From an uncultured Candidatus Saccharibacteria bacterium (GTDB lineage Bacteria > Patescibacteriota > Minisyncoccia > UBA6257 > 2-01-FULL-56-20), in NCBI GenBank assembly GCA_964360585.1, contig CAYHXC010000005.1:7947-71946 (forward strand): a stretch of 64,000 nt of DNA. The letters are read 5' to 3'. Both the position numbers and the translations under genes were made by a program. Positions 1 through 64,000 of the stretch are shown piece after piece (the first letter of the stretch is position 1; each line of letters opens with the position of its first letter). The notes beneath the pieces are model-generated. The model ran no database searches. It had not been told where the DNA came from and saw only the letters and a program-made list of their open reading frames with translations.

Positions 1-296
1 GGGTAGATATTGGAAGTCCTACCCACAACCAAAATCCAGTCCGCCCCAGCGGCCACGGCCTGTTCGATGAGCTCGTCGTTTGCATGGATCCCTTTGGCCA
101 GGATTGGCTTTTCGGTTAGTGCACGCGCCTTCCGGACCAAATCAAACGAACCACCCCAGCGTGGATCGGTGTGGATGGAGATGATGTCGCCAATTTTATT
201 CGCAATTTTAAATAATTCGTCCCACGTCTTTTCCGATTTAAATCCAAATGGGGACTGCGTTTTTACTTCGGCAATGATTTCTATGCCCCGATACAT
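1..296 (-). CDS. Indole-3-glycerol-phosphate synthase-like (TrpC-fold) protein, 5' part; continues beyond the window start
   Basis: Minus-strand translation from ATG at 296-294 reads MYRGIEIIAEVKTQSPFGFKS...ILAKGIHANDELIEQAVAAGADWILVV, matching the IGPS IAE(V/I)KxxSPSxG and GADxILLI motifs. The ORF runs off the window edge and is not in the supplied track. A TATAAT box lies 8 nt upstream of the ATG. Confidence 0.5.
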   Translation of the reverse strand, partial: MYRGIEIIAEVKTQSPFGFKSEKTWDELFKIANKIGDIISIHTDPRWGGSFDLVRKARALTEKPILAKGIHANDELIEQAVAAGADWILVVGRTSNIY

Positions 297-320
297 GTGT
301 AAATTATAGCAGGGAAGTGC

Positions 321-349
321 TTGAGAAGACGGTAAAACCAGTGTATATT
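321..349 (+). promoter_or_regulatory. Sigma70-like promoter for serS (TTGAGA-17-TATATT); the predicted TSS is next to the ATG, so the mRNA would be leaderless
   Basis: TTGAGA at 321-326, a 17-nt spacer, then TATATT at 344-349, about 7 nt upstream of the serS ATG at 357. No SD sequence is visible. Confidence 0.4.
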
Positions 350-356
350 GGTCTTT

Positions 357-1634
357 ATGATTGATGTGAAACTCCTTCGGGAAGAACCGAAAAAGGTAAA
401 AGACGGCATTGCCAAAAAAAATAAGGATCCGAAACTGGTGGATCGTTTTGGGGAGCTTGATGCCGAATGGCGAAAGTTGGTTAAGGAGGCAGACGAACTT
501 CGAGCAGAGCAGAAAAAAGTAGCCACAGTTCGAGACATTGAAGCGGGTAAGGAACTTAAGGGCAAGCTGAAAGAATTAGAAGAAAGAATCGCTACTGTAG
601 CAACGGAACGAGACACGGTTTGGCGACAGATTCCGAACCTGCCACTTCCCGATGTTATTGTTGGGAAAGATGAGTCAGAAAATCGGCCGATCCGAACTTG
701 GGGAGAGCCGACGAAGTTTGATTTTGAGCCGAAGGATCATCTTGATCTTGGAGAAGCTTTGGGGATGATTGATGTTAAAAAAGCGAGTGAGATTTCCGGG
801 TCGCGTTTCGCGTACTTGAAGGGAGATATCGCTATGCTGGAGTTTGCGCTTATCACCCACACCCTCCACACACTTCGGAATGAGGAAGTTTTGAAAGAGA
901 TTGCGGATAGGATTCGTCCGGGATATTCCACGAAGGCGTTTGTGCCGATCGTGCCACCACAGATGATCCGGCCGGAGATTTTTGCTCGGATGGGTCGGCT
1001 CGATCCGCCGGAAGATAAGTATTATATTCCATCCGATGATCTGTATCTTATCGGCAGTGCCGAACACACCTTGGGGCCGCTCCATATGGATGAGACACTT
1101 TCTGAAGATCAGTTGCCAATTCGCTATGTCGGATTTTCAACCAGTTTCCGGCGCGAGGCGGGTACGTACGGGAAGGATATGAAGGGCATTCTTCGTGTGC
1201 ACCAGTTTGATAAACTGGAAATGGAATCATTTACAACCAAAGAAGATTCCGGGGACGAACAAAACTTCCTTGTTGGCATTCAAGAGTATTTACTTCAGTC
1301 GCTTGGGTTGCCATACCAGGTGATGTCCATTTGCACTGGAGATATGGGCGGACCGGATGCGCGACAGATTGATATCGATGCCTGGATGCCCGGACAGGGG
1401 AAGTACCGTGAGACGCACACCTCTGATCTTATGACCGACTATCAGTCGCGCCGTTTGAGCATTAAAGTTCGTCGCGAGGACGGAACGGTCGAACTAGTTC
1501 ATATGAATGATGCTACCGCTTTTGCCGTCGGGCGGATTCTGATTGCGATCATGGAAAACTACCAGACAAGTGATGGCACGATTCGTATTCCCGAAGTTCT
1601 TGTAACCTACATGGGGAAAGCGGTGATCGGCTAG
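357..1634 (+). CDS. serS: Seryl-tRNA synthetase
   Basis: N-terminal coiled-coil MIDVKLLREEP, class II motifs, and C-terminal RILIAIMENYQTSDGTIRIPEVL. Start chosen at the second ATG (357) to match the canonical N-terminus. Confidence 0.9.
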   Translation: MIDVKLLREEPKKVKDGIAKKNKDPKLVDRFGELDAEWRKLVKEADELRAEQKKVATVRDIEAGKELKGKLKELEERIATVATERDTVWRQIPNLPLPDVIVGKDESENRPIRTWGEPTKFDFEPKDHLDLGEALGMIDVKKASEISGSRFAYLKGDIAMLEFALITHTLHTLRNEEVLKEIADRIRPGYSTKAFVPIVPPQMIRPEIFARMGRLDPPEDKYYIPSDDLYLIGSAEHTLGPLHMDETLSEDQLPIRYVGFSTSFRREAGTYGKDMKGILRVHQFDKLEMESFTTKEDSGDEQNFLVGIQEYLLQSLGLPYQVMSICTGDMGGPDARQIDIDAWMPGQGKYRETHTSDLMTDYQSRRLSIKVRREDGTVELVHMNDATAFAVGRILIAIMENYQTSDGTIRIPEVLVTYMGKAVIG

Positions 1635-1669
1635 TGGCAGTTTTTAGGAAGGAATTCTAAAATTATCGT

Positions 1670-2626
1670 ATGCTCGAGATTATTCAGCGTCTAAGAGAGA
1701 AGGCCGGATTAGGTTTCTATCTTCGTCCCCAGACCTACGAAGTTTCTTTGGAAGTGGTGTTGGCTAATATTTGCATGTTCAGTCGTGACTACGCCGTTCT
1801 CGTTCCGCTTCCTCGCGAGTCCCGGAATCAGCGGATCACGAAGGGCCCGGAGATTTTTCCGAAGACCGTTAGCATCCAGTATGATCGCGAGTTCAATAAT
1901 CCGTACGTGGTTTTTACCGGCAATAGTGTTTCCAAAGAAAGTTTTATTTTTCGGGTAAATTTTGAGGTGGCGGTTGATCGAAGTGAGGTGCGACGAAGGC
2001 AGACGTTTATCACCTCTGATTACGCTCGGCTTGACCGGGCGCTTTTTGATCAGTGGACGGCTTCAAGCGAACATATTGATATTCGCGACACACGAATTAT
2101 CAGTCTCGCGAATGAGGTGAAAAAAGGAGCCAGCGACGTCTATGGTGTCCTTGCGAATATCAATGAGTACATTATTAGTCATCTTCGTTATGGCGAGCCA
2201 ATCGCGGGACTCTATTCAGTTGACCAGACACTCACAAAAACCGTCGTGGATTGCGGCGGATTCGATGTTCTTTTTATTGCGCTCGCGCGGGCGTGCGGCA
2301 TTCCGGCGCGTCTTGTTTCCGGGTACTGGGCTGGCTACGGCACGAACACTATGCACGCCTGGGCTGAAGCGCTTCTACCCGATGGCGAGTGGTTGCCGGC
2401 TGATCCATCTGTGGAACAGTTGACTCGAGGGGGACGAACGTTGAAAGGCGGCCGATTGGGATTTATCGGCAGCAATCGTCTTATCTTTTCCTACGGTACG
2501 GATATTCCGATTGTGGTTGATGGAAAAACAATGACCTTGCCATTACTCCAGAATCCAGTGCTCGTTTTCCCCGAAACGCTGGAGGATTTTTCTTTGACGT
2601 ACACAGTAAAAACAAAGCGGTTATGA
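1670..2626 (+). CDS. Transglutaminase-like domain protein
   Basis: VVDCGGFDVLFIALARACGIPARLVSGYW...MHAWAEALLPDGEWLPADPS, a Cys-His-Asp transglutaminase-like core. Confidence 0.6.
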   Translation: MLEIIQRLREKAGLGFYLRPQTYEVSLEVVLANICMFSRDYAVLVPLPRESRNQRITKGPEIFPKTVSIQYDREFNNPYVVFTGNSVSKESFIFRVNFEVAVDRSEVRRRQTFITSDYARLDRALFDQWTASSEHIDIRDTRIISLANEVKKGASDVYGVLANINEYIISHLRYGEPIAGLYSVDQTLTKTVVDCGGFDVLFIALARACGIPARLVSGYWAGYGTNTMHAWAEALLPDGEWLPADPSVEQLTRGGRTLKGGRLGFIGSNRLIFSYGTDIPIVVDGKTMTLPLLQNPVLVFPETLEDFSLTYTVKTKRL

Positions 2627-3870
2627 GGCGAGCAATCTTCACCGGATTTTCTCCAAATCTTGAGTGGAGCGACGCTTTTTTGGCTTGGCGGATTTTTTTC
2701 CAGCCGTGGCGGTGGCGAAAGGGGAACGTGGCCAAAGCACTTGAGGCGCGCATTCGCCAGGATTTTACGATCAGGTATGCGGTGGCGTTCGAGTCGGGAC
2801 GAACCAGCCTGACAACACTGCTTCAGACTTCCGGATTAGCCGCGGGCGATGAAGTGGCGCTTCAGGCCTACACCTGTGTTGCTGTGCCGAACGCTGTCTT
2901 ATGGGCGGGACTGAAACCCATCTATATCGACTGTCTCCGAGACACGCTCACGATGTCGCCCCGGGATGTAGAGAAGAAAATTACGCCGCGGACAAAAGCC
3001 ATCATTATTCAGTACACCTTCGGTCAGGTTGGAGCGCTCGACGAAATTTTGAAAATTGCGCGCGAGAAAAATCTCATTGTGATCGAAGACTGCGCTCATG
3101 TGATCGGCGGGAAGCATCACGGACAGCTTTTAGGCACAGTGGGAGATGCCAGTTTTTTTAGTTTCGGCCGGGACAAGGTAATTTCCGGCGTTTTTGGCGG
3201 TATGGCGCTTACCAATAACGACGATTGGGGCAAACGTCTTCGGGCCGCCGAAGAAAAATATAATTTTCCGGATTATCTTTGGATCTGGCAACAGATCAAT
3301 CATCCCATTGTAACCATGAAAGCAAAACTGTTGTACCGGATTGGTTTGGGAAAGGTGATTTTTCGAGTGGCGCAAAAACTGCACTGGATTTCCAAAACTG
3401 TTGTACCAGCCGAACGAAATGGAAAGAAGCCGCCGTTCGTTTTCCGAAAAATGCCGAACGCGCTCGCCCGACTGACGCTTCATCAGTACGAAAAACTGGA
3501 ACGATTCAACACGCATCGCAAGAGTATTGGGAAGTGGTATCGGGAAAAACTCCGTGGCAATCAAACCTACGAACTATTACGCGAGGAAGAGGAAAGTATT
3601 CCGCTTCGTTTTTTCGTTCAGGTGGAAAATCCGAATGACCTCATTCGTTTCGCTAAAAAGGAAAGTATCTACCTCGGCGACTGGTATAATGAGGCGGTTG
3701 CTCCAACGGGCGTGCAGTATGAACGAATCGGATATCAAGAGGGAAGCTGTCCCGTGGCGGAAGAGTTGGCTAAACATTCCGTAAATCTTCCCGTCGATAT
3801 CCATAGCGGAGAAAAAGAAGCTAAGCGAGTTATAGACACCCTCCAAAAATATTCCGAAGAAAAAAAATGA
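2623..3870 (+). CDS. DegT/DnrJ/EryC1/StrS-family PLP-dependent aminotransferase
   Basis: AYTCVAVPNAVLWAGLKPIYIDC...AIIIQYTFGQVG...IVIEDCAHVIGG...FFSFGRDKVISG, typical of sugar aminotransferases. The start overlaps the upstream stop. Confidence 0.75.
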   Translation: MRRAIFTGFSPNLEWSDAFLAWRIFFQPWRWRKGNVAKALEARIRQDFTIRYAVAFESGRTSLTTLLQTSGLAAGDEVALQAYTCVAVPNAVLWAGLKPIYIDCLRDTLTMSPRDVEKKITPRTKAIIIQYTFGQVGALDEILKIAREKNLIVIEDCAHVIGGKHHGQLLGTVGDASFFSFGRDKVISGVFGGMALTNNDDWGKRLRAAEEKYNFPDYLWIWQQINHPIVTMKAKLLYRIGLGKVIFRVAQKLHWISKTVVPAERNGKKPPFVFRKMPNALARLTLHQYEKLERFNTHRKSIGKWYREKLRGNQTYELLREEEESIPLRFFVQVENPNDLIRFAKKESIYLGDWYNEAVAPTGVQYERIGYQEGSCPVAEELAKHSVNLPVDIHSGEKEAKRVIDTLQKYSEEKK

Positions 3871-4889
3871 CCATAGCAGAAATTCATTCGAAAACGGAAT
3901 GGGAGCATTTTTTAGCCGAGGCAAGCCCGCATTCTTTTTTACACTCATGGAACTGGGGTGAGGTTCAGGAAAAGTTAGGGACAAAAGTAATTCGCCTTGG
4001 GCTCTACGAAGATCAATCTCTCATCGCGGTCGCCCTCATCCTTCTTATAAAAGCGCGGCGAGGCTCATTTCTCTTTTGCCCTCATGGACCGGTGGTTGAA
4101 AACAAGGAAAACATAAAACCGGTTCTTACAACGCTTCTTCCCGAGCTCGAGAAGAGAGGCAAGGAGCTGGGGTGTGTCTTCATCCGCGTGAGTCCACTGT
4201 TCAAAAAAAATTCGGAGTACGAAGCCATTTTTCGAGAGTTAGGATTTCGGAACGCACCGGTTCATTTAATGCATCCAGAGTTGGCCTGGATTTTAAATAT
4301 TGATGAGAGCGAGGAAGCCATTCTCAAAAATATGCGGAAGACAACCCGGTATCTGGTGAGGCGAGGAGAGAAGGAAGGGGTCAAAATTCGGATTGGAGAA
4401 ACGAAAGAGGATCTCGAAAATTTCCTCAAAGTCTATCGCACGACTGTTGACCGCCAAAACTTTACTCCCTTTAAAGGTGATTTTTTTAAAACCGAGCTCG
4501 AGGTTTTTAAAAAAGATAATCAGGTGAAGCTATTTTTGGCCGAGTATGACGGAAAAGTAATTACCGCGGCCATGATCGTGTTTTATGGCCAGTCTGCTTT
4601 CTATCACCATGGAGCGTCGGATCAGACATACAGCCACATTCCCGGCGCCTATCTCCTCCAGTGGCAGGTTATTCGTGAAGCAAAGGCGCGAGGACTACAG
4701 TTCTATAATTTTTGGGGAATCGTTCCACCGGAAGAAAAGAAACACCCTTGGGCGGGCCTTTCGCTTTTTAAAACCGGTTTCGGGGGGTATAGCGAAGTCT
4801 ATCTCCACGCCCAAGACTATCTGCTTTCTCAAAAATACTGGCTTGTGTATTTCATTGAGACACTGCGGCGAAAGAAACGGAGACTCTAA
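3867..4889 (+). CDS. FemAB-family peptidoglycan peptide-bridge aminoacyltransferase
   Basis: HSKTEWEHFLAEASPHSFLHSWNWGEV...YHHGASDQTYSHIPGAYLLQWQVIREAKARGLQFYNFWGI; FemAB/MurM-like. The start overlaps the DegT stop, suggesting an operon. Confidence 0.75.
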   Translation: MTIAEIHSKTEWEHFLAEASPHSFLHSWNWGEVQEKLGTKVIRLGLYEDQSLIAVALILLIKARRGSFLFCPHGPVVENKENIKPVLTTLLPELEKRGKELGCVFIRVSPLFKKNSEYEAIFRELGFRNAPVHLMHPELAWILNIDESEEAILKNMRKTTRYLVRRGEKEGVKIRIGETKEDLENFLKVYRTTVDRQNFTPFKGDFFKTELEVFKKDNQVKLFLAEYDGKVITAAMIVFYGQSAFYHHGASDQTYSHIPGAYLLQWQVIREAKARGLQFYNFWGIVPPEEKKHPWAGLSLFKTGFGGYSEVYLHAQDYLLSQKYWLVYFIETLRRKKRRL

Positions 4890-5048
4890 TTTATGCTGTG
4901 GAGATTTTTTCTTTGGTTAATTGAGGGCAAGAAGGTAAGATGAAAGCATGTCAGGTAGTGAAAATTCGATATTTCTCGGGATTATTTTACCTGGATATAA
5001 AAAGGCGCCGGCTTTGTTTTTTAACCAATCGAATTTTTACTATCTAAC

Positions 5049-5879
5049 ATGAACCCGCCTCAACGGGAGAAACTGCCGCCGCGGGTGAGCGATCTCCACA
5101 CGCACGCTCGCCGTGAAAAACGGAAAACCTTACTTATTTTCGGATCTGTTTTTTTGATCATTCTTGGCGTTGTCGCCTGGTGGCTTTTCATTCAGTCGCG
5201 TGTTCTTCGGTTCGATACGTTTGCCGTCGAAGGCAACACGCGCCTGACCGACCAGGAAATCATCACCCTCCTTAAGGAAAAAGTTATTGCGCCGAAATTT
5301 TTCAGTCGCTTCTTGGGGCAGGATCATTTTTTCATCTGGCCGAGGGCGATCAGTTCGAAGCAGGTGCGAACCTTGGGAAATTTGAAAAATATCTCCTTTG
5401 ATCGTGACATTGTACAGCACCGTCTTACGATTACGGTCGAGGAGTATCAGTTTTTTGCCACCATCTGTCTTCGGAAAAATGATCCGCCGAAATGTTTTTG
5501 GTTCGACAAGGACGGCAATGTGTTCGAAGACGCCTTCTTTCCCGAGGGGATTTTAGTTTTCCGACTCGACGACTCTGTTCGAGAGAACCTGGCGCTTGGA
5601 GACGCTATCTACCCACCGGAAAAACAAGCCAACCTCCTGTCAGTTTTTACGATTATCAAAGAATTGGAGCTTGAAACGTCTGCTTGGACGATTCGCGCCA
5701 ACACACCCGATATTCTCGAAGTTCAGGTTCTGGATGGACCGCTTATCTACTTCAATCTGCAGTTTCCGAGCGCGTACACCGGACAGATAATCCGTTCTTT
5801 GATCGGCCAGAAAGGATTGCGGAACATTGAGTATATTGATTTTCGTATAGAGAACCGTGTCTACTACAAAGATGCATAA
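5049..5879 (+). CDS. ftsQ: FtsQ/DivIB-like cell division protein (TM helix plus POTRA domain)
   Basis: One N-terminal TM helix, then VLRFDTFAVEGNTRLTDQEI...ISFDRDIVQHRLTITVEE...FWFDKDGNVFE, a POTRA/FtsQ pattern. Confidence 0.55.
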   Translation: MNPPQREKLPPRVSDLHTHARREKRKTLLIFGSVFLIILGVVAWWLFIQSRVLRFDTFAVEGNTRLTDQEIITLLKEKVIAPKFFSRFLGQDHFFIWPRAISSKQVRTLGNLKNISFDRDIVQHRLTITVEEYQFFATICLRKNDPPKCFWFDKDGNVFEDAFFPEGILVFRLDDSVRENLALGDAIYPPEKQANLLSVFTIIKELELETSAWTIRANTPDILEVQVLDGPLIYFNLQFPSAYTGQIIRSLIGQKGLRNIEYIDFRIENRVYYKDA

Positions 5880-5902
5880 AAAAGAAAGTCTTTGTAGTTT
5901 TT

Positions 5903-6029
5903 GTCATTGCGCCTGTCCGTCGAAGCCTCGGCGTAGGTGGAAGCTTCAGTAGGAGCGTGGCAATCTTGAGTCGATAACTCTTAGATTGCTTCGTTTCATC
6001 GAGCTAAGCTCGATTTCACTCGCAATGAC
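5903..6029. repeat. Nested-palindrome MITE-like repeat, copy A (GTCATTGCG...GTGGCAATCT...AGATTGC...CGCAATGAC)
   Basis: Terminal inverted repeats GTCATTGCG/CGCAATGAC flank an internal inverted repeat GGCAATCT/AGATTGC. It sits between the convergent ends of the ftsQ-like gene and dnaE. Confidence 0.7.
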
Positions 6030-6049
6030 AGAATGACAATTTCTTACTC

Positions 6050-9000
6050 TCAACTAAGGCTTACGGCGTTCTCGCAAATCATCTTCGGTTCGCCGTTTCG
6101 CCAGGAGATTTTTCCTTTGAGATAGATGACATTGCTTTCCTGCCAGACCTGGCCTGTTTTGTTTAAGATGTCGTTAAAGACAACGACCTCGAGCGGTTTT
6201 ATGGAGAAGTCTTCGATGTGGGCAAAAAGCATTGGCTGGCCGTTTTTCGTCACAATCTTCTGGATGCGGGAAATAAGACCAAGGATCTTTATCGTCCGGC
6301 CGTCATTTTGGGGTTCCCGGGCCTGGTCGATCGGCGTGCTTTGCCACTCTTTCATTTTATTCGTGAAGCGATTCAAGGGATGATCGGAAAGGAAAAATCC
6401 CAAGAGTTCTTTTTCCCAAACCAGTTTTTCCTGGTCGTTCGTGGCCGCGTTTGGTTTTTTAAGCGTAAGCGTGGCTGTTGGCGGATGGTTGTTGCCAAAA
6501 AGGGAATTCACTGATTCGGTGGCGGCGCGTTTCATGGTTGAACTGAACTTCAGTATCTCATCCATGTTTTCGATAATTTCCTGACGGTCAATTTTCAAGG
6601 AGTCGAAGGTGCCGCACTTGGCCAAGCTTTCCAGGGATTTTTTATTGAGATCCTTGTGATGAATGCGGCGGACAAAATCGTTAAAGTCCTTGAATGATCC
6701 ACCGCGACTTCGCTCTTCGATAATATTCTCCACAATCGCCGCCCCGACATTTTTAATAGCCAGAAGACCGAACCGGATACCAAGACCAGCGCCTTCTTCT
6801 GGGGTGAAGGTTACAAAACTGCGATTGATGTCTGGCGGAAGAATCTGAATTTTCTGTTCCCGTCCTTCCTGGATCAAAAACGAAATACGTTCGATGTCAT
6901 TCATTTCCGCGTTCAAAAGACTAGCCATGAATTCCAGGGGATAGCGGGCCTTCAGATAGGCGGTTTGATATCCAATTAAAGCGTAGCAGGCGGCATGGCT
7001 TTTGTTGAAGCCGTACCGAGCAAACGGCGGAAAGAGTTCCCAGATGGCTTTAGCGGTTTTTTCTGGAATGCCGTTTTTCTCCATGCCCGAGATTAACTTT
7101 TCTTTTTGTTCATCGAGCAGGGATTTAATTTTTTTACCGATAGCTTTGCGGAGTGTGTCAGCTTCAGCCAGAGTAAAACCGGCCAAACTGCGGGCGATCT
7201 GCATCATCTGCTCCTGATACACACCGATGCCATAGGTCATGCCGAGAATCGGCTCAAGTTTGGGGTGAAGATACGTTATTTTTTCCTTACCTTCTTTGCG
7301 TTTGATAAACGATGGAATCAGTTCCATCGGTCCGGGACGGAATAAAGCCACGAGTGCGATCAGATCTTCGAGCATCGTCGGTTTCATTTCTTTCATGTAC
7401 CTTCGCATGCCGCTCGACTCAAACTGGAAGACGCCGGTTGTGTCGCCGGCTTGGAGGAGGGCGAAGGTGGCGGCATCATCAAGCGGCAGTTTTGACATGT
7501 TGATGTTTTCACCGCGTGTTTCGCGAACGAGGCGGATGGTGTCTTGAATGGTCGAGAGGTTACGAAGGCCGAGGAAGTCAATTTTCAAAAGTCCGAGATC
7601 CTCCACGGTACGCATTTCAAACTGGGTGATGATACTTGTCTTATCTTGCGGGGCAAACTGGAGCGGAACGTGATTTACAAGTGGATCTTTCGAAATCACC
7701 GTGCCGCAGGCGTGGACTGAAGCGTGACGCGCCACGCCTTCTAAGTGAAGCGCCACGTCAATCAATTTTTTTGCATCAGTGTTCGTGGTATAGAGCTGTT
7801 TTAGTTCCACAACGTCGTCCAAGGCGGTCTGAAGCTCAAGATGCGGCGTCGGTGGAATCAGTTTGGCAATCTGATCACAGAAATCGTAGGACAGTCCCAT
7901 GGCTCGGCCAGCGTCACGAATCGCGGCGCGCGCCGCCATCGTTCCAAAAGTAATAATTTGGGCCACACGGTCCTGGCCATATTTTTCTCGGGCGTAAGCG
8001 AGAACCTCGTCGCGGCGCGTATCGGCAAAATCGATATCGACGTCAGGCATCTGGATACGATCAGGGTTCAAGAAGCGTTCAAAGAGAAGATCGTAGGCGA
8101 GGGGATTGATGTCGGTGATGCGGAGAATGTATGAAAGCAAGCTACCAGCGGCCGATCCACGGCCTGGTCCAACAGAAATGCCGTGGTCTTTGGCCCAGTT
8201 GATCAAATCCTGGACGATTAAAAAGTAATCGGCGAAGCCAGTTTTTTCGATGACGCTCATCTCGTACTCAATTCGCTCCAAGACTTCCGGTGTTTGTTCT
8301 TCTTTGGTAAATCGTTCGCCGATCCGTTCGTTTACGAGATCGCGCAAGTACTCGTTTGCCGATTTGCCGTTTGGTTTTTCAAAGTGAGGAAGGAGAATGC
8401 CGCCCAATTCCAGTTCAAGATTGCACCGATTGGCAATGACTTGGGTGTTCACGACTGCTTCTGGTATAAAAGAAAATTTTTCCGCCATCTCTTCGGGCGA
8501 AGGCATAGAGAAGTCCTCGTCTTTCATGCTCAAACGGTCATCATCGCTCAAACGATTGCCGGTTTGAACCGCTAACAAGATGTCGTGATACTCGGCTTCG
8601 TCTTTATGTAAGTAATGGCTATCCTGGGTGGCGACAAGCGGTACGCCCGTTGTTTTTGAAAGTTCTAAAAGGAGTGGTTCGAGCTGTTCGGATTCCGGAA
8701 TATTCGGATGTTTCTGAATCTCGAGATAATAATTGTCCTTGCCCATAATCTCCTGATACTCAAGAGCGATTCGCTTAGCCTCATCTTTTTTTCCGGCGAG
8801 CAAGGATTGGGCGATCTCTCCTCCAAGACAAGCCGAAAGGGCGATCAGACCTTCGTGATGTTCGCGGAGAATTTCCTTATCAATGCGCGGTTTATAATAG
8901 TAGCCCTCGAGATGCGCGCGCGTGGAAAGCCGGATGAGATTTTTCCAGCCGACCATGTTGGTCGCGAGAAGAATGAGGTGATAGTACTTTTCGCCGGGAT

Positions 9001-9232
9001 CACGTGAGAGGCGAGTCTTTGGAGCAACGTACGTTTCAATGCCGATAATTGGTTTTACGCCCGCTTTCTTCGCTTTTTTATAAAACTCGATCGCCCCATA
9101 GAGGACACCGTGGTCAGTCAAAGCCACACTTTCCATCCTCTGGTCTTTGACGTGTTTTACGAGATTGTCGATTTTGGCGAGTCCGTCCAAGAGGGAGTAG
9201 TGGCTATGAACGTGGAGATGAGTGAACTTCAT
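6050..9232 (-). CDS. dnaE: DNA polymerase III alpha subunit
   Basis: N-terminal PHP domain MKFTHLHVHSHYSLLDG, polymerase core, and OB-fold; 1060 aa. Confidence 0.95.
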   Translation of the reverse strand: MKFTHLHVHSHYSLLDGLAKIDNLVKHVKDQRMESVALTDHGVLYGAIEFYKKAKKAGVKPIIGIETYVAPKTRLSRDPGEKYYHLILLATNMVGWKNLIRLSTRAHLEGYYYKPRIDKEILREHHEGLIALSACLGGEIAQSLLAGKKDEAKRIALEYQEIMGKDNYYLEIQKHPNIPESEQLEPLLLELSKTTGVPLVATQDSHYLHKDEAEYHDILLAVQTGNRLSDDDRLSMKDEDFSMPSPEEMAEKFSFIPEAVVNTQVIANRCNLELELGGILLPHFEKPNGKSANEYLRDLVNERIGERFTKEEQTPEVLERIEYEMSVIEKTGFADYFLIVQDLINWAKDHGISVGPGRGSAAGSLLSYILRITDINPLAYDLLFERFLNPDRIQMPDVDIDFADTRRDEVLAYAREKYGQDRVAQIITFGTMAARAAIRDAGRAMGLSYDFCDQIAKLIPPTPHLELQTALDDVVELKQLYTTNTDAKKLIDVALHLEGVARHASVHACGTVISKDPLVNHVPLQFAPQDKTSIITQFEMRTVEDLGLLKIDFLGLRNLSTIQDTIRLVRETRGENINMSKLPLDDAATFALLQAGDTTGVFQFESSGMRRYMKEMKPTMLEDLIALVALFRPGPMELIPSFIKRKEGKEKITYLHPKLEPILGMTYGIGVYQEQMMQIARSLAGFTLAEADTLRKAIGKKIKSLLDEQKEKLISGMEKNGIPEKTAKAIWELFPPFARYGFNKSHAACYALIGYQTAYLKARYPLEFMASLLNAEMNDIERISFLIQEGREQKIQILPPDINRSFVTFTPEEGAGLGIRFGLLAIKNVGAAIVENIIEERSRGGSFKDFNDFVRRIHHKDLNKKSLESLAKCGTFDSLKIDRQEIIENMDEILKFSSTMKRAATESVNSLFGNNHPPTATLTLKKPNAATNDQEKLVWEKELLGFFLSDHPLNRFTNKMKEWQSTPIDQAREPQNDGRTIKILGLISRIQKIVTKNGQPMLFAHIEDFSIKPLEVVVFNDILNKTGQVWQESNVIYLKGKISWRNGEPKMICENAVSLS

Positions 9233-9329
9233 AGGGTCTAGGGGTTAGTGTAGAGGGTGGCAAATAGCAAACACTCTTGACGTGATTGTAATGGAAAAAC
9301 TCTATTACTGAAAGCCTAGTTTTTTTGTC

Positions 9330-9400
9330 GGTCATTGCGCCTGCCCGGCCGTAGTTTTAACAAAGGAGGGAGGAGCGAATCGACGTGGCAATCTCTAGTC
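9330..9400. repeat. Nested-palindrome MITE-like repeat, copy B (truncated or half element)
   Basis: GTCATTGCGCCTGCCCG...GGAGGGAGG...CGACGTGGCAATCTCTAG. It shares the left TIR and the inner-arm module with copies A, C and E, but has no right TIR. Confidence 0.55.
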
Positions 9401-9441
9401 ATTCGGTATAAGTTGTGGTAATTTTTGGATGCATTTGCCCT

Positions 9442-9514
9442 CCTAACTTTCGAGTGTTGACGAGGAATGGAAGCCCAATTGGAGTATTAGTCATTTCTCG
9501 AAAGTTAGGAGGGT
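9442..9514. other. Long hairpin (17-bp stem, CCTCCTAACTTTCGAG/CTCGAAAGTTAGGAGG) upstream of the tRNA cluster
   Basis: Perfect inverted repeat with a ~38-nt loop, directly in front of the tRNA-like 5' half at 9518. Confidence 0.5.
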
Positions 9515-9517
9515 AAA

Positions 9518-9560
9518 GCCGCCCTAGCTCAGTGGTAGAGCAGCGCTTTTGCTCCGACGC
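9518..9560 (+). other. tRNA-like 5' half (acceptor strand GCCGCCC plus D-arm) with no anticodon arm
   Basis: GCCGCCC-TA-GCTCAGTGGTAGAGCA is near-identical to the 5' part of the downstream tRNA-Thr. Its acceptor strand is complementary to the 3' half at 9706-9748. Confidence 0.45.
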
Positions 9561-9608
9561 ACTATTTATGATTAAACTAAAGAAGTCGGAGTCCCGACAA
9601 TCAATTTT

Positions 9609-9680
9609 GCCGAAGTAGCTCAGTGGCAGAGCAACTGTTTTGTAAACAGTAGGTCGTGGGTTCAAATCCCACCTTCGGCT
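9609..9680 (+). tRNA. tRNA-Thr (anticodon UGU)
   Basis: Full cloverleaf: acceptor GCCGAAG/CTTCGGC, D-arm GCTC/GAGC, anticodon arm ACTGT-TTTGTAA-ACAGT, T-arm GTGGG-TTCAAAT-CCCAC. Confidence 0.85.
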
Positions 9681-9705
9681 CAAATATGGCAAAATTATTC
9701 GTCGG

Positions 9706-9748
9706 GATAAACAGTAGGTCGTCGGTTCAAATCCGACGGGCGGCTCCA
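9706..9748 (+). other. tRNA-like 3' half (anticodon 3' strand, variable loop, T-arm, acceptor GGGCGGC, encoded CCA)
   Basis: AAACAGT-AGGTC-GTCGG-TTCAAAT-CCGAC-GGGCGGC-T-CCA. Compensatory T-stem changes relative to tRNA-Thr(UGU) argue against a decaying pseudogene. The acceptor strand pairs with the 5' half at 9518. Confidence 0.45.
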
Positions 9749-9755
9749 TGATTAT

Positions 9756-10181
9756 GTGGAGTATACTTTAAGGATGATAGAGAAAAACTACATCGATAAA
9801 TTGGCTTGGATATACGTTAAGGACGGGAAGGTATTGAGTACTCGTTCGAAAGGAAAAGATACGTATTACATTCCTGGTGGCAAGCGGGAGGGAAATGAAA
9901 CAGATTTACAGGCATTGATGAGAGAAATACAGGAAGAGTTAAATATTGAGCTTATTCCTGAGACAGTGGAGCATTTTGAAACCTTTGAAGCACAAGCTCA
10001 TGGAAAGCCAGAGGGAACGGTGGTGAGAATGACGTGCTACACGAGTGGCTTCCGAAGAGAAATAAAGGCCAGTTCGGAAATTGAGGAAGTGGTATGGCTG
10101 GATTATTCGGGCAGAGAAAAAAGTTCTCCTGTAGATAAATTAATCTTTGATTACTTGAAGAACAAAAATCTTATCGGCTAG
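9756..10181 (+). CDS. NUDIX hydrolase
   Basis: NUDIX box GGKREGNETDLQALMREIQEELNI. Confidence 0.8.
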   Translation: MEYTLRMIEKNYIDKLAWIYVKDGKVLSTRSKGKDTYYIPGGKREGNETDLQALMREIQEELNIELIPETVEHFETFEAQAHGKPEGTVVRMTCYTSGFRREIKASSEIEEVVWLDYSGREKSSPVDKLIFDYLKNKNLIG

Positions 10182-10194
10182 TTTATCAATCCCT

Positions 10195-10497
10195 ATGAAA
10201 TCAAAAGGGTTTGGTGTTGGCGTGTTGGTGGGAGTAGCAGTGGTGATTCTGGGCTCAATATATCTATTTACCCCGTACTGTTTCTTGCGTCCGACTATTT
10301 TTCCGCCGGACGTACCAGCTTGTCAGGGATTCTTGAGTTACTTCGGCTATCCAATTTTAGCGATCATGATTCCATTGACGTGGCTTGGTATTTCGGAGAA
10401 TTTAGCTTTTGATTTGAGCATCATCGTTCTAATTCTGCTCGGCGGACTCATGGGGAAAATTCTACAGTGGTTCTATAAAATTGTGTCCAAAAAATAA
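10195..10497 (+). CDS. Hypothetical small membrane protein (about 3 TM helices)
   Basis: Hydrophobic 100-aa ORF with tight spacing to its neighbours. Confidence 0.45.
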   Translation: MKSKGFGVGVLVGVAVVILGSIYLFTPYCFLRPTIFPPDVPACQGFLSYFGYPILAIMIPLTWLGISENLAFDLSIIVLILLGGLMGKILQWFYKIVSKK

Positions 10498-10511
10498 GAG
10501 AGTATAATCTA

Positions 10512-10718
10512 GTGAGAATCGGAGGTGTTATGAGTAACTGGGACGGGGAAAACTGGAAAAAACCAGAAGGGCATAGAAAAGATTTAGCAAGTGTGGAGTA
10601 TAGGGGTTCTTTCGGCACAATTCCCTATGACCGCGCCACTAGGAATCCACTTTGCCCCAAGTGCGGAGGAGAAACGGATCAAGCAGGGGAGCACTGTCTT
10701 AGTTGTCTATTGGGATAG
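10512..10718 (+). CDS. Hypothetical zinc-ribbon protein
   Basis: CPKCGG...CLSC C-terminal CxxC...CxxC pair. Confidence 0.4.
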   Translation: MRIGGVMSNWDGENWKKPEGHRKDLASVEYRGSFGTIPYDRATRNPLCPKCGGETDQAGEHCLSCLLG

Positions 10719-10842
10719 ATTATAGAGCTCAACCGTTCTGGTTCGCCAGCACGGTTTTTTTTGACTATTCAATTTAATCCCAGTAAAGACATTGTTGTGG
10801 TACACTAACACTATATTAGTTACTTAGTATACTGTAATACAT

Positions 10843-11427
10843 ATGATCGAGAAGAAATATCTTGAAGAGAAGTATATTCGAAATAAGAAATCAACAAGAG
10901 AGATAGCGATCGAGCTCAAGTGTTCTGAGCACAAGGTGAATTACTGGCTTGGGAAGCATAATATTTTAAAGAGGAATATCAGTGAAGCAATTTATCTGTA
11001 CCATAATCCGAATGGCGACCCTTTTGTTTTTTACGAGCCGAAGAATCAAGAGGAGTCTTTTCTTTTTGGCCTCGGCCTAGGTCTTTACTGGGGTGAAGGA
11101 ACAAAAGCGGACAAAATGTCAGTCCGTCTCGGTAATACTGATCCAAACTTGATAAAAAAATTTATAGAATTTCTTGTAGTAATATTCGGAATTGATAGAT
11201 TAGATCTTCGTTTTGGTCTCCAGTTATTTTCGGATATGAATGTCGAAGAAGCTATGGACTTTTGGATGAAAAGCCTTAGAATTTCAAAAGCTCAGTTTTA
11301 TAAGGTGGTAGTTACGCCCTCTCACAAAATTGGAACGTATCGTAAAAAGACTCTGTATGGAGTTTTGACTGTTTATTACCACAATAAGAAACTGAGAGAT
11401 TTACTAATCAGTAAATTGCCGTTGTAG
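10843..11427 (+). CDS. LAGLIDADG-like homing endonuclease (single-motif type) with an N-terminal HTH
   Basis: FLFGLGLGLYWGEGTKADKMSVRLGNTDPNLIKKFIEFL resembles the LAGLIDADG motif and following helix. N-terminal STREIAIELKCSEHKVNYWL looks like an HTH. The stop codon TAG overlaps the first bases of the intron-containing tRNA. Confidence 0.45.
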   Translation: MIEKKYLEEKYIRNKKSTREIAIELKCSEHKVNYWLGKHNILKRNISEAIYLYHNPNGDPFVFYEPKNQEESFLFGLGLGLYWGEGTKADKMSVRLGNTDPNLIKKFIEFLVVIFGIDRLDLRFGLQLFSDMNVEEAMDFWMKSLRISKAQFYKVVVTPSHKIGTYRKKTLYGVLTVYYHNKKLRDLLISKLPL

Positions 11428-11700
11428 CTCAGCTGGTAGAGCAACTCCATGGTGGATCGCAAAATCCTGCCCATCAAAGGAGAAATCCTTTGATGAATCC
11501 CGAATAACGGTTAACGGCCAAACAGTGGCTAAGACCGTGGCCCAATTGAGGGCCCGAACGACTGACAAGGGCCCCGCCAACCTTCGATGATCTTGAATAT
11601 ATCGAGGGCGGGGAAGATACAGTCTAGCCTTCTAGGATGTTTTTAAAACTAGAAGTGTAAGCGAAGGAGTAGGTCGCCGGTTCAATTCCGGCCAACGGCT
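11418..11700 (+). tRNA. tRNA-Thr (anticodon GGU) interrupted by a ~210-nt group-I-like intron in the anticodon loop
   Basis: 5' exon GCCGTTG-TA-GCTCAGCTGGTAGAGC-A-ACTCC-AUGGU (11418-11453). 3' exon AA-GGAGT-AGGTC-GCCGG-TTCAATT-CCGGC-CAACGGC-T (11664-11700). Acceptor and anticodon stems are complementary across the insertion. The 5' exon ends in U and the insertion ends in G, as at group I splice sites. Confidence 0.65.
11454..11663 (+). other. Group-I-like intron in the tRNA-Thr(GGU) anticodon loop, after position 36
   Basis: Highly structured 210 nt with multiple hairpins, ending in G. No internal ORF; the putative homing endonuclease lies immediately upstream instead. Confidence 0.5.
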
Positions 11701-11807
11701 CAAGGAGTTTTAGATAGGAAGAATTACCGAGATTTTCGGGGATAGAATAGATTTATGGTTAAGCATCCTGAAGTTTGTCAACTTTTAAGTAGTTCTCATC
11801 GTCTTAG

Positions 11808-12587
11808 CTATCCACGAAGCCCCAAAAAATTATTTAATAAACTAGGAATTCCCAAAGCTAAAGTAGCAATAACAGTAGCCACCACGGTATACAGTAATTG
11901 TTTTTTTGCTTTGGTTAAATTTTCACTTTCTCCTCTAGCCCAAACGTATAAATAGGCAGAGTAAAGACCAGAACCAGCGATAATAGTCCATAAAAGAATC
12001 TGAAATTGAGTTACAATACCGGTCAGTAAGCCTACGATATCCTGAACCGAACAAATTGGCCCTTGGCATGGAGGTAAAGAAAGTGAGTTATTTGATCCTC
12101 CGGTTGGTGGAGTAGAATTATTGGGACTAGCGTTGGAAGGAGGCGGATTGAGTGGTGTGGGAGGATTAGGGGGGCTACTAGCGGGAGGTTGCGGAGGTGG
12201 ATTCGTATTTGCCGTAGGAGACTTCCACTGATTTTCTGGAGCATTTGGGTCAACCAGATAATAGTTATCTAGGGAATCGTAATGTGTACAACGAATTGCT
12301 TGGCGCTTATCAGCAAAACTTGGTAATCCATTAATGATATATTGACAGTCGGACAAGACTTTTGACTCACACACCGGATCGCTGCTCGGCATATTGTAGA
12401 CAGGACATATTGGTTTCCACTCACCGGTAGCGAGCAATCTTACCTGTATTCTCCAGGCTATGTCGTTGGATCCGGGTATGGCTTGGTTAGGGTTTCCCCA
12501 GAATGACTTGAGTATTGCGTGTGTCGTTATTGGAGTAGCCAGTAAAATAACGGCAATAAAGAACTTGTACGACCTAAGAGGAGCCAT
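11808..12587 (-). CDS. Secreted protein with a Pro-rich linker and a C-terminal two-TM pilin-like (TrbC/VirB2-like) region
   Basis: Signal peptide MAPLRSYKFFIAVILLATPITTHA, a Cys-containing domain, a P-rich PPPQPPASSPPNPPTPLNPPPS linker, and a C-terminal hydrophobic hairpin with a charged loop (ARGESENLTKAKK). Confidence 0.45.
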   Translation of the reverse strand: MAPLRSYKFFIAVILLATPITTHAILKSFWGNPNQAIPGSNDIAWRIQVRLLATGEWKPICPVYNMPSSDPVCESKVLSDCQYIINGLPSFADKRQAIRCTHYDSLDNYYLVDPNAPENQWKSPTANTNPPPQPPASSPPNPPTPLNPPPSNASPNNSTPPTGGSNNSLSLPPCQGPICSVQDIVGLLTGIVTQFQILLWTIIAGSGLYSAYLYVWARGESENLTKAKKQLLYTVVATVIATLALGIPSLLNNFLGLRG

Positions 12588-12731
12588 ATTAAGGAAAGAT
12601 ATTATAATCTAGGTGTTCGCCGCCTTACTATAGCAAATAAGTGACGGCTAACGGTAGGCAGGTTGTGGACAGCAGCTCCGAAATGGTAGAATGGGACGAA
12701 AGGTTTATACTGAAGAAAATTATATACCCAC

Positions 12732-13628
12732 ATGAATTTCGAATCAATGCCAGGGGCTAGTGAAGTTCCCTCAGAAGATCAAGAAAGTATCGAATTGGCT
12801 GAAAAAACTGAAAATTTTACGTTAAATCTTAAGGAAGTTGCTAAATTAAAAGTACTGAAGAAGTACGCTGAAGAAATGGGAGGTGATTCTTTTGACATAA
12901 ACACCCACGCTCTCATCAAAGATTTCGATAGCTATATGGCGAGAAGAATTCCAGAAATCGGGTTAGAGAAAGCAGGTGTAGAGATGCGCAATATGGTAGA
13001 TGAGGCATTCCAGAGGATTCCCGAAAACAAGCGTGCTGAGTTATTTGAAGCCATTAAGAGTGAAAGTAATGAGATAGATCAACCCGAAATTGAGACGAAG
13101 GAAGAGAGGGAACCCACAGAAGCAGATCAAGAAGAAAAGAAGGACGATGGAGTAAAGACCCGATTAGAGGCCAGGGATTCTCCATTAACTGTGCGTGATG
13201 CGGTCGAGATAATGAAAGACGCCCAATCTTTACGGAGTTTCTGGGAAGTAATGAAAAGATTTGCTACAGATCAGGGAATAGGTTTTGAAGTTGCTAGACG
13301 AGGAGTTAATAACAGTAAATGGCCAACTATTTTTGACGAATTTGATCGAGTTATCATTGAAGGAGATGAGCAGAAGATTTTCCTTGATGATCTAAAGAAG
13401 GCAAGGTCGGTCGAGGAGATAAAATCTGCTCTAGTTGATATTGCTCGCGTGCAGGATCTTCCTGAAGGCGAAGTACGTTTCAAAGTGGGAGAACATGGTG
13501 GAGGGGGTGGAGATCTTTCTGGGTATTTGGACTATATTGATCGTTGCGATAAAGATAAGACACGTCTGGTACAGAATCCTAAAGATCCGATCCGAGCAGC
13601 GGTTGCGCGAGTTTTGGAGTTTAGGTAA
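12732..13628 (+). CDS. Hypothetical acidic protein
   Basis: 298-aa Glu/Asp-rich ORF with no recognisable motifs. Confidence 0.4.
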   Translation: MNFESMPGASEVPSEDQESIELAEKTENFTLNLKEVAKLKVLKKYAEEMGGDSFDINTHALIKDFDSYMARRIPEIGLEKAGVEMRNMVDEAFQRIPENKRAELFEAIKSESNEIDQPEIETKEEREPTEADQEEKKDDGVKTRLEARDSPLTVRDAVEIMKDAQSLRSFWEVMKRFATDQGIGFEVARRGVNNSKWPTIFDEFDRVIIEGDEQKIFLDDLKKARSVEEIKSALVDIARVQDLPEGEVRFKVGEHGGGGGDLSGYLDYIDRCDKDKTRLVQNPKDPIRAAVARVLEFR

Positions 13629-13784
13629 GGTGAGTCAAAATCTTGAAACTTGCAGTTCCCTTCATATTCTAGTACTATGAGGCTCATTGATTTTGTGTCT
13701 AGATGTGGGCTTCCGCTTTCTCCGCCAGCCGGCGGATTCGGCGGGACACTCATGTTTTTAGATACATCATAGATTTATAAAAAC

Positions 13785-13964
13785 ATGGCGAAAGCAAAGC
13801 GTTCCGACAAATTAATTGGCCTCAAGTGTTCCGTCTGTCAGCGACGCAATTATTACACGCGTAAAAATAAGAAGGTGGTAGAGCGCAAGATTGAGTACAA
13901 GAAATTCTGTTCTTGGTGCCGTAAGAAAACCGTCCATAAAGAAGGAAAGATTACTGGTAAATAA
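13785..13964 (+). CDS. rpmG: 50S ribosomal protein L33
   Basis: MAKAKRSDKLIGLKCSVCQRRNYYTRKNKKVVERKIEYKKFCSWCRKKTVHKEGK: four Cys in a zinc ribbon, L33 pattern. At 59 aa it is too short for the supplied ORF track. Confidence 0.8.
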   Translation: MAKAKRSDKLIGLKCSVCQRRNYYTRKNKKVVERKIEYKKFCSWCRKKTVHKEGKITGK

Positions 13965-13997
13965 CCACCTTTCCCCGCCCCATCTTCGCAGTATGCG

Positions 13998-14036
13998 TAT
14001 TCTTCACTTATAAATGCATATGCATTTATAAGTGAA
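13998..14036. terminator. Perfect palindrome (CTTCACTTATAAATGCATA/TATGCATTTATAAGTGAAG); probably a bidirectional terminator between rpmG and the convergent gene
   Basis: About 18-bp perfect inverted repeat between convergent genes. Confidence 0.5.
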
Positions 14037-14040
14037 GAAG

Positions 14041-14610
14041 TTATAGATTAAAAAATCTACGAATTTCACGCTCTTTCGCAATTTCTCTTGTTCGGAAGTA
14101 TAGAATATGTTTATTTAGATCAATTTCGAAAACACTGGCGATAAATTCTATCTCGGCGATACACTCGTAGGGGTATATCCAAACACTCCGCTGGAGCGGA
14201 AATAGACCAAGTCGCTTTAATTTTTCTCGAAAAGCTTCGGCGGCTTTCTTCTTTGTGACGGGAATATCATATATAAGTACCCTCCAGAACTTGTCCCAAG
14301 TGTCCGGTTTTTTAACACGCATTGAATCAATGTTGTATTGGCGAATAAGGTTTTCGCCTTTGTGTGAGAGGAGAATGCGAACTGTTCCATTGTCAAGTTC
14401 TTTAAATTCAATCAATTTGCGTCGTTCAAGCTCTCGAAGTTTCCGGGCTCGCATTCGCGCCTTTGCCGGACTGTCCTTAAAATACGCGCGAACTATTGTG
14501 TGAAGGAAGTAGGGGGAGGTACTCGCCACGATCGTCATCAATCCCAAAGAGGCGATGCGTAGCAGAGTATCTCGAGTCAAGTTTTCAGTCTTCAAAAATC
14601 CCCGAGGCAT
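14041..14610 (-). CDS. PaaX-like regulator: N-terminal winged HTH plus a C-terminal Cas2-like (VapD/Cas2-fold) domain
   Basis: C-terminal WRVLIYDIPVTKKKAAEAFREKLKRLGLFPLQRSVWIYPYEC follows the Cas2 pattern (vl.YDv...k.r.kv.k.L...G.rvQ.SVfec). The N-terminal KLIEFKELDNGTVRILLSHKGENL looks like a wHTH. Confidence 0.5.
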   Translation of the reverse strand: MPRGFLKTENLTRDTLLRIASLGLMTIVASTSPYFLHTIVRAYFKDSPAKARMRARKLRELERRKLIEFKELDNGTVRILLSHKGENLIRQYNIDSMRVKKPDTWDKFWRVLIYDIPVTKKKAAEAFREKLKRLGLFPLQRSVWIYPYECIAEIEFIASVFEIDLNKHILYFRTREIAKEREIRRFFNL

Positions 14611-14747
14611 ATTTTTAACTTATAATAGCATATGCCAGTATAGTGTAAACAGTTTGATGTAGCGGGCTTGTTAGTTGAAATATTCATTCAAAAAAAATAC
14701 CATTAATACCATTGGAAATGCGTCTTAGGTGTTTAAGTATCCCAAAG

Positions 14748-14818
14748 GGGGGTATCGTTCAATGGTAGGACTTCGGTCTCCAAAACCGAAAACCTAGGTT
14801 CGATTCCTAGTGCCCCCG
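14748..14818 (+). tRNA. tRNA-Trp (anticodon CCA)
   Basis: Acceptor GGGGGTA/TGCCCCC, anticodon arm TCGGT-CTCCAAA-ACCGA, T-arm CTAGG-TTCGATT-CCTAG. Confidence 0.8.
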
Positions 14819-14821
14819 CCT

Positions 14822-15010
14822 TCGCCTCGCTGTAGCTCGGCTTCGGCGCGGTAAAACCCGCCATGACGAGCGAAAGCGGGATTCGGTACGCCGAAGCGTA
14901 CCTACGGCGTGATAAAACCCGCCGAAGGTTCGCGGAGGAGACCTTCGCCTTGCCAAAGCTCTAAAGAGCATAGGCGAGCTTCGTCAAAGCTTCGGCGCGG
15001 CAAAGCCCGT
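14822..15010. repeat. GC-rich structured repeat (family CTCGCCTCGCTGTAGCT...GCGAAGCGGG) directly 3' of tRNA-Trp
   Basis: Internal direct repeats GCTTCGGCGCGG(T/C)AAA(A/G)CCCG and stems GCTTCGGCG/CGCCGAAGC. Related copies occur at 25375-25500 and 63770-63850. Confidence 0.5.
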
Positions 15011-15016
15011 AAAAAG

Positions 15017-15253
15017 ATGAATTACGTTTATATTTTAGAGTGTGGCGATAATGGGTTTTATACTGGTTGTATGAATGATCCAGGTAAAAGGTTAGAGCGT
15101 CATAAAGGGGGCAAAGTCCCAGCAACCAGAGATCGGTTGCCCGTTAAGCTAACTTCTTACTTCGCTTTTGATAATAAATATACCGCTTTCAATTTCAAAA
15201 AATACCTTAAATCTGGTTCGGGCCAGACCTTTCTCAAAAAGCATCTCGTGTGA
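15017..15253 (+). CDS. GIY-YIG nuclease-family small protein (YhbQ-like)
   Basis: MNYVYILECGDNGFYTGCMNDPGKRLERHKGG. The track ORF starts at 14909, but the ATG at 15017 gives the canonical GIY-YIG N-terminus. Confidence 0.65.
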   Translation: MNYVYILECGDNGFYTGCMNDPGKRLERHKGGKVPATRDRLPVKLTSYFAFDNKYTAFNFKKYLKSGSGQTFLKKHLV

Positions 15254-15323
15254 GTTTCCTAACATCCACCACTTGTTCATAACTTTTCGTAAGCGTGCGT
15301 TTTATTTTGCTATACTTATAGTA

Positions 15324-15695
15324 ATGAACTCCGGACAGAAGCGAACGCTTGTGGTTTTGGGCGTAATTCTTATCGCGCTGGTTGTCATTTTTTTCTCGTA
15401 CGATTTCTCGAAACGATTTTTGCCAGGGAATCAGAAGGAAGAGGTTCGGGAGCCACTCACAGCAGAAGAAATCGACGGGATCCTCAGAGATCTTGCCCCA
15501 TCACGAAATGTTACGTCTGCATCTCAACCAATACCCACAAAAGAGGAGCAGAAAATTTTAGATTCTCTGGCTCCGCCGCCGGCCAAAGTATCCGCGGGAA
15601 CTACTCAGCGTGGATCGTATCAGTACGCGCCACCACCCGCACCACCTCCGGAAACACAAGCTCTGCTCGATAGTTTGTCACCGGCAGCTCGGTGA
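15324..15695 (+). CDS. Hypothetical membrane-anchored Pro-rich protein
   Basis: MNSGQKRTLVVLGVILIALVVIFF TM helix followed by a P-rich tail. Start chosen at the internal ATG of the track ORF. Confidence 0.4.
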   Translation: MNSGQKRTLVVLGVILIALVVIFFSYDFSKRFLPGNQKEEVREPLTAEEIDGILRDLAPSRNVTSASQPIPTKEEQKILDSLAPPPAKVSAGTTQRGSYQYAPPPAPPPETQALLDSLSPAAR

Positions 15696-15755
15696 GTGGG
15701 GATAACTTAATTACCAAACAGTCAATTATTCTATAGTATTAACGTAATACGGCAC

Positions 15756-18071
15756 ATGCACAAAAAATATCTCCTTGGACTTTTTGTCGTCGTTGGTCTT
15801 TTCTCAGTTTCGTATGGTGTTTTCGGACAAACGTTTTCTGATCCAGCTTGTCCTCCTCCAGGGTGTAATAGTTACGCCCCAATTAGCGTTGGTCCTACAC
15901 CGCAATTTAAGGCGGGCAATCTTACTATCTATAGCCCCACGGTCACCGGCACGATAGCGAGCGATATTCTCCATGTTCGAGGCGGAGCGTTGATCAATTC
16001 CAGTAATACTCCCAGTGGAAAAGCTTTACTCGTTCCATTCGGTCATATAGGACTTGGGACAGAATCACCTGATCCAGCTTACACTGTTGACATTCGTGGA
16101 AGTCTTGGCTTTGGAGGTAATGTAATACCAAAAATTGAGCTTGGCAAGCCAGACGCTGGTGGGCCAATCCACCGTACAGAAGGATTATTGGGAGTAGCTG
16201 GAAATATTGTTATGAATCCTGGCATCCTCGGGAAGCGTTTTGATATGAGATATTCAGGATTTCTCGGGGGCGGCGAAGGTGGTAGTTTGCAAACGTTTAA
16301 TGGGACTATTACCCAGGGAGATATCAGTATACTGCCCGACCTATCTTTTGGAAAAGCGCCTACTGGAGATGAGGGTAATATTTACATGAAGTCAGGAGCC
16401 AGGCAGGGTAGTGTTATTGTTGGTAATGATGGATTCCAGACCCTTCGCGTGTACGGAGATATTAATGCCACTGCGAAACCAAGCCCTGCTTGGGCGTATA
16501 TCTTAGATCCATACGACGCACCGAACCCGGTGAAAGATGAGAATGTGGCTATTAATCACAACACTCCACTTGCTTCTATTGCCTGGCCGGCGGCGTGGAA
16601 TGGTGCCAATCGGATGACCTGTGACGTTTCAGTGACGAGTACTAACTGTGGGAGTAGCATTCCTGGAACAGCGGGCGGACTGGGATATCGATACGATATC
16701 TATATTAAGGCTGAAGGAGCGGTTGGGACAAATTGTGGAGTTCCTCCTAGCGGCAATTCGAGCTGCACCTTTACTGCTTATGCCTATCGTTACTATCTTG
16801 CTCCCGCGGCAGGAGCACTGGAAGGAGGAAGCATTTTCGGATCAAATCTGTTTGCTGATCGCGGTAGCTTCACAGGAAGCGTGGAAGCAGAGAATCTAAC
16901 TGTTAGTAAGATAGTGCAAGTAGGGGATGCCCTTCGTGTCGGTGGCACCAATGGGATACTACTGAGAGATAATGGTGATGCACAACTTGGAAAAGACTTT
17001 AAAGTCACTTCCTCGACGATAGATATTGCTGGAAAAAATTTAATTGTAGATCGGGGAGATATCCATACTAAGAATCTCTTGGTTAGCAGTGATACGATAA
17101 TCCTAGGAACACTCATTCCAGTGCGAATGTGCTTGGGTGGCGTATGTCACACGTCTTGGCCCACGAGTACAACTCCTGGCCCGGGTCCTGGTCCAGGAGG
17201 CGGAGTTACCGGCACAGGCGCCGTGAATCGCATGGCGGTTTGGACGGGGACTTCAACTGTGGGCCCGTCTAATTTAAGGGAGGCAGGGACTGTTCTTTCA
17301 ACCGGTGGTGTATTTGGAGTGGGGACTAATAGTCCTGAAGTAACTCGAGCACTGACAATTCAGCCACCAGCGGGACAGTTTGGTTGGCTACAACTCAAAG
17401 ATAATACTGGGGCAAATAAGTGGCATATAACGGGATTTGCGAATGGGTTAAATATCTCAGAAACTGGGGTAGCCGATCGTTTCTTCATTGCGGCTGGTGG
17501 TAATATCGGTATCGGAAAAACCAATCCAAATGCAACGCTTGAGGTTAAGGGCGACGTTAAGATTACGAGTACGGGAGCAGATAATGTTGCGTTTCATTTT
17601 GAGCCGAATGCCGGGCGACTCACCGTTGGCAGTCCGACTCAATCCGGTAAAATTTATGTAACGAGAAATAGTATTCCAACCATTCAGATCGATGGTAATA
17701 GTGGCAAAGTAAATGCCGGTCAGTTCTGCGACATTAACGGCAATAACTGCATCACTCCCGGAGGAGCCGGAGGTGGTGGTTTGGGAAACTGGACCACTAT
17801 TGGAAATGGATGGGTCGTTAATAACGCTCCAACCGATGGATTTGTCCTCGTCAGATTCAAGCAAGTGTTTGGTGGCGGTGGTCAAAGCGTTCCTTGTTCC
17901 GCTTCCATTGAAAGCCCAGTTGGCACCGTGAGACAACAAACAGATCTTCCCACGAGTGGAGTCGTACTTACTGATTCTCTTATGGCGCCGATTAAGAAAG
18001 GGGATGGTTGGAAGATGGTGACAACTTGCGCGGGATCGAATGGGTATTACTGGATTCCGATGGGGAACTAA
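15756..18071 (+). CDS. Large secreted Gly/Thr-rich repeat protein (surface, adhesin or fibre-like)
   Basis: Signal peptide MHKKYLLGLFVVVGLFSVSYGVFGQ. The 771-aa protein is Gly-rich with a PGPGPGPGGGVTGTG tract and repetitive beta-rich segments. Confidence 0.55.
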   Translation: MHKKYLLGLFVVVGLFSVSYGVFGQTFSDPACPPPGCNSYAPISVGPTPQFKAGNLTIYSPTVTGTIASDILHVRGGALINSSNTPSGKALLVPFGHIGLGTESPDPAYTVDIRGSLGFGGNVIPKIELGKPDAGGPIHRTEGLLGVAGNIVMNPGILGKRFDMRYSGFLGGGEGGSLQTFNGTITQGDISILPDLSFGKAPTGDEGNIYMKSGARQGSVIVGNDGFQTLRVYGDINATAKPSPAWAYILDPYDAPNPVKDENVAINHNTPLASIAWPAAWNGANRMTCDVSVTSTNCGSSIPGTAGGLGYRYDIYIKAEGAVGTNCGVPPSGNSSCTFTAYAYRYYLAPAAGALEGGSIFGSNLFADRGSFTGSVEAENLTVSKIVQVGDALRVGGTNGILLRDNGDAQLGKDFKVTSSTIDIAGKNLIVDRGDIHTKNLLVSSDTIILGTLIPVRMCLGGVCHTSWPTSTTPGPGPGPGGGVTGTGAVNRMAVWTGTSTVGPSNLREAGTVLSTGGVFGVGTNSPEVTRALTIQPPAGQFGWLQLKDNTGANKWHITGFANGLNISETGVADRFFIAAGGNIGIGKTNPNATLEVKGDVKITSTGADNVAFHFEPNAGRLTVGSPTQSGKIYVTRNSIPTIQIDGNSGKVNAGQFCDINGNNCITPGGAGGGGLGNWTTIGNGWVVNNAPTDGFVLVRFKQVFGGGGQSVPCSASIESPVGTVRQQTDLPTSGVVLTDSLMAPIKKGDGWKMVTTCAGSNGYYWIPMGN

Positions 18072-18103
18072 TCCTTAAATATATATAAGAAATAATTGAC
18101 AAA

Positions 18104-18130
18104 TACCGCCTCGGGCGGTATTGTCTTTTC
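18104..18130 (+). terminator. Rho-independent terminator (ATACCGCC-TCG-GGCGGTAT plus a U-run)
   Basis: GC hairpin followed by TGTCTTTTC, downstream of the large secreted protein gene. Confidence 0.6.
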
Positions 18131-18373
18131 ATCTCCTAAGACCACAGGTTGGCGAAAGCCCTAAGTCGGACTCTGTCCGATCCTGTCGAGGACCATACAT
18201 TAGGGTTTAGGGTATGGGGTATAGTGGGTAGTAACTATCCACTAATCACTATCCACTAATCACTAATTACTGTCCGACCTTGGGAATAAAGGTCGTTTTT
18301 ATTTTGTTCCCAAAACAAAATAAACCCTGCGAAGCTTTGAAGTCGAAGCGAAGTAGGGTAATCAATAATCTAG

Positions 18374-18886
18374 ATGAAAACAAAAGCAAAGAAAGTTGAG
18401 GAGCTGGCGAAGGCCAAGACCTACTTGAAAGATAGTAAGGCCTTGTTGTTCACGAATTTGACCGGCATGCCGGCGGAAAGTTTGCGAAAACTGCGTCGCG
18501 CTATGAGCGAACAAGGAGTTAACTTTTTCGTTCTGAAGAAGCGACTCTTAGGGATTGCCTTGAAAGATAAAGGAATCGACGTCAATCCGAAAGAAAAATT
18601 TTCCGCTTCAGTCGGCACGGCTTTTTCTCCACTCTCGATCCAGGAGGTGAGTGCGATTGCGCACAAGTTCTTGGCGAGCGCCGGCAGTAAGAAAAGCGAA
18701 GAGATGCTCGGTGGTTTCGATCTTGAAACCAGTGAGTACATCTCCGGCGAGGACGTGCAGATGTTGGGTAAATTACCGTCACGCGAGGTCCTTATTGGCC
18801 AGGTGATGGGCGGTATGATCGCTCCGCTTCGTGCTTTCTTGTATATCTTGAGCGAGAAGTCGAAGCAGGCAGCCCCCACACCATAA
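18374..18886 (+). CDS. rplJ: 50S ribosomal protein L10
   Basis: MKTKAKKVEELAKAKTYLKDSKALLFTNLTGMPAESLRKLRRAMSEQGVNFFVLKKRLL. Confidence 0.9.
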   Translation: MKTKAKKVEELAKAKTYLKDSKALLFTNLTGMPAESLRKLRRAMSEQGVNFFVLKKRLLGIALKDKGIDVNPKEKFSASVGTAFSPLSIQEVSAIAHKFLASAGSKKSEEMLGGFDLETSEYISGEDVQMLGKLPSREVLIGQVMGGMIAPLRAFLYILSEKSKQAAPTP

Positions 18887-18895
18887 CGAGTTTTT

Positions 18896-19153
18896 ATGTT
18901 CTACATGTATATCTTGAAAAGTTTGAAAGATGATAAGTTATACATCGGATACACCGGAAACTTAAAAAGAAGGTTTAGCGAACATAATGGTGGGCTGGTG
19001 CAATCAACGAGGACTAGAAAACCGTTCAAGTTGATTTACTACGAAGCGTATAACAATGCTCAGGAGGCAAAAAGAAGAGAAGGGAATCTGAAGTTAAGAG
19101 CAAAAGCATTACGACAACTCCTCATTAGAATAGAGAAATCGGTTAATTCCTAA
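18896..19153 (+). CDS. GIY-YIG nuclease-family small protein inserted between rplJ and rplL
   Basis: MFYMYILKSLKDDKLYIGYTGNLKRRFSEHNGG, a canonical GIY-YIG domain. Confidence 0.7.
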   Translation: MFYMYILKSLKDDKLYIGYTGNLKRRFSEHNGGLVQSTRTRKPFKLIYYEAYNNAQEAKRREGNLKLRAKALRQLLIRIEKSVNS

Positions 19154-19198
19154 ACTCGTTTGGTGTGGGGGAGGTCGAAACTAATAAACTAAAACAAC

Positions 19199-19564
19199 AT
19201 GTCTAAATTAGAAACATTAATTACAGAGATCGAAGGTCTTTCTGTTAAAGAACTGGCCGAGATCGTGAAGTTGATGGAAGAGAAGTTTGGTATTACCGCC
19301 GGCGTGCCGATGGCGGCTGGTGGTGGAGGTGGTGCCGCTCCTGCTGAAGAAAAGACCACCTTTAACCTTGTTCTGAAGGCTGCTGGCGACCAGAAAGTTG
19401 GCGTCATCAAGGTAGTCAAAGAACTGACAGGTTTGGGCTTGAAAGAAGCCAAAGACCTCGTAGATGGCGCTCCGAAGCCGATTAAAGAAGGCTTGAAGAA
19501 GGAGGAGGCCGAAGAGATGAAAAAGCAGCTCGAAGCGGTTGGCGCAACCGTAGAGTTAGCCTAG
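19199..19564 (+). CDS. rplL: 50S ribosomal protein L7/L12
   Basis: N-terminal dimerisation helix, an A/G-rich hinge ([13 protein letters not shown]), and a C-terminal [29 protein letters not shown]. Confidence 0.9.
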
Positions 19565-19611
19565 TCAAACTCCCAGACTCGAAAGCAATTTCAAGGTTGG
19601 AATTCAACAAA

Positions 19612-19650
19612 AACCACTGCGGATTGAACCCAGTGGTTTTTTGTTTTATA
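19612..19650 (+). terminator. Rho-independent terminator after rplL
   Basis: AAAAACCACTGCGGATTGAACCCAGTGGTTTTTTGTTTT. Confidence 0.65.
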
Positions 19651-19676
19651 TTTAGGCGTTATCGTTAAAGACGTTA

Positions 19677-19748
19677 GGGCGGTTAGCTCAGGGGTAGAGC
19701 ACTGCATTCACATTGCAGGGGCCACAGGTTCGAAACCTGTACCGCCCA
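19677..19748 (+). tRNA. tRNA-Val (anticodon CAC)
   Basis: Acceptor GGGCGGT/ACCGCCC, anticodon arm CTGCA-TTCACAT-TGCAG, T-arm ACAGG-TTCGAAA-CCTGT. Confidence 0.75.
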
Positions 19749-20111
19749 CAAAAGATAGTCCATATTCGCCTCGATTCGATCGAGTCGAGGCAGGTCGGAG
19801 AGGCCATAGGTCCGATCCCTATATACCCACTAAAATTTTTAGTGGGGAATTATGAAATTTCCCATATCTGCACGAACTGTGCATATCTCGGAAAGAGGCC
19901 TCGAAAAACCCTTTAAAATAGAGGGTTTTCATTTATTCACGGAAAAATCACGGGTTTTGACATATATATAAAGTGGTTTAAAATTACATAGAAGTGGTGA
20001 ATTGTGGATAACTATGGGGATAAAGCCCCCTTTCTGTGCAGAACTTTCCAAATTCATGAGGTTTTGAGTTATTAGTTATTAGTTATTAGTTATTAGTTAG
20101 AAGTCACTTTT

Positions 20112-20543
20112 ATGCTCCTAGGCGAATACCGACACAACTTAGACGTCAAAGGTCGAGTAGCCATACCGGCTAAGTTTCGCGAGAAACTTGCAACCGGGGC
20201 TATTGTCACCCGTGGTTTAGATAATTGTTTGTTTTTGTTCGCCGAGGCCGAGTGGAAAGCGTTGGCCGAAAAACTCGTTGCCTTGCCGTTAGCTCAGGCC
20301 AACTCCCGCGCTTTCGTTCGACTTATGCTCTCGGGAGCGATGGATGTGGAGTTCGATAATCAGGGACGCCTGCTCATTCCGGACTACTTGCGAAAGTACG
20401 CTGGCTTGGGCAAGGAGGTGGTGGTAGCCGGTCTCTACAATCGTATTGAACTGTGGGACGCGGCGACCTGGGAGCGCTATAAGCAAAAGACTGAAGGCGC
20501 TTCTGAGGAGATTGCGGAAAAATTAGGGGAGCTTGGAATATAG
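20112..20543 (+). CDS. mraZ: Transcriptional regulator MraZ
   Basis: MLLGEYRHNLDVKGRVAIPAKFREKL, a tandem SpoVT/AbrB-like MraZ fold. Confidence 0.85.
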   Translation: MLLGEYRHNLDVKGRVAIPAKFREKLATGAIVTRGLDNCLFLFAEAEWKALAEKLVALPLAQANSRAFVRLMLSGAMDVEFDNQGRLLIPDYLRKYAGLGKEVVVAGLYNRIELWDAATWERYKQKTEGASEEIAEKLGELGI

Positions 20544-20644
20544 AAATGCAAAAATTAAAAATCAAAATGAAAAGTTACTGTTGTTCCAGCGTGCTGGAAC
20601 TTCCTCAATTTTTAACTTTGATATTTGCATTTTGAACTATTCCC

Positions 20645-21529
20645 ATGCATACCCCCGTTCTTTTACAGGAAGTCCTCAAATATCTTGATCCCGAGCCCGG
20701 CGATTTTGTAATTGATGGCACTGCCGATGGCGGTGGTCACGCCGAGGCGATTCTCGCAAAAATCGGATCTCGCGGCACACTCTTAGCACTTGATTGGGAC
20801 AAAAGCATTCTCGATGAATGCAAAAAACGATTACACCGTCCCAAGAATGTTGTTTTCGTAAACGCCAATTACCGCGATATTCCCGAGATACTCACAAAAA
20901 AGAAATTAGGAAAAGCTGACGGGTTGCTTCTCGATCTTGGCTTTTCCTCTCTGCAGATCGAAGGGTTGGGACGAGGATTTAGTTTTAAGAAAGAACTTGG
21001 GAGTGAACCGCTACTCATGACCTATAGCGGCGAGACGGAACCAGTTTGGAAGATCTTGAAGAGTATCAAAGAAGACGATCTCGCTCGAATCATTCGTGAG
21101 CTGGGCGGTGAACGCTTGGCGGGAAGGATCGCTCGCGTCATCAAAGAACGGACACGGAAGAGAACGATTGAGACGAGTGGCGAGTTGGCCGATCTCATTC
21201 GCGGTGTGCTACCGAAGTTTTATGAACGAGGTCGGATCGATCCGGCAACAAGAACCTTCCAGGCTTTGCGGATATACGCCAATAAAGAACTCGAGAATGT
21301 TGAAGCGATTGTGGCCAGTTTGCCGGAAGTAATGGAAGAAGGCGGACGAGTGGTAATTCTCACCTTCCATTCTTTAGAGGACAGAATCGTGAAACATGCT
21401 TTCCGGAAGTTAGAGAAGGATGGACCGTTTAAAATTTTAACAAAAAAACCGATAGAACCCAGTCGAGAAGAAATTATAAATAATACACGTAGCCGATCGG
21501 CGAAACTTCGAGCAATCGAACGAACGTAG
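20645..21529 (+). CDS. rsmH: 16S rRNA (cytosine1402-N4)-methyltransferase RsmH/MraW
   Basis: MHTPVLLQEVLKYLDPEPGDFVIDGTADGGGHAEAIL...DLGFSS. Confidence 0.9.
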   Translation: MHTPVLLQEVLKYLDPEPGDFVIDGTADGGGHAEAILAKIGSRGTLLALDWDKSILDECKKRLHRPKNVVFVNANYRDIPEILTKKKLGKADGLLLDLGFSSLQIEGLGRGFSFKKELGSEPLLMTYSGETEPVWKILKSIKEDDLARIIRELGGERLAGRIARVIKERTRKRTIETSGELADLIRGVLPKFYERGRIDPATRTFQALRIYANKELENVEAIVASLPEVMEEGGRVVILTFHSLEDRIVKHAFRKLEKDGPFKILTKKPIEPSREEIINNTRSRSAKLRAIERT

Positions 21530-21697
21530 AACTTATCTTAAAAATTGCTTCCGAGTCAGATGAAGAAGATTTCGAGCGTAAGGCATCTTCTCCTGACGAA
21601 GGAATAGCAGAGCTATTTCAAGGAAGGAAAGATGAGTTGCAACCGAAAGCTGAATGAGATGACCGGAATGAATTTTTAAGATAAGTTCCAAAAGACA

Positions 21698-22012
21698 ATG
21701 ACCTATATCCAATCCAACACCACCAACTTTGCCTACCGTTTCGCCGTGATTTTTTTGATATCCACTATTGTATTAGTCGCTGTTTACCTTATTATGATAT
21801 ACAGTCACACAGTTAGTCTCGCGAATGAAATTAAGAAAACAAAATTGGCGCTTAAAACGACGATGACAGAAAGCGCCGAAGCGCAGAGCGAGATTTTTAA
21901 GAGTGCCACTGATACATTTTTGCGGTCAAAGGCCAGCGAACTTGGCCTGGTAGAGGAAAAAAATCCAACTTACTTCGAGCTTCAGAAGCAATGGCTGTTC
22001 GCTTCTCAATAA
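21698..22012 (+). CDS. ftsL: FtsL-like cell division protein (single TM)
   Basis: Small bitopic coiled-coil protein lying between rsmH and ftsI, overlapping the ftsI start. Confidence 0.5.
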   Translation: MTYIQSNTTNFAYRFAVIFLISTIVLVAVYLIMIYSHTVSLANEIKKTKLALKTTMTESAEAQSEIFKSATDTFLRSKASELGLVEEKNPTYFELQKQWLFASQ

Positions 22013-23637
22013 TTCTGGTTTTTATTTTTGGCGCGTATGCGCTTCTTGTTTTTAATCTCTATAACTTACAGATAGTCGGGGGCAAAGGGTATATTGCCCG
22101 CGCTGACTCTCAAGCGGCTGGCCTTGATTGGCAAGTTGGCCGGAGGGGTAGCATTTTTTTTACTGATCGGAATGGAAATTTGATGCAGATGGCCGCCATA
22201 AAGGATGTGCCGTTTGTTTTCGCTGTTCCGAAGGATATGGATGACGTGGCCGAGACGGTCCATCAGTTGGTTGCGGTCACTGGTCAGGATCCGAACGAGA
22301 TCATTACTTCTTTAAAAGGCAAAAAACAAGTGGCTTTAGAGAAAAAAGCCTCGGCCGATCTTGTCGAAAAAATCGATGATCTGAAACTCAAAGGAATTTA
22401 TACGAGTGTGAAGCCGACCCGATCGTATCCCTTGAGCTCACTCGCCGCCCATCTTTTAGGTTTTGTCAGTCCCGATAGCGAAGGGGTGGGGGAGAGCGGC
22501 CGGTACGGTGTTGAAAAATTTTACGACAATGAGCTGAAGGGCAGTTCCTCGACGACGAAGAGTGGCGGCTGGAATCAGGGCGAGGACCTCTATCTCACCA
22601 TTGAGCCGAATGTTCAGAAAGAAGCGGAACGAATTTTGAACGATATCGTTAATCGGTTTCAAGCTGTCAGCGGCTTGGCGATTGTTCAAGAACCAAAGAC
22701 CGGAAAGATTTTAGCCTTAGCCGGCGAGCCGACCTTTGATCCCAACAAATATCAGGAAAGCGATTTGAGTACATTTTTGAATCCGGCGACGCAAAAAATC
22801 TATGAGCCCGGTTCGATCTTTAAAGTTTTGACGATGGCGGCTGGTATCGATGCCGGTAAAATTACACCGCAAACAACGTATGTTGATAAAGGAAAGTTAA
22901 CCTTAAATGGCCGGACGGTCAGCAACTGGGACTATAAGACGCACGGCGCCTACGGCAAGATCACTATGACGGACGTGATTGAGAACTCGATTAACACCGG
23001 CGCAATTTTTGCCGAAAAAACGACCGGTCACAAAGTTTTCACGGACTACATGAAAAAATTCGGTTTGGATGAAGAAACGGGCGTGGAGTTGCCCGGCGAG
23101 CTTTCCGGAAATTTAAAGCGATTAAATAGCAAGGAGCCGGATGTCGCTTTTGCCACCGCCTCGTACGGTCAGGGTGTGGCGGTAACGCCTGTCGGACTTT
23201 TGAGCGCCGTTGGAGTATTAGCGAACAAAGGCCTCCTCATGCGGCCGTATGTGAACGCCGAAAGCACTGCAACTGTCGTGCGTCGCGTTGTTTCCGAAAA
23301 AACGGCCAAGCAGGTGACGGATATGATGGTCTCGGCTGTAAAGTTGAACAAAGTGGCGCACATTCCGGGCTACTCTATTGCCGGAAAAACTGGTACGGCC
23401 TTTATCCCTGACTTTAATCATGGTGGTTACACGACCGAAGTCTTCAATACGTACATCGGTTATGGTCCAACCAGCGATCCCAAATTCATCATTCTTTTCC
23501 GTTTAGAAAAACCGGTTGGCGCGCCGCTCGCGGGAACGAGCGTGGTGCCGGCTTTCCGGGAGATGGCGCAATTTATGATTAACTACTATGATATCCCTCC
23601 GGATCATCCGGAAGAAACGAAGAAAGCCACACTGTAA
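21991..23637 (+). CDS. ftsI: Penicillin-binding protein / peptidoglycan D,D-transpeptidase FtsI
   Basis: N-terminal TM, then the transpeptidase motifs SIFK (SxxK), SIN (SxN) and KTGTA. Confidence 0.85.
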   Translation: MAVRFSIILVFIFGAYALLVFNLYNLQIVGGKGYIARADSQAAGLDWQVGRRGSIFFTDRNGNLMQMAAIKDVPFVFAVPKDMDDVAETVHQLVAVTGQDPNEIITSLKGKKQVALEKKASADLVEKIDDLKLKGIYTSVKPTRSYPLSSLAAHLLGFVSPDSEGVGESGRYGVEKFYDNELKGSSSTTKSGGWNQGEDLYLTIEPNVQKEAERILNDIVNRFQAVSGLAIVQEPKTGKILALAGEPTFDPNKYQESDLSTFLNPATQKIYEPGSIFKVLTMAAGIDAGKITPQTTYVDKGKLTLNGRTVSNWDYKTHGAYGKITMTDVIENSINTGAIFAEKTTGHKVFTDYMKKFGLDEETGVELPGELSGNLKRLNSKEPDVAFATASYGQGVAVTPVGLLSAVGVLANKGLLMRPYVNAESTATVVRRVVSEKTAKQVTDMMVSAVKLNKVAHIPGYSIAGKTGTAFIPDFNHGGYTTEVFNTYIGYGPTSDPKFIILFRLEKPVGAPLAGTSVVPAFREMAQFMINYYDIPPDHPEETKKATL

Positions 23638-23769
23638 TCCCTCACCCAATGAGAAAAATAGCTTGACCATGAATTTTCCACATAAACACACAGCCTTCTT
23701 TCATAAAAAGTCGTTTTTAATAAGAGACAAAGTCGTTGCAAGACGGCTGTTTCTCATTGGGTGAGGGAT
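23637..23769 (+). repeat. SD/AUG-sequestering inverted-repeat element, copy 1 (arms ATCCCTCACCCAATGAGAAA / TTTCTCATTGGGTGAGGGAT)
   Basis: 20-bp perfectly complementary arms separated by a ~93-nt loop. The 5' arm overlaps the ftsI stop. The 3' arm ends in GGTGAGGG-ATG, which opens only a 5-codon ORF (MNPRT). Confidence 0.7.
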
Positions 23770-23771
23770 GA

Positions 23772-23900
23772 ATCCCCGCACCTAACGAGAAAAGTGAGAT
23801 GAAATATCAATAATTATACATACAACAATGACAATAAAAGAGGCGAAGATTACATCGAGATTTTGCCGCTTTGCGGCGATTTCTCATTAGGTGAGGGGAT
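23772..23900 (+). repeat. SD/AUG-sequestering inverted-repeat element, copy 2 (the 3' arm supplies the SD and ATG of murF)
   Basis: Arms ATCCCCGCACCTAACGAGAAA / TTTCTCATTAGGTGAGGGGAT. The ATG at 23899 is the murF start. Confidence 0.7.
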
Positions 23901-25128
23901 GAAACCACAAGCCAAATACCTCCTTGAACGTATCCTTAAATACCTGGCCAAAGCGACACTGTGGCGGTATCGACCAGCCATTGTTGGCATTACCGGCAGT
24001 GTTGGCAAGACCTCGACCAAAGAAGCGATCGGAGCCGTCTTAAAGAGCGAGCGAAAAGTGCGCGTGGCTTCCAAGAATTTCAATAACGAGATCGGCCTGC
24101 CACTCACGATTCTGAGTTCGGAAACCGCCATAACCGGTGCGGGATTTTGGGTACGAGTTATTCTCCGGGCAATCTGGAATATTATTCGGAAAACGGACTA
24201 TCCCGAAATTTTGGTTTTGGAGTTTGGGATCGATCGTCCTGGCGATATGCGCTATCTCCTCGAGATCGCCCGACCGAATGTTGGGGTAGTCACGGCGATT
24301 GGTGAGATTCCGGTTCACGTCGAGTACTTCTCCGGGCCGGAAGAAGTGGCTCGAGAAAAGGCTCGTTTGATTGAACAATTGCCGGCCGGCGGATTTGCCA
24401 TCCTGAATTACGATAGCCACATCGTCATGGGTTTGAAAGATCGAACGCGCGCGCATCGGATGAGCTACGGCTTCCATCGTGATGCCGAAGTACGAATCTC
24501 GAATTTCGCCACCAGAATTGAAGAGGGTAATCCGGTGGGAACGAGTTTCAAGCTTGAGTATGCCGGAAATTTTGTTCCGGTTCGTCTCGATCATGTTTTT
24601 GGCCGGGCACAAGCGTACGCCGCCGCCGCGGGTGCTTCCGTCGGATTGATTTTCGGTTTGAACTTGGTTACTATCTCCGAAGCTTTGAAGGATTACCGAC
24701 CACCAGAACATCGTTTTCAGTTGTTGCGCGGCTTGAAAGATACGATCGTAATTGATGATGCCTATAACGCCAGCCCACTTTCGGTTCATGCCGCACTCGA
24801 CACCTTGAAAGATTTGGAGGGTAAGCGAAAAATTGCGATTTTGGGTGACATGCGCGAGATCGGATCATTCGCCGCCGAAGCCCACCAGGACATTGGTCGA
24901 GTGGCGGGGGAGATTGCCGATATTTTAGTCGGCATCGGTCCGAACGCGCGGCATATCGCCGACGGTGCAATCGAAACCGGACTTTCGAAAAAGAATATCC
25001 GTCTTTTCGAAACTGCCGACCAAGCAATTCTCTCGATCCAGGAGCTGATCAAAAAAGGAGATATTATTCTCGTCAAAGCGTCGCACAGTATTGGTTTGGA
25101 AAAAGTAGTAGAAAGTATCAAAGCATAG
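23899..25128 (+). CDS. murF: UDP-N-acetylmuramoyl-tripeptide--D-alanyl-D-alanine ligase
   Basis: Mur ligase P-loop IVGITGSVGKTSTKEAIGAVL with middle and C-terminal Mur ligase domains. Start set at the ATG embedded in the repeat's 3' arm (MKPQAKYL). Confidence 0.85.
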   Translation: MKPQAKYLLERILKYLAKATLWRYRPAIVGITGSVGKTSTKEAIGAVLKSERKVRVASKNFNNEIGLPLTILSSETAITGAGFWVRVILRAIWNIIRKTDYPEILVLEFGIDRPGDMRYLLEIARPNVGVVTAIGEIPVHVEYFSGPEEVAREKARLIEQLPAGGFAILNYDSHIVMGLKDRTRAHRMSYGFHRDAEVRISNFATRIEEGNPVGTSFKLEYAGNFVPVRLDHVFGRAQAYAAAAGASVGLIFGLNLVTISEALKDYRPPEHRFQLLRGLKDTIVIDDAYNASPLSVHAALDTLKDLEGKRKIAILGDMREIGSFAAEAHQDIGRVAGEIADILVGIGPNARHIADGAIETGLSKKNIRLFETADQAILSIQELIKKGDIILVKASHSIGLEKVVESIKA

Positions 25129-25224
25129 GAAATGGCGCCACCCGCCGTAGGCGGGTAAATCGTCCCCGCCCTCCTTCGGAGGGTAACGGCTTCCGCCGGA
25201 GGCGGACGAGAGGACAGCGAATAT

Positions 25225-25296
25225 GGCCTCATCGTCTAACGGCTAGGACAGTGCCCTCTCACGGCACAAATCGGGGTTCGATTCCCCGTGGGGCTA
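25225..25296 (+). tRNA. tRNA-Glu (anticodon CUC)
   Basis: TCGTCTAACGGCTAGGAC D-arm typical of tRNA-Glu, anticodon arm GTGCC-CTCTCAC-GGCAC, T-arm CGGGG-TTCGATT-CCCCG. The acceptor has G-U wobble pairs, so the exact ends are uncertain. Confidence 0.65.
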
Positions 25297-25345
25297 CTAA
25301 AACAAAAAATCGCACTCATCGCAGTGTGGTTTTTTGTTTTAGTAG
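25297..25345. terminator. Long A/T-rich hairpin (CTAAAACAAAAAA...TTTTTTGTTTTAG) after tRNA-Glu; probable terminator
   Basis: Inverted repeat directly 3' of the tRNA. Confidence 0.5.
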
Positions 25346-25374
25346 TTCGGAGAAGAATTGAACGAGCGGAAGGG

Positions 25375-25500
25375 GCTCGCCTCGCTTGAGCTTTGGCGAA
25401 GCGGGTCGGGGAACCACGATTGGTTCCCCGTGTAGGAAATTATTCAAAACCGTGGGTTTTGAAAAGCGAGTGAAGCGAGCGCGTGAGCTTCCCCTTGGGC
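25375..25500. repeat. GC-rich structured repeat (family CTCGCCTCGCT..AGCT..GGCGAAGCGGGTCGG), copy after tRNA-Glu
   Basis: GGGGCTCGCCTCGCTTGAGCTTTGGCGAAGCGGGTCGGGG matches 63785-63830 and 14822-14880. Internal hairpins GGGGAACCACGATTGGTTCCCC and AAAACCGTGGGTTTT. Confidence 0.5.
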
Positions 25501-25788
25501 TTTTTACTATCCGTATCATTTGTTATTATTACTCAAATGAGCTTAGGTATCTTAGTAATAAGCGTTGTTAGTTTTATAGCAAGTGTCATAGCCATATTTG
25601 TATCCATAATGGCCTGGCATAAAAATCGTGCTATATATGACATAGAATCCTTTCCATTAAGAAGCGACAGCATCGGCGGTCTAAGAGCAAAGTTGAATTC
25701 GGGGAAATATACAATACTGGCAGTTCACGATGAAACTCTCAATCCTTCGATTTCCACGAAGGTGCTATTAGGGAAGGTTAAAGAATAA
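25483..25788 (+). CDS. Hypothetical small membrane protein
   Basis: Two predicted TM helices. The true start is probably an internal Met (MSLGILVIS). Confidence 0.35.
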   Translation: MSFPLGFLLSVSFVIITQMSLGILVISVVSFIASVIAIFVSIMAWHKNRAIYDIESFPLRSDSIGGLRAKLNSGKYTILAVHDETLNPSISTKVLLGKVKE

Positions 25789-25805
25789 GATAGTACAATA
25801 CCTAT

Positions 25806-26528
25806 ATGCAAAAACTGATTATCGGGAACTGGAAGATGAATCCAGGCTCACTCGTTGAGGTAAAAAAATTGGTACAGTCTTTAGACAAGGTTAAAGTAGG
25901 AAAGAATGTTTCTGTGGCCATTTGTCCGCCATTTGTGTACCTGCCGCTTTTGAAAACCAAGTTTACACTTGGCGCGCAGGATGCGTTTGGAGAAGAGAAA
26001 GGAGCTTACACCGGAGAGATTTCACCCTCGATGCTTAAAAATCTGGGCGTCGAGTACGTTATCCTTGGTCACTCTGAACGACGGATTCACATTGGAGAAA
26101 CTGACGAACTGATTGCTAAAAAAATTAAAGGAGCTATGGTAGCCGGTTTGAAAGTGATTCTTTGCGTCGGAGAGCCGCTTGCTATGAGAAAGAAAGGAAT
26201 GGCGGCAAGTAAAAAGTATGTGGAAGGCCAGCTTAAGAAAGATTTAAGTCTCTTAAAGCCGAAGGATCGATCTAAAGTTATTGTTGCCTATGAACCTATC
26301 TGGGCGATAAGTACCATGCCTGGGGCAAAGCCGGACAGTCCAGAAGGCGCGGCGGAGATGATCGTTTCTATAAAGAAAATAACCAAAGGAAAAGTTATCT
26401 ACGGTGGATCGGTGAATGGTGCAAATGCTCGAGGATTCTTGGAAAGGAAAGAAATCGACGGAGCCTTACCCGGCGGCGCCAGTCTGAAGCCCGAAGAATT
26501 CAGGAAGATCATTGAAGCCGCCTCTTGA
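25806..26528 (+). CDS. tpiA: Triosephosphate isomerase
   Basis: IIGNWKMN...ILGHSERR...VAYEPIWAIST..GGSV, TIM signatures. Confidence 0.9.
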   Translation: MQKLIIGNWKMNPGSLVEVKKLVQSLDKVKVGKNVSVAICPPFVYLPLLKTKFTLGAQDAFGEEKGAYTGEISPSMLKNLGVEYVILGHSERRIHIGETDELIAKKIKGAMVAGLKVILCVGEPLAMRKKGMAASKKYVEGQLKKDLSLLKPKDRSKVIVAYEPIWAISTMPGAKPDSPEGAAEMIVSIKKITKGKVIYGGSVNGANARGFLERKEIDGALPGGASLKPEEFRKIIEAAS

Positions 26529-26658
26529 TCCCCACACCTAATCAGGAAAGAAAGAAGTATCAGAGACGGACTTTAATTCGAGTCTATATATTAGAAAAGG
26601 GAAGTTTTGAAAGGATGGGGCTGTTTTAGAGAGAAAATTCCTGGTTAGGTGTGGGGAT
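26528..26658 (+). repeat. SD/AUG-sequestering inverted-repeat element, copy 3 (degenerate: the 3' arm ends GGGGATTG, with no ATG)
   Basis: Arms ATCCCCACACCTAATCAGGAAA / TTCCTGGTTAGGTGTGGGGAT. The 5' arm overlaps the tpiA stop codon, and no CDS follows. Confidence 0.65.
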
Positions 26659-26686
26659 TGACTTTTCAATAGTTATCCTGTATAGT
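26658..26686 (+). promoter_or_regulatory. Near-consensus sigma70 promoter (TTGACT-17-TATAGT)
   Basis: TTGACT, a 17-nt spacer, then TATAGT, immediately after repeat copy 3. It is followed about 55 nt later by the hairpin-plus-U-run GCCCCGCCCCAAAGCGGGGTTCGTTTGTT. Confidence 0.5.
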
Positions 26687-27155
26687 CCTAAGCGAATGAG
26701 TGCAGTCCGCAAGGATTACACGATTTGTTCAAACTAGCCCCGCCCCAAAGCGGGGTTCGTTTGTTATTATCGCAGATAATAATCCTGAGCTTGTCGAAGG
26801 GTTTTCATACTGCTATTATCAAAACTACTAGACTGAAGGGCCGTTTAGGGGGTTACAAGGAGAGCACTTATACAAAGGAGTCACATATGGGATCACAAGG
26901 AGAGCACTCATTCTTTAACAAATTCGAGGTCACCACTTGTGATCCCATATGTGATTCTACATACTTGTAGCCCCCAGAGAGCTTGTCCGGAAACCTTTGC
27001 TCGTCGCGAGATCCCGAAATGATCAGCGAGACAAGGAAAAATGAGGCAGGAATAGTCGGAACTATTTCAAGGAGTTTTGACGAAGTCGCAGCCAGCATTA
27101 CGGGATTGCAGTAAGACAAGAGATTTTTGGACATGCTCTAGACTCTAGAAAACTT

Positions 27156-28082
27156 ATGATTCAAGAAAACGTTCCATTTTCTACTCTAGGCAGTTATCGC
27201 CTCGGAGGAAATGTGAGTCATTTGGCCACTCCTCGGACCGAAGAGGAGCTTCTGGCTACGATTCAGCTTCTAAACGACCGTAAATGGCCGGTTTTTATTA
27301 TAGGAAGCGGTACAAATCTCCTGGTTGGCGATGAAGGGTTTTCAGGCCTTATGATCCGGCCGGATTTTTCCTTCATTGAACAGAACGGGAATGAGATCCG
27401 AGTAGGCGCGGGAGTTTTGATGGCGGATCTTTTGGCATATGCGCTTCGAGAAAATTTAGGCGGAATGGAGTGGGCTGGGGGATTGCCGGGGACAGTGGGT
27501 GGCGCAGTGCGCGGCAACGCCGGATGTTTTGGGAGCGAGACAAAAGATTTTATTTTGGGTGTTGAAAGCATTAATCTCCAAACCGGAAAGAAGATAGTTC
27601 GCGAGAAAAAAGACGGTGAGTTCGAGTATCGCTCCAGTATTTTCAAAACAAAATTAGACGGAAAAGAAATTATCACCGCGGCGACGCTTACACTCTTTCC
27701 GCAGGAAAGGAAAATTTCCGAGGCGGTGGCGAATGAGCATATCCAGTACCGCAAAGACCGCCAACCACTCGAATATCCGAACATTGGAAGCATTTTCAAA
27801 AATGTTGATGCACGAAATTTTACCGAAGAGAAACTGAAACCATTTTCTGCGGTGATAAAAAAAGATCCATTTCTGGTTATCCCGACAGCGTATTTAATTT
27901 CCGAAACAGGTTTGAAAGGCACTCGTTCCGGCGGCGCAGAGATCTCGGGAAAGCATCCGAACTTTATTATCAATACCGGGCAAGCGACAGCTAAAGACGT
28001 GAAAACGCTCATATCCCTAGCCCAAGAGAAGGTGAAGGAGAAATTCTCTATACAGATCGAGCCTGAAGTCATCGAAATTTGA
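27156..28082 (+). CDS. murB: UDP-N-acetylenolpyruvoylglucosamine reductase
   Basis: FAD-binding domain GGNVSHLATPRTEEELLATIQLLNDRKWPVFIIGSGTNLLV plus the C-terminal MurB domain. Confidence 0.85.
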   Translation: MIQENVPFSTLGSYRLGGNVSHLATPRTEEELLATIQLLNDRKWPVFIIGSGTNLLVGDEGFSGLMIRPDFSFIEQNGNEIRVGAGVLMADLLAYALRENLGGMEWAGGLPGTVGGAVRGNAGCFGSETKDFILGVESINLQTGKKIVREKKDGEFEYRSSIFKTKLDGKEIITAATLTLFPQERKISEAVANEHIQYRKDRQPLEYPNIGSIFKNVDARNFTEEKLKPFSAVIKKDPFLVIPTAYLISETGLKGTRSGGAEISGKHPNFIINTGQATAKDVKTLISLAQEKVKEKFSIQIEPEVIEI

Positions 28083-28095
28083 GGGGCTACGTTCG

Positions 28096-28140
28096 TTCCT
28101 AATACTTCTAACTCACGATCGTGAGTTAGAAGTATTAGGG
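28096..28140. terminator. Perfect ~20-bp palindrome after murB (CCTAATACTTCTAACTCACGA/TCGTGAGTTAGAAGTATTAGG)
   Basis: Inverted repeat immediately 3' of the murB stop. Confidence 0.55.
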
Positions 28141-28716
28141 AGTCCAGTTTGGTAGGTAAAACTTTTTGATCTAATCCTTCCGCCAAAGAAATATTTGTTT
28201 AAATAAGCTCTCGAAGTTTCACGCACATCCCCCTGGTCAGTGAACAATATTATTTTTTGAAAAGCTTTGTATGCGCTCTTCTTAAAAGTGAGGATATTAC
28301 TTCGAAGAAGCTATCGGAAGTGTTGCGAGCTTGGATTTTCGCGAAGTAAAAATAGTTGAGAAGTCCGACGTGAAAGTCGGACTCCGACCTCGCAAAAAGC
28401 GAGCGTCGGAGTTATCCACAGATTTTCTCCCAAAATGGAAAACCAATCTGCTATACTTAGTTTGTAATCGAGAAGCAACAAAATTTTCATAAGAAATTTT
28501 GAGAAAGGTCGAGTGGTCTATATAAAACGTTTTATATAAAACAAATGGCAAAGAAAAAAGCTACGAAGAAGAAAGCAGGAGGAAAGAAAAAGAAGCGAGC
28601 ATAGTTTCTCCTAACCCCCGCGCAAGCGGGGGTTTTGCTTTTCACGGCGTTTATTTTTTTGCGTGACTCTCGAAAAAGTGATATAATAGCATCAGGAAAA
28701 ATCCTGTACAAAAACC

Positions 28717-29055
28717 ATGAAAATCAGTATTTTAGGGAGTCATTTAGACGTTACACCAAGTCTTAAGATCTATGTCGAGGACAAGCTTGGGGGTTTGGCT
28801 AAGCTCGTAAAGCACTTTGATGAAGAGGGGGTGGCCGAGCTGAAGGTAGAGCTGGCTCGATCTACTGCCCACCATAAGAAAGGCTTGGTTTTTCGGGTTG
28901 ATGCCAATCTTCGCCTGCCGCATAAGATGCTTCGGGCGGATAACGAAAATACCGATATCCGGGCGGCCATCGACCTGGTCGAGGATAAGTTGAAGAGTGA
29001 AATCGCAAAATATAAAACGCAGCATGAAGTGAAGCGCGGCGATCGTGAGAAATAA
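28717..29055 (+). CDS. hpf: Ribosome hibernation promoting factor (RaiA/YfiA family)
   Basis: MKISILGSHLDVTPSLKIYVEDKLGGLAKLVKHFDEEGVAELKVELARST...FRVDANLRLPHKMLRADNENTDIRAAIDLVEDKL. Confidence 0.85.
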   Translation: MKISILGSHLDVTPSLKIYVEDKLGGLAKLVKHFDEEGVAELKVELARSTAHHKKGLVFRVDANLRLPHKMLRADNENTDIRAAIDLVEDKLKSEIAKYKTQHEVKRGDREK

Positions 29056-29058
29056 TAA

Positions 29059-31665
29059 ATGTTAGATTTTTTAAAAAATCTTTTCCCCGATCGTTCCCTC
29101 GATAACCTAAAAGAAGAAGTTGTAGCCATAAATGAACTGGAAGCCGAGATATCCCAGTTGAGCGACGAGGAGTTAAAAGAAAAAAGTAAGGAACTGAAAG
29201 AACAACTCGCGGATGAGAAAAATATTTCTTCTTCCCGACGGGTGGCTTTTGCGGTGGCGCGTGAAGTGGCTAAGCGCACGCTCGGTCAGCGACCATTCGA
29301 TGTCCAGTTGTTGGGTGGTTTGATTTTGGATCGTGGCGGTGTGGCGGAGATGTCAACGGGAGAAGGAAAGACGTTGACTGCGGTGGCGCCAGTTTATTTC
29401 AATGCTCTTTTTGGACGAGGCGCTCACGTGGTTACGGTGAACGACTATCTGGCTCGGCGTGACGTGGCCTGGATGGGTCAGGTGTATCAGGCGCTTGGTC
29501 TTTCGGTTTCCTGTATTGTGCCGGGCGTGGCCTATATGTACGATCCGGCGTTTCGAGTTTCCGAAGACGCCCAAGCGCTTATAGACAAAGAACGGGACAC
29601 GACTGGGAGTTTTTTGGTCCAGCAGGAGTTTTTGCGGCCGATCTCCCGTCGGGAGGCGTATCTGGCAGATATTACTTACGGCACTAATCATGAGTTTGGC
29701 TTTGATTACTTAAGAGACAATCTGATCCAGAACGTGGCCGATCAGGTTCAGCGACCGCACCACTATGCCGTCATCGACGAGGTGGACAGTATATTAATAG
29801 ACGAAGCTCGAACGCCCTTGATTATTGCCGCGCCGGACGCGCAGTCGAGTGAGTACTATAAAACTTTTGCCCGCGTGGTCAGTCGTCTCACGAGAGACGA
29901 AGATTATACCGTGGATGAGAAACTGAAAGTGGTGCGGATTTTAGATAGCGGTATTGAGAAGGTAGAAAAAGCGCTCAATATCCAAAATATCTACACCCCG
30001 GAGAACCTTCGCCTCGTGCATTATTTAGAGGAAAGCTTGAAGGCCCACGCCCTTTTCCGTCTCGACAAAGATTACGTTAATAAAAATGGCGAGATCGTGA
30101 TCGTTGATGAATTCACCGGCCGTTTGCTCCACGGGCGGCGATATAATGGCGGACTGCATCAGGCGATCGAGGCTAAAGAAGGCGTACATATAAAGGAAGA
30201 GTCGCGAACCTACGCCAAGATTTCGATTCAGAACTACTTCCGTTTATACAAGAAGATTGCCGGTATGACCGGTACGGCCCAGACTTCGGCCGAAGAGTTT
30301 CATAAGGTCTACAATCTCGAAGTGACGAGTATTCCGACCAACCGGCCGACGGCACGCGAGGATATGTCGGATGCGATCTATAAAAATTCGGAGGTAAAGT
30401 GGGGAGCGATTGTCCAAAAAGTGGAAGAGTTGTATCAAAAAGGCCAGCCGGTTTTGTTGGGCACGACTTCGATCGAGAAAAACGAGATGCTTTCGCGACA
30501 ACTGACACGGGCGGGAATTCCCCATGAACTTTTAAATGCTAAAAATAATGAGCGCGAGGGTTCGATTATTGCGCAAGCTGGCAAGTTTAAGGCGGTTACC
30601 GTTGCGACTAATATGGCTGGTCGCGGGGTGGACGTCATTTTAGGCGGCAATCCGCCGGATCCCGAGTTAGCAAAAAAGGTGAAGGATTTAGGCGGTTTAT
30701 TTGTGATCGGCACCGAGCGGCATGAAGCACGGCGTATTGATAACCAGCTTCGCGGACGATCCGGCCGTCAGGGCGACCCCGGCGCCTCACAGTTCTTCCT
30801 ATCTTTAGACGATGACCTGATGCGCATCTTCGGCGGCGAGCGGGTAAAAAGTTTAATGGAGCGGTTCCGTCTGCCGGATGATTTGCCAATTGATATGCCG
30901 GTTATTTCGCGCGTTGTCGGCGAAGCCCAAGCCAAAGTGGAAGGAGCGAACTTCGATATGCGAAAACATTTGCTTGAGTACGATGATGTTCTGAATAAAC
31001 AGCGCATCGCGGTTTATAAGCGCCGCAATGAAATTCTAACGAGCTTCGAGAAAAAAGTTTTGGCCGAAAAAGTTCGTGAGGCAATTCTTGGTCATCTCGA
31101 AAAAATAAATCAGCAAGTTGAGATTTCAGAAAACCCCATCGAAACCTGGGAGGAGATAAAGAAAACTATTCTTACTGCGAAGATTGTCCCGAACGATTTT
31201 TCTTGGGGCGAGTTAGGAGAGATTGAAAATGTAAGAGAAGAAATCGCGAGGCAGTCCGAGGAGATCGCCGGCCAGCCGCAGACGATCAACCGTCTTTTGG
31301 GGATTTTAGACATGCTCTGGCTGAACCATTTGGAAAATAATGAGGCCTTGAGTGAATCAATTGGCTTGCGGGCGTATGGTCAGCATGATCCGTTGGTTGA
31401 ATATCGGCGAGAAAGTCATCGATTATTTACCGAGTTTTGGGATATGTTCAACGCCTGGGTGTTTGAAAACATCTTCCGGCTGGCAGAAGCAACTAACGAC
31501 CAACAACTTATAACTAATAACCAAAACGTACCCGTTACAAGTCATCAGTCTTCAGTTGTCAGTTCGCCTACTGGCGAGAAAGTGGGTCGGAATGATCCGT
31601 GTCCATGCGGAGCGACAAATACCGATGGAAGTCCAAAGAAGTATAAGCACTGCCATGGAAAATAA
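29059..31665 (+). CDS. secA: Preprotein translocase ATPase SecA
   Basis: DEAD-like motor motifs (MSTGEGKT, IDEVDSILIDEARTPLII), the helical scaffold, and the C-terminal zinc finger CPCGATNTDGSPKKYKHCHG. Confidence 0.95.
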   Translation: MLDFLKNLFPDRSLDNLKEEVVAINELEAEISQLSDEELKEKSKELKEQLADEKNISSSRRVAFAVAREVAKRTLGQRPFDVQLLGGLILDRGGVAEMSTGEGKTLTAVAPVYFNALFGRGAHVVTVNDYLARRDVAWMGQVYQALGLSVSCIVPGVAYMYDPAFRVSEDAQALIDKERDTTGSFLVQQEFLRPISRREAYLADITYGTNHEFGFDYLRDNLIQNVADQVQRPHHYAVIDEVDSILIDEARTPLIIAAPDAQSSEYYKTFARVVSRLTRDEDYTVDEKLKVVRILDSGIEKVEKALNIQNIYTPENLRLVHYLEESLKAHALFRLDKDYVNKNGEIVIVDEFTGRLLHGRRYNGGLHQAIEAKEGVHIKEESRTYAKISIQNYFRLYKKIAGMTGTAQTSAEEFHKVYNLEVTSIPTNRPTAREDMSDAIYKNSEVKWGAIVQKVEELYQKGQPVLLGTTSIEKNEMLSRQLTRAGIPHELLNAKNNEREGSIIAQAGKFKAVTVATNMAGRGVDVILGGNPPDPELAKKVKDLGGLFVIGTERHEARRIDNQLRGRSGRQGDPGASQFFLSLDDDLMRIFGGERVKSLMERFRLPDDLPIDMPVISRVVGEAQAKVEGANFDMRKHLLEYDDVLNKQRIAVYKRRNEILTSFEKKVLAEKVREAILGHLEKINQQVEISENPIETWEEIKKTILTAKIVPNDFSWGELGEIENVREEIARQSEEIAGQPQTINRLLGILDMLWLNHLENNEALSESIGLRAYGQHDPLVEYRRESHRLFTEFWDMFNAWVFENIFRLAEATNDQQLITNNQNVPVTSHQSSVVSSPTGEKVGRNDPCPCGATNTDGSPKKYKHCHGK

Positions 31666-31686
31666 TTACAGACAAAGAGTTGAATC

Positions 31687-31989
31687 ATGAAATATAACAA
31701 GCTCGTTCGGGATAAGATTCCGGAAATTATTAGAGAAAAGGGAGGAACGCCCGTCAGTCATGTGGCGAGCGAGGCAGAGTATTGGGAGAAACTCAAGGAA
31801 AAATTGAACGAAGAAGTGAAAGAGTGGCAGGAAGTAGAGTCTCTCGAGGAGATGGCTGATGTTTTTGAGGTGATTACCGCAATTCTCGAGGTGAAGCATT
31901 GGACGATCGAAGCCGTGGTTAAGGTTCAGCAAAGAAAACGGGGTGAGCGCGGCGCATTCAAAGAGAAAATTATTCTAGATGAGGCATAG
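31687..31989 (+). CDS. MazG-like (all-alpha NTP pyrophosphohydrolase, HisE-like) small protein
   Basis: [16 protein letters not shown]...[17 protein letters not shown], the MazG/PRA-PH pattern. Confidence 0.6.
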
Positions 31990-31991
31990 TT

Positions 31992-32258
31992 ATGGTAACT
32001 ATTAAGAAAAAAACGTGGCCGGAGTATTTCGAGGAGGTTTTATCTGGGAAAAAGAAATTCGATCTTCGGCTAAACGATTTTAAACTCAAAGAAGGGGACA
32101 CACTTCTGCTTCAGGAATGGGATCCAAGAACGAAAGAATATACTGGACGAGAGATAGGGAAAAAGGTAATCAATATCCACACCTTTGGGTTAAACGATTT
32201 TGGCCAAGAGAAAGAGATAAAAGAAAAAGGATTTCTCATTATCTCGCTCGAGGATTAA
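31992..32258 (+). CDS. DUF3850 / ASCH-like domain protein
   Basis: TWPEYFEEVLSGKKKFDLRLNDFKLKEGDTLLLQEWDPRTKEYTGREI matches the DUF3850 consensus. Confidence 0.6.
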   Translation: MVTIKKKTWPEYFEEVLSGKKKFDLRLNDFKLKEGDTLLLQEWDPRTKEYTGREIGKKVINIHTFGLNDFGQEKEIKEKGFLIISLED

Positions 32259-32267
32259 AATAGAGAG

Positions 32268-34190
32268 ATGACGAAACAGGCATTTTTGAAACACGGTTCG
32301 GTATCGGCAAAGTCTTTAGCGAAGGAGGCTGACTTGGTGTTGAAGAAGGCCAAGTCAGCAGTCGCTGTTCTTCTTGCTCCGAAAAAGCAACGAACTTCAG
32401 AAAATACGCTCCAACCTCTAAACACCGTTCATCAGGTCCTTTTTGAGATACGGAATAAGGCCTCGCTTTTCGCCCAAGTACATCCTGATCCGAAAGTGCG
32501 AGAGATCGCGGAGAAATCCATCGAGCGGGTATCTCAATTCTTGACCAATCTTTATTTACAAAGAGACGTTTTCGAGGCGCTTTCCTCGGTTTCTCCAAAA
32601 AATCTTGATGCTGATGCCAAGCGGTTTTTGAAGAAGGAGCTGTTCGACTTTCGATTGAGCGGTGTTGATAAACCGCCAGCGGTTCGGAAGAAGATCGCCG
32701 CACTTACAAAGCAGATGGTGGCGCTTGGCCAAACGTTCGACCGCAACATTAAAGACGGTACCCGTTTTATTAAAATTCGACCGGAAGAGCTCGAAGGATT
32801 GCCGGAGGACTTTAGGCAGAGTCATCATCCTGACAAGCAAGGTCTGGTCACAATCTCCACGCAGTATCCGGACTCGGTGCCATTCATGCAGTACGCTAAA
32901 AGTGAAAATGCACGGCGAGCATTGCTGATGGAAAATTCAAATCGTGCCTGGCCAAAAAATGACGCTGTCTTCCTAAAACTTCTCGCTGTTCGGAAAAAAA
33001 TCGCTAACCTTCTCGGTTATAAGGACTGGGCGGCGTACGTGACGGTGGACAAGATGGCGCGGTCGCCCCAGCGAGTGGATACTTTTCTTCGCGAGATTGA
33101 TCGGGTGACGAAAGAACGGGCTAAAAAAGACTTCGCTTTACTTCTCACGATAAAACAGAAAGATCAGCCAGGGGCGAAATCAATTATGGCCTGGGAAGGA
33201 AGTTACTATGACAACCTGGCAATGAAAGCGGTGGTCGGGTTAGATACGCAAGAGGTGAGGAAGTATTTTACGTTTCAGCCGACGAAGCAGGGGATTTTAA
33301 AAGCAGCAGAACGTTTGTTCGGTCTCTCGTTCCAGCCGCAAAATGTAAAAACGTGGCATAAGGATGTCGAGGTGTATGATGTCTATCAGAATAAAAAACT
33401 GATCGGTCGGTTCTATCTTGATCTTCATCCCCGCGAGAACAAGTACAATCACGCCGCCTGCTTTGAGATACAGCAGGGGATTACGAATACGCAGCTACCG
33501 GAAGCGGCTTTGATCTGTAATTTTTCACGAGGACTTTTAGATCATAGCGAGGTGGTCACGTTTCTCCATGAGTTCGGCCACCTGATGCATTTTATTCTGG
33601 CCGGCAAACAAAAGTGGATTCGGTTTAGTGGATTTGCGACGGAGTGGGATTTTGTCGAGGCGCCATCGCAGATGCTCGAGTCCTGGGCGTTTGATTATGA
33701 AACCTTGAAAACCTTCGCGCGACACACGGAAACGGGCGAAGTAATTCCTGAAGAACTCGTCGAGAAATTAAAAAAGTCAGACAACTTCGGAAAAGGAATC
33801 TGGCAACGGCGACAACTTTTTTTAACTACGCTTTCTTTGGAGTATCATCGCCGCACCATAAAAACGAATAACGATCTTTTGAAAGTAGTGAAGGAATTGC
33901 AAAAGAAATACAGTGCTTTTGCCTACGTTCCCGGAACACACTCATATGCCAGCTTCGGCCATTTAAATGGTTATTCGGCGATCTACTATACCTATCTCTG
34001 GTCACGAGCCATTGCCGAGGATATTCTGGGACCGTTCGAAAAGAAGGGAATGTATAATCGCGAGGTTGCTCGCCGCTATCGCGAACTGATTCTGGCTCGC
34101 GGCGGATCAGAAGACGCTGAAGATCTGCTCAAAGATTTTTTAGGTCGGAAGTGGAATCTCGCGCGATTCCGAAGGTGGCTCGAAAAATAA
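32268..34190 (+). CDS. M3-family zinc metallo-oligopeptidase (oligopeptidase A / thimet-like)
   Basis: HEFGHLMHF zinc motif (HExxH) with the downstream E, and overall M3 architecture. Confidence 0.8.
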   Translation: MTKQAFLKHGSVSAKSLAKEADLVLKKAKSAVAVLLAPKKQRTSENTLQPLNTVHQVLFEIRNKASLFAQVHPDPKVREIAEKSIERVSQFLTNLYLQRDVFEALSSVSPKNLDADAKRFLKKELFDFRLSGVDKPPAVRKKIAALTKQMVALGQTFDRNIKDGTRFIKIRPEELEGLPEDFRQSHHPDKQGLVTISTQYPDSVPFMQYAKSENARRALLMENSNRAWPKNDAVFLKLLAVRKKIANLLGYKDWAAYVTVDKMARSPQRVDTFLREIDRVTKERAKKDFALLLTIKQKDQPGAKSIMAWEGSYYDNLAMKAVVGLDTQEVRKYFTFQPTKQGILKAAERLFGLSFQPQNVKTWHKDVEVYDVYQNKKLIGRFYLDLHPRENKYNHAACFEIQQGITNTQLPEAALICNFSRGLLDHSEVVTFLHEFGHLMHFILAGKQKWIRFSGFATEWDFVEAPSQMLESWAFDYETLKTFARHTETGEVIPEELVEKLKKSDNFGKGIWQRRQLFLTTLSLEYHRRTIKTNNDLLKVVKELQKKYSAFAYVPGTHSYASFGHLNGYSAIYYTYLWSRAIAEDILGPFEKKGMYNREVARRYRELILARGGSEDAEDLLKDFLGRKWNLARFRRWLEK

Positions 34191-34211
34191 AAAGTCCCGG
34201 ATTAAGGGGAC

Positions 34212-35033
34212 TTAGTTGAAAACGAAAAGGATGCGCGCTTCGATTGGCGCGAGCTCCCGAAGGTAAGCTGTCCAGGCACGGAAGAGCGCCAGCGACACAT
34301 GATCCTTTTTCACCTCCTGCCACGAGGCTGTCCCCAAGGTCTCCGCTTCTTCGAGCCATCGGGATACGTCGAGGCAGGATCTCCACAAGAAGGGAGGATC
34401 CATGATCGGGTGATAGCTATCGGGGGCGATCAATCTTTTGAATGCTGGTTCGGCAAGCACGATAGTGTCGTTGTGACGAGCTATCTTCCACGAATCTGCT
34501 CGGTTCCGATCTTCGTAGGAGAAAGGATTGCTGACATCAACATACTCGCGGTTCGGATCCGCTTGCTCCAACTCCTCCATCCGCTCATGTCTACTTTTGG
34601 CCATCAGAAAGGTTGGCGCAAAGTCGGCCTGAGTGAAGGTCTTATCGTCGAGAATGACAAATAGTCGAGACAGGATAGCGTCCATGACGCAGATGCCAGC
34701 TCGACTCCGACCATTGAAACAAAGGTGACTGAAGCGGGAGGCAGTCAGTTTTTCCAAATGAGTCACGTGTCCAAGGTCGATGACCTCGTAAGCTTGCCAG
34801 ATCCTTACCAGTTCTTCGGCTTTAGGTTCTCTGTCACCACCTTCAGCTGGTGGGTCTGGATATCGTTGCGGTCGCATCTCGGGAAAGAGAATGAGAAGTC
34901 TTGCTTCGAAGTCCATCGATAACCTCCATGAGTTGGTCTTTGCTACGGTCTTTATAGCAAGAAGTAGAGCCATTCTCAAGCTCGTGCCCTTTTCTGATTT
35001 TTCGGGTACTATTTTTGTACTATGGAAAATCAA
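34212..35033 (-). CDS. Putative protein tyrosine / dual-specificity phosphatase-like protein (CX5R motif)
   Basis: HLCFNGRSRAGI matches the PTP HCxxGxxR(S/T)(A)G signature. GC content is visibly higher than in flanking genes. The true start may be the internal Met (MDFEARLL). Confidence 0.4.
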   Translation of the reverse strand: MIFHSTKIVPEKSEKGTSLRMALLLAIKTVAKTNSWRLSMDFEARLLILFPEMRPQRYPDPPAEGGDREPKAEELVRIWQAYEVIDLGHVTHLEKLTASRFSHLCFNGRSRAGICVMDAILSRLFVILDDKTFTQADFAPTFLMAKSRHERMEELEQADPNREYVDVSNPFSYEDRNRADSWKIARHNDTIVLAEPAFKRLIAPDSYHPIMDPPFLWRSCLDVSRWLEEAETLGTASWQEVKKDHVSLALFRAWTAYLRELAPIEARILFVFN

Positions 35034-35447
35034 ATAACTTTGCAGGTAGGGGTGAAGGCTCTGCTTAAAAACAAAGAGGGCCAGTATCTGCTTCTACGGC
35101 GATCACTCGAGAAGTATCCGGGTATTCAAGGACGTTGGGACATTGTTGGTGGACGGATTGATCCGGGGAGCGAGTTGATTGAAAACTTGAAAAGAGAGAT
35201 TAAGGAGGAAACCGGCTTAAACCTTGTGGGTGCTCCTACGTTGGTTGGTGCCCAAGATATTTTGAGGCCGGGCAAGCATGTGGTTCGGTTGACCTATATT
35301 GGCGAAGTGGAGGGCGAGATTGTCTTAGACGAGAGTGAGAACGATCAGTACAAGTGGTATGTGTGGGAGGAGATTCTGAAAATCGATGATCTCGATATGT
35401 ATTTTAAGGAACTTTTATCGGATCTAGTAAAGGTGATTCAGAAATAA
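35022..35447 (+). CDS. NUDIX hydrolase
   Basis: NUDIX box GGRIDPGSELIENLKREIKEETGL. Confidence 0.8.
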   Translation: MENQITLQVGVKALLKNKEGQYLLLRRSLEKYPGIQGRWDIVGGRIDPGSELIENLKREIKEETGLNLVGAPTLVGAQDILRPGKHVVRLTYIGEVEGEIVLDESENDQYKWYVWEEILKIDDLDMYFKELLSDLVKVIQK

Positions 35448-35487
35448 CATTCTAACATTCTGCAGAATGTTAGAATGTTTGTGAAAT

Positions 35488-36189
35488 ATGATATTTCTCA
35501 AATTTACTAAGTTTCCACAGGTGAGGTATGGATTTTCAAGTCAGCAGGATGGTTCGATGCATCGACATTTGGAGAAGACGAATCGTGAACGATATTTTTC
35601 AGATATCGGAATTCGACCGGAGCAAGTGATAACTGCAGACCTAGTTCACGGCAATCACGTCACATTTGTTTCAGGGGAAGATAGTGGAAAGATGATTGCG
35701 GCGACCGATGGGCTAATCACAAACGAGAAGAATCTTTTTCTTTCCATTACTACGGCGGACTGTTATCCAGTTTATTTCTACGACCCGGTGCAAAAATGTA
35801 TCGGCATTGCTCATGCTGGTTGGCGAGGGACGCTCGGAAATATTATTCAGGAAACAGTTGAAGCTTTGATCGGGAATTTTAAAACGAAACCTTCAGACTT
35901 ACGCGTCGGTATCGGTCCAGCCATCAGAAAGTGTCACTTTGAAATCAGTCGCGGGGATAAAGGTAAATATGAAAACTATCCAGAATGTATCTCTGAAAAA
36001 CAAGGGAAAGTGTTTGTGGATTTGGCTGGCATCATTAAGTTTCAGTTACTCAGGGATGGAGTAATAGAGGAGCATATCGAAGATTGTGGTCTTTGCACCT
36101 ATTGCGAGACGGGAAATTGTTTCTCGTATCGTCGAGATCAGCCGAAGGAGATCCAGCCTATGATCGGGTATATTGGTTTAATGCGATGA
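35488..36189 (+). CDS. pgeF: Peptidoglycan editing factor PgeF (YfiH/DUF152, laccase-domain protein)
   Basis: TADCYPVYF...IAHAGWRG...CTYCETGNCFSYRRD signatures. Confidence 0.8.
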   Translation: MIFLKFTKFPQVRYGFSSQQDGSMHRHLEKTNRERYFSDIGIRPEQVITADLVHGNHVTFVSGEDSGKMIAATDGLITNEKNLFLSITTADCYPVYFYDPVQKCIGIAHAGWRGTLGNIIQETVEALIGNFKTKPSDLRVGIGPAIRKCHFEISRGDKGKYENYPECISEKQGKVFVDLAGIIKFQLLRDGVIEEHIEDCGLCTYCETGNCFSYRRDQPKEIQPMIGYIGLMR

Positions 36190-36334
36190 ATTGACTTCGT
36201 TGGAGAGAGTATGTAAAAAGGAGTCAGGACATTGATTTCAAACTACTACTTGTTGCGGGCGTTCGCGCTCAAAGCAGGGCTTCTTTTGCTCGCAGAAGAA
36301 GTGAACCGTAGCTTGGGCTACAAAAGGAAACAAC

Positions 36335-37465
36335 ATGAGCCGTCAAGATGAAGCAGATCTTCTGAAGATTGGATTCGGCGCCGGGGGAAATGATTTCCTT
36401 GCCGTGCATTGGTTCCGATCTGCCACTCACGAGGAGCGAATTCACGCCGTTCAAGTGGCACTGGAAGAAGCGGGGCAGAAGAATGAAGACAAGGTTGGGA
36501 TTGAACTCTTCGCTTTGTTGGAGAATATGGTGGATCTTCAGGAAGAGTTGGCGGAAGCTGCCAAGCCGACAGGGCGTCACTACGGCGAAGCTGCTGAGAG
36601 AGCCAAGCAAATCATTCGTTCGTACGTCGCAGATCTCTACTGGAAGTTGCCTAACCTTCGATTCTCGGGTTATTCCAGCAGGCAGGATCCTGCAGCGACG
36701 ATGGTCGAGACCAAAATGGCACTCCTAAAGAGGATCATTGGCGCATGGCTTCCTCAAGGGACGAAGGAAAGTCGTGAAGCATTCGGATTCATAATCGCAG
36801 TTTGCTATCCTCTTCCCACAAACCAGTTTCGACCTAGCGGAGAGAGTGTGGCCGAAACGAAGGCTCGCGGCCGAATGGTCTTTCCCGAGGAGCGGGAAAA
36901 AATATTTGCGCTCATCCGCGACCACATCTCTTTCTGGAAAGCAGACCAGCTGGACCCGTGGATTTTGGAGCCACGCCTTCCAGCTGATATCCAGAAAATA
37001 CTGATCATCACTCGGGCTCGGAATGGCGGAATGGAGCTGGTGCGGCGGGAATTGGAGCAGGCACGCATTCTACAGCCACTCGATTCATCTGGACGCTCGC
37101 CAGCGGTATTCGCATTTCTGGAGAGATTTTTTCCGGAATTAAGGAACTTCGACGCTCGGCTGGCCCAGCTTCGGGAGCAGATGCGACCGGCAAAACATTG
37201 GTCATCGGACAAGGACCGAGAAATCGGAGGTTCAGAAATGGTCCTGGGAGAGATCACAGTGGAAATCTCCAGCTTGCAATCTGCCCTCATTCGGGTGACC
37301 CTCGAGAAGGACTGTTCTCGAGAGTTGGGAATGGATATTGCCGGTCGAGTCCGCCGTCATGTTCGGGCCTGGGTGGAAAAGAATTCCGGCATCGACATTT
37401 CCCTCGAAGTGAATGGAGGAAAGGGGAATCTGTGTATTGCAGAAACCCAGCGCATTCGAAAGTAG
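36335..37465 (+). CDS. Hypothetical protein in a GC-rich island
   Basis: 376-aa ORF with no recognised motifs and conspicuously higher GC than its neighbours. Confidence 0.4.
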   Translation: MSRQDEADLLKIGFGAGGNDFLAVHWFRSATHEERIHAVQVALEEAGQKNEDKVGIELFALLENMVDLQEELAEAAKPTGRHYGEAAERAKQIIRSYVADLYWKLPNLRFSGYSSRQDPAATMVETKMALLKRIIGAWLPQGTKESREAFGFIIAVCYPLPTNQFRPSGESVAETKARGRMVFPEEREKIFALIRDHISFWKADQLDPWILEPRLPADIQKILIITRARNGGMELVRRELEQARILQPLDSSGRSPAVFAFLERFFPELRNFDARLAQLREQMRPAKHWSSDKDREIGGSEMVLGEITVEISSLQSALIRVTLEKDCSRELGMDIAGRVRRHVRAWVEKNSGIDISLEVNGGKGNLCIAETQRIRK

Positions 37466-37527
37466 CGTACCCGCAGGCCACATAACTGGCCTGTTTTTTA
37501 TTTGGGCAAAAGATTACTATTGGAGTT

Positions 37528-38016
37528 ATGGAAAATCAGCACCTTCACGAAGTCGTCATTACAGCTATGATTGTTCAAGGGGGCAAGTACCTGATTACAA
37601 AGCGATCGGCCTCGAAGAAGCGTTTTCCCAATATGTGGACAGTTCCGGGAGGAAAGTTAGAGTCTAAGGACTATCTCGAACTGCCCAAAGATACCAAAGA
37701 CTATTGGTACAACGTTCTAGAACGAACTCTACGGCGGGAAGTAAAAGAAGAGGTTGGTATCGACATCGAAAATATTGAGTACGTAACCAGCCTTGCTACT
37801 GTGCACGCTGATGGCAGTCCGTCGTTGGTCATCTCGTGCATGGCTGATTATAAAGGCGGGGAAATTACGCTTGATCCGGCAGAATGCGATGAGTATGCCT
37901 GGGTGAGCTTAGAAGAAGCTAAATCAAAAGATCTCATTGATGGTATTTATGATGAGTTGGCAATGGTAGAGAATAAACGCCTGGGTAAAAAATCGGAATG
38001 GCAACGATCTGAATAG
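37528..38016 (+). CDS. NUDIX hydrolase
   Basis: PGGKLESKDY...TLRREVKEEVGIDIE NUDIX box. Confidence 0.8.
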   Translation: MENQHLHEVVITAMIVQGGKYLITKRSASKKRFPNMWTVPGGKLESKDYLELPKDTKDYWYNVLERTLRREVKEEVGIDIENIEYVTSLATVHADGSPSLVISCMADYKGGEITLDPAECDEYAWVSLEEAKSKDLIDGIYDELAMVENKRLGKKSEWQRSE

Positions 38017-38075
38017 AGCTGGCACACTTGGAAAAAAGAAGGGGAGGCCGTAAGATTGTATCGCACTAATATGCG

Positions 38076-38209
38076 TCCCCGCACCTAATGGGAAGTGGGG
38101 TGGTAAAAATAGAGTTAGTTAACTGATCATTATGATTATGCAAAAAGTCGGCAACCTTAGAGCGGAACTCCGTTTCTTAGAAACGGTTCTTCCCATTAGG
38201 TGAGGGGAT
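38076..38209 (+). repeat. SD/AUG-sequestering inverted-repeat element, copy 4 (the 3' arm supplies the SD and ATG of the yvcK-like gene)
   Basis: Arms TCCCCGCACCTAATGGGAAG / CTTCCCATTAGGTGAGGGGA-TG. The ATG at 38208 is the CDS start. A small hairpin CCGTTTCTTAGAAACGG with a U-run lies just 5' of the 3' arm. Confidence 0.7.
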
Positions 38210-39164
38210 GAAGATAAAAAACATCGTCACCATTGGCGGCGGGACAGGTACGTTTACGGTTCTCTCAGGGCTGAAGACTTTTCCTTTGAATCTTTCGGCT
38301 ATTGTTTCTATGTCTGACGATGGAGGATCGACCGGAATGTTACGGGACCAGTACGGTGTTCTGCCTCCTGGCGATATTCGCCGCGCTCTCGTAGCCCTGT
38401 CCGAATCCAGTGAAACACTCCGTGATCTTTTCAACTATCGTTTTGAAGAGGGTGGTTTGCATGGGTACAACTTCGGCAATCTTTTCTTGGCCGCGCTTGA
38501 AAAAGTAACCGGCGACTTCACCTCGGCCATCCGCGAGGCTTCAAATCTTCTGAGTATTAATGGTGAGGTGGTGCCCGTCACATTGGATGATGTTCGCTTG
38601 TATGCCAAGTTGATCGATGGAAAGATATTGCGTGGCGAAACGCGGATCGATATTCCCCGTACTGCCAATCGGCCGAAAATCGAAACGGTTTGGCTTGAAC
38701 CGACGGCGCGTATAAATCCCAGCGTCCGTCGGGTGCTCCATGTGGCTGACTTGATTATTATTGGCCCTGGAGATTTGTATACCAGTATCATTCCGAACCT
38801 CTTGGTCAAAGGTATGCCCGAAGTAATTCGCGACTCTAAGGCCAAAAAAGTGTATATCGGGAATATTATGACCAAGCAGGGCGAAACAGACGACTTCAAA
38901 GCTGAAGATTTTGTAACGGAAGTAGAAAAGTATCTTGGACAAGGTATCTTAGATTACGCTTTGTTTAATAAGAAAAGACCAAAGCCATCGACGCTCGCCC
39001 GATATCGTAAAAAGGGGGCGCATTTTATTGATGCTGGAACCATAAACCTGAAGAGTAAAAAGCCGAAGTATCTGAAAGCTGATCTTCTCGATCCGGGTCC
39101 ATTTATCCGTCACTCGCCCAAAAAGTTAGCGGAAGCGATTCTCGCGCTTTTCTCTCAGAAATAA
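38208..39164 (+). CDS. YvcK/UPF0052-family (CofD-like) protein
   Basis: IVTIGGGTGTFTVLSGLK...SMSDDGGSTGMLRDQYGVLPPGDIRRALVAL. Confidence 0.8.
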   Translation: MKIKNIVTIGGGTGTFTVLSGLKTFPLNLSAIVSMSDDGGSTGMLRDQYGVLPPGDIRRALVALSESSETLRDLFNYRFEEGGLHGYNFGNLFLAALEKVTGDFTSAIREASNLLSINGEVVPVTLDDVRLYAKLIDGKILRGETRIDIPRTANRPKIETVWLEPTARINPSVRRVLHVADLIIIGPGDLYTSIIPNLLVKGMPEVIRDSKAKKVYIGNIMTKQGETDDFKAEDFVTEVEKYLGQGILDYALFNKKRPKPSTLARYRKKGAHFIDAGTINLKSKKPKYLKADLLDPGPFIRHSPKKLAEAILALFSQK

Positions 39165-39172
39165 GAAAAGAG

Positions 39173-39880
39173 TTGCGGAAAGAGCTCGACTGCGGCTATA
39201 ATAGCGAGATGAATAAAAATTCACTACTTGTAATCGCGGCCATCCTACTCTTAATTATTGGCGTATGGTACATCTTTTTTATGGAACCGCCCGGGAATCT
39301 CGAAAATGACACACAGCAGGAACTATCCGAACCCTATTCATTAGAAAATCAGACAAGTTCAAATACTGTAAAGACATCACAAAATAATACAACTCAATCA
39401 ATAACCATGCACACAATCGCACTCGATACTAATTACGGAAAGATCGTTTTCGAAACCTATGACGAAGATGCGCCGAAGACGGTTAATAACTTTATTACGC
39501 TCGCTAATAAAGGTTTCTATAATAACGTTGTTTTCCACAGGATTATTAAAGGATTTATGATTCAGGGCGGTGATCCGACAGGCACCGGTACAGGCGGCCC
39601 AGGATATGCATTTGCCGATGAGCTGAATCCGGCTACCCCTTCCTATAAAGCGGGCTACAAAAGAGGAGTAGTGGCCATGGCGAACGCCGGGCCAAATACC
39701 AATGGCAGTCAGTTCTTTATCATGCATCAGGACTATCCGTTACCGAATAGCTATTCCATTTTTGGGAAGGTTGTAGAGGGGCAGGAAGTGGTAGACAAAA
39801 TTGCGACTACCCCAAGAGATCGAAGCGATAGGCCATTAACGCCGGTAACTATCACTTCGGTAACTGTCTCGGACAAATAG
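39173..39880 (+). CDS. ppiB: Peptidyl-prolyl cis-trans isomerase, cyclophilin type, with an N-terminal membrane anchor
   Basis: FHRIIKGFMIQGGDPTGTGTGGPGY...NGSQFFI. The start may be the internal Met (MNKNSLLVIAAILL). Confidence 0.85.
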   Translation: MRKELDCGYNSEMNKNSLLVIAAILLLIIGVWYIFFMEPPGNLENDTQQELSEPYSLENQTSSNTVKTSQNNTTQSITMHTIALDTNYGKIVFETYDEDAPKTVNNFITLANKGFYNNVVFHRIIKGFMIQGGDPTGTGTGGPGYAFADELNPATPSYKAGYKRGVVAMANAGPNTNGSQFFIMHQDYPLPNSYSIFGKVVEGQEVVDKIATTPRDRSDRPLTPVTITSVTVSDK

Positions 39881-39886
39881 GAATGA

Positions 39887-40020
39887 ATCCCCACACCTAA
39901 CCGGAAATGAGGAATGAAAAAGTAATTAACCAATGAATCATATATCTTTTATAAAAGAGGCGAAAATTATCCTAGGATTTAGTCGCTTTAGAGCGACTGT
40001 TTCCGGTTAGGTGTGGGGAT
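39887..40020 (+). repeat. SD/AUG-sequestering inverted-repeat element, copy 5 (the 3' arm supplies the SD and ATG of the ABC ATPase gene)
   Basis: Arms ATCCCCACACCTAACCGGAAA / TTTCCGGTTAGGTGTGGGGAT-G. It begins 7 nt after the ppiB stop and contains a promoter-like TTAACC-17-TATAAA in the loop. Confidence 0.7.
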
Positions 40021-40936
40021 GAAAGCACTCTCCGTTTCAAATCTCGAAAAAATATACGCCAATGGCGTTCAAGCCCTCAAGGGGGTTAGTCTCAATATTG
40101 AGGAGGGTGATTTTTTCGCGCTTCTTGGTCCGAATGGCGCTGGGAAAACGACGATTATTGGGATCACCTGTGGTCTCGTAAATAAAACCGGCGGCACCGT
40201 CCGGGTTTTTGGTCGCGACATTGATCAGTCGCTCGACGAGGCAAAGTCATTTATCGGTCTCGTGCCGCAAGAGATGAACTTCAATATTTTCGAACGCGTG
40301 GAGGATATTGTGGTGGATCAAGCCGGATTTTACGGTATTCCACAGTCGGTGGCTAGGAAAGATGCCGAGAAGTATCTGAAACAGCTTGGTCTTTGGGAGA
40401 AGCGAAACGATAAGTCCATGACACTCTCGGGCGGTATGAAACGGCGCCTCCTAATCGCCCGAGCCCTGATTCACCATCCCAAACTTTTAATCCTCGACGA
40501 ACCGACGGCCGGCGTGGATATCGAACTGCGTCGCGGTATGTGGGATTTTCTCCGCGAACTAACGAATGAAAAGGGGATTACGATTATTTTAACCACGCAT
40601 TACTTAGAAGAAGCAGAACAGCTCTGTAAAAACGTGGCCATTATTAATAAGGGTGAGATCGTGGAGCAGGGAAGTATGCAGAAAGTTCTCTCCGGTTTAA
40701 ATAAAGAAACGTTTATTCTCTATCTTAAAAATCCGATGACCGATCATGTACTTTCCGCCATTCACAAATTCCATCCGAAACGTGTGGACGACGCCACACT
40801 CGAAGCCAGTGTTTCGAATGGCGACACGGTGACTGAACTGATCGAGACGCTTAAAAATAATCAGATTCAGGTTGGCAGTATGCGGAACAAGTCGAACCGC
40901 CTTGAAGAAGTATTTGTGAGCCTTATTTCAAAATAA
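40019..40936 (+). CDS. ABC transporter ATP-binding protein (ABC-2 exporter type)
   Basis: Walker A GPNGAGKTT, signature LSGGMKRRL, Walker B LILDEPT. Start set at the ATG inside the repeat arm; the track used an upstream GTG. Confidence 0.85.
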   Translation: MKALSVSNLEKIYANGVQALKGVSLNIEEGDFFALLGPNGAGKTTIIGITCGLVNKTGGTVRVFGRDIDQSLDEAKSFIGLVPQEMNFNIFERVEDIVVDQAGFYGIPQSVARKDAEKYLKQLGLWEKRNDKSMTLSGGMKRRLLIARALIHHPKLLILDEPTAGVDIELRRGMWDFLRELTNEKGITIILTTHYLEEAEQLCKNVAIINKGEIVEQGSMQKVLSGLNKETFILYLKNPMTDHVLSAIHKFHPKRVDDATLEASVSNGDTVTELIETLKNNQIQVGSMRNKSNRLEEVFVSLISK

Positions 40937-41709
40937 TGAGTAACAAACGCATATTCATTGCCTTTATGACCATCGTCCGGCGCGAAGTCGGCCGTTTCTT
41001 CCGTATCTGGACGCAGACGATGTTGCCTTCAGTTGTTACGTCTGTTCTCTACTTCTTGATCTTCGGCGCTTTTATCGGCTCGCAGGTCCGGCCGATTAGT
41101 GGCGTTTCCTATATGGAGTTTATCGTGCCTGGATTAGTCATGATGGCAGTTATCACGAACTCTTTCCAAAATGTGGTTGGCTCATTTTTCACCTCCAAAT
41201 TTATGAAAAGTATTGAGGAAATCTTAGTCTCACCAATGCCCTCGTGGGTAATCATTGCTGGTTATACGACTGGCGGTGTTTTGCGTGGGGTGGTGGTCGG
41301 CGCTTTAGTACTCATCGTCTCACTTTTTTTTACCAGTATTTCTATTACTCACCTTGGTCTCGTTATCCTCTTCATGGTTTTAACGGCATTTCTTTTTTCC
41401 TTCGCTGGACTCTTTAACGCGCTTTTTGCCAAGAACTTTGATCAGATCTCGATCATTCCGGTTTTCGTTTTAACACCGCTAACGTACCTCGGGGGAGTGT
41501 TCTACTCCGTGAAAGCCTTGCCGGCATTTTGGCAAAATCTTTCCTATCTTAATCCGATTCTCTACATGGTAAATGGTTTCCGTTACGGTTTCTCTGGAAT
41601 TTCCGATGTAAATATTACTTCCGGCCTCCTTATCCTTGTCGGCCTTAATGCTATTCTGGCCTTTGTCGACTGGCGTCTTATCGAAAAAGGTGTGGGGCTG
41701 AAGAATTAA
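40936..41709 (+). CDS. ABC-2 family transporter permease
   Basis: Six predicted TM helices; the start overlaps the ATPase stop. Confidence 0.75.
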   Translation: MSNKRIFIAFMTIVRREVGRFFRIWTQTMLPSVVTSVLYFLIFGAFIGSQVRPISGVSYMEFIVPGLVMMAVITNSFQNVVGSFFTSKFMKSIEEILVSPMPSWVIIAGYTTGGVLRGVVVGALVLIVSLFFTSISITHLGLVILFMVLTAFLFSFAGLFNALFAKNFDQISIIPVFVLTPLTYLGGVFYSVKALPAFWQNLSYLNPILYMVNGFRYGFSGISDVNITSGLLILVGLNAILAFVDWRLIEKGVGLKN

Positions 41710-41739
41710 AATAAAAGAAAAAGCCGCCTTTGAGAGCGG

Positions 41740-42036
41740 CTAGCGGAGCAAACTTGAAGCAAAGAGAGGAGGTTCAGGTGGGAACTCGTCAAGACCTTTC
41801 AGGGTCCACCCTCCCAGTTCCCAAGCTTCTTGAATGTCAGTGAATGAGACTTCGTCACAGTAGATCTCGGTCGGTTGATCGTCGATATGGTGACGAAGAT
41901 ACGTAATCACCACATCGGCAGATCCGATAAAAACGAGATCGTCCATTTTAGGATTTGCATCCGTAACCCACTCGCGTTCTATGTGCCAGGACTGGTCTCC
42001 GTGTTCGTGGAAGACAAGTAGTTTGAACCGAGCCAT
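41740..42036 (-). CDS. Hypothetical protein
   Basis: 98-aa ORF with no recognised motifs. Confidence 0.35.
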   Translation of the reverse strand: MARFKLLVFHEHGDQSWHIEREWVTDANPKMDDLVFIGSADVVITYLRHHIDDQPTEIYCDEVSFTDIQEAWELGGWTLKGLDEFPPEPPLFASSLLR

Positions 42037-42240
42037 CCAACCTCCTGCGATTAACTATATAGATACTATAATTTCAGCCTATAAATACCAAGCCCTTGCT
42101 TTTTTTAGAGGGATATGGTATAGTGCCTGTGTAAGTGTTTCTCCAGGCGTTTCTTTCCTGTCGTGCTTCATTATGTAAGCTGATGGAATAGGTAGCCGTA
42201 ATAAAGAGAAGAGGTCGGCTTACATAACGACGAACGTACA

Positions 42241-42531
42241 ATGGCAAAAAGATTATACGTTGGCGGATTACCGTATTCTACATCAGATGCGGAGCTCAAA
42301 GACGCGTTTATGCGCGCCGGAAACGTCGAGTCGGCTACAGTCATCATGGATAAGATGACCGGCCGCTCGAAGGGCTTCGGATTTGTGGAGATGTCAAACG
42401 ACGACGATGCAGACAAGGCTATTACCATGTGGAATGGCCAGGAGCTCGGCGGACGACGGTTGACCGTGAACGAAGCTCGTCCGATGGAGGCTCGCGCCCC
42501 GCGGACTGGCGGCTACGGAATGCGGAACTAG
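42241..42531 (+). CDS. RRM-type RNA-binding protein
   Basis: RNP-2 LYVGGL and RNP-1 KGFGFVEM, with a C-terminal RG-rich tail. Confidence 0.85.
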   Translation: MAKRLYVGGLPYSTSDAELKDAFMRAGNVESATVIMDKMTGRSKGFGFVEMSNDDDADKAITMWNGQELGGRRLTVNEARPMEARAPRTGGYGMRN

Positions 42532-42552
42532 TTTTCGCTCTGTGGTTTTAAA

Positions 42553-42585
42553 GGAAAACCCCGATTTATTTCGGGGTTTTTCTAT
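42553..42585 (+). terminator. Rho-independent terminator (AAAACCCCGA-TTTATT-TCGGGGTTTTTCTAT)
   Basis: GC hairpin plus a U-run after the RRM gene. Confidence 0.65.
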
Positions 42586-42618
42586 TATCCGTGTATTGCT
42601 TAGGAGTAATTACTTATT

Positions 42619-42734
42619 GTCATTGCGAGGAGCGTAGCGACCGCGGCAATCTCCTGCCTCTTTTTTCATCTTGAGATTGCCACGCCCTGCGGGCTCCCTC
42701 CTACGCTAAAGCTGCGGACGGGCAGGCGCATGAC
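42619..42734. repeat. Nested-palindrome MITE-like repeat, copy C
   Basis: GTCATTGCGAGGAGCGTAGCGACCGCGGCAATCTC...GAGATTGCCACGCC...GGGCAGGCGCATGAC. Outer TIRs plus an inner inverted repeat. It ends 6 nt before the ATG of the next CDS. Confidence 0.7.
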
Positions 42735-42740
42735 AATTCT

Positions 42741-43160
42741 ATGAGTTATCATAAAAAGATGTTTAAGCGCTACAGTCTTATTTTTGTCGTGGCCTTTGTT
42801 TTGAATCTCATCTGGGAAAATCTCCACTCGTTTTTATATCTGAACTATCAAGGCGGACCGATTACCGAACTGATTCTCCTCCGCGCTACACTTTTCGATG
42901 CAGTTTTTATCACACTCCTTTTCTTACTGACCGATTCTCTAAAACTGAAAAATAGAGGATTGTATATACAGATTGGCTTAAGTTTTCTCGTTACTGTTTT
43001 AATTGAGGTTTTTGCGCTCGCGACGACTCGTTGGGTCTATGGTTTATACATGCCAATTATTCCATTTCTCGAAGTTGGTTTTACGCCGATTCTTCAACTG
43101 CCCCTTCTGACTTGGCTTACGGGGCGGCTAGTCTTGACTTCCTCTCAAAGAAAGATATAA
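42741..43160 (+). CDS. Hypothetical integral membrane protein
   Basis: About 4 TM helices. Confidence 0.45.
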   Translation: MSYHKKMFKRYSLIFVVAFVLNLIWENLHSFLYLNYQGGPITELILLRATLFDAVFITLLFLLTDSLKLKNRGLYIQIGLSFLVTVLIEVFALATTRWVYGLYMPIIPFLEVGFTPILQLPLLTWLTGRLVLTSSQRKI

Positions 43161-43324
43161 AGAGTACGTTCAGGCCAAACGCTTGGGCGGAGTATTGGTA
43201 AGACTCCTTAAAGAACTTCCTGACTACACCGCAAAAGGTGCGGCAGTGGGGGGTTGTTTAAGCAGTATTTTCGCTTGACCCCTTACCAAAACAACAGCTC
43301 TTCGACAAGAGAAGAGGAGGAGTA

Positions 43325-43672
43325 ATGACTAAACTTTTAGAGCGAGTTCTTTTTGTGGTGCCGTTCTTGATGATTGCGATATCTGTTTGGAGTGGCAGGG
43401 GGTTTGAGGAGACTATTAAGACTGAGCTCTTTCTTTCCGGAATAAGTTTGTTTTTTGTTCTCTTCCTTTCCTCTTTAGGAACTACGCCTACCGCCCGCTC
43501 ACGGGGCGGACTATTCCCAGATTCCGGTCTTTTGGACAAGACACCCTGGCAAGTGGTGGGGATGATTTTGTTTACGATGCGATGGTTTATTGCCGCTCAA
43601 GGGGTTTTGGTTGTGGGACTTGTTATTTACTGGTGTCTAGCTGAGCCTCAATCATTCGAAATACGTCACTAA
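43325..43672 (+). CDS. Hypothetical integral membrane protein
   Basis: About 3 TM helices. Confidence 0.4.
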   Translation: MTKLLERVLFVVPFLMIAISVWSGRGFEETIKTELFLSGISLFFVLFLSSLGTTPTARSRGGLFPDSGLLDKTPWQVVGMILFTMRWFIAAQGVLVVGLVIYWCLAEPQSFEIRH

Positions 43673-43808
43673 TTTCTTTATCCTTCCGATTATTCGGGAG
43701 GTTTTTATTTTCGCTTGCGTAAGTAGGACATTTCTGATATAGTTTTTTCGCTGAAAACATCTGCGAACGCAGCTGTTTTTATTCTAAGAGGGATACTCAA
43801 TTGAACGA

Positions 43809-43940
43809 ATCCCCACACCTATTGGGAAATCTAGGAAAAAATCAACGAGTTAATTATTTATTTATCTATGCAAAAGTCGTCAATTTATAACTTAGGGTAT
43901 GGCCGTCCGCAAACGGCTGTTTCCCAATAGGTGTGGGGAT
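43809..43940 (+). repeat. SD/AUG-sequestering inverted-repeat element, copy 6 (the 3' arm supplies the SD and ATG of typA)
   Basis: Arms ATCCCCACACCTATTGGGAAA / TTTCCCAATAGGTGTGGGGAT-G. A small hairpin CCGTCCGCAAACGG with a U-run lies just before the 3' arm. Confidence 0.7.
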
Positions 43941-45753
43941 GAACATCAGAAATGTAGCAATCATCGCGCACGTTGACCACGGGAAGACCACGCTCGTGGA
44001 TGCTTTATTGCGGCAGTCTTTGACCAAGATGCGGAAGGAGGTGTCCGATAAGGATCTGATTATGGATTCGAACGAACTTGAAAAGGAGCGCGGTATTACT
44101 ATTTTTTCTAAAAACGCTTCGGTTAACTGGAAGGGGACGAAGATTAATATTATCGATACGCCGGGCCACGCGGATTTTGGCGGCGAGGTGGAGCGGGTTT
44201 TGAAAATGGCGGACGGTTGTCTACTTCTAATCGATGCCAAAGAAGGTCCAATGCCGCAAACACGGTTTGTCTTGCGTCGGGCGTTGGCCATGAAGCACAA
44301 GATTATTGTTGTTGTTAACAAGATCGACAAACCAGATGCGCGCATTCCGTATGTGCTTGATAAAACGATTGATTTATTTTTGGAATTGGGCGGCGAGCAT
44401 GTGGATATTGATTTTCCAGTTGTCTACGCCTCGGCCAAGAATGGCTTAGCAGGACTGGAGCCGGATCTCTCGAAGATGACCGACATTTTGCCGATCTTTG
44501 AAGCGGTGATGAAAGAAATTCCTGAGCCAAAAGATGATCCGACCAAGCCACTCCAAATGCTCGTCACGACCATTTCCGGCGATGACTTCAAGGGCAGAAT
44601 TGCGACGGGTCGAATATTCAACGGTGTGATTAAGTCCGGCGGCGAGGTGATGCACATTAATCGCGAAGGGGTGATGAAAAAGCACCGCTTGGTGTCCTTG
44701 ATGACCTTTGAGGGTTTGGAGCGGATTGACGTCAAGGAGGCCCAGGCGGGCGATATTGTGGGCATTTCGGGTATTCCGGAGATTACGATCGGGGAAACCA
44801 TTGCCGACATAAACTCGCCGGTCGCTTTGCCCCTTTTGGATATTGAGGAGCCGACAGTCAAAATGACCTTCAGTATTAATGATTCGCCATTTGCGGGAAA
44901 AGAAGGACAGTTTACAACCTCGCGTCAGATTCGCGAACGTTTGAACCGCGAATTGGAATCCGACATGGCTTTGCGCGTTGATGAAACGCCGGATGCAAAG
45001 TGGATTATATCCGGCCGCGGCGAACTACACTTAGCGATTTTTATCGAGCGATTACGTCGCGAAGGGTATGAGTTTTTGGTTTCGCGACCGCAGGTAATCG
45101 TGAAAGAAGTGAACGGCAAAGATCACGTGCCGTTTGAGCGTGTGTTTCTTGAAGTTCCCGAAGCTTACTATGGTGCGGTCATCCAGAAGCTCGGCAGTCG
45201 CCATGGCGACATGAAAGATATGCGCACCGAAAATGGCACCGCTTTTCTAGAGTTTTCAATTCCAACGCGCGGACTCTTCGGCTATCGCAACGAATTTTTA
45301 ACCGACACTCGTGGTTTGGGAATTATGAATACCATGTTTGATGAGTATAAAATCGATCCGCAAACCTGGAAGGATACGCCTCGTGGTTCTTTAGTGGTTC
45401 ACGAGACTGGTATTTCACGACTCTACGGTCTGATCAACGTTCAGGACAGGGGAATTTTATTTATCGGTCCGGGCATCGAAGTCTATAAGGGTCAGGTAGT
45501 GGGACAGAATGCGCGCGAACAGGATATCCGTATCAACATTTGTAAGGAAAAAGAACTCTCGAACATGCGTTCCAAGAATGATGGCGCGACCGAACACTTC
45601 GATACTCCCAAAGAAATGAACCTAGAGGATTCCTTGGAATATATCAGCGATGACGAACTGGTTGAAGTAACGCCAAAAAGCGTTCGCATCCGCAAAATGA
45701 TTTTGGACGAGTCTGAAGAAAAGCGTTTGAAATCGCTGGGATTGAAGAAATAA
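43939..45753 (+). CDS. typA: Translational GTPase BipA/TypA
   Basis: MNIRNVAIIAHVDHGKTTLVDALL G1 motif, DTPGHADF, NKIDK. Start at the ATG in the repeat arm; the track used an upstream GTG. Confidence 0.9.
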   Translation: MNIRNVAIIAHVDHGKTTLVDALLRQSLTKMRKEVSDKDLIMDSNELEKERGITIFSKNASVNWKGTKINIIDTPGHADFGGEVERVLKMADGCLLLIDAKEGPMPQTRFVLRRALAMKHKIIVVVNKIDKPDARIPYVLDKTIDLFLELGGEHVDIDFPVVYASAKNGLAGLEPDLSKMTDILPIFEAVMKEIPEPKDDPTKPLQMLVTTISGDDFKGRIATGRIFNGVIKSGGEVMHINREGVMKKHRLVSLMTFEGLERIDVKEAQAGDIVGISGIPEITIGETIADINSPVALPLLDIEEPTVKMTFSINDSPFAGKEGQFTTSRQIRERLNRELESDMALRVDETPDAKWIISGRGELHLAIFIERLRREGYEFLVSRPQVIVKEVNGKDHVPFERVFLEVPEAYYGAVIQKLGSRHGDMKDMRTENGTAFLEFSIPTRGLFGYRNEFLTDTRGLGIMNTMFDEYKIDPQTWKDTPRGSLVVHETGISRLYGLINVQDRGILFIGPGIEVYKGQVVGQNAREQDIRINICKEKELSNMRSKNDGATEHFDTPKEMNLEDSLEYISDDELVEVTPKSVRIRKMILDESEEKRLKSLGLKK

Positions 45754-45792
45754 AAATCTCAGAGTTATCTGAGATTGGCGCGTCCGTCGAAG

Positions 45793-46113
45793 TTATCTAA
45801 GGGATTCGACCGTTCCTTCTCGGGAGTCGGTGAAGTAAGTGGCTACGAAAAGACGACCTGTCATTTCCTCGCTTACTCCCTGGCGTGCAACCACACCCTG
45901 GATGACCCACTCCCTGGCTTCACCAGCGTCCGGCGTTATTTTCTTTCGGGTTACACTGGTGATTCTGACAAAGATGCGAGTAACCTGTGGGTGACCTGCC
46001 AGAGTGAAGCTCACTGCATGTCCTTCGTAGAGTGAGCCAAGAAGCAGACCCCATTTCCCTGGTCCTTGAACTATTTTGACGATTGATGCCATACGGCACC
46101 CCTTTCTGCCCAT
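45793..46113 (-). CDS. Hypothetical protein (GC-rich)
   Basis: 106-aa ORF with no recognised motif; weak support. Confidence 0.3.
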   Translation of the reverse strand: MGRKGCRMASIVKIVQGPGKWGLLLGSLYEGHAVSFTLAGHPQVTRIFVRITSVTRKKITPDAGEAREWVIQGVVARQGVSEEMTGRLFVATYFTDSREGTVESLR

Positions 46114-46185
46114 ACGGGCAATGTTAGCTACCCACAGACTACCTCATTCACCTACTTTTTCAATAGTCAAAGTAAAGATCCGCGT

Positions 46186-46278
46186 GTTATTGCGAGAAAC
46201 GTAGTGACGTGGCAATCTTTTAAAACACTTTAGATTGCCGCGCTTCGTCGAGATTAACTCGACTTCGCTCGCAATGAC
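46186..46278. repeat. Nested-palindrome MITE-like repeat, copy D
   Basis: GTTATTGCGAGAAACGTAGTGACGTGGCAATCTT...TTAGATTGCCGCGCTTCGTCGAG...CGCTCGCAATGAC. Confidence 0.65.
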
Positions 46279-46675
46279 AAATACCAGCTTACCTAAAGTC
46301 ACCATTCAATGGATTCGGTATACTCACCACAAGCAAGCTCATGGCAAGTCATGACGAACTTAGGTAAGGGCCCGCAGAGTGATTTTGATCACCTCCTTTC
46401 GCGGGCGGTTGAGGTCAGGATTCAGTCGGAAGGAAGCTGCCAGTCATGATTGGGGTCAGGTACGAAGGCCAATGCAAGCATGCCTTGACCGTCCTGGCTC
46501 ATGCCAGTCTGCCGGACTAGCCAGCCTCCGTGAATTTTCAGCCTTGACGTCACGTCTACTCCGATTCGGAGCACTTCTTCCCATTCCATATATCAATTCC
46601 TCCTATTTTTTATTATAGCATATAGTTCTAATATGTCAAGTTGTAACACATATATATTGAGTTATCCTAAATCAC

Positions 46676-48064
46676 ATGCCCCGCAAGAAAAATATAACTC
46701 AAGCGACGCTGTGGGGAACGGATAGTGGAAAGGGTATAGGGGATAGTGAAAAGAAGACACGCAAGAGGAAGCGTGAAAGTGATAAGTCTCTATCCACTAA
46801 ACCCTATCCACTAACCCCTGCCCAAATCTTCACCGTCGGCGGCTATCTTTTTCATCTTGGGAAATTGGTCGGTGCAGAAGAAGTTATTGTGCAAGGCGAG
46901 ATCTCGGGATTTAAGAATCATCAGGTCGGTGGATTTTTTTCGCTCAAGGATACTGATGGCGATGGACTTTTGAAGTGCTATATGCCGCCGCGATTTTTAA
47001 GTCAGGTTGGTTTTCCCCTCGAGGACGGACTTTTAGTTCAGGTGAGAGGTGTGGCCAGTATCTATAAACCGCGCGGGGAATTGAGCTTTACGGTCCAGAG
47101 TATTTCTTTGGTTGGCGACGGTTCAATTCGACAAGCTTACGAGGCTCTGAAGAAAAAATTAGAAGACGAGGGACTTTTTTTACGCAAACGAGAACTGCCC
47201 GAGTTTATTGAGCGGATTGGATTTATTACGGCGAAGAGCGGTGAGGTGATTCACGATTTTCAGAGAAATTTGAAATCCCTGGGTTTTGCGGTCGACTTGC
47301 TGGATGTTCGTGTACAAGGAAGTGATGCGCCGCCGCAGATTGTTCAAGCGATCGAAACTTTGAACAAATTAAAATCCGTCGAGGTCATTATCATTGCGCG
47401 TGGTGGAGGAAGTTTAGAAGACTTACAAGCCTTCAACGATGAGCGGGTGGCGCGGGCGATTTTCAAATCAGAGATTCCGATTTTGGCCTCAATTGGTCAC
47501 GATCGTGATGTGCCGATTGCGAGTCTAGTTTCTGATCTCTATGTTTCAACACCATCAATAGCCGCCATTACCATGAATCGCTCTTGGGAGCGATTGGAGT
47601 CGCAGTTGCCGCTTCTTGTGTCTGATTTGGTATATGGTTTTGAAAATGTTCTAGATATAAAGAAAAGCGCCACGAGAACTGAACTCAATAAACTTCTTTT
47701 CGGTATGGAACGACTTCTGCGGATTCCTCGTGAGTTTCGATCGCGACTGAAACTCGAACTATTTAAGCTCGGTCGAGAAAAAGACGAATTAAAACTGAGG
47801 ACTCGCCGAGGTCTCACGACTGTAGTACAATCGTTTGAGATTCGGATACGCGAGATTATGGCGATACTCAAGTCATGTTCCAGCTATTTTCAAGGAGTGA
47901 GTCCTGAACGAAATCTCCATCTGGGATACAGCATCGTGCTCGGCTCCGATGGCCGAGTAGTCAAAAAGACCGACGACCTGACGATCGGAGAAAAAGTTTC
48001 TACACTTCTTGCGGACGGATCATTTATTTCAAAAGTGGAACAAAAACAAAAGAAAACCTCATGA
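46676..48064 (+). CDS. xseA: Exodeoxyribonuclease VII large subunit
   Basis: OB-fold N-terminus (IFTVGGYL...VQGEISGF) and catalytic region (IIIARGGGSLEDLQAFNDERVARAIF). It carries an unusual Lys-rich N-terminal extension. Confidence 0.85.
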   Translation: MPRKKNITQATLWGTDSGKGIGDSEKKTRKRKRESDKSLSTKPYPLTPAQIFTVGGYLFHLGKLVGAEEVIVQGEISGFKNHQVGGFFSLKDTDGDGLLKCYMPPRFLSQVGFPLEDGLLVQVRGVASIYKPRGELSFTVQSISLVGDGSIRQAYEALKKKLEDEGLFLRKRELPEFIERIGFITAKSGEVIHDFQRNLKSLGFAVDLLDVRVQGSDAPPQIVQAIETLNKLKSVEVIIIARGGGSLEDLQAFNDERVARAIFKSEIPILASIGHDRDVPIASLVSDLYVSTPSIAAITMNRSWERLESQLPLLVSDLVYGFENVLDIKKSATRTELNKLLFGMERLLRIPREFRSRLKLELFKLGREKDELKLRTRRGLTTVVQSFEIRIREIMAILKSCSSYFQGVSPERNLHLGYSIVLGSDGRVVKKTDDLTIGEKVSTLLADGSFISKVEQKQKKTS

Positions 48065-48326
48065 CCAGAGCTCATCTCAAAAATAGCTCCGCCGCGTTTC
48101 CCTCTATTTTGTCTGTCCACCACGACGCGACGAGGAGACATATGCCAGAGCATAGGCTTCGAGGAGTAACAAAGGTGGCGGACAAAATAGAGAGAACCGA
48201 GGGGATAGGAATTATTGCCGCGGAGACGGTGTTGCTACGTCCTCACTGTACCGCTAGTACACTTTCGGACTGGCGCCTTGTCTCCCTCGCCAATAATTCT
48301 CTATCGCGGCAGGATATATTTTTAAG
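48061..48326 (+). repeat. Structured repeat (candidate ncRNA), copy A, inserted between xseA and xseB
   Basis: Starts at ATGACCAGAGCTCATCTCAAAAATAGCTCCG, overlapping the xseA stop, and ends ...TCTCTATCGCGGCAGGATATA. It is homologous to 63660-64000 with compensatory base changes in a long-range stem (48103-48121 with 48174-48193). Confidence 0.6.
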
Positions 48327-48560
48327 ATGAACTCTAGCAAAGATAAAAAAATAAACATCAACGAATCGCTTTCCAAGCTGGAGCAGATTACGCGCTGGTT
48401 CGACACCCAGAAGGAAGTGGATGTGGAAGTGGGTATGGCCAAGGTGAAAGAAGGCGCGGAGCTGGTGAGGGATTTGGAAAAACGCCTCGCGGAAATCGAT
48501 AACGAGTTCCGAGAACTGAAGAAAAATCTGGGCATCGAGAACGTAGAAGATGAAGCATGA
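48327..48560 (+). CDS. xseB: Exodeoxyribonuclease VII small subunit
   Basis: LSKLEQITRWFDTQKEVDVEVGMAKVKEGAELVRDLEKRLAEIDNEFRELKK. Confidence 0.8.
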   Translation: MNSSKDKKININESLSKLEQITRWFDTQKEVDVEVGMAKVKEGAELVRDLEKRLAEIDNEFRELKKNLGIENVEDEA

Positions 48561-49216
48561 TCGAAAGTCTGGTCGAGAAAATCAGTTTTCTCGTGGCGGC
48601 CTACGGTCCTTGGGGCGTTTTTGCCGTTGCGCTTCTCGAAGAGATGATTGCTCCGATTCCTTCGACTCTTACCACGGTGGGAGCGGGTTTTATTCTCCTC
48701 ACCTCGTATGTTGATCTCGGATCGGTGATCGTGCCCGCTCTTCTTTTTGTGGCTGTGCCGACGGCCCTCGGTATGACAATTGGCGGGCTTCTGCCCTACG
48801 GTATCGGTTACTACGGAGGGAATATGATTATCCATCGTTGGGGTAAATGGTTTGGCATCACCGAGCAGTCAGTGGAGAAGATGAAGCGATATTTTAATCG
48901 AGGGCACGCGGACGAAGTTGTTCTGGCCGCTCTCCGAGCCGTTCCGATTTTTCCCAACTCACTTACCTCGGGCGTTTGCGGTTTGGTGCATTATCCGCTA
49001 CGGCCGTTTCTTCTCTATAGTTTTCTTGGAGGAACTGTTCGCGCGCTCGTTCTTGGCCTCATCGGCTGGTCAATGGGAGAGGCCTATGTCGAATATGGCG
49101 GACTATTAAATGCCTTTGAAAACATCTTCCTCCTTATTGCCATTCTTTTGATCGCGGCCATTCTCGTCTATCTTTTCCGAAAAAAACGCACACGCCATGG
49201 AGAAATCATATCGTGA
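48557..49216 (+). CDS. DedA/TVP38-family membrane protein
   Basis: Multi-TM protein with a DedA-like GxxxM/L...PxxP region. Confidence 0.6.
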   Translation: MIESLVEKISFLVAAYGPWGVFAVALLEEMIAPIPSTLTTVGAGFILLTSYVDLGSVIVPALLFVAVPTALGMTIGGLLPYGIGYYGGNMIIHRWGKWFGITEQSVEKMKRYFNRGHADEVVLAALRAVPIFPNSLTSGVCGLVHYPLRPFLLYSFLGGTVRALVLGLIGWSMGEAYVEYGGLLNAFENIFLLIAILLIAAILVYLFRKKRTRHGEIIS

Positions 49217-49763
49217 AGCGGTTCGCCGCATCACACAGGGAGAAGTTGGCATCATTCCGACCGATACGCTCTATGGCGTAGTGTGTGATGCCCGAAATGC
49301 AAAAGCGGTTCAAAAAATATACACGATCCGCAAGCGTGATCCCCAAAAGCCGTGCATCATCCTTATCGGGGAAGCGAGCCAGATAAAACAGTTCGGTATC
49401 AATGTAGACGGAAAAACCACAACCATTCTTAAAAAAGTCTGGCCCGGGAAGGTCAGTGTTGTTTTGCCCTGCCCACTCAAGAAATTTCAGTATCTTCATC
49501 GGGGCACGAACAGTTTGGCCTTTCGTCTGCCGAAAAATAAAAAGCTAGCGGAGTTTTTGAAAAAAACTGGGCCGCTCGTTGCTCCCAGCGCCAACCTCGA
49601 AGGCACGCCGCCGGCCACAACGATTTCGGAGGCAAGACAATACTTTGGCTCTCATGTTGATTTTTATATAACCGCCGGCCGAAAACAGTCTCTCGCCTCA
49701 ACAGTCGTTGCGATTCAAGATGGAAAAATACGAATCATACGCGAAGGCGCCAAAAAGTTGTAA
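49197..49763 (+). CDS. tsaC: L-threonylcarbamoyladenylate synthase (YrdC/Sua5 domain)
   Basis: VGIIPTDTLYGVVCDARNAKAVQKIYTIKRRDPQKPCIIL. Confidence 0.85.
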   Translation: MEKSYREAVRRITQGEVGIIPTDTLYGVVCDARNAKAVQKIYTIRKRDPQKPCIILIGEASQIKQFGINVDGKTTTILKKVWPGKVSVVLPCPLKKFQYLHRGTNSLAFRLPKNKKLAEFLKKTGPLVAPSANLEGTPPATTISEARQYFGSHVDFYITAGRKQSLASTVVAIQDGKIRIIREGAKKL

Positions 49764-49837
49764 ACATCGTTTCTTTCTTAAACGAGCTATACTAAAAGTA
49801 GTGGGATTTTAAAAAAACCAGCGAAGGAGGTGCGGTA

Positions 49838-50233
49838 ATGGCAGGACGTGGCCTTAGCGATGTGCGGCTGTTCAGTTTGTATATCGTTTCGGGACTCCTC
49901 ATGACGTATTTCCTCACGCCCAACGTTCACAGCGTCATGATTCCGCCCGCTGAGACTCCTCGTTTGAGTCCAACGATCAGCGTGCTTTCGGCGATTTCGA
50001 AACGCGAGGAGCTGTCCCATCGGGAGCACGGAAAGTACTTGGGATGCGACAGGAACTGCGAGGTTATTTTTGAGCTCAAGATCCCGGCGGGCATTCGAGC
50101 GGCAGTGCGCAGTCCTTTCCCATTCTGCTCATACGCCCTTACTGTCGAAGACGAAATTGGGCGTGAAGTTGTGCGGGCACATTCGGATCGTTGTCCATTT
50201 CCGTCACCCTTCATTTTAAACTCGGAGCAGTAA
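49838..50233 (+). CDS. Hypothetical protein
   Basis: 131-aa ORF with an N-terminal hydrophobic segment. Confidence 0.35.
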   Translation: MAGRGLSDVRLFSLYIVSGLLMTYFLTPNVHSVMIPPAETPRLSPTISVLSAISKREELSHREHGKYLGCDRNCEVIFELKIPAGIRAAVRSPFPFCSYALTVEDEIGREVVRAHSDRCPFPSPFILNSEQ

Positions 50234-50310
50234 TGCGCCGAGTTTTTTCATCACTGTAGTTTTCCACAGTTTTATTTGACCCACCAACCTTTCGATGATT
50301 TAATAAGATC

Positions 50311-51279
50311 ATGCGTAAACTATTATTAACAGGAGCGTTATTTTCTATGATTGTGGCGCCCGCCCTTGGGGAAGAGGTAAAAATGACGGAAGGTACCAGG
50401 ATTCCAGCACCAGCGGCTGTTCGTGAGATGAAGGGTGAGATAAAAGAAGCTCGCCAAGGGATGCACGAAGAGGTGAAGAACGTTCAAGAAGAACGACATG
50501 AAAATGTTCAAGAGGTTCGAAGTGAGGGCAGGAAGAATGTCCGAGAAATGGTGAAGGATGCCAAGACTAGTTCCTCAACAAAGCCAGCTGATCTCATGCG
50601 GAGAATTCAGGGCGAAGTCCGGGAGCGTCGTGAAGATATTAAAGAAATTCGGGGAGAGGCTCGCAAAGAAATTGAAGTGGCTCGAACCAAGTTTCTCGAT
50701 GAGATTAAAGAGAAACGGGAGTTCCTCAAGACCACTTTAGAAAAAAATCGTGAAGCTTTGGCAAAAAGGTTAGAAACTTTTAAAGATGAGCGAAAGAAGA
50801 AAGTAGCGGAGAATGTGGGTGAGAATCTCGACAAAGCCAACGAAGCAGCGACGAATAATCTCAGTAAAGCACTAGATCAGTTGGCGGAAGTTTTGGGAAG
50901 AATTTCTTCTCGAGCTGATAAGGCTGGTAGTCGCGGACTCGACATTGTTTCGGTGAAGGTGGAAATCGGAAATGCCAGTAGCGCCATAACAACAGCCCGG
51001 AATGCTGTAATTGCCCAGGCGGCCAAGACCTATCCGATTGCCATTTCTGCCGAGGCAAAATTGAAGAGCGATCTCTCTGATGTCCGAAAAAAGTTACACG
51101 ACGATATGGAGAAAGTTCGGGAATTGGTAAAGACAGCCCGGGAAGCGGTGCATAAAGCGGCCACCACCCTGGCTCAGATTCCTCGAGTCGATGAAGCCGG
51201 TACGCCGACATCAACAGCCACCTCGACCGCGAACACCACGACAACGGCCTCGTCAACTGCCACCACAACCAGCCAGTAA
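50311..51279 (+). CDS. Secreted coiled-coil repeat protein with a Thr/Ser-rich C-terminus
   Basis: Signal peptide MRKLLLTGALFSMIVAPALG, then repetitive E/K/R-rich heptads and a TSTATSTANTTTTASSTATTTSQ tail. Confidence 0.5.
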   Translation: MRKLLLTGALFSMIVAPALGEEVKMTEGTRIPAPAAVREMKGEIKEARQGMHEEVKNVQEERHENVQEVRSEGRKNVREMVKDAKTSSSTKPADLMRRIQGEVRERREDIKEIRGEARKEIEVARTKFLDEIKEKREFLKTTLEKNREALAKRLETFKDERKKKVAENVGENLDKANEAATNNLSKALDQLAEVLGRISSRADKAGSRGLDIVSVKVEIGNASSAITTARNAVIAQAAKTYPIAISAEAKLKSDLSDVRKKLHDDMEKVRELVKTAREAVHKAATTLAQIPRVDEAGTPTSTATSTANTTTTASSTATTTSQ

Positions 51280-51300
51280 TAGAAAAATTACTTTACAAAC

Positions 51301-51546
51301 ATGAACAGCAACAAAGGAACCCTCATAACTATCATCGTCATCATCGCTGTAATTCTCTTGGGAATCGTTTTGTGGTGGTCGCAGATGAGCAATCTTCCGG
51401 GACCGCTCGACACCGGAACACCGGTCAGCGAAGTTCCGCCAGCCGATGATACAACCGCGAGAATCCAGGCAGATCTGAATCAGGTTGATGTCGGCGATAC
51501 GAATCAAGAGATGCAGGATATTGATGCCGACATCAATACTCTCTAG
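51301..51546 (+). CDS. Hypothetical small membrane-anchored acidic protein
   Basis: One N-terminal TM helix followed by a D/E-rich tail. Confidence 0.4.
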   Translation: MNSNKGTLITIIVIIAVILLGIVLWWSQMSNLPGPLDTGTPVSEVPPADDTTARIQADLNQVDVGDTNQEMQDIDADINTL

Positions 51547-51628
51547 CCGCCACACATCTCGCGATAGCGAACGAGTATAACGGAGGCCAGGCGCCAGTTC
51601 TGAGTTTTTTTCTTTTCTTAAAAATCCA

Positions 51629-53035
51629 ATGGCCTCCATTCACAAAAAAGTAAAAATTGTAGCCACGATTGGTCCAGCGAGCGACAGCGAAGAAAAAATT
51701 GAACGTTTGGTCCGCGCTGGTGTAAATGTCTTTCGCCTGAACTTTGCTCATCGGGAGTGGGACTACTTCGCTTTAATTATTCGCCGGATTCGCGCTGTCG
51801 AAAAACGCGTTGGCTACCCAGTGGCCATTCTCGGAGATGTGCCGGGACCGAAAATTCGAATTGGTTTTGTCGACGAGGGTGTCGAGCTGCGAACGGGAAA
51901 TCGTCTTCGCATTGTTGGCCAGTCGGTCATCGGCTCAAAGGAAATTATCTCGGTTAATTTTCCGAGTATTTTGAAACACATCAAAAAGGGAACGGAGATA
52001 TATCTTGGCGATGGCGTTACTAAACTGGTTGCTGAACGGATCGATGAGGAGGGGGTGATTGCGGTGGTAACCGGCGGGGGAGCGCTCCGTTCGCGCATGG
52101 GCTTTTCAGCGCAGGGAATGGCCCTCGATGCTTTTTCCTTAAACACCCGAGACCGATCGTTTATCCGGAAGGCGGCCCATGCAAAACTTGATTTTCTGGG
52201 CGTTTCTTTTGTGCAAACACCCCAGGATATCGCCCGGGTCAAGAAGCTTCTGCCTAAAAAAGACGGACCGCTCGTTATCGCGAAAATCGAAACCGCTAAA
52301 GCGGTCGAGCATATCAACTCAATTCTCGACTTTGCGGACGGCCTCATGATCGCGCGCGGCGATCTTGGTTTTTCTATTCCGCTTTCCGAATTGCCGTTTG
52401 TGCAGAAAGAACTTATTCGGTTGTGCTTGAAGCGCGCCAAGCCGGTCATTACCGCGACCCAGATGCTGGAATCAATGATTCACAATCATTTTCCAACGCG
52501 GGCCGAAGTGAGCGATGTGGCCAATGCTATTTTAGATGGTACCGACGCGGTAATGCTTTCGGCCGAAACCGCTCTCGGAGACTTTCCGGAGGAAACCGTG
52601 CGCATTATGGCCCACATCATTCGCGGGAGCGCGCCGCGGGTGAAGTCGCCGATTTTCGAGGAGGAAAAAGGCGCAACTCATGCCGCGACTGCCTCGGCTG
52701 TTCGCGTGGCGAATCAGATTGGCGCGCGTCTCATCATCGCTTTTACCGAAGGTGGCGCGACCGCGCGGCAGATCGCCCGCCATCGCAGCTCGCAGTCAAT
52801 TATTGCGCTTTCTCCTCGTGAAACAACACTGCATAAGCTGGCGTTAAGCTGGGGAGTGTACGGATTCAAAACGAAAACAACAAGTAATATTGATCATCTC
52901 CTCCTGCAGGCTCGTACCGTAGCTCGCACCAACAAAATTACACCGCTCAAAAAAGGGGAAAGTTTTGTGATTGCGGCAGGAGTGCCGTTCGGAAAAAGCG
53001 GCAGTACGAATTTGATCTTAATCGAAAAAGTGTAG
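51629..53035 (+). CDS. pyk: Pyruvate kinase
   Basis: KIVATIGPASDSEEKIERLVRAGVNVFRLNFAH...MIARGDLG. Confidence 0.9.
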   Translation: MASIHKKVKIVATIGPASDSEEKIERLVRAGVNVFRLNFAHREWDYFALIIRRIRAVEKRVGYPVAILGDVPGPKIRIGFVDEGVELRTGNRLRIVGQSVIGSKEIISVNFPSILKHIKKGTEIYLGDGVTKLVAERIDEEGVIAVVTGGGALRSRMGFSAQGMALDAFSLNTRDRSFIRKAAHAKLDFLGVSFVQTPQDIARVKKLLPKKDGPLVIAKIETAKAVEHINSILDFADGLMIARGDLGFSIPLSELPFVQKELIRLCLKRAKPVITATQMLESMIHNHFPTRAEVSDVANAILDGTDAVMLSAETALGDFPEETVRIMAHIIRGSAPRVKSPIFEEEKGATHAATASAVRVANQIGARLIIAFTEGGATARQIARHRSSQSIIALSPRETTLHKLALSWGVYGFKTKTTSNIDHLLLQARTVARTNKITPLKKGESFVIAAGVPFGKSGSTNLILIEKV

Positions 53036-53037
53036 GC

Positions 53038-54210
53038 GTGTTTAAAATCCTCAAAGAATCATCAACCTCACGTGCCCGTTGCGGCGTGATTGAAACCCCT
53101 CATGGCCTTATAGAAACTCCGGCCTATACAATTGTGGGGACGCACGCCGAAGTACGGTGTTTAACGCCAGAAGATCTTATTGCCACGAAGACTCAGCTCA
53201 TCATTGCGAATACCTATCATCTCTGGCGAGAGCTAGGAGACGAGGGATTAGCCAGCTATCCCGGCCTTCATGAGGCTATGGACTGGTCTGGGCCGATTAT
53301 GACCGATTCAGGCGGGTTCCAGGTCTTCAGTCTGGGGGCGGCTCGAGAGAAAAAAATGGGCAAGGTAAAAAAAGGAGAGGATGGTGGCAGTTGGGAAGGA
53401 GAAAATGTAGTTCGAGTAACCGACTCCGGCGTTTATTTTATGGAGGACGGCGAGGAACAGTATCTCGATGCCGAGCTTTCGATGCGGATCCAGGAACAGC
53501 TCGGCGCGGACATTATTGTCGCTTTTGATGAGCCGACCTCGCCACTCCATGATTATGAGTACACCAAGCAGTCTTTGGTTCGGACGCACCGCTGGGCGGA
53601 ACGTTCGCTCGAAGCGAAAACTTCGAACCAATTGATCTACGGTGTCGTTCAGGGCGGTTCGTTTCCGGATTTGCGACAAGAGAGCGCGGAATTTATTGGG
53701 AACTTGGCTTTTGACGGTTTTGCGATTGGTGGAGCATTTGGCGATTCCTTTGGCAGTAAAAAAACGGAGATGATTACGGAACTTGAAGCCTCGATTCCAT
53801 TTTTACCGAAAGATCGCCCGCGGCATCTTCTGGGGATTGGTCGCGTTGAGGATTTGTTTCTAGGGGTAGAGGCGGGGATCGATACCTTTGATTGTGTGAT
53901 TCCGACCCGCGAAGCTCGCCACGGTTCAATCTGGACGAGAGAAGGCCGGTTTGATCTCAAGCGTTCAGTTTTTGAGGAGGATACGAGTCCGCTCGATCCT
54001 TCCTGTTCGTGCCCAGTGTGTCTCGACGAAACAATCAATCGCAAGACCTTACGCCAGTTATTTAAAGATAAAAATCCAGAAGCCGGTCGTTTAGCCACCA
54101 TCCACAACGTTTCTTTTTTCAATCAACTTATGGAAGATATCCGCGAAGGAATCAAGAATGACAATTTAGGAGAAGTTAAAAAAGAATATCTGCGAGGAGA
54201 AGAAAAATAA
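53038..54210 (+). CDS. tgt: Queuine tRNA-ribosyltransferase
   Basis: TDSGGFQVFSL with the zinc site CSCPVC...H; GTG start. Confidence 0.85.
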   Translation: MFKILKESSTSRARCGVIETPHGLIETPAYTIVGTHAEVRCLTPEDLIATKTQLIIANTYHLWRELGDEGLASYPGLHEAMDWSGPIMTDSGGFQVFSLGAAREKKMGKVKKGEDGGSWEGENVVRVTDSGVYFMEDGEEQYLDAELSMRIQEQLGADIIVAFDEPTSPLHDYEYTKQSLVRTHRWAERSLEAKTSNQLIYGVVQGGSFPDLRQESAEFIGNLAFDGFAIGGAFGDSFGSKKTEMITELEASIPFLPKDRPRHLLGIGRVEDLFLGVEAGIDTFDCVIPTREARHGSIWTREGRFDLKRSVFEEDTSPLDPSCSCPVCLDETINRKTLRQLFKDKNPEAGRLATIHNVSFFNQLMEDIREGIKNDNLGEVKKEYLRGEEK

Positions 54211-54245
54211 AAAGCCCGAGAAAATTTTCCCAGGCCTAAAGATAA

Positions 54246-54449
54246 TTATCGAAAATCACGCGGAGCAGGGAAGCGGAACGTCTCATTGTCCGCCTGGCAC
54301 TTTTCGAAGTCCGCTTTGAGATTTTGGAGCGCAATTCGAAGCAGTAAATTTCGTGTTGCTACCCCCATATTTCTCTGAAGTTCCTCAACGTGAGGGATGG
54401 AATCCAGAGCGAGATCCAACTGAATGCGTATTTTTCCCGCCTTAGTCAT
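54246..54449 (-). CDS. Putative ribbon-helix-helix (CopG/Arc-like) DNA-binding protein
   Basis: KIRIQLDLALDSIPHVEELQRNMGVATRNLLLRIALQNL, an RHH-like pattern. Confidence 0.4.
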   Translation of the reverse strand: MTKAGKIRIQLDLALDSIPHVEELQRNMGVATRNLLLRIALQNLKADFEKCQADNETFRFPAPRDFR

Positions 54450-54550
54450 GATTTCTCCTTAAGAAGTGACTGTGTTGCTTCCTAGTTCATACCACCTCTT
54501 ATAGTGAGAGTAAATAGTAGAAAATAGGGGAAATAAAAAGCCCGACGAGG

Positions 54551-54937
54551 TTACTCGGCGAGCTGGGCAAACTGGAGGCGGGTTCGGAGGTTACGATCGG
54601 GCAGGCACAGCACTTTGCTGATTCCGTCGTCACCGCCCCTTCTGAACACGAAGTACTGGGCGCAGTTCCGCAAGACGGTGATCCAAACTCTGACGCCCGC
54701 CGGAATTACCAGCAGAGGCAGAGCCTCGGAACATTTTGGGATCTGCGGTGGGTTCCGGAGTAGCTTGTGGGTTTCGGGATCAACGCACCCCACGAACCGG
54801 TTCGCAGTCGTTCCGTGCCACGTCTCGATGTCGTATACCCGTTGGGCAACCTGTTTGATTTGGGATTGTTGGTGGTAGCCGTTGGTTGCTACCGCTGTAA
54901 TCACCAGTATGCAGAAAACGAACAACGTCTTCTTCAT
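54551..54937 (-). CDS. Hypothetical secreted Cys-containing protein (GC-rich)
   Basis: Signal peptide MKKTLFVFCILVITAVATNG. Start set at the internal Met of the track ORF. Confidence 0.45.
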   Translation of the reverse strand: MKKTLFVFCILVITAVATNGYHQQSQIKQVAQRVYDIETWHGTTANRFVGCVDPETHKLLRNPPQIPKCSEALPLLVIPAGVRVWITVLRNCAQYFVFRRGGDDGISKVLCLPDRNLRTRLQFAQLAE

Positions 54938-55093
54938 GAATCCCTCCCAATGGCTTTCAGCTATTACTATATAAATCAAAATAATTGATTACGTCAAATC
55001 TCCGAAGAGTCCCTTACCTTCTAAAAATAAAAAAGCCCAAAGATCGTTGTCGATCCCAGGGCTGGTGGGGCATCTCTATTCATGAGAGCGGTG

Positions 55094-55555
55094 TTAGCAG
55101 TGCGGATCTGTGCAGCGTCGGATTTTCGGGTTTACGACATCGCTCGTATATTGGAACTTAGCGCCTGTACCTAACGGATGCCAAACAGTTATTCGGAACG
55201 AGCGGCTGTCGCCAAGAACGATCACTTGAATCCTAAGTCCTTCAGGAAAAGGTACATTGGGAAACGTTTTCGCGCACGTTCCGGCACGCTCCTCATCAGG
55301 AAGGTCTCTCAGTGTTTCGGGATCTTCACAGGGATAGTAGTGATCCAGGTCGCTCAGAGTCTCTTTCTCTTCAACAATGATCTTCTCGAGGTAGATTCTG
55401 GCCTGGGAGTCGAACGTACGCTGGCGATGGCGATATGTTATGAATCCAGTAATGGCAACAAGAATGATGAGGATGAGGCTGATTACAATCACCATCTCGA
55501 TCAAAGGGAAACCCTGCTTCTTATCCGATGTCTCCACTGACTTCTCCTTTAGCAC
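55094..55555 (-). CDS. Type IV pilin-like protein (prepilin-type N-terminal cleavage/methylation domain)
   Basis: KKQGFPLIEMVIVISLILIILVAITGF is the class III signal G/FxLIE motif. Confidence 0.7.
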   Translation of the reverse strand: MLKEKSVETSDKKQGFPLIEMVIVISLILIILVAITGFITYRHRQRTFDSQARIYLEKIIVEEKETLSDLDHYYPCEDPETLRDLPDEERAGTCAKTFPNVPFPEGLRIQVIVLGDSRSFRITVWHPLGTGAKFQYTSDVVNPKIRRCTDPHC

Positions 55556-55633
55556 ATCCCTTCTTCCGAAGAAGAGGAAGTGGTTGAATTACTACTAGGG
55601 AAATGATGATATATTTACTATAGACAGTCAAGT

Positions 55634-56449
55634 ATGCAGAAGACAGATACATTCAAAAAAATAGTTTGGGATTACTATAAAAAACACGGGCGGAAGATGC
55701 CGTGGCGAGAAACAAGCGACCCCTATATGATTTTTGTTTCCGAGGTGATGTTGCAACAGACCCAGGTTGATCGCGTGAAACCGAAGTACGAAGCATTTAT
55801 ATTTTTTTTTCCCAATTTCAGGAAGTTGGCAGGGGCGCCGCTTCCAAAACTCTATGGTGCTTGGCAAGGCTTAGGATACAATCGTCGCGCGCTTGGCCTG
55901 AAGAAAAGTGCTCAAAAGGTCACGGCGGAATACGGAGGGAAACTTCCTCAAACGCTCGAGGAGTTAGAGGCACTGCCTGGCATTGGTCCGGCGACAGCCG
56001 CTTCGATTACCGCCTTTGCTTTTAATCAGCCCGTCGTTTTTATTGAAACAAATATTCGTCGGGTTTTTCTCCACCATTTTTTTGCCGACAAGAAAAATGT
56101 CGATGATGCAAAGATCAGAAAGCTTGTAGAAATAACGCTGGACAAGAAAAATCCACGCGAGTGGTACTGGGCTTTGATGGACTATGGGAGCTATCTGGCC
56201 AAAACTTTGCCGAAGAATCCAAATCAGCGAAGCCGTCACTATGCAAAACAGAGCGCATTTAAAGGGTCAAAACGCGAAGCTCGTGGCGCCATTATTCGAT
56301 TTTTACTTAAGGAAAAAACTGGCACCAGTACGAACATCATCAAAAATTTGAAGTTAGACACGGACATAGTTCGAGCCGCTCTTCATGACTTAGAAAAGGA
56401 AAATGTTGTCGAAAAAGTGCGAGGCCTCTACAAACTCAAGGAAATATAG
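55634..56449 (+). CDS. HhH-GPD superfamily DNA glycosylase (MutY/Nth-like)
   Basis: Helix-hairpin-helix LPGIGPATAA plus the catalytic Asp region. The Fe-S cluster cysteines are absent. Confidence 0.65.
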   Translation: MQKTDTFKKIVWDYYKKHGRKMPWRETSDPYMIFVSEVMLQQTQVDRVKPKYEAFIFFFPNFRKLAGAPLPKLYGAWQGLGYNRRALGLKKSAQKVTAEYGGKLPQTLEELEALPGIGPATAASITAFAFNQPVVFIETNIRRVFLHHFFADKKNVDDAKIRKLVEITLDKKNPREWYWALMDYGSYLAKTLPKNPNQRSRHYAKQSAFKGSKREARGAIIRFLLKEKTGTSTNIIKNLKLDTDIVRAALHDLEKENVVEKVRGLYKLKEI

Positions 56450-56475
56450 TAGAAAGAGATATAAAAGAGATATAC

Positions 56476-57246
56476 ATGAAAGAGACTTCCTGGGAGCGAT
56501 CGGCCGAATGGTACGATGAGCATCTGAAAAAAGATGACACCTATCAGCGGAAGGTAATCCTGCCCCAATTACTCCGGGCGATGGACATTAAAAAAGGCGA
56601 AATGATTCTCGACCTGGCTTGTGGCTCGGGATTTTTCTCGATGGAGTTTATGAAAGCCGGCGCACATCTCGTGGGCGTCGATGCCTCGAAAACGCTTATT
56701 GCTCTTGCCAAAAAAGCCGTTCCCCAAGGGCAGTTCTATGTTGGCTCTTCGGACAAGTTATCACTTATTCCGAATCAGTCGATTGATAAAGTTGTCGTTG
56801 TTCTAGCACTGCAGAACATCGAGAATGTCGCGTCAACGCTTAAGGAATGTGCCCGTGTTTTAAAACCAAGCGGACAAACGTACATCGTTTTAAACCATCC
56901 GGCCTTCCGGAATCCGCAGGAAAGCGACTGGGGTTGGGATGAGTCTAAGAAGGTACAGTATCGTCGAATTGATCGATACTTAAGCGAGTCGAAGGTGAAA
57001 ATTCAGATGCATCCAGGCGACGCTCCGAGTGAGTATACAATCTCTTTCCATCGACCACTCCAATTTTATTTTAAAGCCTTACGGACAAGTGGTTTTCTCA
57101 CACGTTCAGTCGAGGAGTGGGAGTCACATAAAAAGAGCCAGACCGGACCGCGCTCCATGGCAGAAAATCGGGCTCGAAAAGAAATTCCAGTTTTTCTTTT
57201 TCTAGAGGCCGTGAAACATCCACTGTCGATTTACTTTTTGAAGTAA
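56476..57246 (+). CDS. Class I SAM-dependent methyltransferase
   Basis: Motif I ILDLACGSGFFS with an acidic loop VGVDAS. Confidence 0.75.
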   Translation: MKETSWERSAEWYDEHLKKDDTYQRKVILPQLLRAMDIKKGEMILDLACGSGFFSMEFMKAGAHLVGVDASKTLIALAKKAVPQGQFYVGSSDKLSLIPNQSIDKVVVVLALQNIENVASTLKECARVLKPSGQTYIVLNHPAFRNPQESDWGWDESKKVQYRRIDRYLSESKVKIQMHPGDAPSEYTISFHRPLQFYFKALRTSGFLTRSVEEWESHKKSQTGPRSMAENRARKEIPVFLFLEAVKHPLSIYFLK

Positions 57247-58253
57247 TTAATACCAATAGCTTTATGGACTCGGTCTAAAGTTTCCCGAGCAACCTTACGG
57301 GCATTGGCCGTCCCGGCTTCTAAAATATCCATAACTTCCGATTTTCGTTTAGCATAACTTGCGCGGCGTTCGCGAATCGGATCGAAAAGGTCGTTCAAGA
57401 TTCCAACTAAGCGTTCTTTGATAACCACATCGCCAACACCACCTTTCTTATACTGTTTTTTCAGAGCTTCCAAGCCTTTTTTATCTGTATCAAAAATATC
57501 TAAGTACATAAAAACGACATTGCCTTCGAGATGGCCGGGGTCGCTTACGTGAATCCGGGTTGGATCGGTGTACATTTTCATTACTTTCTTTTTCACTGTG
57601 GCGGCGTCATCAGAAAGATTGATCGCGTTACCCAAAGACTTAGACATTTTTTCTTTGCCATCAACACCAGGAAGACGTGGCATTGAGGAAAGTTGTGCTT
57701 TAGGAACGACCAGGGTGTTTCCGTAAAGCGCATTAAACTTTTTCACGATATCGCGGGTGAGTTCGATAACTGGTAGTTGGTCTTCGCCAACCGGCACAAG
57801 ATCGGCGCCGAACGCAGTAATGTCCGCGGCCTGGCTCACCGGATAAACCAAGAATCCCATAGGCAGTTCTTTAGTAAAACCGCGCTGGCGGATCTCGTTT
57901 TTGATCGTCGGATTCTGCTGGAGTTGAGCGAGGGTGGTGAGGTTCAGCAAGTAAAGTGCCAGTTCGGCAATTTCTGGAATCTGGGACTGGAGAAAAAATG
58001 TGGTCTTCTTTGGATCAATACCGACCGCCAAGTAATCGAGCATCACTTCAAACACATTGGCGCTCACTTTTTCCGGTGTCTTGAAATTATCAGTCAGAGC
58101 CTGCATGTCGGCGATCATGACGAACTGTTCGTAGTCGTTTTGTAAGTTGACGCGATTCTGAAGCGAACCCACAAAATGGCCGAGATGGAGCGGTCCAGTC
58201 GGGCGATCGCCAGTTAAGATACGTTTCTTTTGCATATGGAACAATCCTAGCAC
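57231..58253 (-). CDS. trpS: Tryptophanyl-tRNA synthetase
   Basis: HIGH-like TGDRPTGPLHLGHFVG and KMSKS (KMSKSLGN). Confidence 0.9.
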   Translation of the reverse strand: MLGLFHMQKKRILTGDRPTGPLHLGHFVGSLQNRVNLQNDYEQFVMIADMQALTDNFKTPEKVSANVFEVMLDYLAVGIDPKKTTFFLQSQIPEIAELALYLLNLTTLAQLQQNPTIKNEIRQRGFTKELPMGFLVYPVSQAADITAFGADLVPVGEDQLPVIELTRDIVKKFNALYGNTLVVPKAQLSSMPRLPGVDGKEKMSKSLGNAINLSDDAATVKKKVMKMYTDPTRIHVSDPGHLEGNVVFMYLDIFDTDKKGLEALKKQYKKGGVGDVVIKERLVGILNDLFDPIRERRASYAKRKSEVMDILEAGTANARKVARETLDRVHKAIGINYFKK

Positions 58254-58811
58254 GATGAAGAAGCGGTCTCAACCAGATAGTATAAGTTCGATAATTTTCA
58301 TTTACGGATTGTGATACCTTGAAGATTGTTTTTGATTTTTGCCTGCATCGAACTTTCACTACCTGGTCAAGAAACTGATTTTGAATGAATCTCTACGGGC
58401 TTCCGCCCGCAGTTTTATGCGGGTAATAAAAAACTTCACACGAAGTGAAGTTGATCTAGGGAGAGATAAATCTGCGGATGACCACGAGTTCCCCATGCGC
58501 TTCCTTAAGAAGCTTGACTGATGTTAATTCGCCGGCAGGATTGCTGAGGAGAAAGTGTTGGATCGTTTCGATGCATTCCCATTCAGCCCGGTCGGATAGA
58601 GTGGCATCGAGACGAGCAGCAGAGACTATCCAATCGGTGCTATTTTTCTTTCCAACGAGGATTACGAGATATGACATCCTCTCTCCTTAGAGATACTAAG
58701 GGAGAGAGTAATCGGAAATGACCTTTGGGGCAAGATGAAATGCCAGAAGACAATCACTTGCCAGGCTTAACTTTTTGGGTACTATACAACTAGCTATTCT
58801 ATCAAGAGAAG

Positions 58812-59120
58812 GTGGGAAGGTGGTTTGTGGCACACCGTAATCGTTATAGTGAGTACACGCCAATCAGAATCGAGAGCATTCCAGAACGCCTTAGAATTTT
58901 TCTTGTTCGTCACGGAATGGATCTTTCCAAGATCCGAACCATCAGAGATCTCATGACACTGGATAACGGGCGGGTTGGTGTGCGCCGATGGCCGAACCAG
59001 GGTCGGGTTTTGAGAATCAACTGTCAGTACCTCAAGTTGGTAAGAAAGCCGACGAAGAAGTTGACTACACTGATTCAAAACAGTCTTCGGGTACGACAGC
59101 CCAAAAAGAAGATTACTTAG
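58812..59120 (+). CDS. Hypothetical basic protein
   Basis: 102-aa ORF; weak support. Confidence 0.3.
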   Translation: MGRWFVAHRNRYSEYTPIRIESIPERLRIFLVRHGMDLSKIRTIRDLMTLDNGRVGVRRWPNQGRVLRINCQYLKLVRKPTKKLTTLIQNSLRVRQPKKKIT

Positions 59121-59241
59121 GAGGACAAAGTCCTCCTTTTTTATTGCAACGCTGGACGGACGTTTTAAGATAAATTAGAATCTCGGATACATGCGCGGGT
59201 GGCCCTTCGGCGGCGCGCTCAGGACAACAGTTTATAGATAT

Positions 59242-59325
59242 GCGCGGGTGGCGAAACTGGCAGACGCACTACCTTGAGGTGGTAGCGCCCGCAAGGGCTT
59301 GCAGGTTCAACTCCTGTCCCGCGCA
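59242..59325 (+). tRNA. tRNA-Leu (anticodon GAG), long variable arm
   Basis: GTGGCGAAACTGGCAGACGC D-arm, anticodon arm CTACC-TTGAGGT-GGTAG, a long variable arm, T-arm and acceptor GCGCGGG/CCCGCGC. Confidence 0.8.
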
Positions 59326-59822
59326 CACATGAAAATTGTCACACCTTCTGGTGTAGCAATTTTTATATGCGGGACAGGAGTTGAACGAGAAGGTGGGGTC
59401 GGGAGGAGGTGTCGTCCTCCCGTTTCGGAATTTCTCAAAACCGACCGCGTGCCGCCTTAGCTTCAGCAGTGGCGCAGGGTTTTGAGAACGCAGACCGAAG
59501 GTCGAGTAGTGAAATTTCCTCTCCCGCGCACACTTGAAATAATTTCTAGAAAACGGTAATTTAAAGTTTAACGCACTCAACGGGGAGGTAGTTGTGGCTA
59601 GAAAGCGCAGGGCTCCGAAAAACCTGGCGAAGATTGCGGCCAAGGCACGGCATCATCTCGAGCAACGAGGCAGAGAACCGAATATCGGCTGGCGGCCCCC
59701 GCCCAAGCCCATCACAAAGCGAAGCGCTTCCGAAACTAGTTACTAGCTCTTTTCTCTGAATCCCTTTTCCGCCGTCTCCGGATGCGCGGATTTTTATTTC
59801 TCCTAATTTTAATTCTTGGGAC

Positions 59823-60038
59823 TTGCGGTTGGCTGTGTGTGGGGTAATAATTGGAAGAGTATGTTCCCTTGCTCCTATGGAGGAATCAATGAAAAAGTGG
59901 ATCTTCGACCATGCCTTGCTTCTCATGATCGTTTTCGCAGTCGTTCTTTTCGGGGGCATACTGATCACCCTGGATCACGTGAATCGCGACCGGGATCCCG
60001 AACAGATTATCAAGAGTTCCAACCGCCATCCACTATGA
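59823..60038 (+). CDS. Hypothetical small membrane protein
   Basis: One TM helix (LLLMIVFAVVLFGGILI). Confidence 0.3.
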   Translation: MRLAVCGVIIGRVCSLAPMEESMKKWIFDHALLLMIVFAVVLFGGILITLDHVNRDRDPEQIIKSSNRHPL

Positions 60039-60085
60039 GATGTGCGGTTTTTTAATCGAAAGATTCCCAAAAAGAAATGAAGCTC

Positions 60086-60112
60086 CACGGGCTGAAGCCC
60101 GTGGTTTCTTAG
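60086..60112 (+). terminator. Rho-independent terminator (CCACGGGCTGAAGCCCGTGG plus a U-run)
   Basis: GC hairpin followed by TTTCTT. Confidence 0.55.
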
Positions 60113-60129
60113 AGCTCAAGCTTCGCTTG

Positions 60130-60222
60130 TCCGCATGTCATTGCGCCTGCCCGCCTCTGGAGGGAGCAAGGCGAAGTAATCTAGATTGCCACGTCGCTAC
60201 GCTCCTCGCAATGACATGCGGA
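60130..60222. repeat. Nested-palindrome MITE-like repeat, copy E (extended TIR TCCGCATGTCATTGCG / CGCAATGACATGCGGA)
   Basis: Left TIR plus GGAGGGAG box, as in copy B. The right half GATTGCCACGTCGCTACGCTCCTCGCAATGAC is the reverse complement of copy C's left half. Confidence 0.7.
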
Positions 60223-60299
60223 TCTACTTCATTCCCGGGCTGAAAGCCTGGGGTTTTGCGGTGGAGAATAAAAAATCTCCGTCGGTTTCCCGATGGAGA

Positions 60300-60887
60300 T
60301 TATGACCTTTCCTCCTCAATCAGTTCCCGCATCTTTCTGCGAAAGCGGGCAATGATGGATCCCACGCTTCCGACCGGCTCGCCGAGGAACTCGGCAATGT
60401 CCTTATACGGGGTAGTGAGTTTACAGGTTTTTGTCAGGCTGTCGAGCGTCAGGCGCTGTTTCCCTCGTTTCTCGATATTTCTCTCGCAAAGCGCGATCTG
60501 ATCTTGCAGTGTTTGTGCGAAGCAAGAACTCAGGGAAACGCGTGACAAGTCTTCCGTAAGCCGGACGATCCTGCGTTGATAGTCCGCGATGTGCTGATCC
60601 ACGACCGCAACAGCATGCTCGAGTTCGCGCAGTTTTGACTTGCGCGCGGCTACGGCCTCCGCGAGCTCACAAAGACCATCCGCAATTTTCTGCGGATCCC
60701 GCTTTGTATACTTTCGGAGAAAGACCAACTCCTCGGGACTTAACGGTAGAGCATCGGGATGGAGGAGTTTCATGACGACCCGGGCCGAGCCGGGAAAAAT
60801 CAATTCTCCAACCTTCCGTAAGTCAAAAACTTCCTTTGTCTTGGCCTCAAGCGGATGTATTCTCTCGCCCTCAATCACCTTCCTCAT
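60300..60887 (-). CDS. Sigma-70 region-4-like HTH protein (possible sigma factor or regulator)
   Basis: C-terminal LTTPYKDIAEFLGEPVGSVGSIIARFRRKMRE resembles a region 4 HTH. Start set at the internal Met (MRKVIEGERIH). Confidence 0.45.
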   Translation of the reverse strand: MRKVIEGERIHPLEAKTKEVFDLRKVGELIFPGSARVVMKLLHPDALPLSPEELVFLRKYTKRDPQKIADGLCELAEAVAARKSKLRELEHAVAVVDQHIADYQRRIVRLTEDLSRVSLSSCFAQTLQDQIALCERNIEKRGKQRLTLDSLTKTCKLTTPYKDIAEFLGEPVGSVGSIIARFRRKMRELIEEERS

Positions 60888-60980
60888 GGGATTCCCTCCA
60901 GTGAATTTACTGTTAGAGAGACTAGCAGTTCCCCAGGATCCTTTCAAGATTCCGAATTTTTGAGTATAAAGATAGATGTT

Positions 60981-61526
60981 ATGACTCAACGCGATACAAA
61001 AACAAAAATAGGCAAAAGAAAAACAGTGTTCACCGGCGCTTTATACACAGTGAGTCAGGCGCGCATAGTTTTACTGAGCGGACGGACGGGGATATTAGAA
61101 ACAATTTCACGTCACCCGACTGTTGATATTGTGGCCATACATGACGATGACAAAATCCTTCTCAACTGCGAGTATCGGCCAAAATATAAAAAGCGAGTCT
61201 GGCGGTTGCCGGGCGGGACGGTGGAGAAAGGGGAGACCTGGCGGGCGGCGGCAGAAAGAGAACTTCAAGAAGAAACTGGATTTAAAGCAAAAAGACTGAC
61301 TCTTTTTCATACCGTACACATGGGACAGACGATCGACTGGCCGCGTCGCGCCTATCTTGGCGAAGGACTTATTCCTTCAAAACTGCCGAATGACGACGAA
61401 GAGGATATTCGGATTGAGTTCTTAACACTCAAAGAGGCGATGCGGCTTATTGAACGAGGGGAAATTCGTCATGACTTTACGGAGTACCTGATCTGGAAGT
61501 TATTTCTTAAAAAGAAGCTGAAATAG
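60981..61526 (+). CDS. NUDIX hydrolase (ADP-ribose pyrophosphatase-like)
   Basis: LPGGTVEKGETWRAAAERELQEETG NUDIX box. Start at the internal ATG 60981, which avoids overlap with the divergent gene. Confidence 0.75.
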   Translation: MTQRDTKTKIGKRKTVFTGALYTVSQARIVLLSGRTGILETISRHPTVDIVAIHDDDKILLNCEYRPKYKKRVWRLPGGTVEKGETWRAAAERELQEETGFKAKRLTLFHTVHMGQTIDWPRRAYLGEGLIPSKLPNDDEEDIRIEFLTLKEAMRLIERGEIRHDFTEYLIWKLFLKKKLK

Positions 61527-61987
61527 GTTGTTTCTTAGCGAAATAGAAGGGTAGAGGGGGCTTATTTTAGGACACATTTTAGGGCCCTTGACAAATTAGG
61601 CGGTTTCGACTAACGTATGCCTGTAAGTAGCTATTTGAGCCGCAACAGATTGACGTGCTATCTCGCAGGAGATGGCCCCAGCAGCCCCATAAAATTAGGC
61701 AGTACCGGGGCAGAAAGGTGTATCATGCACGCCCGTCACGGTCCGACGGACCAGTTTTCCAATGTCATTTTTTGCGACAACACCGGCCAGGACGCGATCA
61801 GCTGCCGCGGCGGCGCCGACCAATACAACACGTAGGTCGCCGGCATCCGTGACGCAGGACTCAGTGCTACGTCACAGCTGTTTTACTCTGAAAAATAAAG
61901 CTGCGACGTAAATCAAAAAAAGGTTGGGGGGCTTCGGCCCCCCATACCGACCCACACAAACCCATATACACTTTTGTATATGGGTCA

Positions 61988-62665
61988 TTGCTTTTTAAGG
62001 GGATTTTAAATTTGTATTTTTCTCATGCTACGATAAGTATCGTGCAGTATATTATCGGTATTGACGAAGTGGGGCGGGGTCCTTTGGCCGGGCCGGTTGT
62101 GGTCGCGGCAGTAGTTTTACCGCGTGGCTTTCGCTTGCCGAAGGAGATGGGTGCGCTCAAAGACTCGAAACAGCTTTCGAAACAACGTCGCGAAGTTTGG
62201 TGTGAGTATTTTATTACCTGTCCCGAGGTTTCGTTCAGTGTTTCGCGGGTGTATCCGAATCGGATTGATCGCTTGAATATCTCCGGTGCAGCCAATCAGG
62301 CGGCGCTCAGGGCTTATCAAAAACTATTGAGTCGAGAACATATTCATTCATCGCATCGCGTTATTTTAGATGGTGGGCTCTATCTTGGTACCAAGAAAAA
62401 AAGTTTCGAGTACGGCGCGAAAACAATCATTAAGGGTGACGAGAAACACCCGCCAATTATGATTGCTTCGATTATCGCGAAAGTGGTTCGGGATAGATAC
62501 ATGACCAAACTAGCCAAAAAATATCCAGAATATGGCTTTGAAGAGCACAAAGGGTATGGCACACGCGAGCACCGAAAAGTCCTGAAAAAATACGGCCCAA
62601 CTGAAGCCCATCGGTTGACCTTTTTGAGTAAATATCCTACTATTTGGCTTATTAAGGAATCATAA
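61988..62665 (+). CDS. rnhB: Ribonuclease HII
   Basis: IIGIDEVGRGPLAGPVVVAAVVL. The true start is probably the in-frame GTG near 62043. Confidence 0.8.
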   Translation: MLFKGILNLYFSHATISIVQYIIGIDEVGRGPLAGPVVVAAVVLPRGFRLPKEMGALKDSKQLSKQRREVWCEYFITCPEVSFSVSRVYPNRIDRLNISGAANQAALRAYQKLLSREHIHSSHRVILDGGLYLGTKKKSFEYGAKTIIKGDEKHPPIMIASIIAKVVRDRYMTKLAKKYPEYGFEEHKGYGTREHRKVLKKYGPTEAHRLTFLSKYPTIWLIKES

Positions 62666-62667
62666 CT

Positions 62668-62823
62668 ATGGGTGGCGTACCAATAAAACATCATACCAAA
62701 GGCAAAGTAGGCCGACGGCGTTCGCATATGGCCCTGAAGAAGCAGCGGATCCTCCAGTGCGCAAACTGCGGCGGTCCGAAGCTGGCTCATCGTGTTTGTC
62801 CGCAGTGCGGAAATGATCGCTAG
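62668..62823 (+). CDS. rpmF: 50S ribosomal protein L32
   Basis: MGGVPIKHHTKGKVGRRRSHMALKKQRILQCANCGGPKLAHRVCPQCG. At 51 aa it is below the track cutoff. Confidence 0.8.
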   Translation: MGGVPIKHHTKGKVGRRRSHMALKKQRILQCANCGGPKLAHRVCPQCGNDR

Positions 62824-62857
62824 GAGCATGGTGGATGGAGCGAAGGGTTGAAAAATT

Positions 62858-63214
62858 ATGTTTCGCTTTGAATCTCTTGATATTTGGAAGCTAGCGACTC
62901 AGTACGCAAAAAGTTGCTACACTATTGCGGGCACTTTTCCTAATCACGAAAAATTCTCATTAGCTGATCAGCTACGCCGGGCGGCTATTTCAATTTCAAA
63001 TAACATAGCCGAGGGATCGGTAGACTCACCAGCAGTTTTTAAGAAGTATCTATCGATTGCCATCGGTTCAACTCTGGAAACGGTCAATATCTTGAATTTT
63101 AGCTGTGAAATAGGTTACATTTCATTAGAGGAGAAACAAGAAATGTATCGGAAAGCGGAAGAGTTAATACCTAAAATAAGAGCTTTTTCACGGATGTTAC
63201 ACGCTAAGCCCTAA
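62858..63214 (+). CDS. Four-helix-bundle protein (23S rRNA intervening-sequence protein family)
   Basis: [18 protein letters not shown]...[20 protein letters not shown]...[11 protein letters not shown] matches that family's consensus. Confidence 0.7.
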
Positions 63215-63237
63215 GCACCCTGCTCCTTGCTACTACT

Positions 63238-63663
63238 ATGGCCACTCGACACCTTCTCCGCGCAGTTATTCTCCAGACGCTCTATGAGTGGGATTTTTAC
63301 CAGGGGAAGAAGGATATTACCGACATTCTTGATCGCAACATGAAGGAGTTCGCGCCAGATGTGGACGAACCCGAGTTTGCCTGGAAGATTTTGCACGGCG
63401 TGGCCGGACATTTGCGCGAGATCGATACGAAGATCGAAGAGGTGGCGCCGGAGTGGCCGCTCGCGCGCATTGCCCTGATTGACCGGAATATTTTGCGTCT
63501 CGGGCTCTATGAGCTCATGTATGCCAATCCGGAAGAGGTGCCGCCCAAGGTGGCTATTAATGAAGCTATTGAACTCGCGAAAAACTATGGCGGACCGAAC
63601 GCCGGACGATTCATAAACGGCGTCCTCGGAACCGTTTTCAAGAAAACGCAGGAAACGACATGA
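63238..63663 (+). CDS. nusB: Transcription antitermination factor NusB
   Basis: [17 protein letters not shown]...[17 protein letters not shown]...[14 protein letters not shown]. Confidence 0.85.
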
Positions 63664-64000
63664 CCGGAACTCATCTCAAAAATAGCTCCGTCGCGTTCTC
63701 CTCTGATTTGCCCGTTCATCACGGCACGACCTGCCGGCAGGCAGGCAGGCGAGGAGGCATAGGCCAAAGTCTAGGCTCCGACCTGCGCTTCGCCGAAGGC
63801 TCTCGCCTCGCTGTAGCTATGGCGAAGCGGGTCGGCAAGGCGAGGAAGTAACACAGATGACGGGCGAATCAGAAAGAACCGAAAGGATAGGAAGTATAGC
63901 TACGGATACAGTGTTGCTGCGTTCTCAACGTACCTTTGGGTACACCTTCGAACTAGTGCCTCCTCTCCATAGCTATACTTCTCTATCGCGACAGGATATA
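63660..64000 (+). repeat. Structured repeat (candidate ncRNA), copy B, 3' of nusB; it carries a nested copy of the GC-rich family-3 repeat and runs to the window edge
   Basis: Starts at ATGACCGGAACTCATCTCAAAAATAGCTCCG, overlapping the nusB stop, and ends at TCTCTATCGCGACAGGATATA at the window edge. Stem 63702-63720 pairs with 63856-63873, with compensatory changes relative to copy A. Confidence 0.6.

Follow-up and report, generated by a model that had tools for sequence, protein, structure and literature searches.

We consider it probable that the six repeats of about 130 bp in the 64,000-nucleotide stretch analysed here (the window) are ORF-less, MITE-like members of a family of mobile hairpin elements, carried by a groundwater Patescibacteria genome. 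A sequence-only reading had located six copies, and all of them were borne out (Table 1), with arms of 20-22 nt that are 95-100% complementary, lie 89-93 nt apart and share an invariant terminal word. Each copy forms a long stem (z = -5.3 to -8.1) that none of 200 dinucleotide shuffles matched, while the loops are strongly diverged and show no similarity to one another by blastn-short. Using a motif-anchored scan, we found exactly seven family members in the window, the six copies and one further element that carries a gene. The same reading had described a GC hairpin followed by a U-run in every copy; the hairpin is present in five of the six, but only two passed the terminator scan. It had also seen promoter-like hexamers in several loops, but no site in any loop reaches the 9-of-12 threshold of our scan, and the suggestion that the element brings its own promoter is not supported either; the sole strong site, behind copy 3, is the host's and its -35 box overlaps the duplicated TTGA. 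The five orientable copies all share one orientation, which purely passive insertion does not predict, and the copies all fall in a region of 20 kb, close to genes of the dcw cluster and of translation.

Table 1. Hairpin-family members in the window, with the junctions and neighbouring features discussed in the text
Feature	Position	Strand	Details
ORF-bearing member	18873-19172	+	Arms CCCCCACACCATAACGAGTTT (18873-18893) and AAACTCGTTTGGTGTGGGGG (19153-19172); flanks GCAG/AGGT, no recognisable duplication
Nuclease gene	18896-19153	+	85 aa, single-domain GIY-YIG (PF01541/PF10544)
Copy 1, ORF-less	23638-23768	+	TCCCTCACCC...GGGTGAGGGA; flanks GTAA/TGAA; ftsI stop TAA (23635-23637) abuts
Mini-ORF ATG AAT CCC CGC ACC TAA (five codons)	23768-23785	+	Begins with the ATG formed where copy 1 ends and enters the 5′ arm of copy 2; putative function
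Copy 2, ORF-less	23773-23899	+	TGAA duplicated at 23769-23772 and 23900-23903; murF ATG begins at the last base, A23899 (Pfam, public gene calls)
Copy 3, ORF-less	26529-26657	+	TTGA duplicated at 26525-26528 and 26658-26661; left TTGA contains the tpiA stop TGA (26526-26528), right TTGA starts the -35 box TTGACT
Host promoter-like site	26658-26686	+	TTGACT-17-TATAGT, 10 of 12; directly behind copy 3, outside the element
Copy 4, ORF-less	38076-38208	+	Flanks TGCG (38072-38075)/TGAA (38209-38212); cofD/yvcK-like ATG begins at A38208; relic ATG at 38071-38073
Mini-ORF ATG CGT CCC CGC ACC TAA	38071-38088	+	From the relic start into the 5′ arm of copy 4; putative function
Copy 5, ORF-less	39888-40019	+	TGAA duplicated at 39884-39887 and 40020-40023; ABC-ATPase ATG begins at A40019; relic ATG at 39883-39885, 2 nt past the ppiB stop TAG (39878-39880)
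Mini-ORF ATG AAT CCC CAC ACC TAA	39883-39900	+	From the relic start into the 5′ arm of copy 5; putative function
Copy 6, ORF-less	43810-43939	+	Flanks CGAA (43806-43809)/TGAA (43940-43943); typA ATG begins at A43939; relic codon decayed to ACG

The seventh member is intact, lies 4.5 kb upstream of copy 1 and encodes a GIY-YIG nuclease in which the family-invariant residues Y5, Y16, G18, R26, H30, N31 and E62 are all preserved; by sequence, the closest solved structures are UPF0213 1zg2 and 1ywl. The stop codon of the upstream ORF (TAA, 18884-18886) falls within the left arm. Sampling of nuclease homologues yielded 80 metagenomic loci with 71 unique genes, and bracketing arms surround 62 of these 71; the strict motif pair is present in 56 of 81. 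The family has the termini (T/C)CCCCNCACC...GGTGNGGGG(A/G), followed inward by 8-12 variable, mutually complementary bases, and it is widespread in Patescibacteria/CPR; termini with complementary inner arms were present at 28 loci, which belong to many CPR lineages and to a small number of other phyla. The ORF-bearing form measures about 283-319 bp (mode 303) and holds in its "loop" a sole gene, for a single-domain GIY-YIG nuclease of 83-85 aa. Locus L098, with arms TCCCCGCACCTAAT/ATTAGGTGAGGGGA and flanks TGAA/TGAA, has the G/A asymmetry of copies 2 and 4, and a GIY-YIG paralogue carries its own arm variant. Across many phyla the elements adjoin unrelated genes, tRNAs and -35 boxes in both orientations; the GIY-YIG gene is co-oriented with the upstream gene in 49 cases versus 6, and its expression seems to depend on host read-through. 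Within the window, the arms of the GIY-YIG element have CACC..AACGAG in common with copy 2; because the termini differ (C/G with CACCATAAC in the GIY-YIG element, T/A with CACCTAA in the six copies), mobilisation of the six copies in trans by this protein is unproven.

On insertion, the elements duplicate 4 bp of their target, and the site is often precisely a start codon. Of 81 elements, 31 lie between exact direct repeats of 4 bp, where permutation predicts 4.4 ± 1.9 (maximum 12 in 10,000), and the signal peaks at length 4 only and is gone at outward offsets; for the ORF-bearing elements alone the figures are 22/50 and 2.6 ± 1.5. The duplicated sequence varies on a single contig (GTTA, ATAA and TTGA on L101) as well as within the window (TGAA, TTGA). 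Moreover, one GIY-YIG element (P0134), whose ORF is 100% nucleotide-identical between copies, is bordered by three distinct sequences on its left and three on its right, and in related genomes the ATG of rplI provides a filled/empty pair, filled in L246 and empty in L261 and L255-L260, in which the difference amounts to exactly the element plus one TGAA. These identical copies with different flanks, together with the filled/empty pair, show that in some lineages at least the family still moves. For the six copies in the window themselves we found neither an empty site nor a polymorphism; the three public assemblies of the genome are identical, and its nearest relatives have only about 55-58% protein identity and no synteny. 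About one third of the ORF-bearing elements have non-matching flanks, often TTYA...TRAA, which need recombination between copies or another process. The proposal of a mobile MITE that carries its own ribosome-binding site and start codon was essentially right, given the 4-bp duplications, the precise empty site and the GIY-YIG partner in the window.

A 4-bp duplication is the classical signature of DDE transposases. The elements might be ordinary MITEs mobilised in trans by a DDE-type transposase encoded elsewhere, with the GIY-YIG gene as a frequent passenger; such transposition typically leaves a duplication of fixed length and variable sequence, the ORF-less copies hold unrelated cargo, including a tRNA, and GIY-YIG enzymes are not known transposases, nor is any strand transfer by GIY-YIG nucleases known. 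Nevertheless, we regard this as unlikely: none of the 115 sequences scanned has a pair of family termini at a distance of 0.5-4 kb or a transposase, the arms lie so close to the GIY-YIG ORF in 62/71 loci that there is no space for a second gene, the arm variant follows the GIY-YIG paralogue, and the inner arms covary without a fixed protein-binding word. A related single-domain GIY-YIG family, furthermore, binds flanking hairpin repeats (PMC11893778).

Insertion of the hairpin element at a start codon would rebuild that codon. As had been recognised, the end of four copies coincides exactly with a gene's ATG. The genes are murF, the cofD/yvcK-like gene, the ABC ATPase and typA, all confirmed by Pfam and equal in length to public gene calls (409, 318, 305 and 604 aa, respectively). 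The element ends in TAGGTGNGGGG(A/G). If its target is the TGNN directly after the A of a start codon, the left duplicate retains the old ATG, and the last base of the element together with the TG of the right duplicate creates another ATG or GTG, with the AGGTG of the terminal word in front of it at SD-like spacing. The arm has its "SD + ATG" property because the element end and the TG of the duplicated TGNN complete the start codon; what the element itself supplies is the SD-like word and the first base, but not the TG, which comes from the duplicated target. That the arm acts as a Shine-Dalgarno sequence is plausible rather than demonstrated, with a clear SD in only about 3-6 of 23 neighbouring genes. 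A junction ATG or GTG opens an ORF of at least 70 codons at 18 of 153 element ends, and there are 33 open frames in the junction frame versus 4 and 10 in the other two. A relic ATG in the 4-bp register stands at the far end in six of the 18 start-forming cases and in 1/146 of the other ends, and our reading of the printed sequences adds six Omnitrophota-type cases with the relic in a 3-bp register. ATGAA opens about one third of local genes. The stops of ftsI, tpiA and ppiB do lie 0-7 nt from 5′ arms; the genomes are gene-dense, so surviving insertions are those at gene punctuation, and by the same duplication logic stop codons (T[AG]A), the -35 box (TTGAC) and the ends of tRNAs stay intact.

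The covariation reported for the inner arms was confirmed in 82 family members, where as many as four kinds of Watson-Crick pair occur at positions 11-20. These positions are paired in 83% of cases within an element versus 39% after right arms have been reassigned among elements; as entry into the sample already required 15 of 20 matches, the former value is partly circular. The data support selection on pairing, which could equally act outside RNA, and arm mismatches show no bias for G:U over A:C (48 vs 45). The loops of the six copies have diverged too far to stem from recent transposition of a single master, and the arms are near perfect, so something besides recent copying keeps the arms paired. 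A cis-regulatory RNA family for cell-envelope and translation genes had been offered as an explanation. On such a view the long stem would hide the SD and the AUG, and its opening, whether by RNase III, by a trans factor or at an internal attenuator, would co-regulate the genes. Very stable stems that bury the SD-like word and the AUG, arms still paired despite loop divergence, and orientable copies that are co-oriented with a GC hairpin beside the 3′ arm would all suit it. We find it improbable all the same, since target duplications and the empty site occur on the same elements, the neighbours are unrelated genes, tRNAs and promoters with either end toward the gene, a neighbouring start codon is lacking in many elements, such as those with TAAA flanks, an ORF-bearing form exists, and there is neither an Rfam match nor an excess of G:U. 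An effect on translation in situ is still likely, though as a consequence of insertion and not as the family's reason.

For a mobile element, recognition of the arms as folded DNA would explain why the inner arms conserve pairing and not sequence. By analogy with the Ssn nucleases, the GIY-YIG protein may recognise folded arms in single-stranded or cruciform DNA and so drive mobility. In the mRNA, a perfect stem would loop the insert out and bring the upstream stop or the relic ATG beside the new start; ribosomes that end at that stop, or on a mini-ORF (ATG-AAT-CCC-CNC-ACC-TAA) running into the 5′ arm, could melt the outer stem, which would free the SD-like word and the AUG and make the insertion tolerable. 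We infer both the role of the nuclease in mobility and these RNA-level effects.

The closest described system is the Ssn/NTS pair, a single-domain GIY-YIG ssDNA nuclease with flanking hairpin repeats (Chenal et al., Nat Commun 2025, PMC11893778); the impression that the family was undescribed holds for the DNA element in the literature searched, with this close protein-repeat analogue published in 2025. Both have a very small single-domain GIY-YIG protein (94 aa for Ssn, 85 aa here), a repeat on both sides of the gene that is also dispersed genome-wide as many ORF-less copies, inverted repeats able to form hairpins, and repeat variants that track protein variants, and the NTS-ssnA-NTS layout was likened to an insertion sequence by its own authors (PMC11893778). 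Each flank there is a complete 20-50-nt hairpin, whereas the flanks here are two halves of one long hairpin whose loop is the gene or a 25-110-nt spacer. Target duplications, empty sites and mobility are not reported for Ssn/NTS, and the Ssn survey was RefSeq-based and did not include CPR genomes (PMC11893778). A domesticated Ssn-like system, with host-maintained GIY-YIG ssDNA cleavage sites tuning DNA uptake or recombination near particular genes and with mobility a thing of the past, would match the function shown for Neisseria SsnA/NTS (PMC11893778), the old look of the window copies (diverged loops, intact arms) and their position around dcw-cluster and translation genes. We hold this to be very improbable, as identical copies at varied flanks and the filled/empty pair show current mobility in at least some lineages, and the published Ssn repeat (SRM) consensus has 0 matches here.

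Bacterial MITEs such as Neisseria Correia, ERIC and RUP are intergenic elements of 100-160 bp with terminal inverted repeats and a target duplication; they are co-transcribed into stable stem-loops and can alter the expression of neighbouring genes. The present family resembles them in size, terminal inverted repeats, target duplication and intergenic location, but its termini are unrelated, its duplication is 4 bp versus TA for Correia, its inner arms covary and retain no transposase-binding word, its ends regenerate a start codon, and the only cognate gene found encodes a nuclease and not a DDE transposase. With REP/BIME and RAYT and the "peel and paste" elements of IS200/IS605 it shares dispersed, intergenic, hairpin-forming DNA repeats, their occurrence in tandem arrays, a small gene for a cognate enzyme with repeats on both sides and a likely action on single-stranded DNA; those systems use a Y1 HUH transposase without target duplication, in contrast to the GIY-YIG protein and 4-bp duplication here. 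Finally, like the free-standing and intron-borne GIY-YIG homing endonucleases of the I-TevI type, the family has a selfish nuclease gene whose insertion leaves the host gene undestroyed and which apparently depends on host read-through. It differs from them in having no DNA-binding domain, intron, intein or long homing site, and its copies occupy many unrelated sites whose common feature is the 4-bp target only.

A repeat search recovered the arm pairs of six ORF-less copies, 20-22 nt long, 95-100% complementary and 89-93 nt apart, where inspection of the sequence had placed them, and motif-anchored local alignment across the entire window found exactly these six together with a seventh pair that encloses a gene. 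Each of the six folds into a long stem with a free energy of -39 to -54 kcal/mol and a z-score of -5.3 to -8.1, with none of 200 shuffles as stable. The terminal words CCCC.CAC and GTG.GGGG are invariant in the six window copies and in 82 elements. The six share one orientation, and their loops do not align with each other by blastn-short, yet the arms are near-perfect. Pfam searches assigned the neighbours to ftsI, murF, tpiA, a NUDIX protein, a CofD/YvcK-like protein, a cyclophilin, an ABC ATPase and TypA/BipA, and public gene calls for the contig agree with the ATG start codons that the sequence-only reading had named for murF, cofD, the ATPase gene and typA. That reading had also described an attenuator-like hairpin in every loop and promoter-like hexamers in several: a terminator scan retained the internal hairpins of two copies, no loop promoter reached threshold, and the sole strong promoter-like site, at 26658-26686, is not within copy 3 but beyond it. 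A five-residue mini-ORF of the form ATG-AAT-CCC-CNC-ACC-TAA runs from a relic ATG, an old start codon at the far end of the element, into the 5′ arm at window positions 23768, 38071 and 39883, and also at three loci elsewhere (L016, L022 and L098). Three public assemblies of the source genome are identical across the repeats. An M3 peptidase of the window matches, at 100% identity, a protein of a "Patescibacteria group bacterium" MAG whose contigs derive from well H51 of the Hainich aquifer (0.1-um fraction); the nearest relatives show 54-58% identity for this peptidase and no synteny with the window.

Coordinates of the family members, related elements and other repeats in the window and in the compared loci (L numbers)
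Feature	Locus	Position	Details
ORF-less copy 1	window	23638-23768	
ORF-less copy 2	window	23773-23899	left flank A-TGAA; murF downstream
ORF-less copy 3	window	26529-26657	
ORF-less copy 4	window	38076-38208	left flank A-TGCG; cofD/yvcK-like gene downstream
ORF-less copy 5	window	39888-40019	left flank A-TGAA; ABC ATPase gene downstream
ORF-less copy 6	window	43810-43939	left flank A-CGAA; typA downstream
ORF-bearing member	window	18873-19172	GIY-YIG nuclease gene at 18896-19153
Second inverted-repeat family	window	4947-5051	arms share ATCGAA..T.ACTATCT with the next; 3′ arm ends on ATG of downstream ORF 5049-5879
Second inverted-repeat family	window	58267-58372	just upstream of minus-strand gene starting at 58253
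25-nt arms	window	21529-21688	92% complementary, 110 nt apart, unrelated in sequence to main family; fill gap from stop of ORF 20645-21529 to ATG at 21698
28-nt arms	window	9434-9517	contain CCCTCCTAAC / GTTAGGAGGG
tRNA-like segment	window	9519-9560	directly after the 28-nt arms; resembles tRNA 5′ half (GCCGCCCTAGCTCAGTGGTAGAGCAGCGC), ~50 nt before tRNA-Thr 9609-9681
Perfect palindrome	window	28098-28139	42 bp
Perfect palindrome	window	14000-14039	40 bp
Perfect palindrome	window	35446-35479	34 bp
Sister subfamily	L051	1116-1404, 2697-2974, 2812-2944	termini (A/G)CCCCTCACTTG
Sister subfamily	L036	185-478, 215-367	termini (A/G)CCCCTCACTTG
Minimal element	L005	5605-5650	46 bp, arms and short loop; ends on ATG of 406-aa ORF
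Minimal element	L101	2545-2614	70 bp, arms and short loop
Family arms around tRNA	L002	224-328	perfect 17-bp stem; complete tRNA-Thr (243-314, minus strand) as loop
Element at tRNA end	L051	1116-1782	abuts or overlaps
Element at tRNA end	L069	1766-1772	abuts or overlaps
Element at tRNA end	L107	1025-1028	abuts or overlaps
Strain polymorphism	L235-L244	about 3400-3930	between EF-P and glycosyltransferase

From the paired arms and their position over start codons, the sequence-only reading had proposed either a mobile, MITE-like element or a cis-regulatory RNA family coordinating the genes behind it. The regulatory alternative failed on three counts: only four tRNAs of the window reach gathering scores in Rfam, and no other family does; members in other genomes flank unrelated genes, tRNAs and promoters, with no conserved link to orthologous genes; and the arms of ORF-oriented elements lack RNA-type covariation, their mismatches being G:T in 48 cases and A:C in 45. 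To look for further copies, we scanned one genome per species with the pattern TCCCCNCACCTA-N80-110-TAGGTGNGGGGA, for which ~2 chance matches were estimated in 596 Gb. The scan yielded 28 loci, in Saccharibacteria, Paceibacterota, Kerfeld-, Lipton-, Komeili-, Nomura- and Brennerbacteria, in an Omnitrophota MAG with five copies and in single Planctomycetota, Stahlbacteria and other MAGs; all 28 carry element-specific complementary arm sequence inward of the termini. With element boundaries set as (T/C)CCCC...GGGG(A/G), the four bases outside both ends were identical in 31 of 81 unique elements, against 4.4 ± 1.9 expected when right flanks were permuted among elements (maximum of 12 in 10,000 trials). 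The match is confined to length 4 (13 elements at 3 bp, 2 at 5 bp) and lost one base further outward, and inverted flank matches number only two. Window copies 2, 3 and 5 have a perfect duplication, TGAA in copies 2 and 5 and TTGA in copy 3; three different words (GTTA, ATAA and TTGA) likewise occur on the single contig L101, so the duplicated word is not part of the element. By eye, no IS608-style guide link was evident between the duplicated 4-mer and internal arm bases. The Omnitrophota subfamily has a 3-bp spacing in place of 4 bp. In that MAG (JACPAW01; L001, L004, L017, L018 and L027), GC-rich relatives of 107-158 bp form tandem arrays with 3-bp separators (TGA/TCA), several of them exactly on an ATG.

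At one locus (L005), three ORF-less copies adjoin a ~330-bp element that has the same arms and an 84-aa GIY-YIG ORF inside, and a tblastn search with this ORF hit the window at 18896-19150 (54% identity). In the window, CCCCCACACCATAACGAGTTT and AAACTCGTTTGGTGTGGGGG enclose this gene, whose 85-aa product contains PF01541 only and keeps the invariant Tyr, Arg, His and Glu in alignment. The closest solved structures are UPF0213 1zg2 (E 2.5e-12), 1ywl and then SLX1, the NCBIfam search gave sub-threshold matches only, and tblastn against plasmids returned YazA/UPF0213-type genes only. Homologues are abundant, with 4,421 clusters (50% identity) in a profile search at E <= 1e-10, and many of them lie on very short contigs, which is typical of repeats. 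In a sample of 80 metagenomic loci encoding relatives of the protein, 62 of the 71 unique GIY-YIG genes are tightly enclosed by inverted arms, nearly all with the same terminal word, and the strict motif pair is present in 56 of 81 GIY-YIG loci. ORF-bearing elements measure 283-319 bp (mode 303). A perfect 4-bp duplication flanks 22 of 50 unique ones (2.6 ± 1.5 expected), and about a third have non-matching flanks, often TTYA...TRAA. The element at L098, with arms TCCCCGCACCTAAT.../...ATTAGGTGAGGGGA and flanks TGAA/TGAA, shows the arm asymmetry of window copies 2 and 4. At L051, a paralogous GIY-YIG gene lies within arms of another terminal word (GCCCCTCACTTGG), and ORF-less copies of the variant are nearby. 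In this sister subfamily one copy holds the paralogous ORF, and the others are ORF-less and hold a nested smaller copy, whose flanks are inverted rather than direct. In 49 of 55 cases the GIY-YIG gene points the same way as the gene upstream of it, and by reading the leaders have no obvious Shine-Dalgarno sequence, which suggests expression by read-through. The strain polymorphism at L235-L244 consists of a 114-aa GIY-YIG gene in some samples and, on the opposite strand, the gene of a 128-aa "23S rRNA intervening sequence protein" in others. We considered whether the ORF-less copies are deletion derivatives of the GIY-YIG element and rejected this, as their loops resemble neither the ORF nor each other. 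In the sequences scanned, no termini 0.5-4 kb apart enclosed a transposase or conventional IS, and nothing larger was enclosed. The strict ORF-bearing pattern had no match in IMG/VR, and viral carriage was also rejected with a looser pattern, which returned 120 loci, five of them with extended arms that resemble unrelated GC palindromes.

Mobility could be followed through one GIY-YIG protein, P0134, which occurs exactly on many short contigs; of ten contigs retrieved, nine carry its 258-nt ORF at 100% identity. On the left, the element is joined to three different flanks that end in ATGAA, and on the right to three that start with TGAA. The flanks occur in the combinations A-X, A-Z, A-Y, C-X and B-Y (L245-L254 and L263), a mixture that arose because copies recombined or because contigs were assembled chimerically over the 303-bp repeat. 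One of the sites lies between an S41 peptidase gene and that of ribosomal protein L9 (rplI), and we searched for the empty site in contigs of 88-90% identical L9 proteins, where the peptidase gene is directly followed by rplI. The filled site (L246) reads ...tttaTAGcttaatcA TGAA [element] TGAA agttatcttgcaaaaagac... and the empty one (L261) ...tttaTAGcttaatcATGAAagttatcttgcaaaaagac..., while six further contigs (L255-L260) have the same junction but with ATGAG; we compared the raw sequences, as a MAFFT alignment misplaced the right flank. The filled and empty sites demonstrate that the element inserted at the rplI start codon and duplicated TGAA. In L246, rplI now starts with a GTG made of the element's last G and the duplicated TG. 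Shared terminal inverted repeats, the fixed 4-bp duplication and this filled/empty pair bear out the MITE reading. The pair belongs to an ORF-bearing member, the six window copies being without close relatives; for the window, the insertion model would predict an empty junction such as ...caaataggaATGAAagcact...

Restoration of a start codon is not peculiar to rplI. At 18 of 153 element ends, the last element base and two flank bases form an ATG or GTG that opens an ORF of at least 70 codons, and 33 long open frames are in the junction frame versus 4 and 10 in the other two. The start codon is rebuilt at either end of the element, and a relic ATG stands at the mirror position of the far end in 4-bp register in 6 of the 18, versus 1 of 146 among other ends; six more cases of Omnitrophota type, read directly from the sequences, have it in 3-bp register. 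Between the gene starts at 23899 and 43939, 8 of 23 window genes begin with ATGAA, so TGAA targets are common at starts, and only about 3-6 of the 23 have a recognisable Shine-Dalgarno sequence. Other signals are occupied as well. The TTGA duplication of copy 3 comprises the end of tpiA (TGA) and the start of the next promoter's -35 box (TTGACT), and by eye four other insertions (L039, L044, L046 and L103) coincide with TTGAC boxes that have a -10-like hexamer behind them. At three loci, elements abut or overlap the ends of tRNA genes, which seem to be restored just as start codons are. At those loci, a tRNA-Ala begins with the element's GGGGC and a TCCA duplication stands at a tRNA 3′ end. 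The family inserts with a 4-bp duplication, its ORF-bearing unit moves as a unit, and termini plus duplication rebuild the disrupted signal.

We infer that the GIY-YIG protein is the cognate enzyme, because it is the sole gene ever found inside the arms, arm variants track protein variants, and SsnA, the nearest characterised analogue, acts on ssDNA beside the hairpin repeats that flank its gene, binding and cutting it (PMC11893778). It would recognise the folded arms, as their inner parts keep pairing and not sequence, without a bias of G:U over A:C. In mRNA, the perfect stem would loop out the insert, and its outer part would hold both the AUG and the SD-like word. This outer stem would be melted by ribosomes, either those that terminate at the stop codon upstream (copies 1, 3 and 5) or those that translate the mini-ORF. 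We tentatively propose, while judging the contrary the likelier, that the ~300-bp unit of arms and 85-aa GIY-YIG gene transposes autonomously and represents a new mechanistic class: insertion with a 4-bp duplication would be driven by a hairpin-recognising single-domain GIY-YIG nuclease and not by an enzyme of the DDE, HUH, serine or tyrosine type. On this view, the ends of the element evolved to rebuild a start codon and a ribosome-binding-like sequence, which would allow it to live within the gene punctuation of genomes that are streamlined, and the Ssn/NTS systems known from Neisseria, Wolbachia and others would be its relatives, either domesticated or divergent. We know of no autonomous mobile element smaller than ~300 bp. 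The family illustrates how a mobile element can persist in gene-dense CPR genomes of ~1 Mb, landing on start and stop codons, -35 boxes and the ends of tRNAs, all of which are rebuilt from its own termini and the duplication. For annotation, it accounts for the recurrent "GGTGNGGGG-ATG" start context and the 100-300-bp intergenic hairpins in Patescibacteria, and for contig breaks at these repeats. Moreover, if the nuclease recognises folded arms, the many arm and protein variants are a ready panel of structure-guided ssDNA nucleases.

Finally, we compared the family with known systems; no account of this CPR element emerged from the literature search. Correia elements (CREE) have 26-bp terminal repeats and a TA duplication, whereas the duplication here is 4 bp and the termini presumably differ too. 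IS200/IS605 and REP-RAYT elements use an HUH Y1 transposase and leave no target duplication; here a duplication is present and the only gene inside the arms encodes a GIY-YIG protein. The family fails the defining features of all three. The published SRM consensus of the Ssn system, HGTCWY..YYVSBRH..WNVSBRG..RNCYNB, had no match in the window or in 81 GIY-YIG loci. SsnA, an ssDNA nuclease of 94 aa with a single GIY-YIG domain, is encoded between hairpin repeats of which hundreds of dispersed copies exist, and the authors of that work liken the layout (NTS-ssnA-NTS) to an IS; the Ssn clade, surveyed in RefSeq reference genomes, corresponds to CDD cd10448 and includes N. meningitidis SsnA (CAX49033.1) (PMC11893778). 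Both systems have a single-domain GIY-YIG protein, of ~90-100 aa there and 85 aa here, and in both a repeat with further copies dispersed in the genome stands on the 5′ and the 3′ side of the gene. In contrast, the Ssn gene has a complete small hairpin on each side, while here one hairpin is split, and the duplications and the empty site of our family are not reported for Ssn (PMC11893778). The published hint that Ssn-type nucleases reside in IS-like units is now directly testable through precise duplications, an empty site and identical copies in multiple flanks. The feature is real: a hairpin repeat of MITE-like character, linked with an Ssn-like GIY-YIG nuclease as candidate mobilising enzyme. 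What it adds to the known system is demonstrable mobility and a start-codon-rebuilding design.

Follow-up and report, generated by a model that had tools for sequence, protein, structure and literature searches.

What separates xseA from xseB, two genes that normally overlap, in the genome of an uncultivated groundwater bacterium? The question arises from a 64,000-nt stretch of its DNA (the window), for which a preliminary description had reported two similar copies of a structured repeat at the two ends of the span 48061-64000, one after xseA and one after nusB, and had proposed a functional RNA or an RNA-based mobile element. Both copies were found where they had been placed, at 78% identity (77.6% over 294 aligned positions), the DNA between them being mostly ordinary genes. 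The repeat is non-coding and sited between neighbouring genes, and we consider it likely to be a MITE-type mobile DNA element, palindromic, non-autonomous and some 271 bp in length, that has spread within one Patescibacteria (CPR) genome and is present in at least one other MAG. The family is new, its kind is already known, and it does not represent a new class of RNA.

Seven copies (A to G) were found, all of them (7/7) matching the orientation of their flanking genes. Copy A, a full element of 271 nt, occupies positions 48066-48336 between xseA (46676-48064) and xseB (48327-48560, + strand), its limits being the start and end of similarity among copies A to G; all coordinates of the element and its parts refer to the + strand. 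Copy B lies between nusB (63238-63663, Pfam NusB) and rnc, from 63665 to the window end at 64000 and 18 nt past it (5667-6020 of L001, the contig that continues beyond the window). A third, shorter member, additional to the two described earlier, was located at 21527-21690 between rsmH and an ftsL-like ORF; this 164-nt copy G has the same termini (TAGAACTTATCTTAAAAAT...ATTTTTAAGATAAGTTCCA) around a different, single-hairpin interior, folds with a z-score of -9.2, shows a compensatory change from TCAT/ATGA to TTAT/ATAA and supplies, with its TAG, the stop codon of rsmH. Outside the window, copies D (L011) and F (L022) belong with A, B and G to a single Patescibacteria MAG, A, D and F having adjacent NCBI protein accessions in it, and the truncated copy E (L013/L023) probably comes from the same MAG; copy C was found in a different MAG labelled Saccharibacteria (L009). 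Several other families of palindromic inserts occur at operon junctions of the same genome, one of them with a clear ATGAA/TTGA target duplication.

The boxes that copies A and B had been said to share were present at the 5' end (CTCATCTCAAAAATAGCTCCG), internally (GAACCGA..GGATAGGAA) and at the 3' end (TCTCTATCGCGRCAGGATATA), whereas the repeat proved longer on its 3' side than described, running through TTTTTAAGATGA(R)(Y)TC(Y)A and taking in the start codon and codons 2-3 of both xseB and rnc. Alignments also revealed a 20-nt GC-rich insert in copy B (63731-63750), with a 16-nt version at the same position in copy D. The GC-rich repeat noticed earlier within copy B was recovered as a nested hairpin of 63 nt (63783-63845) with 86% identity over 44 nt to window positions 25366-25409; it is free of stop codons and keeps the reading frame.

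Comparison with related genomes identified sites from which the element is missing. Three relatives with the same gene order (L017, L019 and L021) have an xseA/xseB junction without it, and in 3/3 the two genes overlap by 8-14 nt, so the element separates genes that normally overlap, as the preliminary description had supposed. The L29/S17 junction, occupied by copy F, is likewise empty in four related contigs (L024-L027) representing two distinct junction sequences, in which the L29 stop codon is followed by 7 nt and then by the ATGACC of S17; the left flank of copy F is identical to this empty site up to ATG-CC, after which the element begins. Because relatives have empty sites, the element is, as judged by sequence comparison, an insertion.

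At both junctions the element lies 5 nt after the original ATG of the downstream gene, which remains cut off on the 5' side; the gene itself now begins, in frame, at an ATG in the 3' arm of the element. The first codons of xseB (ATG AAC TCT A..) are element sequence, giving an N-terminus of MNSSKDKK as opposed to MNKDKK, MTDKQKK and MTKNNK in relatives, and no other start codon was found in xseB upstream of the conserved ESLSKLEQ. The 3' ATG of copy B starts the RNase III gene rnc (L001 6011-6724; Pfam Ribonuclease_3 and dsrm), and by analogy with A and F we infer a similar arrangement there. The 5' ATGACC does overlap the upstream stop codon in the two copies first described (TGA of xseA and TGA of nusB), but an exact start at a stop codon is not a trait of the family, being untrue of C, D and F, and the ATG that had been taken as the element's beginning is in A and F the former start codon of the downstream gene. 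Genes of this genome are mostly devoid of Shine-Dalgarno sequences.

All copies share a nearly invariant terminal inverted repeat of 28 bp, TAGAACTCATCTCAAAAATAGCTCCG...CAGGATATATTTTTRAGATGAGTTCTA, and the architecture can be written as 5' TA-GAACTCATCTCAAAAATAGCTCCGYCGCG ... CGCGRCAGGATATATTTTTRAGATGAGTTC-TA 3', enclosing two long hairpin arms. In copy A the 5' arm of the inverted repeat (48066-48095) pairs with the 3' arm (48306-48336), which holds the ATG now used by xseB, to form the closing helix (helix 1); over five copies, 20 of its 28 pairs are invariant in sequence and 4 are compensatory. The CGCGGCAGGATATATTTTTAAGATGAACTCTA of the 3' arm is conserved in all copies, regardless of the downstream gene. 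The outermost bases are TA...TA in C, D and F, CA...TA in A, CG...CA in B and TA...CA in G, and the terminal TA may represent a target-site duplication, one that is inseparable from the inverted repeat because TA...TA also pairs and extends the helix.

Between these ends, arm 1 of copy A (48096-48197) consists of a helix (48096-48121/48174-48197) and a capping small hairpin (48134-48160), and arm 2 (48204-48305) of three helices (48204-48227/48280-48305, 48231-48242/48267-48277 and 48247-48252/48256-48261). The resulting Y-shaped fold is common to A and B and covaries strongly, with double changes in 35 of 102 pairs and with 92% pairing, compared with 35-44% in slid controls. The long-range helix quoted in the preliminary description is real and corresponds to helix 2 in arm 1, where 11 of 24 pairs carry double compensatory changes and 95% of cells are paired; in helix 6 of arm 2, double changes affect 12 of 19 pairs. 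The stem of arm 2 in copy C has an entirely different sequence and the same shape, and 94-98% of pairs are kept in copies that are only 75-78% identical.

The MITE reading draws on the small size of the element, without a transposase gene (271 nt in A, 164 nt in G and approximately 355 nt in B with its nested inserts), on the conservation of terminal inverted repeats among copies, on the dispersal of several copies in one genome (A, B, G, D and F in one MAG) and on the filled and empty sites at the xseA/xseB and L29/S17 junctions of related genomes. Dispersed copies combine conserved ends with variable interiors, and repeats typically show nested insertions and truncation of the kind seen here. 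Neither a transposase nor an autonomous element bearing these inverted repeats turned up in the window or the other loci, about 130 kb of genome, and the element would presumably have been moved by an enzyme encoded elsewhere. Copy A is in all Hainich assemblies and no presence/absence polymorphism was seen between close strains; the element may therefore be long inactive. Since a cut-and-paste element requires only its ends, cut-and-paste alone leaves the heavy compensatory evolution of the interior unexplained; the internal pairing is clearly maintained, and this may serve the transcript (stability or processing) or a transposition intermediate of single-stranded DNA, or may result from repair templated by the hairpins.

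That same covariation, very strong and accompanied by a fold z-score of -6.5, could instead reflect a functional structured RNA, whether a cis-acting leader, a processing or stability element or a small RNA gene, whose fold would be under selection, whose copies would stem from duplication and whose closing helix would hide the AUG, thereby regulating xseB, rnc and S17. The persistence of pairing despite 22-25% divergence between copies, conserved G-U pairs of helix 7 on the transcribed strand, the orientation of all copies with transcription and the location of the downstream AUG within the closing helix agree with such an RNA. We nevertheless regard it as unlikely, as relatives lack the element at the same junctions, the downstream genes are functionally unrelated, the 3' AUG of C, D and E heads an ORF of only 12-23 codons, the ends are invariant in sequence beyond mere pairing, the short variant G has a different interior, and some copies are truncated or nested. 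Covariation by itself is no proof of a functional RNA here: the element is a DNA palindrome that folds equally well as single-stranded DNA (z-score -7.1), with only a weak strand bias (26 G-U cells against 15 A-C cells). Of the earlier interpretation as a functional RNA rather than a coding gene, the compensatory stems and the lack of a conserved protein stand, whereas the step from covariation to RNA function does not. An inserted mobile element may also have a secondary role at the RNA level, which is compatible with the points raised here against an RNA gene.

Searches against RNA families were in line with this assessment. A scan of the window at the gathering thresholds of Rfam 15 returned only tRNAs, and a scan of both copies at E<=10 yielded nothing above chance level (snoRNA-like hits, and a DUF3800-VIII hit in the nested GC hairpin with 24 bits against a 40-bit cutoff), so that no curated covariance model of a known RNA family, including group I/II introns, retron RNA, riboswitches and ribozymes, was matched. 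Neither a reverse transcriptase nor any other enzyme gene is adjacent, and the suggested likeness to introns, inteins or retrons was left without support. Nothing pointed to RNA-based mobility either. The outer helix is the sequence-invariant 28-bp terminal inverted repeat and recurs in the 164-nt relative with a different interior; an IS-derived mobile element, listed among the same options, is the one that stood.

Slightly less probable again is mobilisation as single-stranded DNA by an HUH-type enzyme, in the manner of IS200/IS605-like PATEs or of REPIN/RAYT systems, in which hairpins would be recognised and the element would go in on the 3' side of a brief target sequence (ATGAC, for instance) without duplicating it. 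Pairing throughout the interior, a strong fold as single-stranded DNA and the uniform orientation of the 7/7 copies are compatible with this mechanism, the last possibly reflecting the direction of replication, with nearly all window genes on one strand; the left flank ATG(A)CC is common to A, B and F, and insertions of another family in this genome are associated with ATGAA. However, long terminal inverted repeats that reach the very ends, such as the 28 bp paired here, are not a feature of IS200/IS605 elements or REPINs. ATGAC is missing from the left flanks of C, D and G, confining the ATG(A)CC flank to A, B and F, and the flank shared by A and F can be traced to host start codons (ATGAC in relatives). 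The DNA examined (approximately 130 kb) showed no Y1 or RAYT gene.

That the element is a gene for a small protein (about 89 aa, or 51 aa in B and D) with translational coupling to its neighbours is very improbable and largely refuted: ATG-initiated ORFs of exactly 89 codons in A and F and of 51 codons at the same place in B and D were annotated by gene callers and share a C-terminal SLSRQDIFLR, but this C-terminus is the invariant inverted repeat, copies are separated by frame shifts (a segment of copy A is frame-shifted between two 1-nt indels), Pfam gave no matches, the only relatives among 5.8 billion proteins were other copies from the same well, and no conserved protein is encoded because substitutions are spread evenly over codon positions, without synonymous or third-position excess (11/13/12 for B and D, with 4 synonymous and 22 non-synonymous codon changes; across copy comparisons, for example 18/15/18, with 2-7 synonymous and 22-35 non-synonymous changes). 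The N-terminal peptide common to the two ORFs first described amounts to about 16 residues and not 25.

For a MITE-like insertion within operons, the open frame suggests how it may be tolerated. In copy A a stop-free frame of 89 codons (48061-48330) begins at the former start codon of xseB, an ATG overlapping the xseA TGA, and ends in a TGA overlapping the present xseB ATG, with 0 stops compared with 4 and 5 in the other two frames. Copy F has the same layout, with the old S17 ATG, 89 codons and an ATGA junction with S17; the through frame is free of stops in A, F and D, whose other frames contain 3-8, and the last 50 codons are open in B, D, E and F (simulated P of approximately 0.025). Two ORFs occur in copy B, a first of 63 codons and a second of 51 codons; the latter starts with ATG and restores the ATGA junction with rnc. 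We propose that the element would act as an operon-compatible spacer, tolerated because ribosomes can read through it. Ribosomes arriving from the upstream gene or the old start codon would translate the stop-free frame across the whole element, open the closing helix in which the new AUG is buried, terminate at the UGA within AUGA and re-initiate on xseB, rnc or S17. This putative coupling role is drawn from the stop-codon statistics of a few related copies.

Among known systems, the Correia/nemis elements of Neisseria, like the repeat, are MITEs (with TA duplication) and non-coding sequences of 100-300 bp with terminal inverted repeats of about 26 bp, possibly TA-flanked here, and share with it long stem-loops, transcribed intergenic sites and size variants with common ends. 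The two are unrelated in sequence, and the repeat differs by its Y-shaped double hairpin with heavy compensatory change and by copies placed inside the first codons of genes, with replacement of the start codon; no promoter or IHF site was evident in the element. Bacterial MITEs with TA duplication, Correia/nemis among them, have been reviewed (PMC3184786).

The closest functional analogy to the through frame ending in ATGA is provided by mycobacterial interspersed repetitive units (MIRUs), which lie between genes of polycistronic operons, contain small ORFs that overlap the adjacent genes at either end, and are missing at the homologous site of a related species (PMC3184786). The repeat likewise carries an ORF overlapping or abutting the neighbouring cistrons, a functional likeness and not membership: MIRUs are 40-100 bp long, often tandem, have only imperfect inverted repeats, lack a large conserved fold and show no sequence relationship to it. 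In Neisseria, REP2 repeats provide the downstream gene with a ribosome-binding site and its ATG (PMC3184786) and so resemble the repeat in supplying an initiation codon; unlike it, they lack terminal inverted repeats and bring a promoter, no promoter-like site having been seen here. Rickettsia palindromic elements and other MITE-ORF fusions are tolerated inside coding sequences by staying in frame (PMC3184786). Whereas all of these add internal peptide segments, the repeat described here replaces the first few residues (M-S-S or M-N-S-S) and comes between two cistrons.

The repeat at the xseA/xseB junction (copy A, positions 48061-48338 of the window) and the one following nusB (copy B, 63660-64000) are 77.6% identical in alignment, and the sequence boxes that the preliminary description had listed as common to two repeat copies are present in both. 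The ORF upstream of copy A is xseA (Pfam Exonuc_VII_L) and the one upstream of copy B is nusB, with xseB and the RNase III gene rnc, respectively, lying downstream. Past the window end, on the same contig, copy B matches copy A exactly in its continuation (...GACAGGATATATTTTTAAGATGAGTTCC), so that the repeat spans the start codon of the downstream gene plus the next five bases. The terminal motif TAGAACTCATCTCAAAAATAGCTCC stands at one end of the element and its complement at the other. Copy B also contains two GC-rich inserts; its 63-nt insert is a member of a separate small repeat family also found at 25366-25409.

Five further copies were identified. Scanning the species-representative genomes with the 5' box yielded one true copy (C) and three chance matches; copy C belongs to a MAG labelled Candidatus Saccharibacteria and is located between a membrane-protein gene and uvrB, 40 nt past a TAG stop. 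The 3' box, scanned against metagenome contigs, retrieved copies D and E, both from the same Hainich H51 groundwater samples, along with copy B itself and two chance matches. Copy D lies between an 88-aa ORF and, downstream, a methyltransferase gene, and copy E follows ruvC and is missing the usual 5' half. Because gene callers annotate ORFs within the element, the corresponding peptides were used as queries against the protein collection, which revealed copy F, in a ribosomal protein operon between rpmC (L29) and rpsQ (S17), and a second context for copy E, with matches only from the same groundwater well. A profile search detected copy G within the window (21527-21690), between rsmH and an ftsL-like ORF; its termini are those of the family, with a compensatory change from TCAT/ATGA to TTAT/ATAA, and its interior is different, containing one hairpin (fold z-score -9.2). 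The proteins adjoining A, D and F have closely spaced NCBI accessions within a single MAG labelled "Patescibacteria group bacterium", to which the proteins MEK7187430.1, MEK7187705.1 and MEK7188022.1 belong. Copies in this MAG are 75-78% identical to each other and 61-64% identical to copy C. Each of the seven copies is oriented like the genes that flank it. The left contexts of copy E differ between two assemblies from the same well, with ruvC in one (L013, 380-520) and an unrelated ORF in the other (L023, 1-130), and meet at TTTCGTGCGGCTTTGATAGGTTCTAG; a chimeric assembly, a strain rearrangement or the presence of a second copy could account for this.

Viral contigs gave no match to the strict box and 36 single chance matches to the loose box, none of which was confirmed by nhmmer, and BLAST against plasmids and phages returned no match. 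A candidate solo terminal repeat in the copy D contig (L011, 9070-9087) was dropped because it had no partner repeat. The nhmmer profile detected no copy anywhere in the loci fetched from relatives.

These loci allowed the insertions to be compared with their unoccupied counterparts. The closest XseA relatives (61-68% identity) keep the gene order, with xseA and xseB overlapping by 8, 11 and 14 nt and without the element, as the preliminary description had anticipated in proposing that copy A parts genes that are normally adjacent or overlapping. In the closest S17 relatives the L29 stop is followed by ACCACTC or ACCATTC and then by ATGACCGAA..., and the left flank of copy F is the same (...AATAGACCATTCATG-CC), leading directly into TAGAACTCATC. 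Copy F shares this flank up to the element, so that S17 originally started at the 5' ATG of this copy. The same comparison, with relatives' xseB starting ATGACG, ATGACA or ATGAAT, identifies the 5' ATG of copy A as the original xseB start. At present both xseB and the S17 gene start at an ATG inside the 3' arm of the element, and no alternative start was found upstream of the conserved part of XseB. The XseB N-terminus reads MNSSKDKK here and MNKDKK, MTDKQKK and MTKNNK in relatives; that of S17 reads MSSNTTITKRRL here versus MTETKEIVKRRL. The element is mobile, non-autonomous and palindromic, and substitutes the start codon of the gene where it lands.

Similarity among copies starts at TAGAAC and stops at GTTCTA. 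The outermost TA...TA may have arisen as a target duplication of the kind that IS630/Tc1-mariner-type enzymes make, or may just as well be where the inverted repeat ends. In copy B the outer bases are now CG...CA, and these A-to-G and T-to-C changes are compensatory, suggesting that pairing matters up to the last base of the element. If TA is taken to be duplicated, each of the empty sites predicted is plausible and in frame, namely CATGAC-TA-GCAAAGAT (MTSKDKK) for copy A, CATGAC-TA-AAACATCA (MTKTSTD) for copy B, TTCATGCC-TA-ACACAACC for copy F and ACG-TA-AAAGACAATGACC for copy G, in which TA is part of a TAA stop. Copies A and F lie exactly 5 nt past an ATG, as does copy B provided that rnc formerly started at the ATG on the 5' side of that copy. 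This position may represent a real target preference, or may result from survivorship, only in-frame insertions that restore a start being viable. ATGA as the target duplication of the family was rejected, as the 3' ATGA occurs in every copy and pairs with the TCAT of the 5' arm, and the 5' ATG(A) of A and F is host sequence.

The two ends of the element form a closing helix around two long hairpin arms, and copy A folds with z-scores of -6.5 as plus-strand RNA, -6.0 as minus-strand RNA and -7.1 as single-stranded DNA. For the five full copies RNAalifold predicted 102 pairs, and compensatory double changes occur at 35 of these. Partners were paired in 92.3% of cells versus 35-44% when slid, and the 35 double-change pairs compare with 7-11 after sliding and 15.7 ± 2.6 after shuffling (0 of 500 shuffles reached 35). 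The stem covariation claimed initially thus holds against both controls. The terminal helix is near-invariant in sequence (20 of 28 pairs unvarying) and the inner helices covary heavily, their pairs being 94-98% intact although the copies diverge by 22-25%. Simple cut-and-paste transposition leaves this retention unexplained; candidate causes are a role of the transcript at the RNA level, a single-stranded DNA intermediate, or hairpin-templated correction of quasi-palindromes. Wobble pairs weakly favoured the plus strand, and a strand call based on them was rejected because the contrast (26 G-U versus 15 A-C cells) is too weak. In a palindromic repeat, covariation alone is insufficient to identify an RNA gene, and Rfam searches at the gathering threshold over the entire window and at E<=10 on both copies returned only tRNAs and chance-level matches, giving the proposed novel ncRNA no family match. 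What had been observed, a structured repeat after the xseA and nusB stops, is confirmed, and its interpretation as a candidate ncRNA or RNA-based mobile element is supported in part.

The frame ending in ...SLSRQDIFLR-TGA is open for 47-104 codons in all copies. Counted from the old start, an ATG, to the ATGA at the present start, it is an ORF of exactly 89 codons in both A and F; B and D contain a 51-codon ATG ORF in the 3' half. Differences between copies are even over codon positions (for example 11/13/12), non-synonymous changes exceed synonymous ones about six-fold, copy A is frame-shifted across 14 codons between two 1-nt indels on opposite strands of one stem, and the element has no Pfam match. 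The element therefore conserves no protein sequence, in agreement with the earlier view that it is not a coding gene. The through frame has no stops in A, F and D versus 3-8 in the other frames, in a simple simulation the final 50 codons remained open in B, D, E and F with P ~0.025, and the 63-nt nested insert of copy B is stop-free and in frame. The openness of this frame looks non-random, and it is probably a translational relay frame.

We propose that the closing helix would hide the new AUG, and that ribosomes reaching the element from either the upstream cistron or the old AUG would unwind it through the stop-free frame, stop at the UGA in AUGA and then restart, making the element near-neutral in tightly coupled operons, including ahead of the essential S17. 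The idea that the element donates a Shine-Dalgarno motif is weakened: its AGGA lies 12 nt upstream of the ATG, and it is not relied on here since such motifs are mostly absent upstream of genes in this genome. Inspection of the 30 nt upstream of 27 genes in the window showed most starts without the motif and many overlapping the preceding stop as ATGA; Shine-Dalgarno pairing seems to contribute little to how this organism initiates translation. No promoter-like site and no terminator were associated with the element.

Other repeats were also observed. Elements of about 129 nt that carry the inverted repeat TCCCCNCACCTAAT...ATTAGGTGNGGGGA make up a second MITE-like family, which has window copies at 23638-23768 and 23773-23898 (a tandem pair), 26529-26656, 38076-38207, 39888-40018 and 43810-43938, and copies at 4873-5000, 6883-7011 and 10658-10787 in the copy F operon contig (L022). 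Most are flanked on both sides by ATGAA and one by TTGA/ATTGA. These direct repeats have the look of a genuine target duplication of 4-5 bp at [A/T]TGA(A), meaning at start codons and at overlaps of a stop with a start; in several cases the 3' ATGAA opens the downstream gene (CofD-like at 38208, ABC ATPase, bipA, L29, L18). Almost all gene junctions of the ribosomal protein operon in L022 (1-16363, same MAG) carry a strongly folding insert of 110-370 nt, and the matching gaps in a relative (L024) are just 2-12 nt. One insert family (TTACCCCCCCACCAACCTCGTGAC...GTCATAAAGGTTGGTGGGGGGGTG) occupies S19|L22, L22|S3 and S8|L6, another (TCACGAATAATGCGAAT...ATTCGCATTATTAGCGATTAC) L2|S19, L5|S8 and L15|SecY, and several inserts are called as 50-68-aa hypothetical proteins. 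A relative from well H41 (GCA_964358025.1; L026, 816-1140) has its own palindromic insert, GTTAGAAAC...TTTCTAACGGGATGAAAGCC, between L16 and L29, similar to the L23|L2 insert of L022; junction elements of this kind thus occur beyond one genome.

Small hairpin repeats rich in GC (GCCGAAGG..CTCGCCTCGCT..GGCGAAGCGGGTCGG and CTGCCGGCAGGCAGG) occur at window 25366-25409 and, nested in copy B (63783-63845 and 63731-63750) and copy D (L011 4531-4546), inside the element; they may be a REP-like family inserting into other repeats. Short dispersed pairs (5981-6030/46230-46279, 9312-9347/60118-60153 and 9370-9394/46194-46218; TTAGATTGC..TCGAG..CTCGA..CTCGCAATGACA and GTCATTGCGCCTGCCCG) border intergenic regions and probably belong to another inverted-repeat element family. 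Within 9609-9746 the 3' half of a tRNA-Thr (9643-9681) recurs at 9708-9746 (87% identical), and it does so again at 11663-11701 (74%); neither recurrence was called a tRNA by ARAGORN, and both may be traces left by an element that integrated at this tRNA gene.

A broader and rather unlikely reading is that small palindromic elements form a guild which, through a dedicated mechanism, homes to start codons or to gene junctions of compact operons. A putative site-specific enzyme would move them to start codons or stop/start overlaps (ATGAC-TA here, ATGAA or TTGA for the 129-nt family); the elements would rebuild the start codon at their 3' end, keep the frame stop-free and relay translation across themselves. 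Targeting rather than survivorship would then account for A, B and F all lying exactly 5 nt past an ATG, and the conserved fold would belong to the transposition or relay mechanism. The reading that we retain is that of a new MITE-like family with unusually clear start-codon replacement.

In this organism the element supplies the true N-termini of xseB, rnc and S17, and gene callers turn the elements into hypothetical proteins of 51-105 aa, inflating CPR protein catalogues. A reduced genome of about 1 Mb with overlapping genes still bears many mobile inserts, one within the start of an essential ribosomal protein gene, and start-codon replacement with an open relay frame points to a route of tolerance.

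No description of such repeats was found in the literature on Patescibacteria/CPR. Elsewhere, MITEs that have inverted and direct repeats and form long stem-loops as RNA have been described, as have MIRUs between the genes of polycistrons, with ORFs overlapping their neighbours and empty sites in a related species, REP2 repeats bearing an RBS and ATG, and repeats fused to genes at either the 5' or the 3' end (PMC3184786). Every single feature of the element therefore has a precedent, and what is new here is the sequence family, the host lineage and the combination of features.
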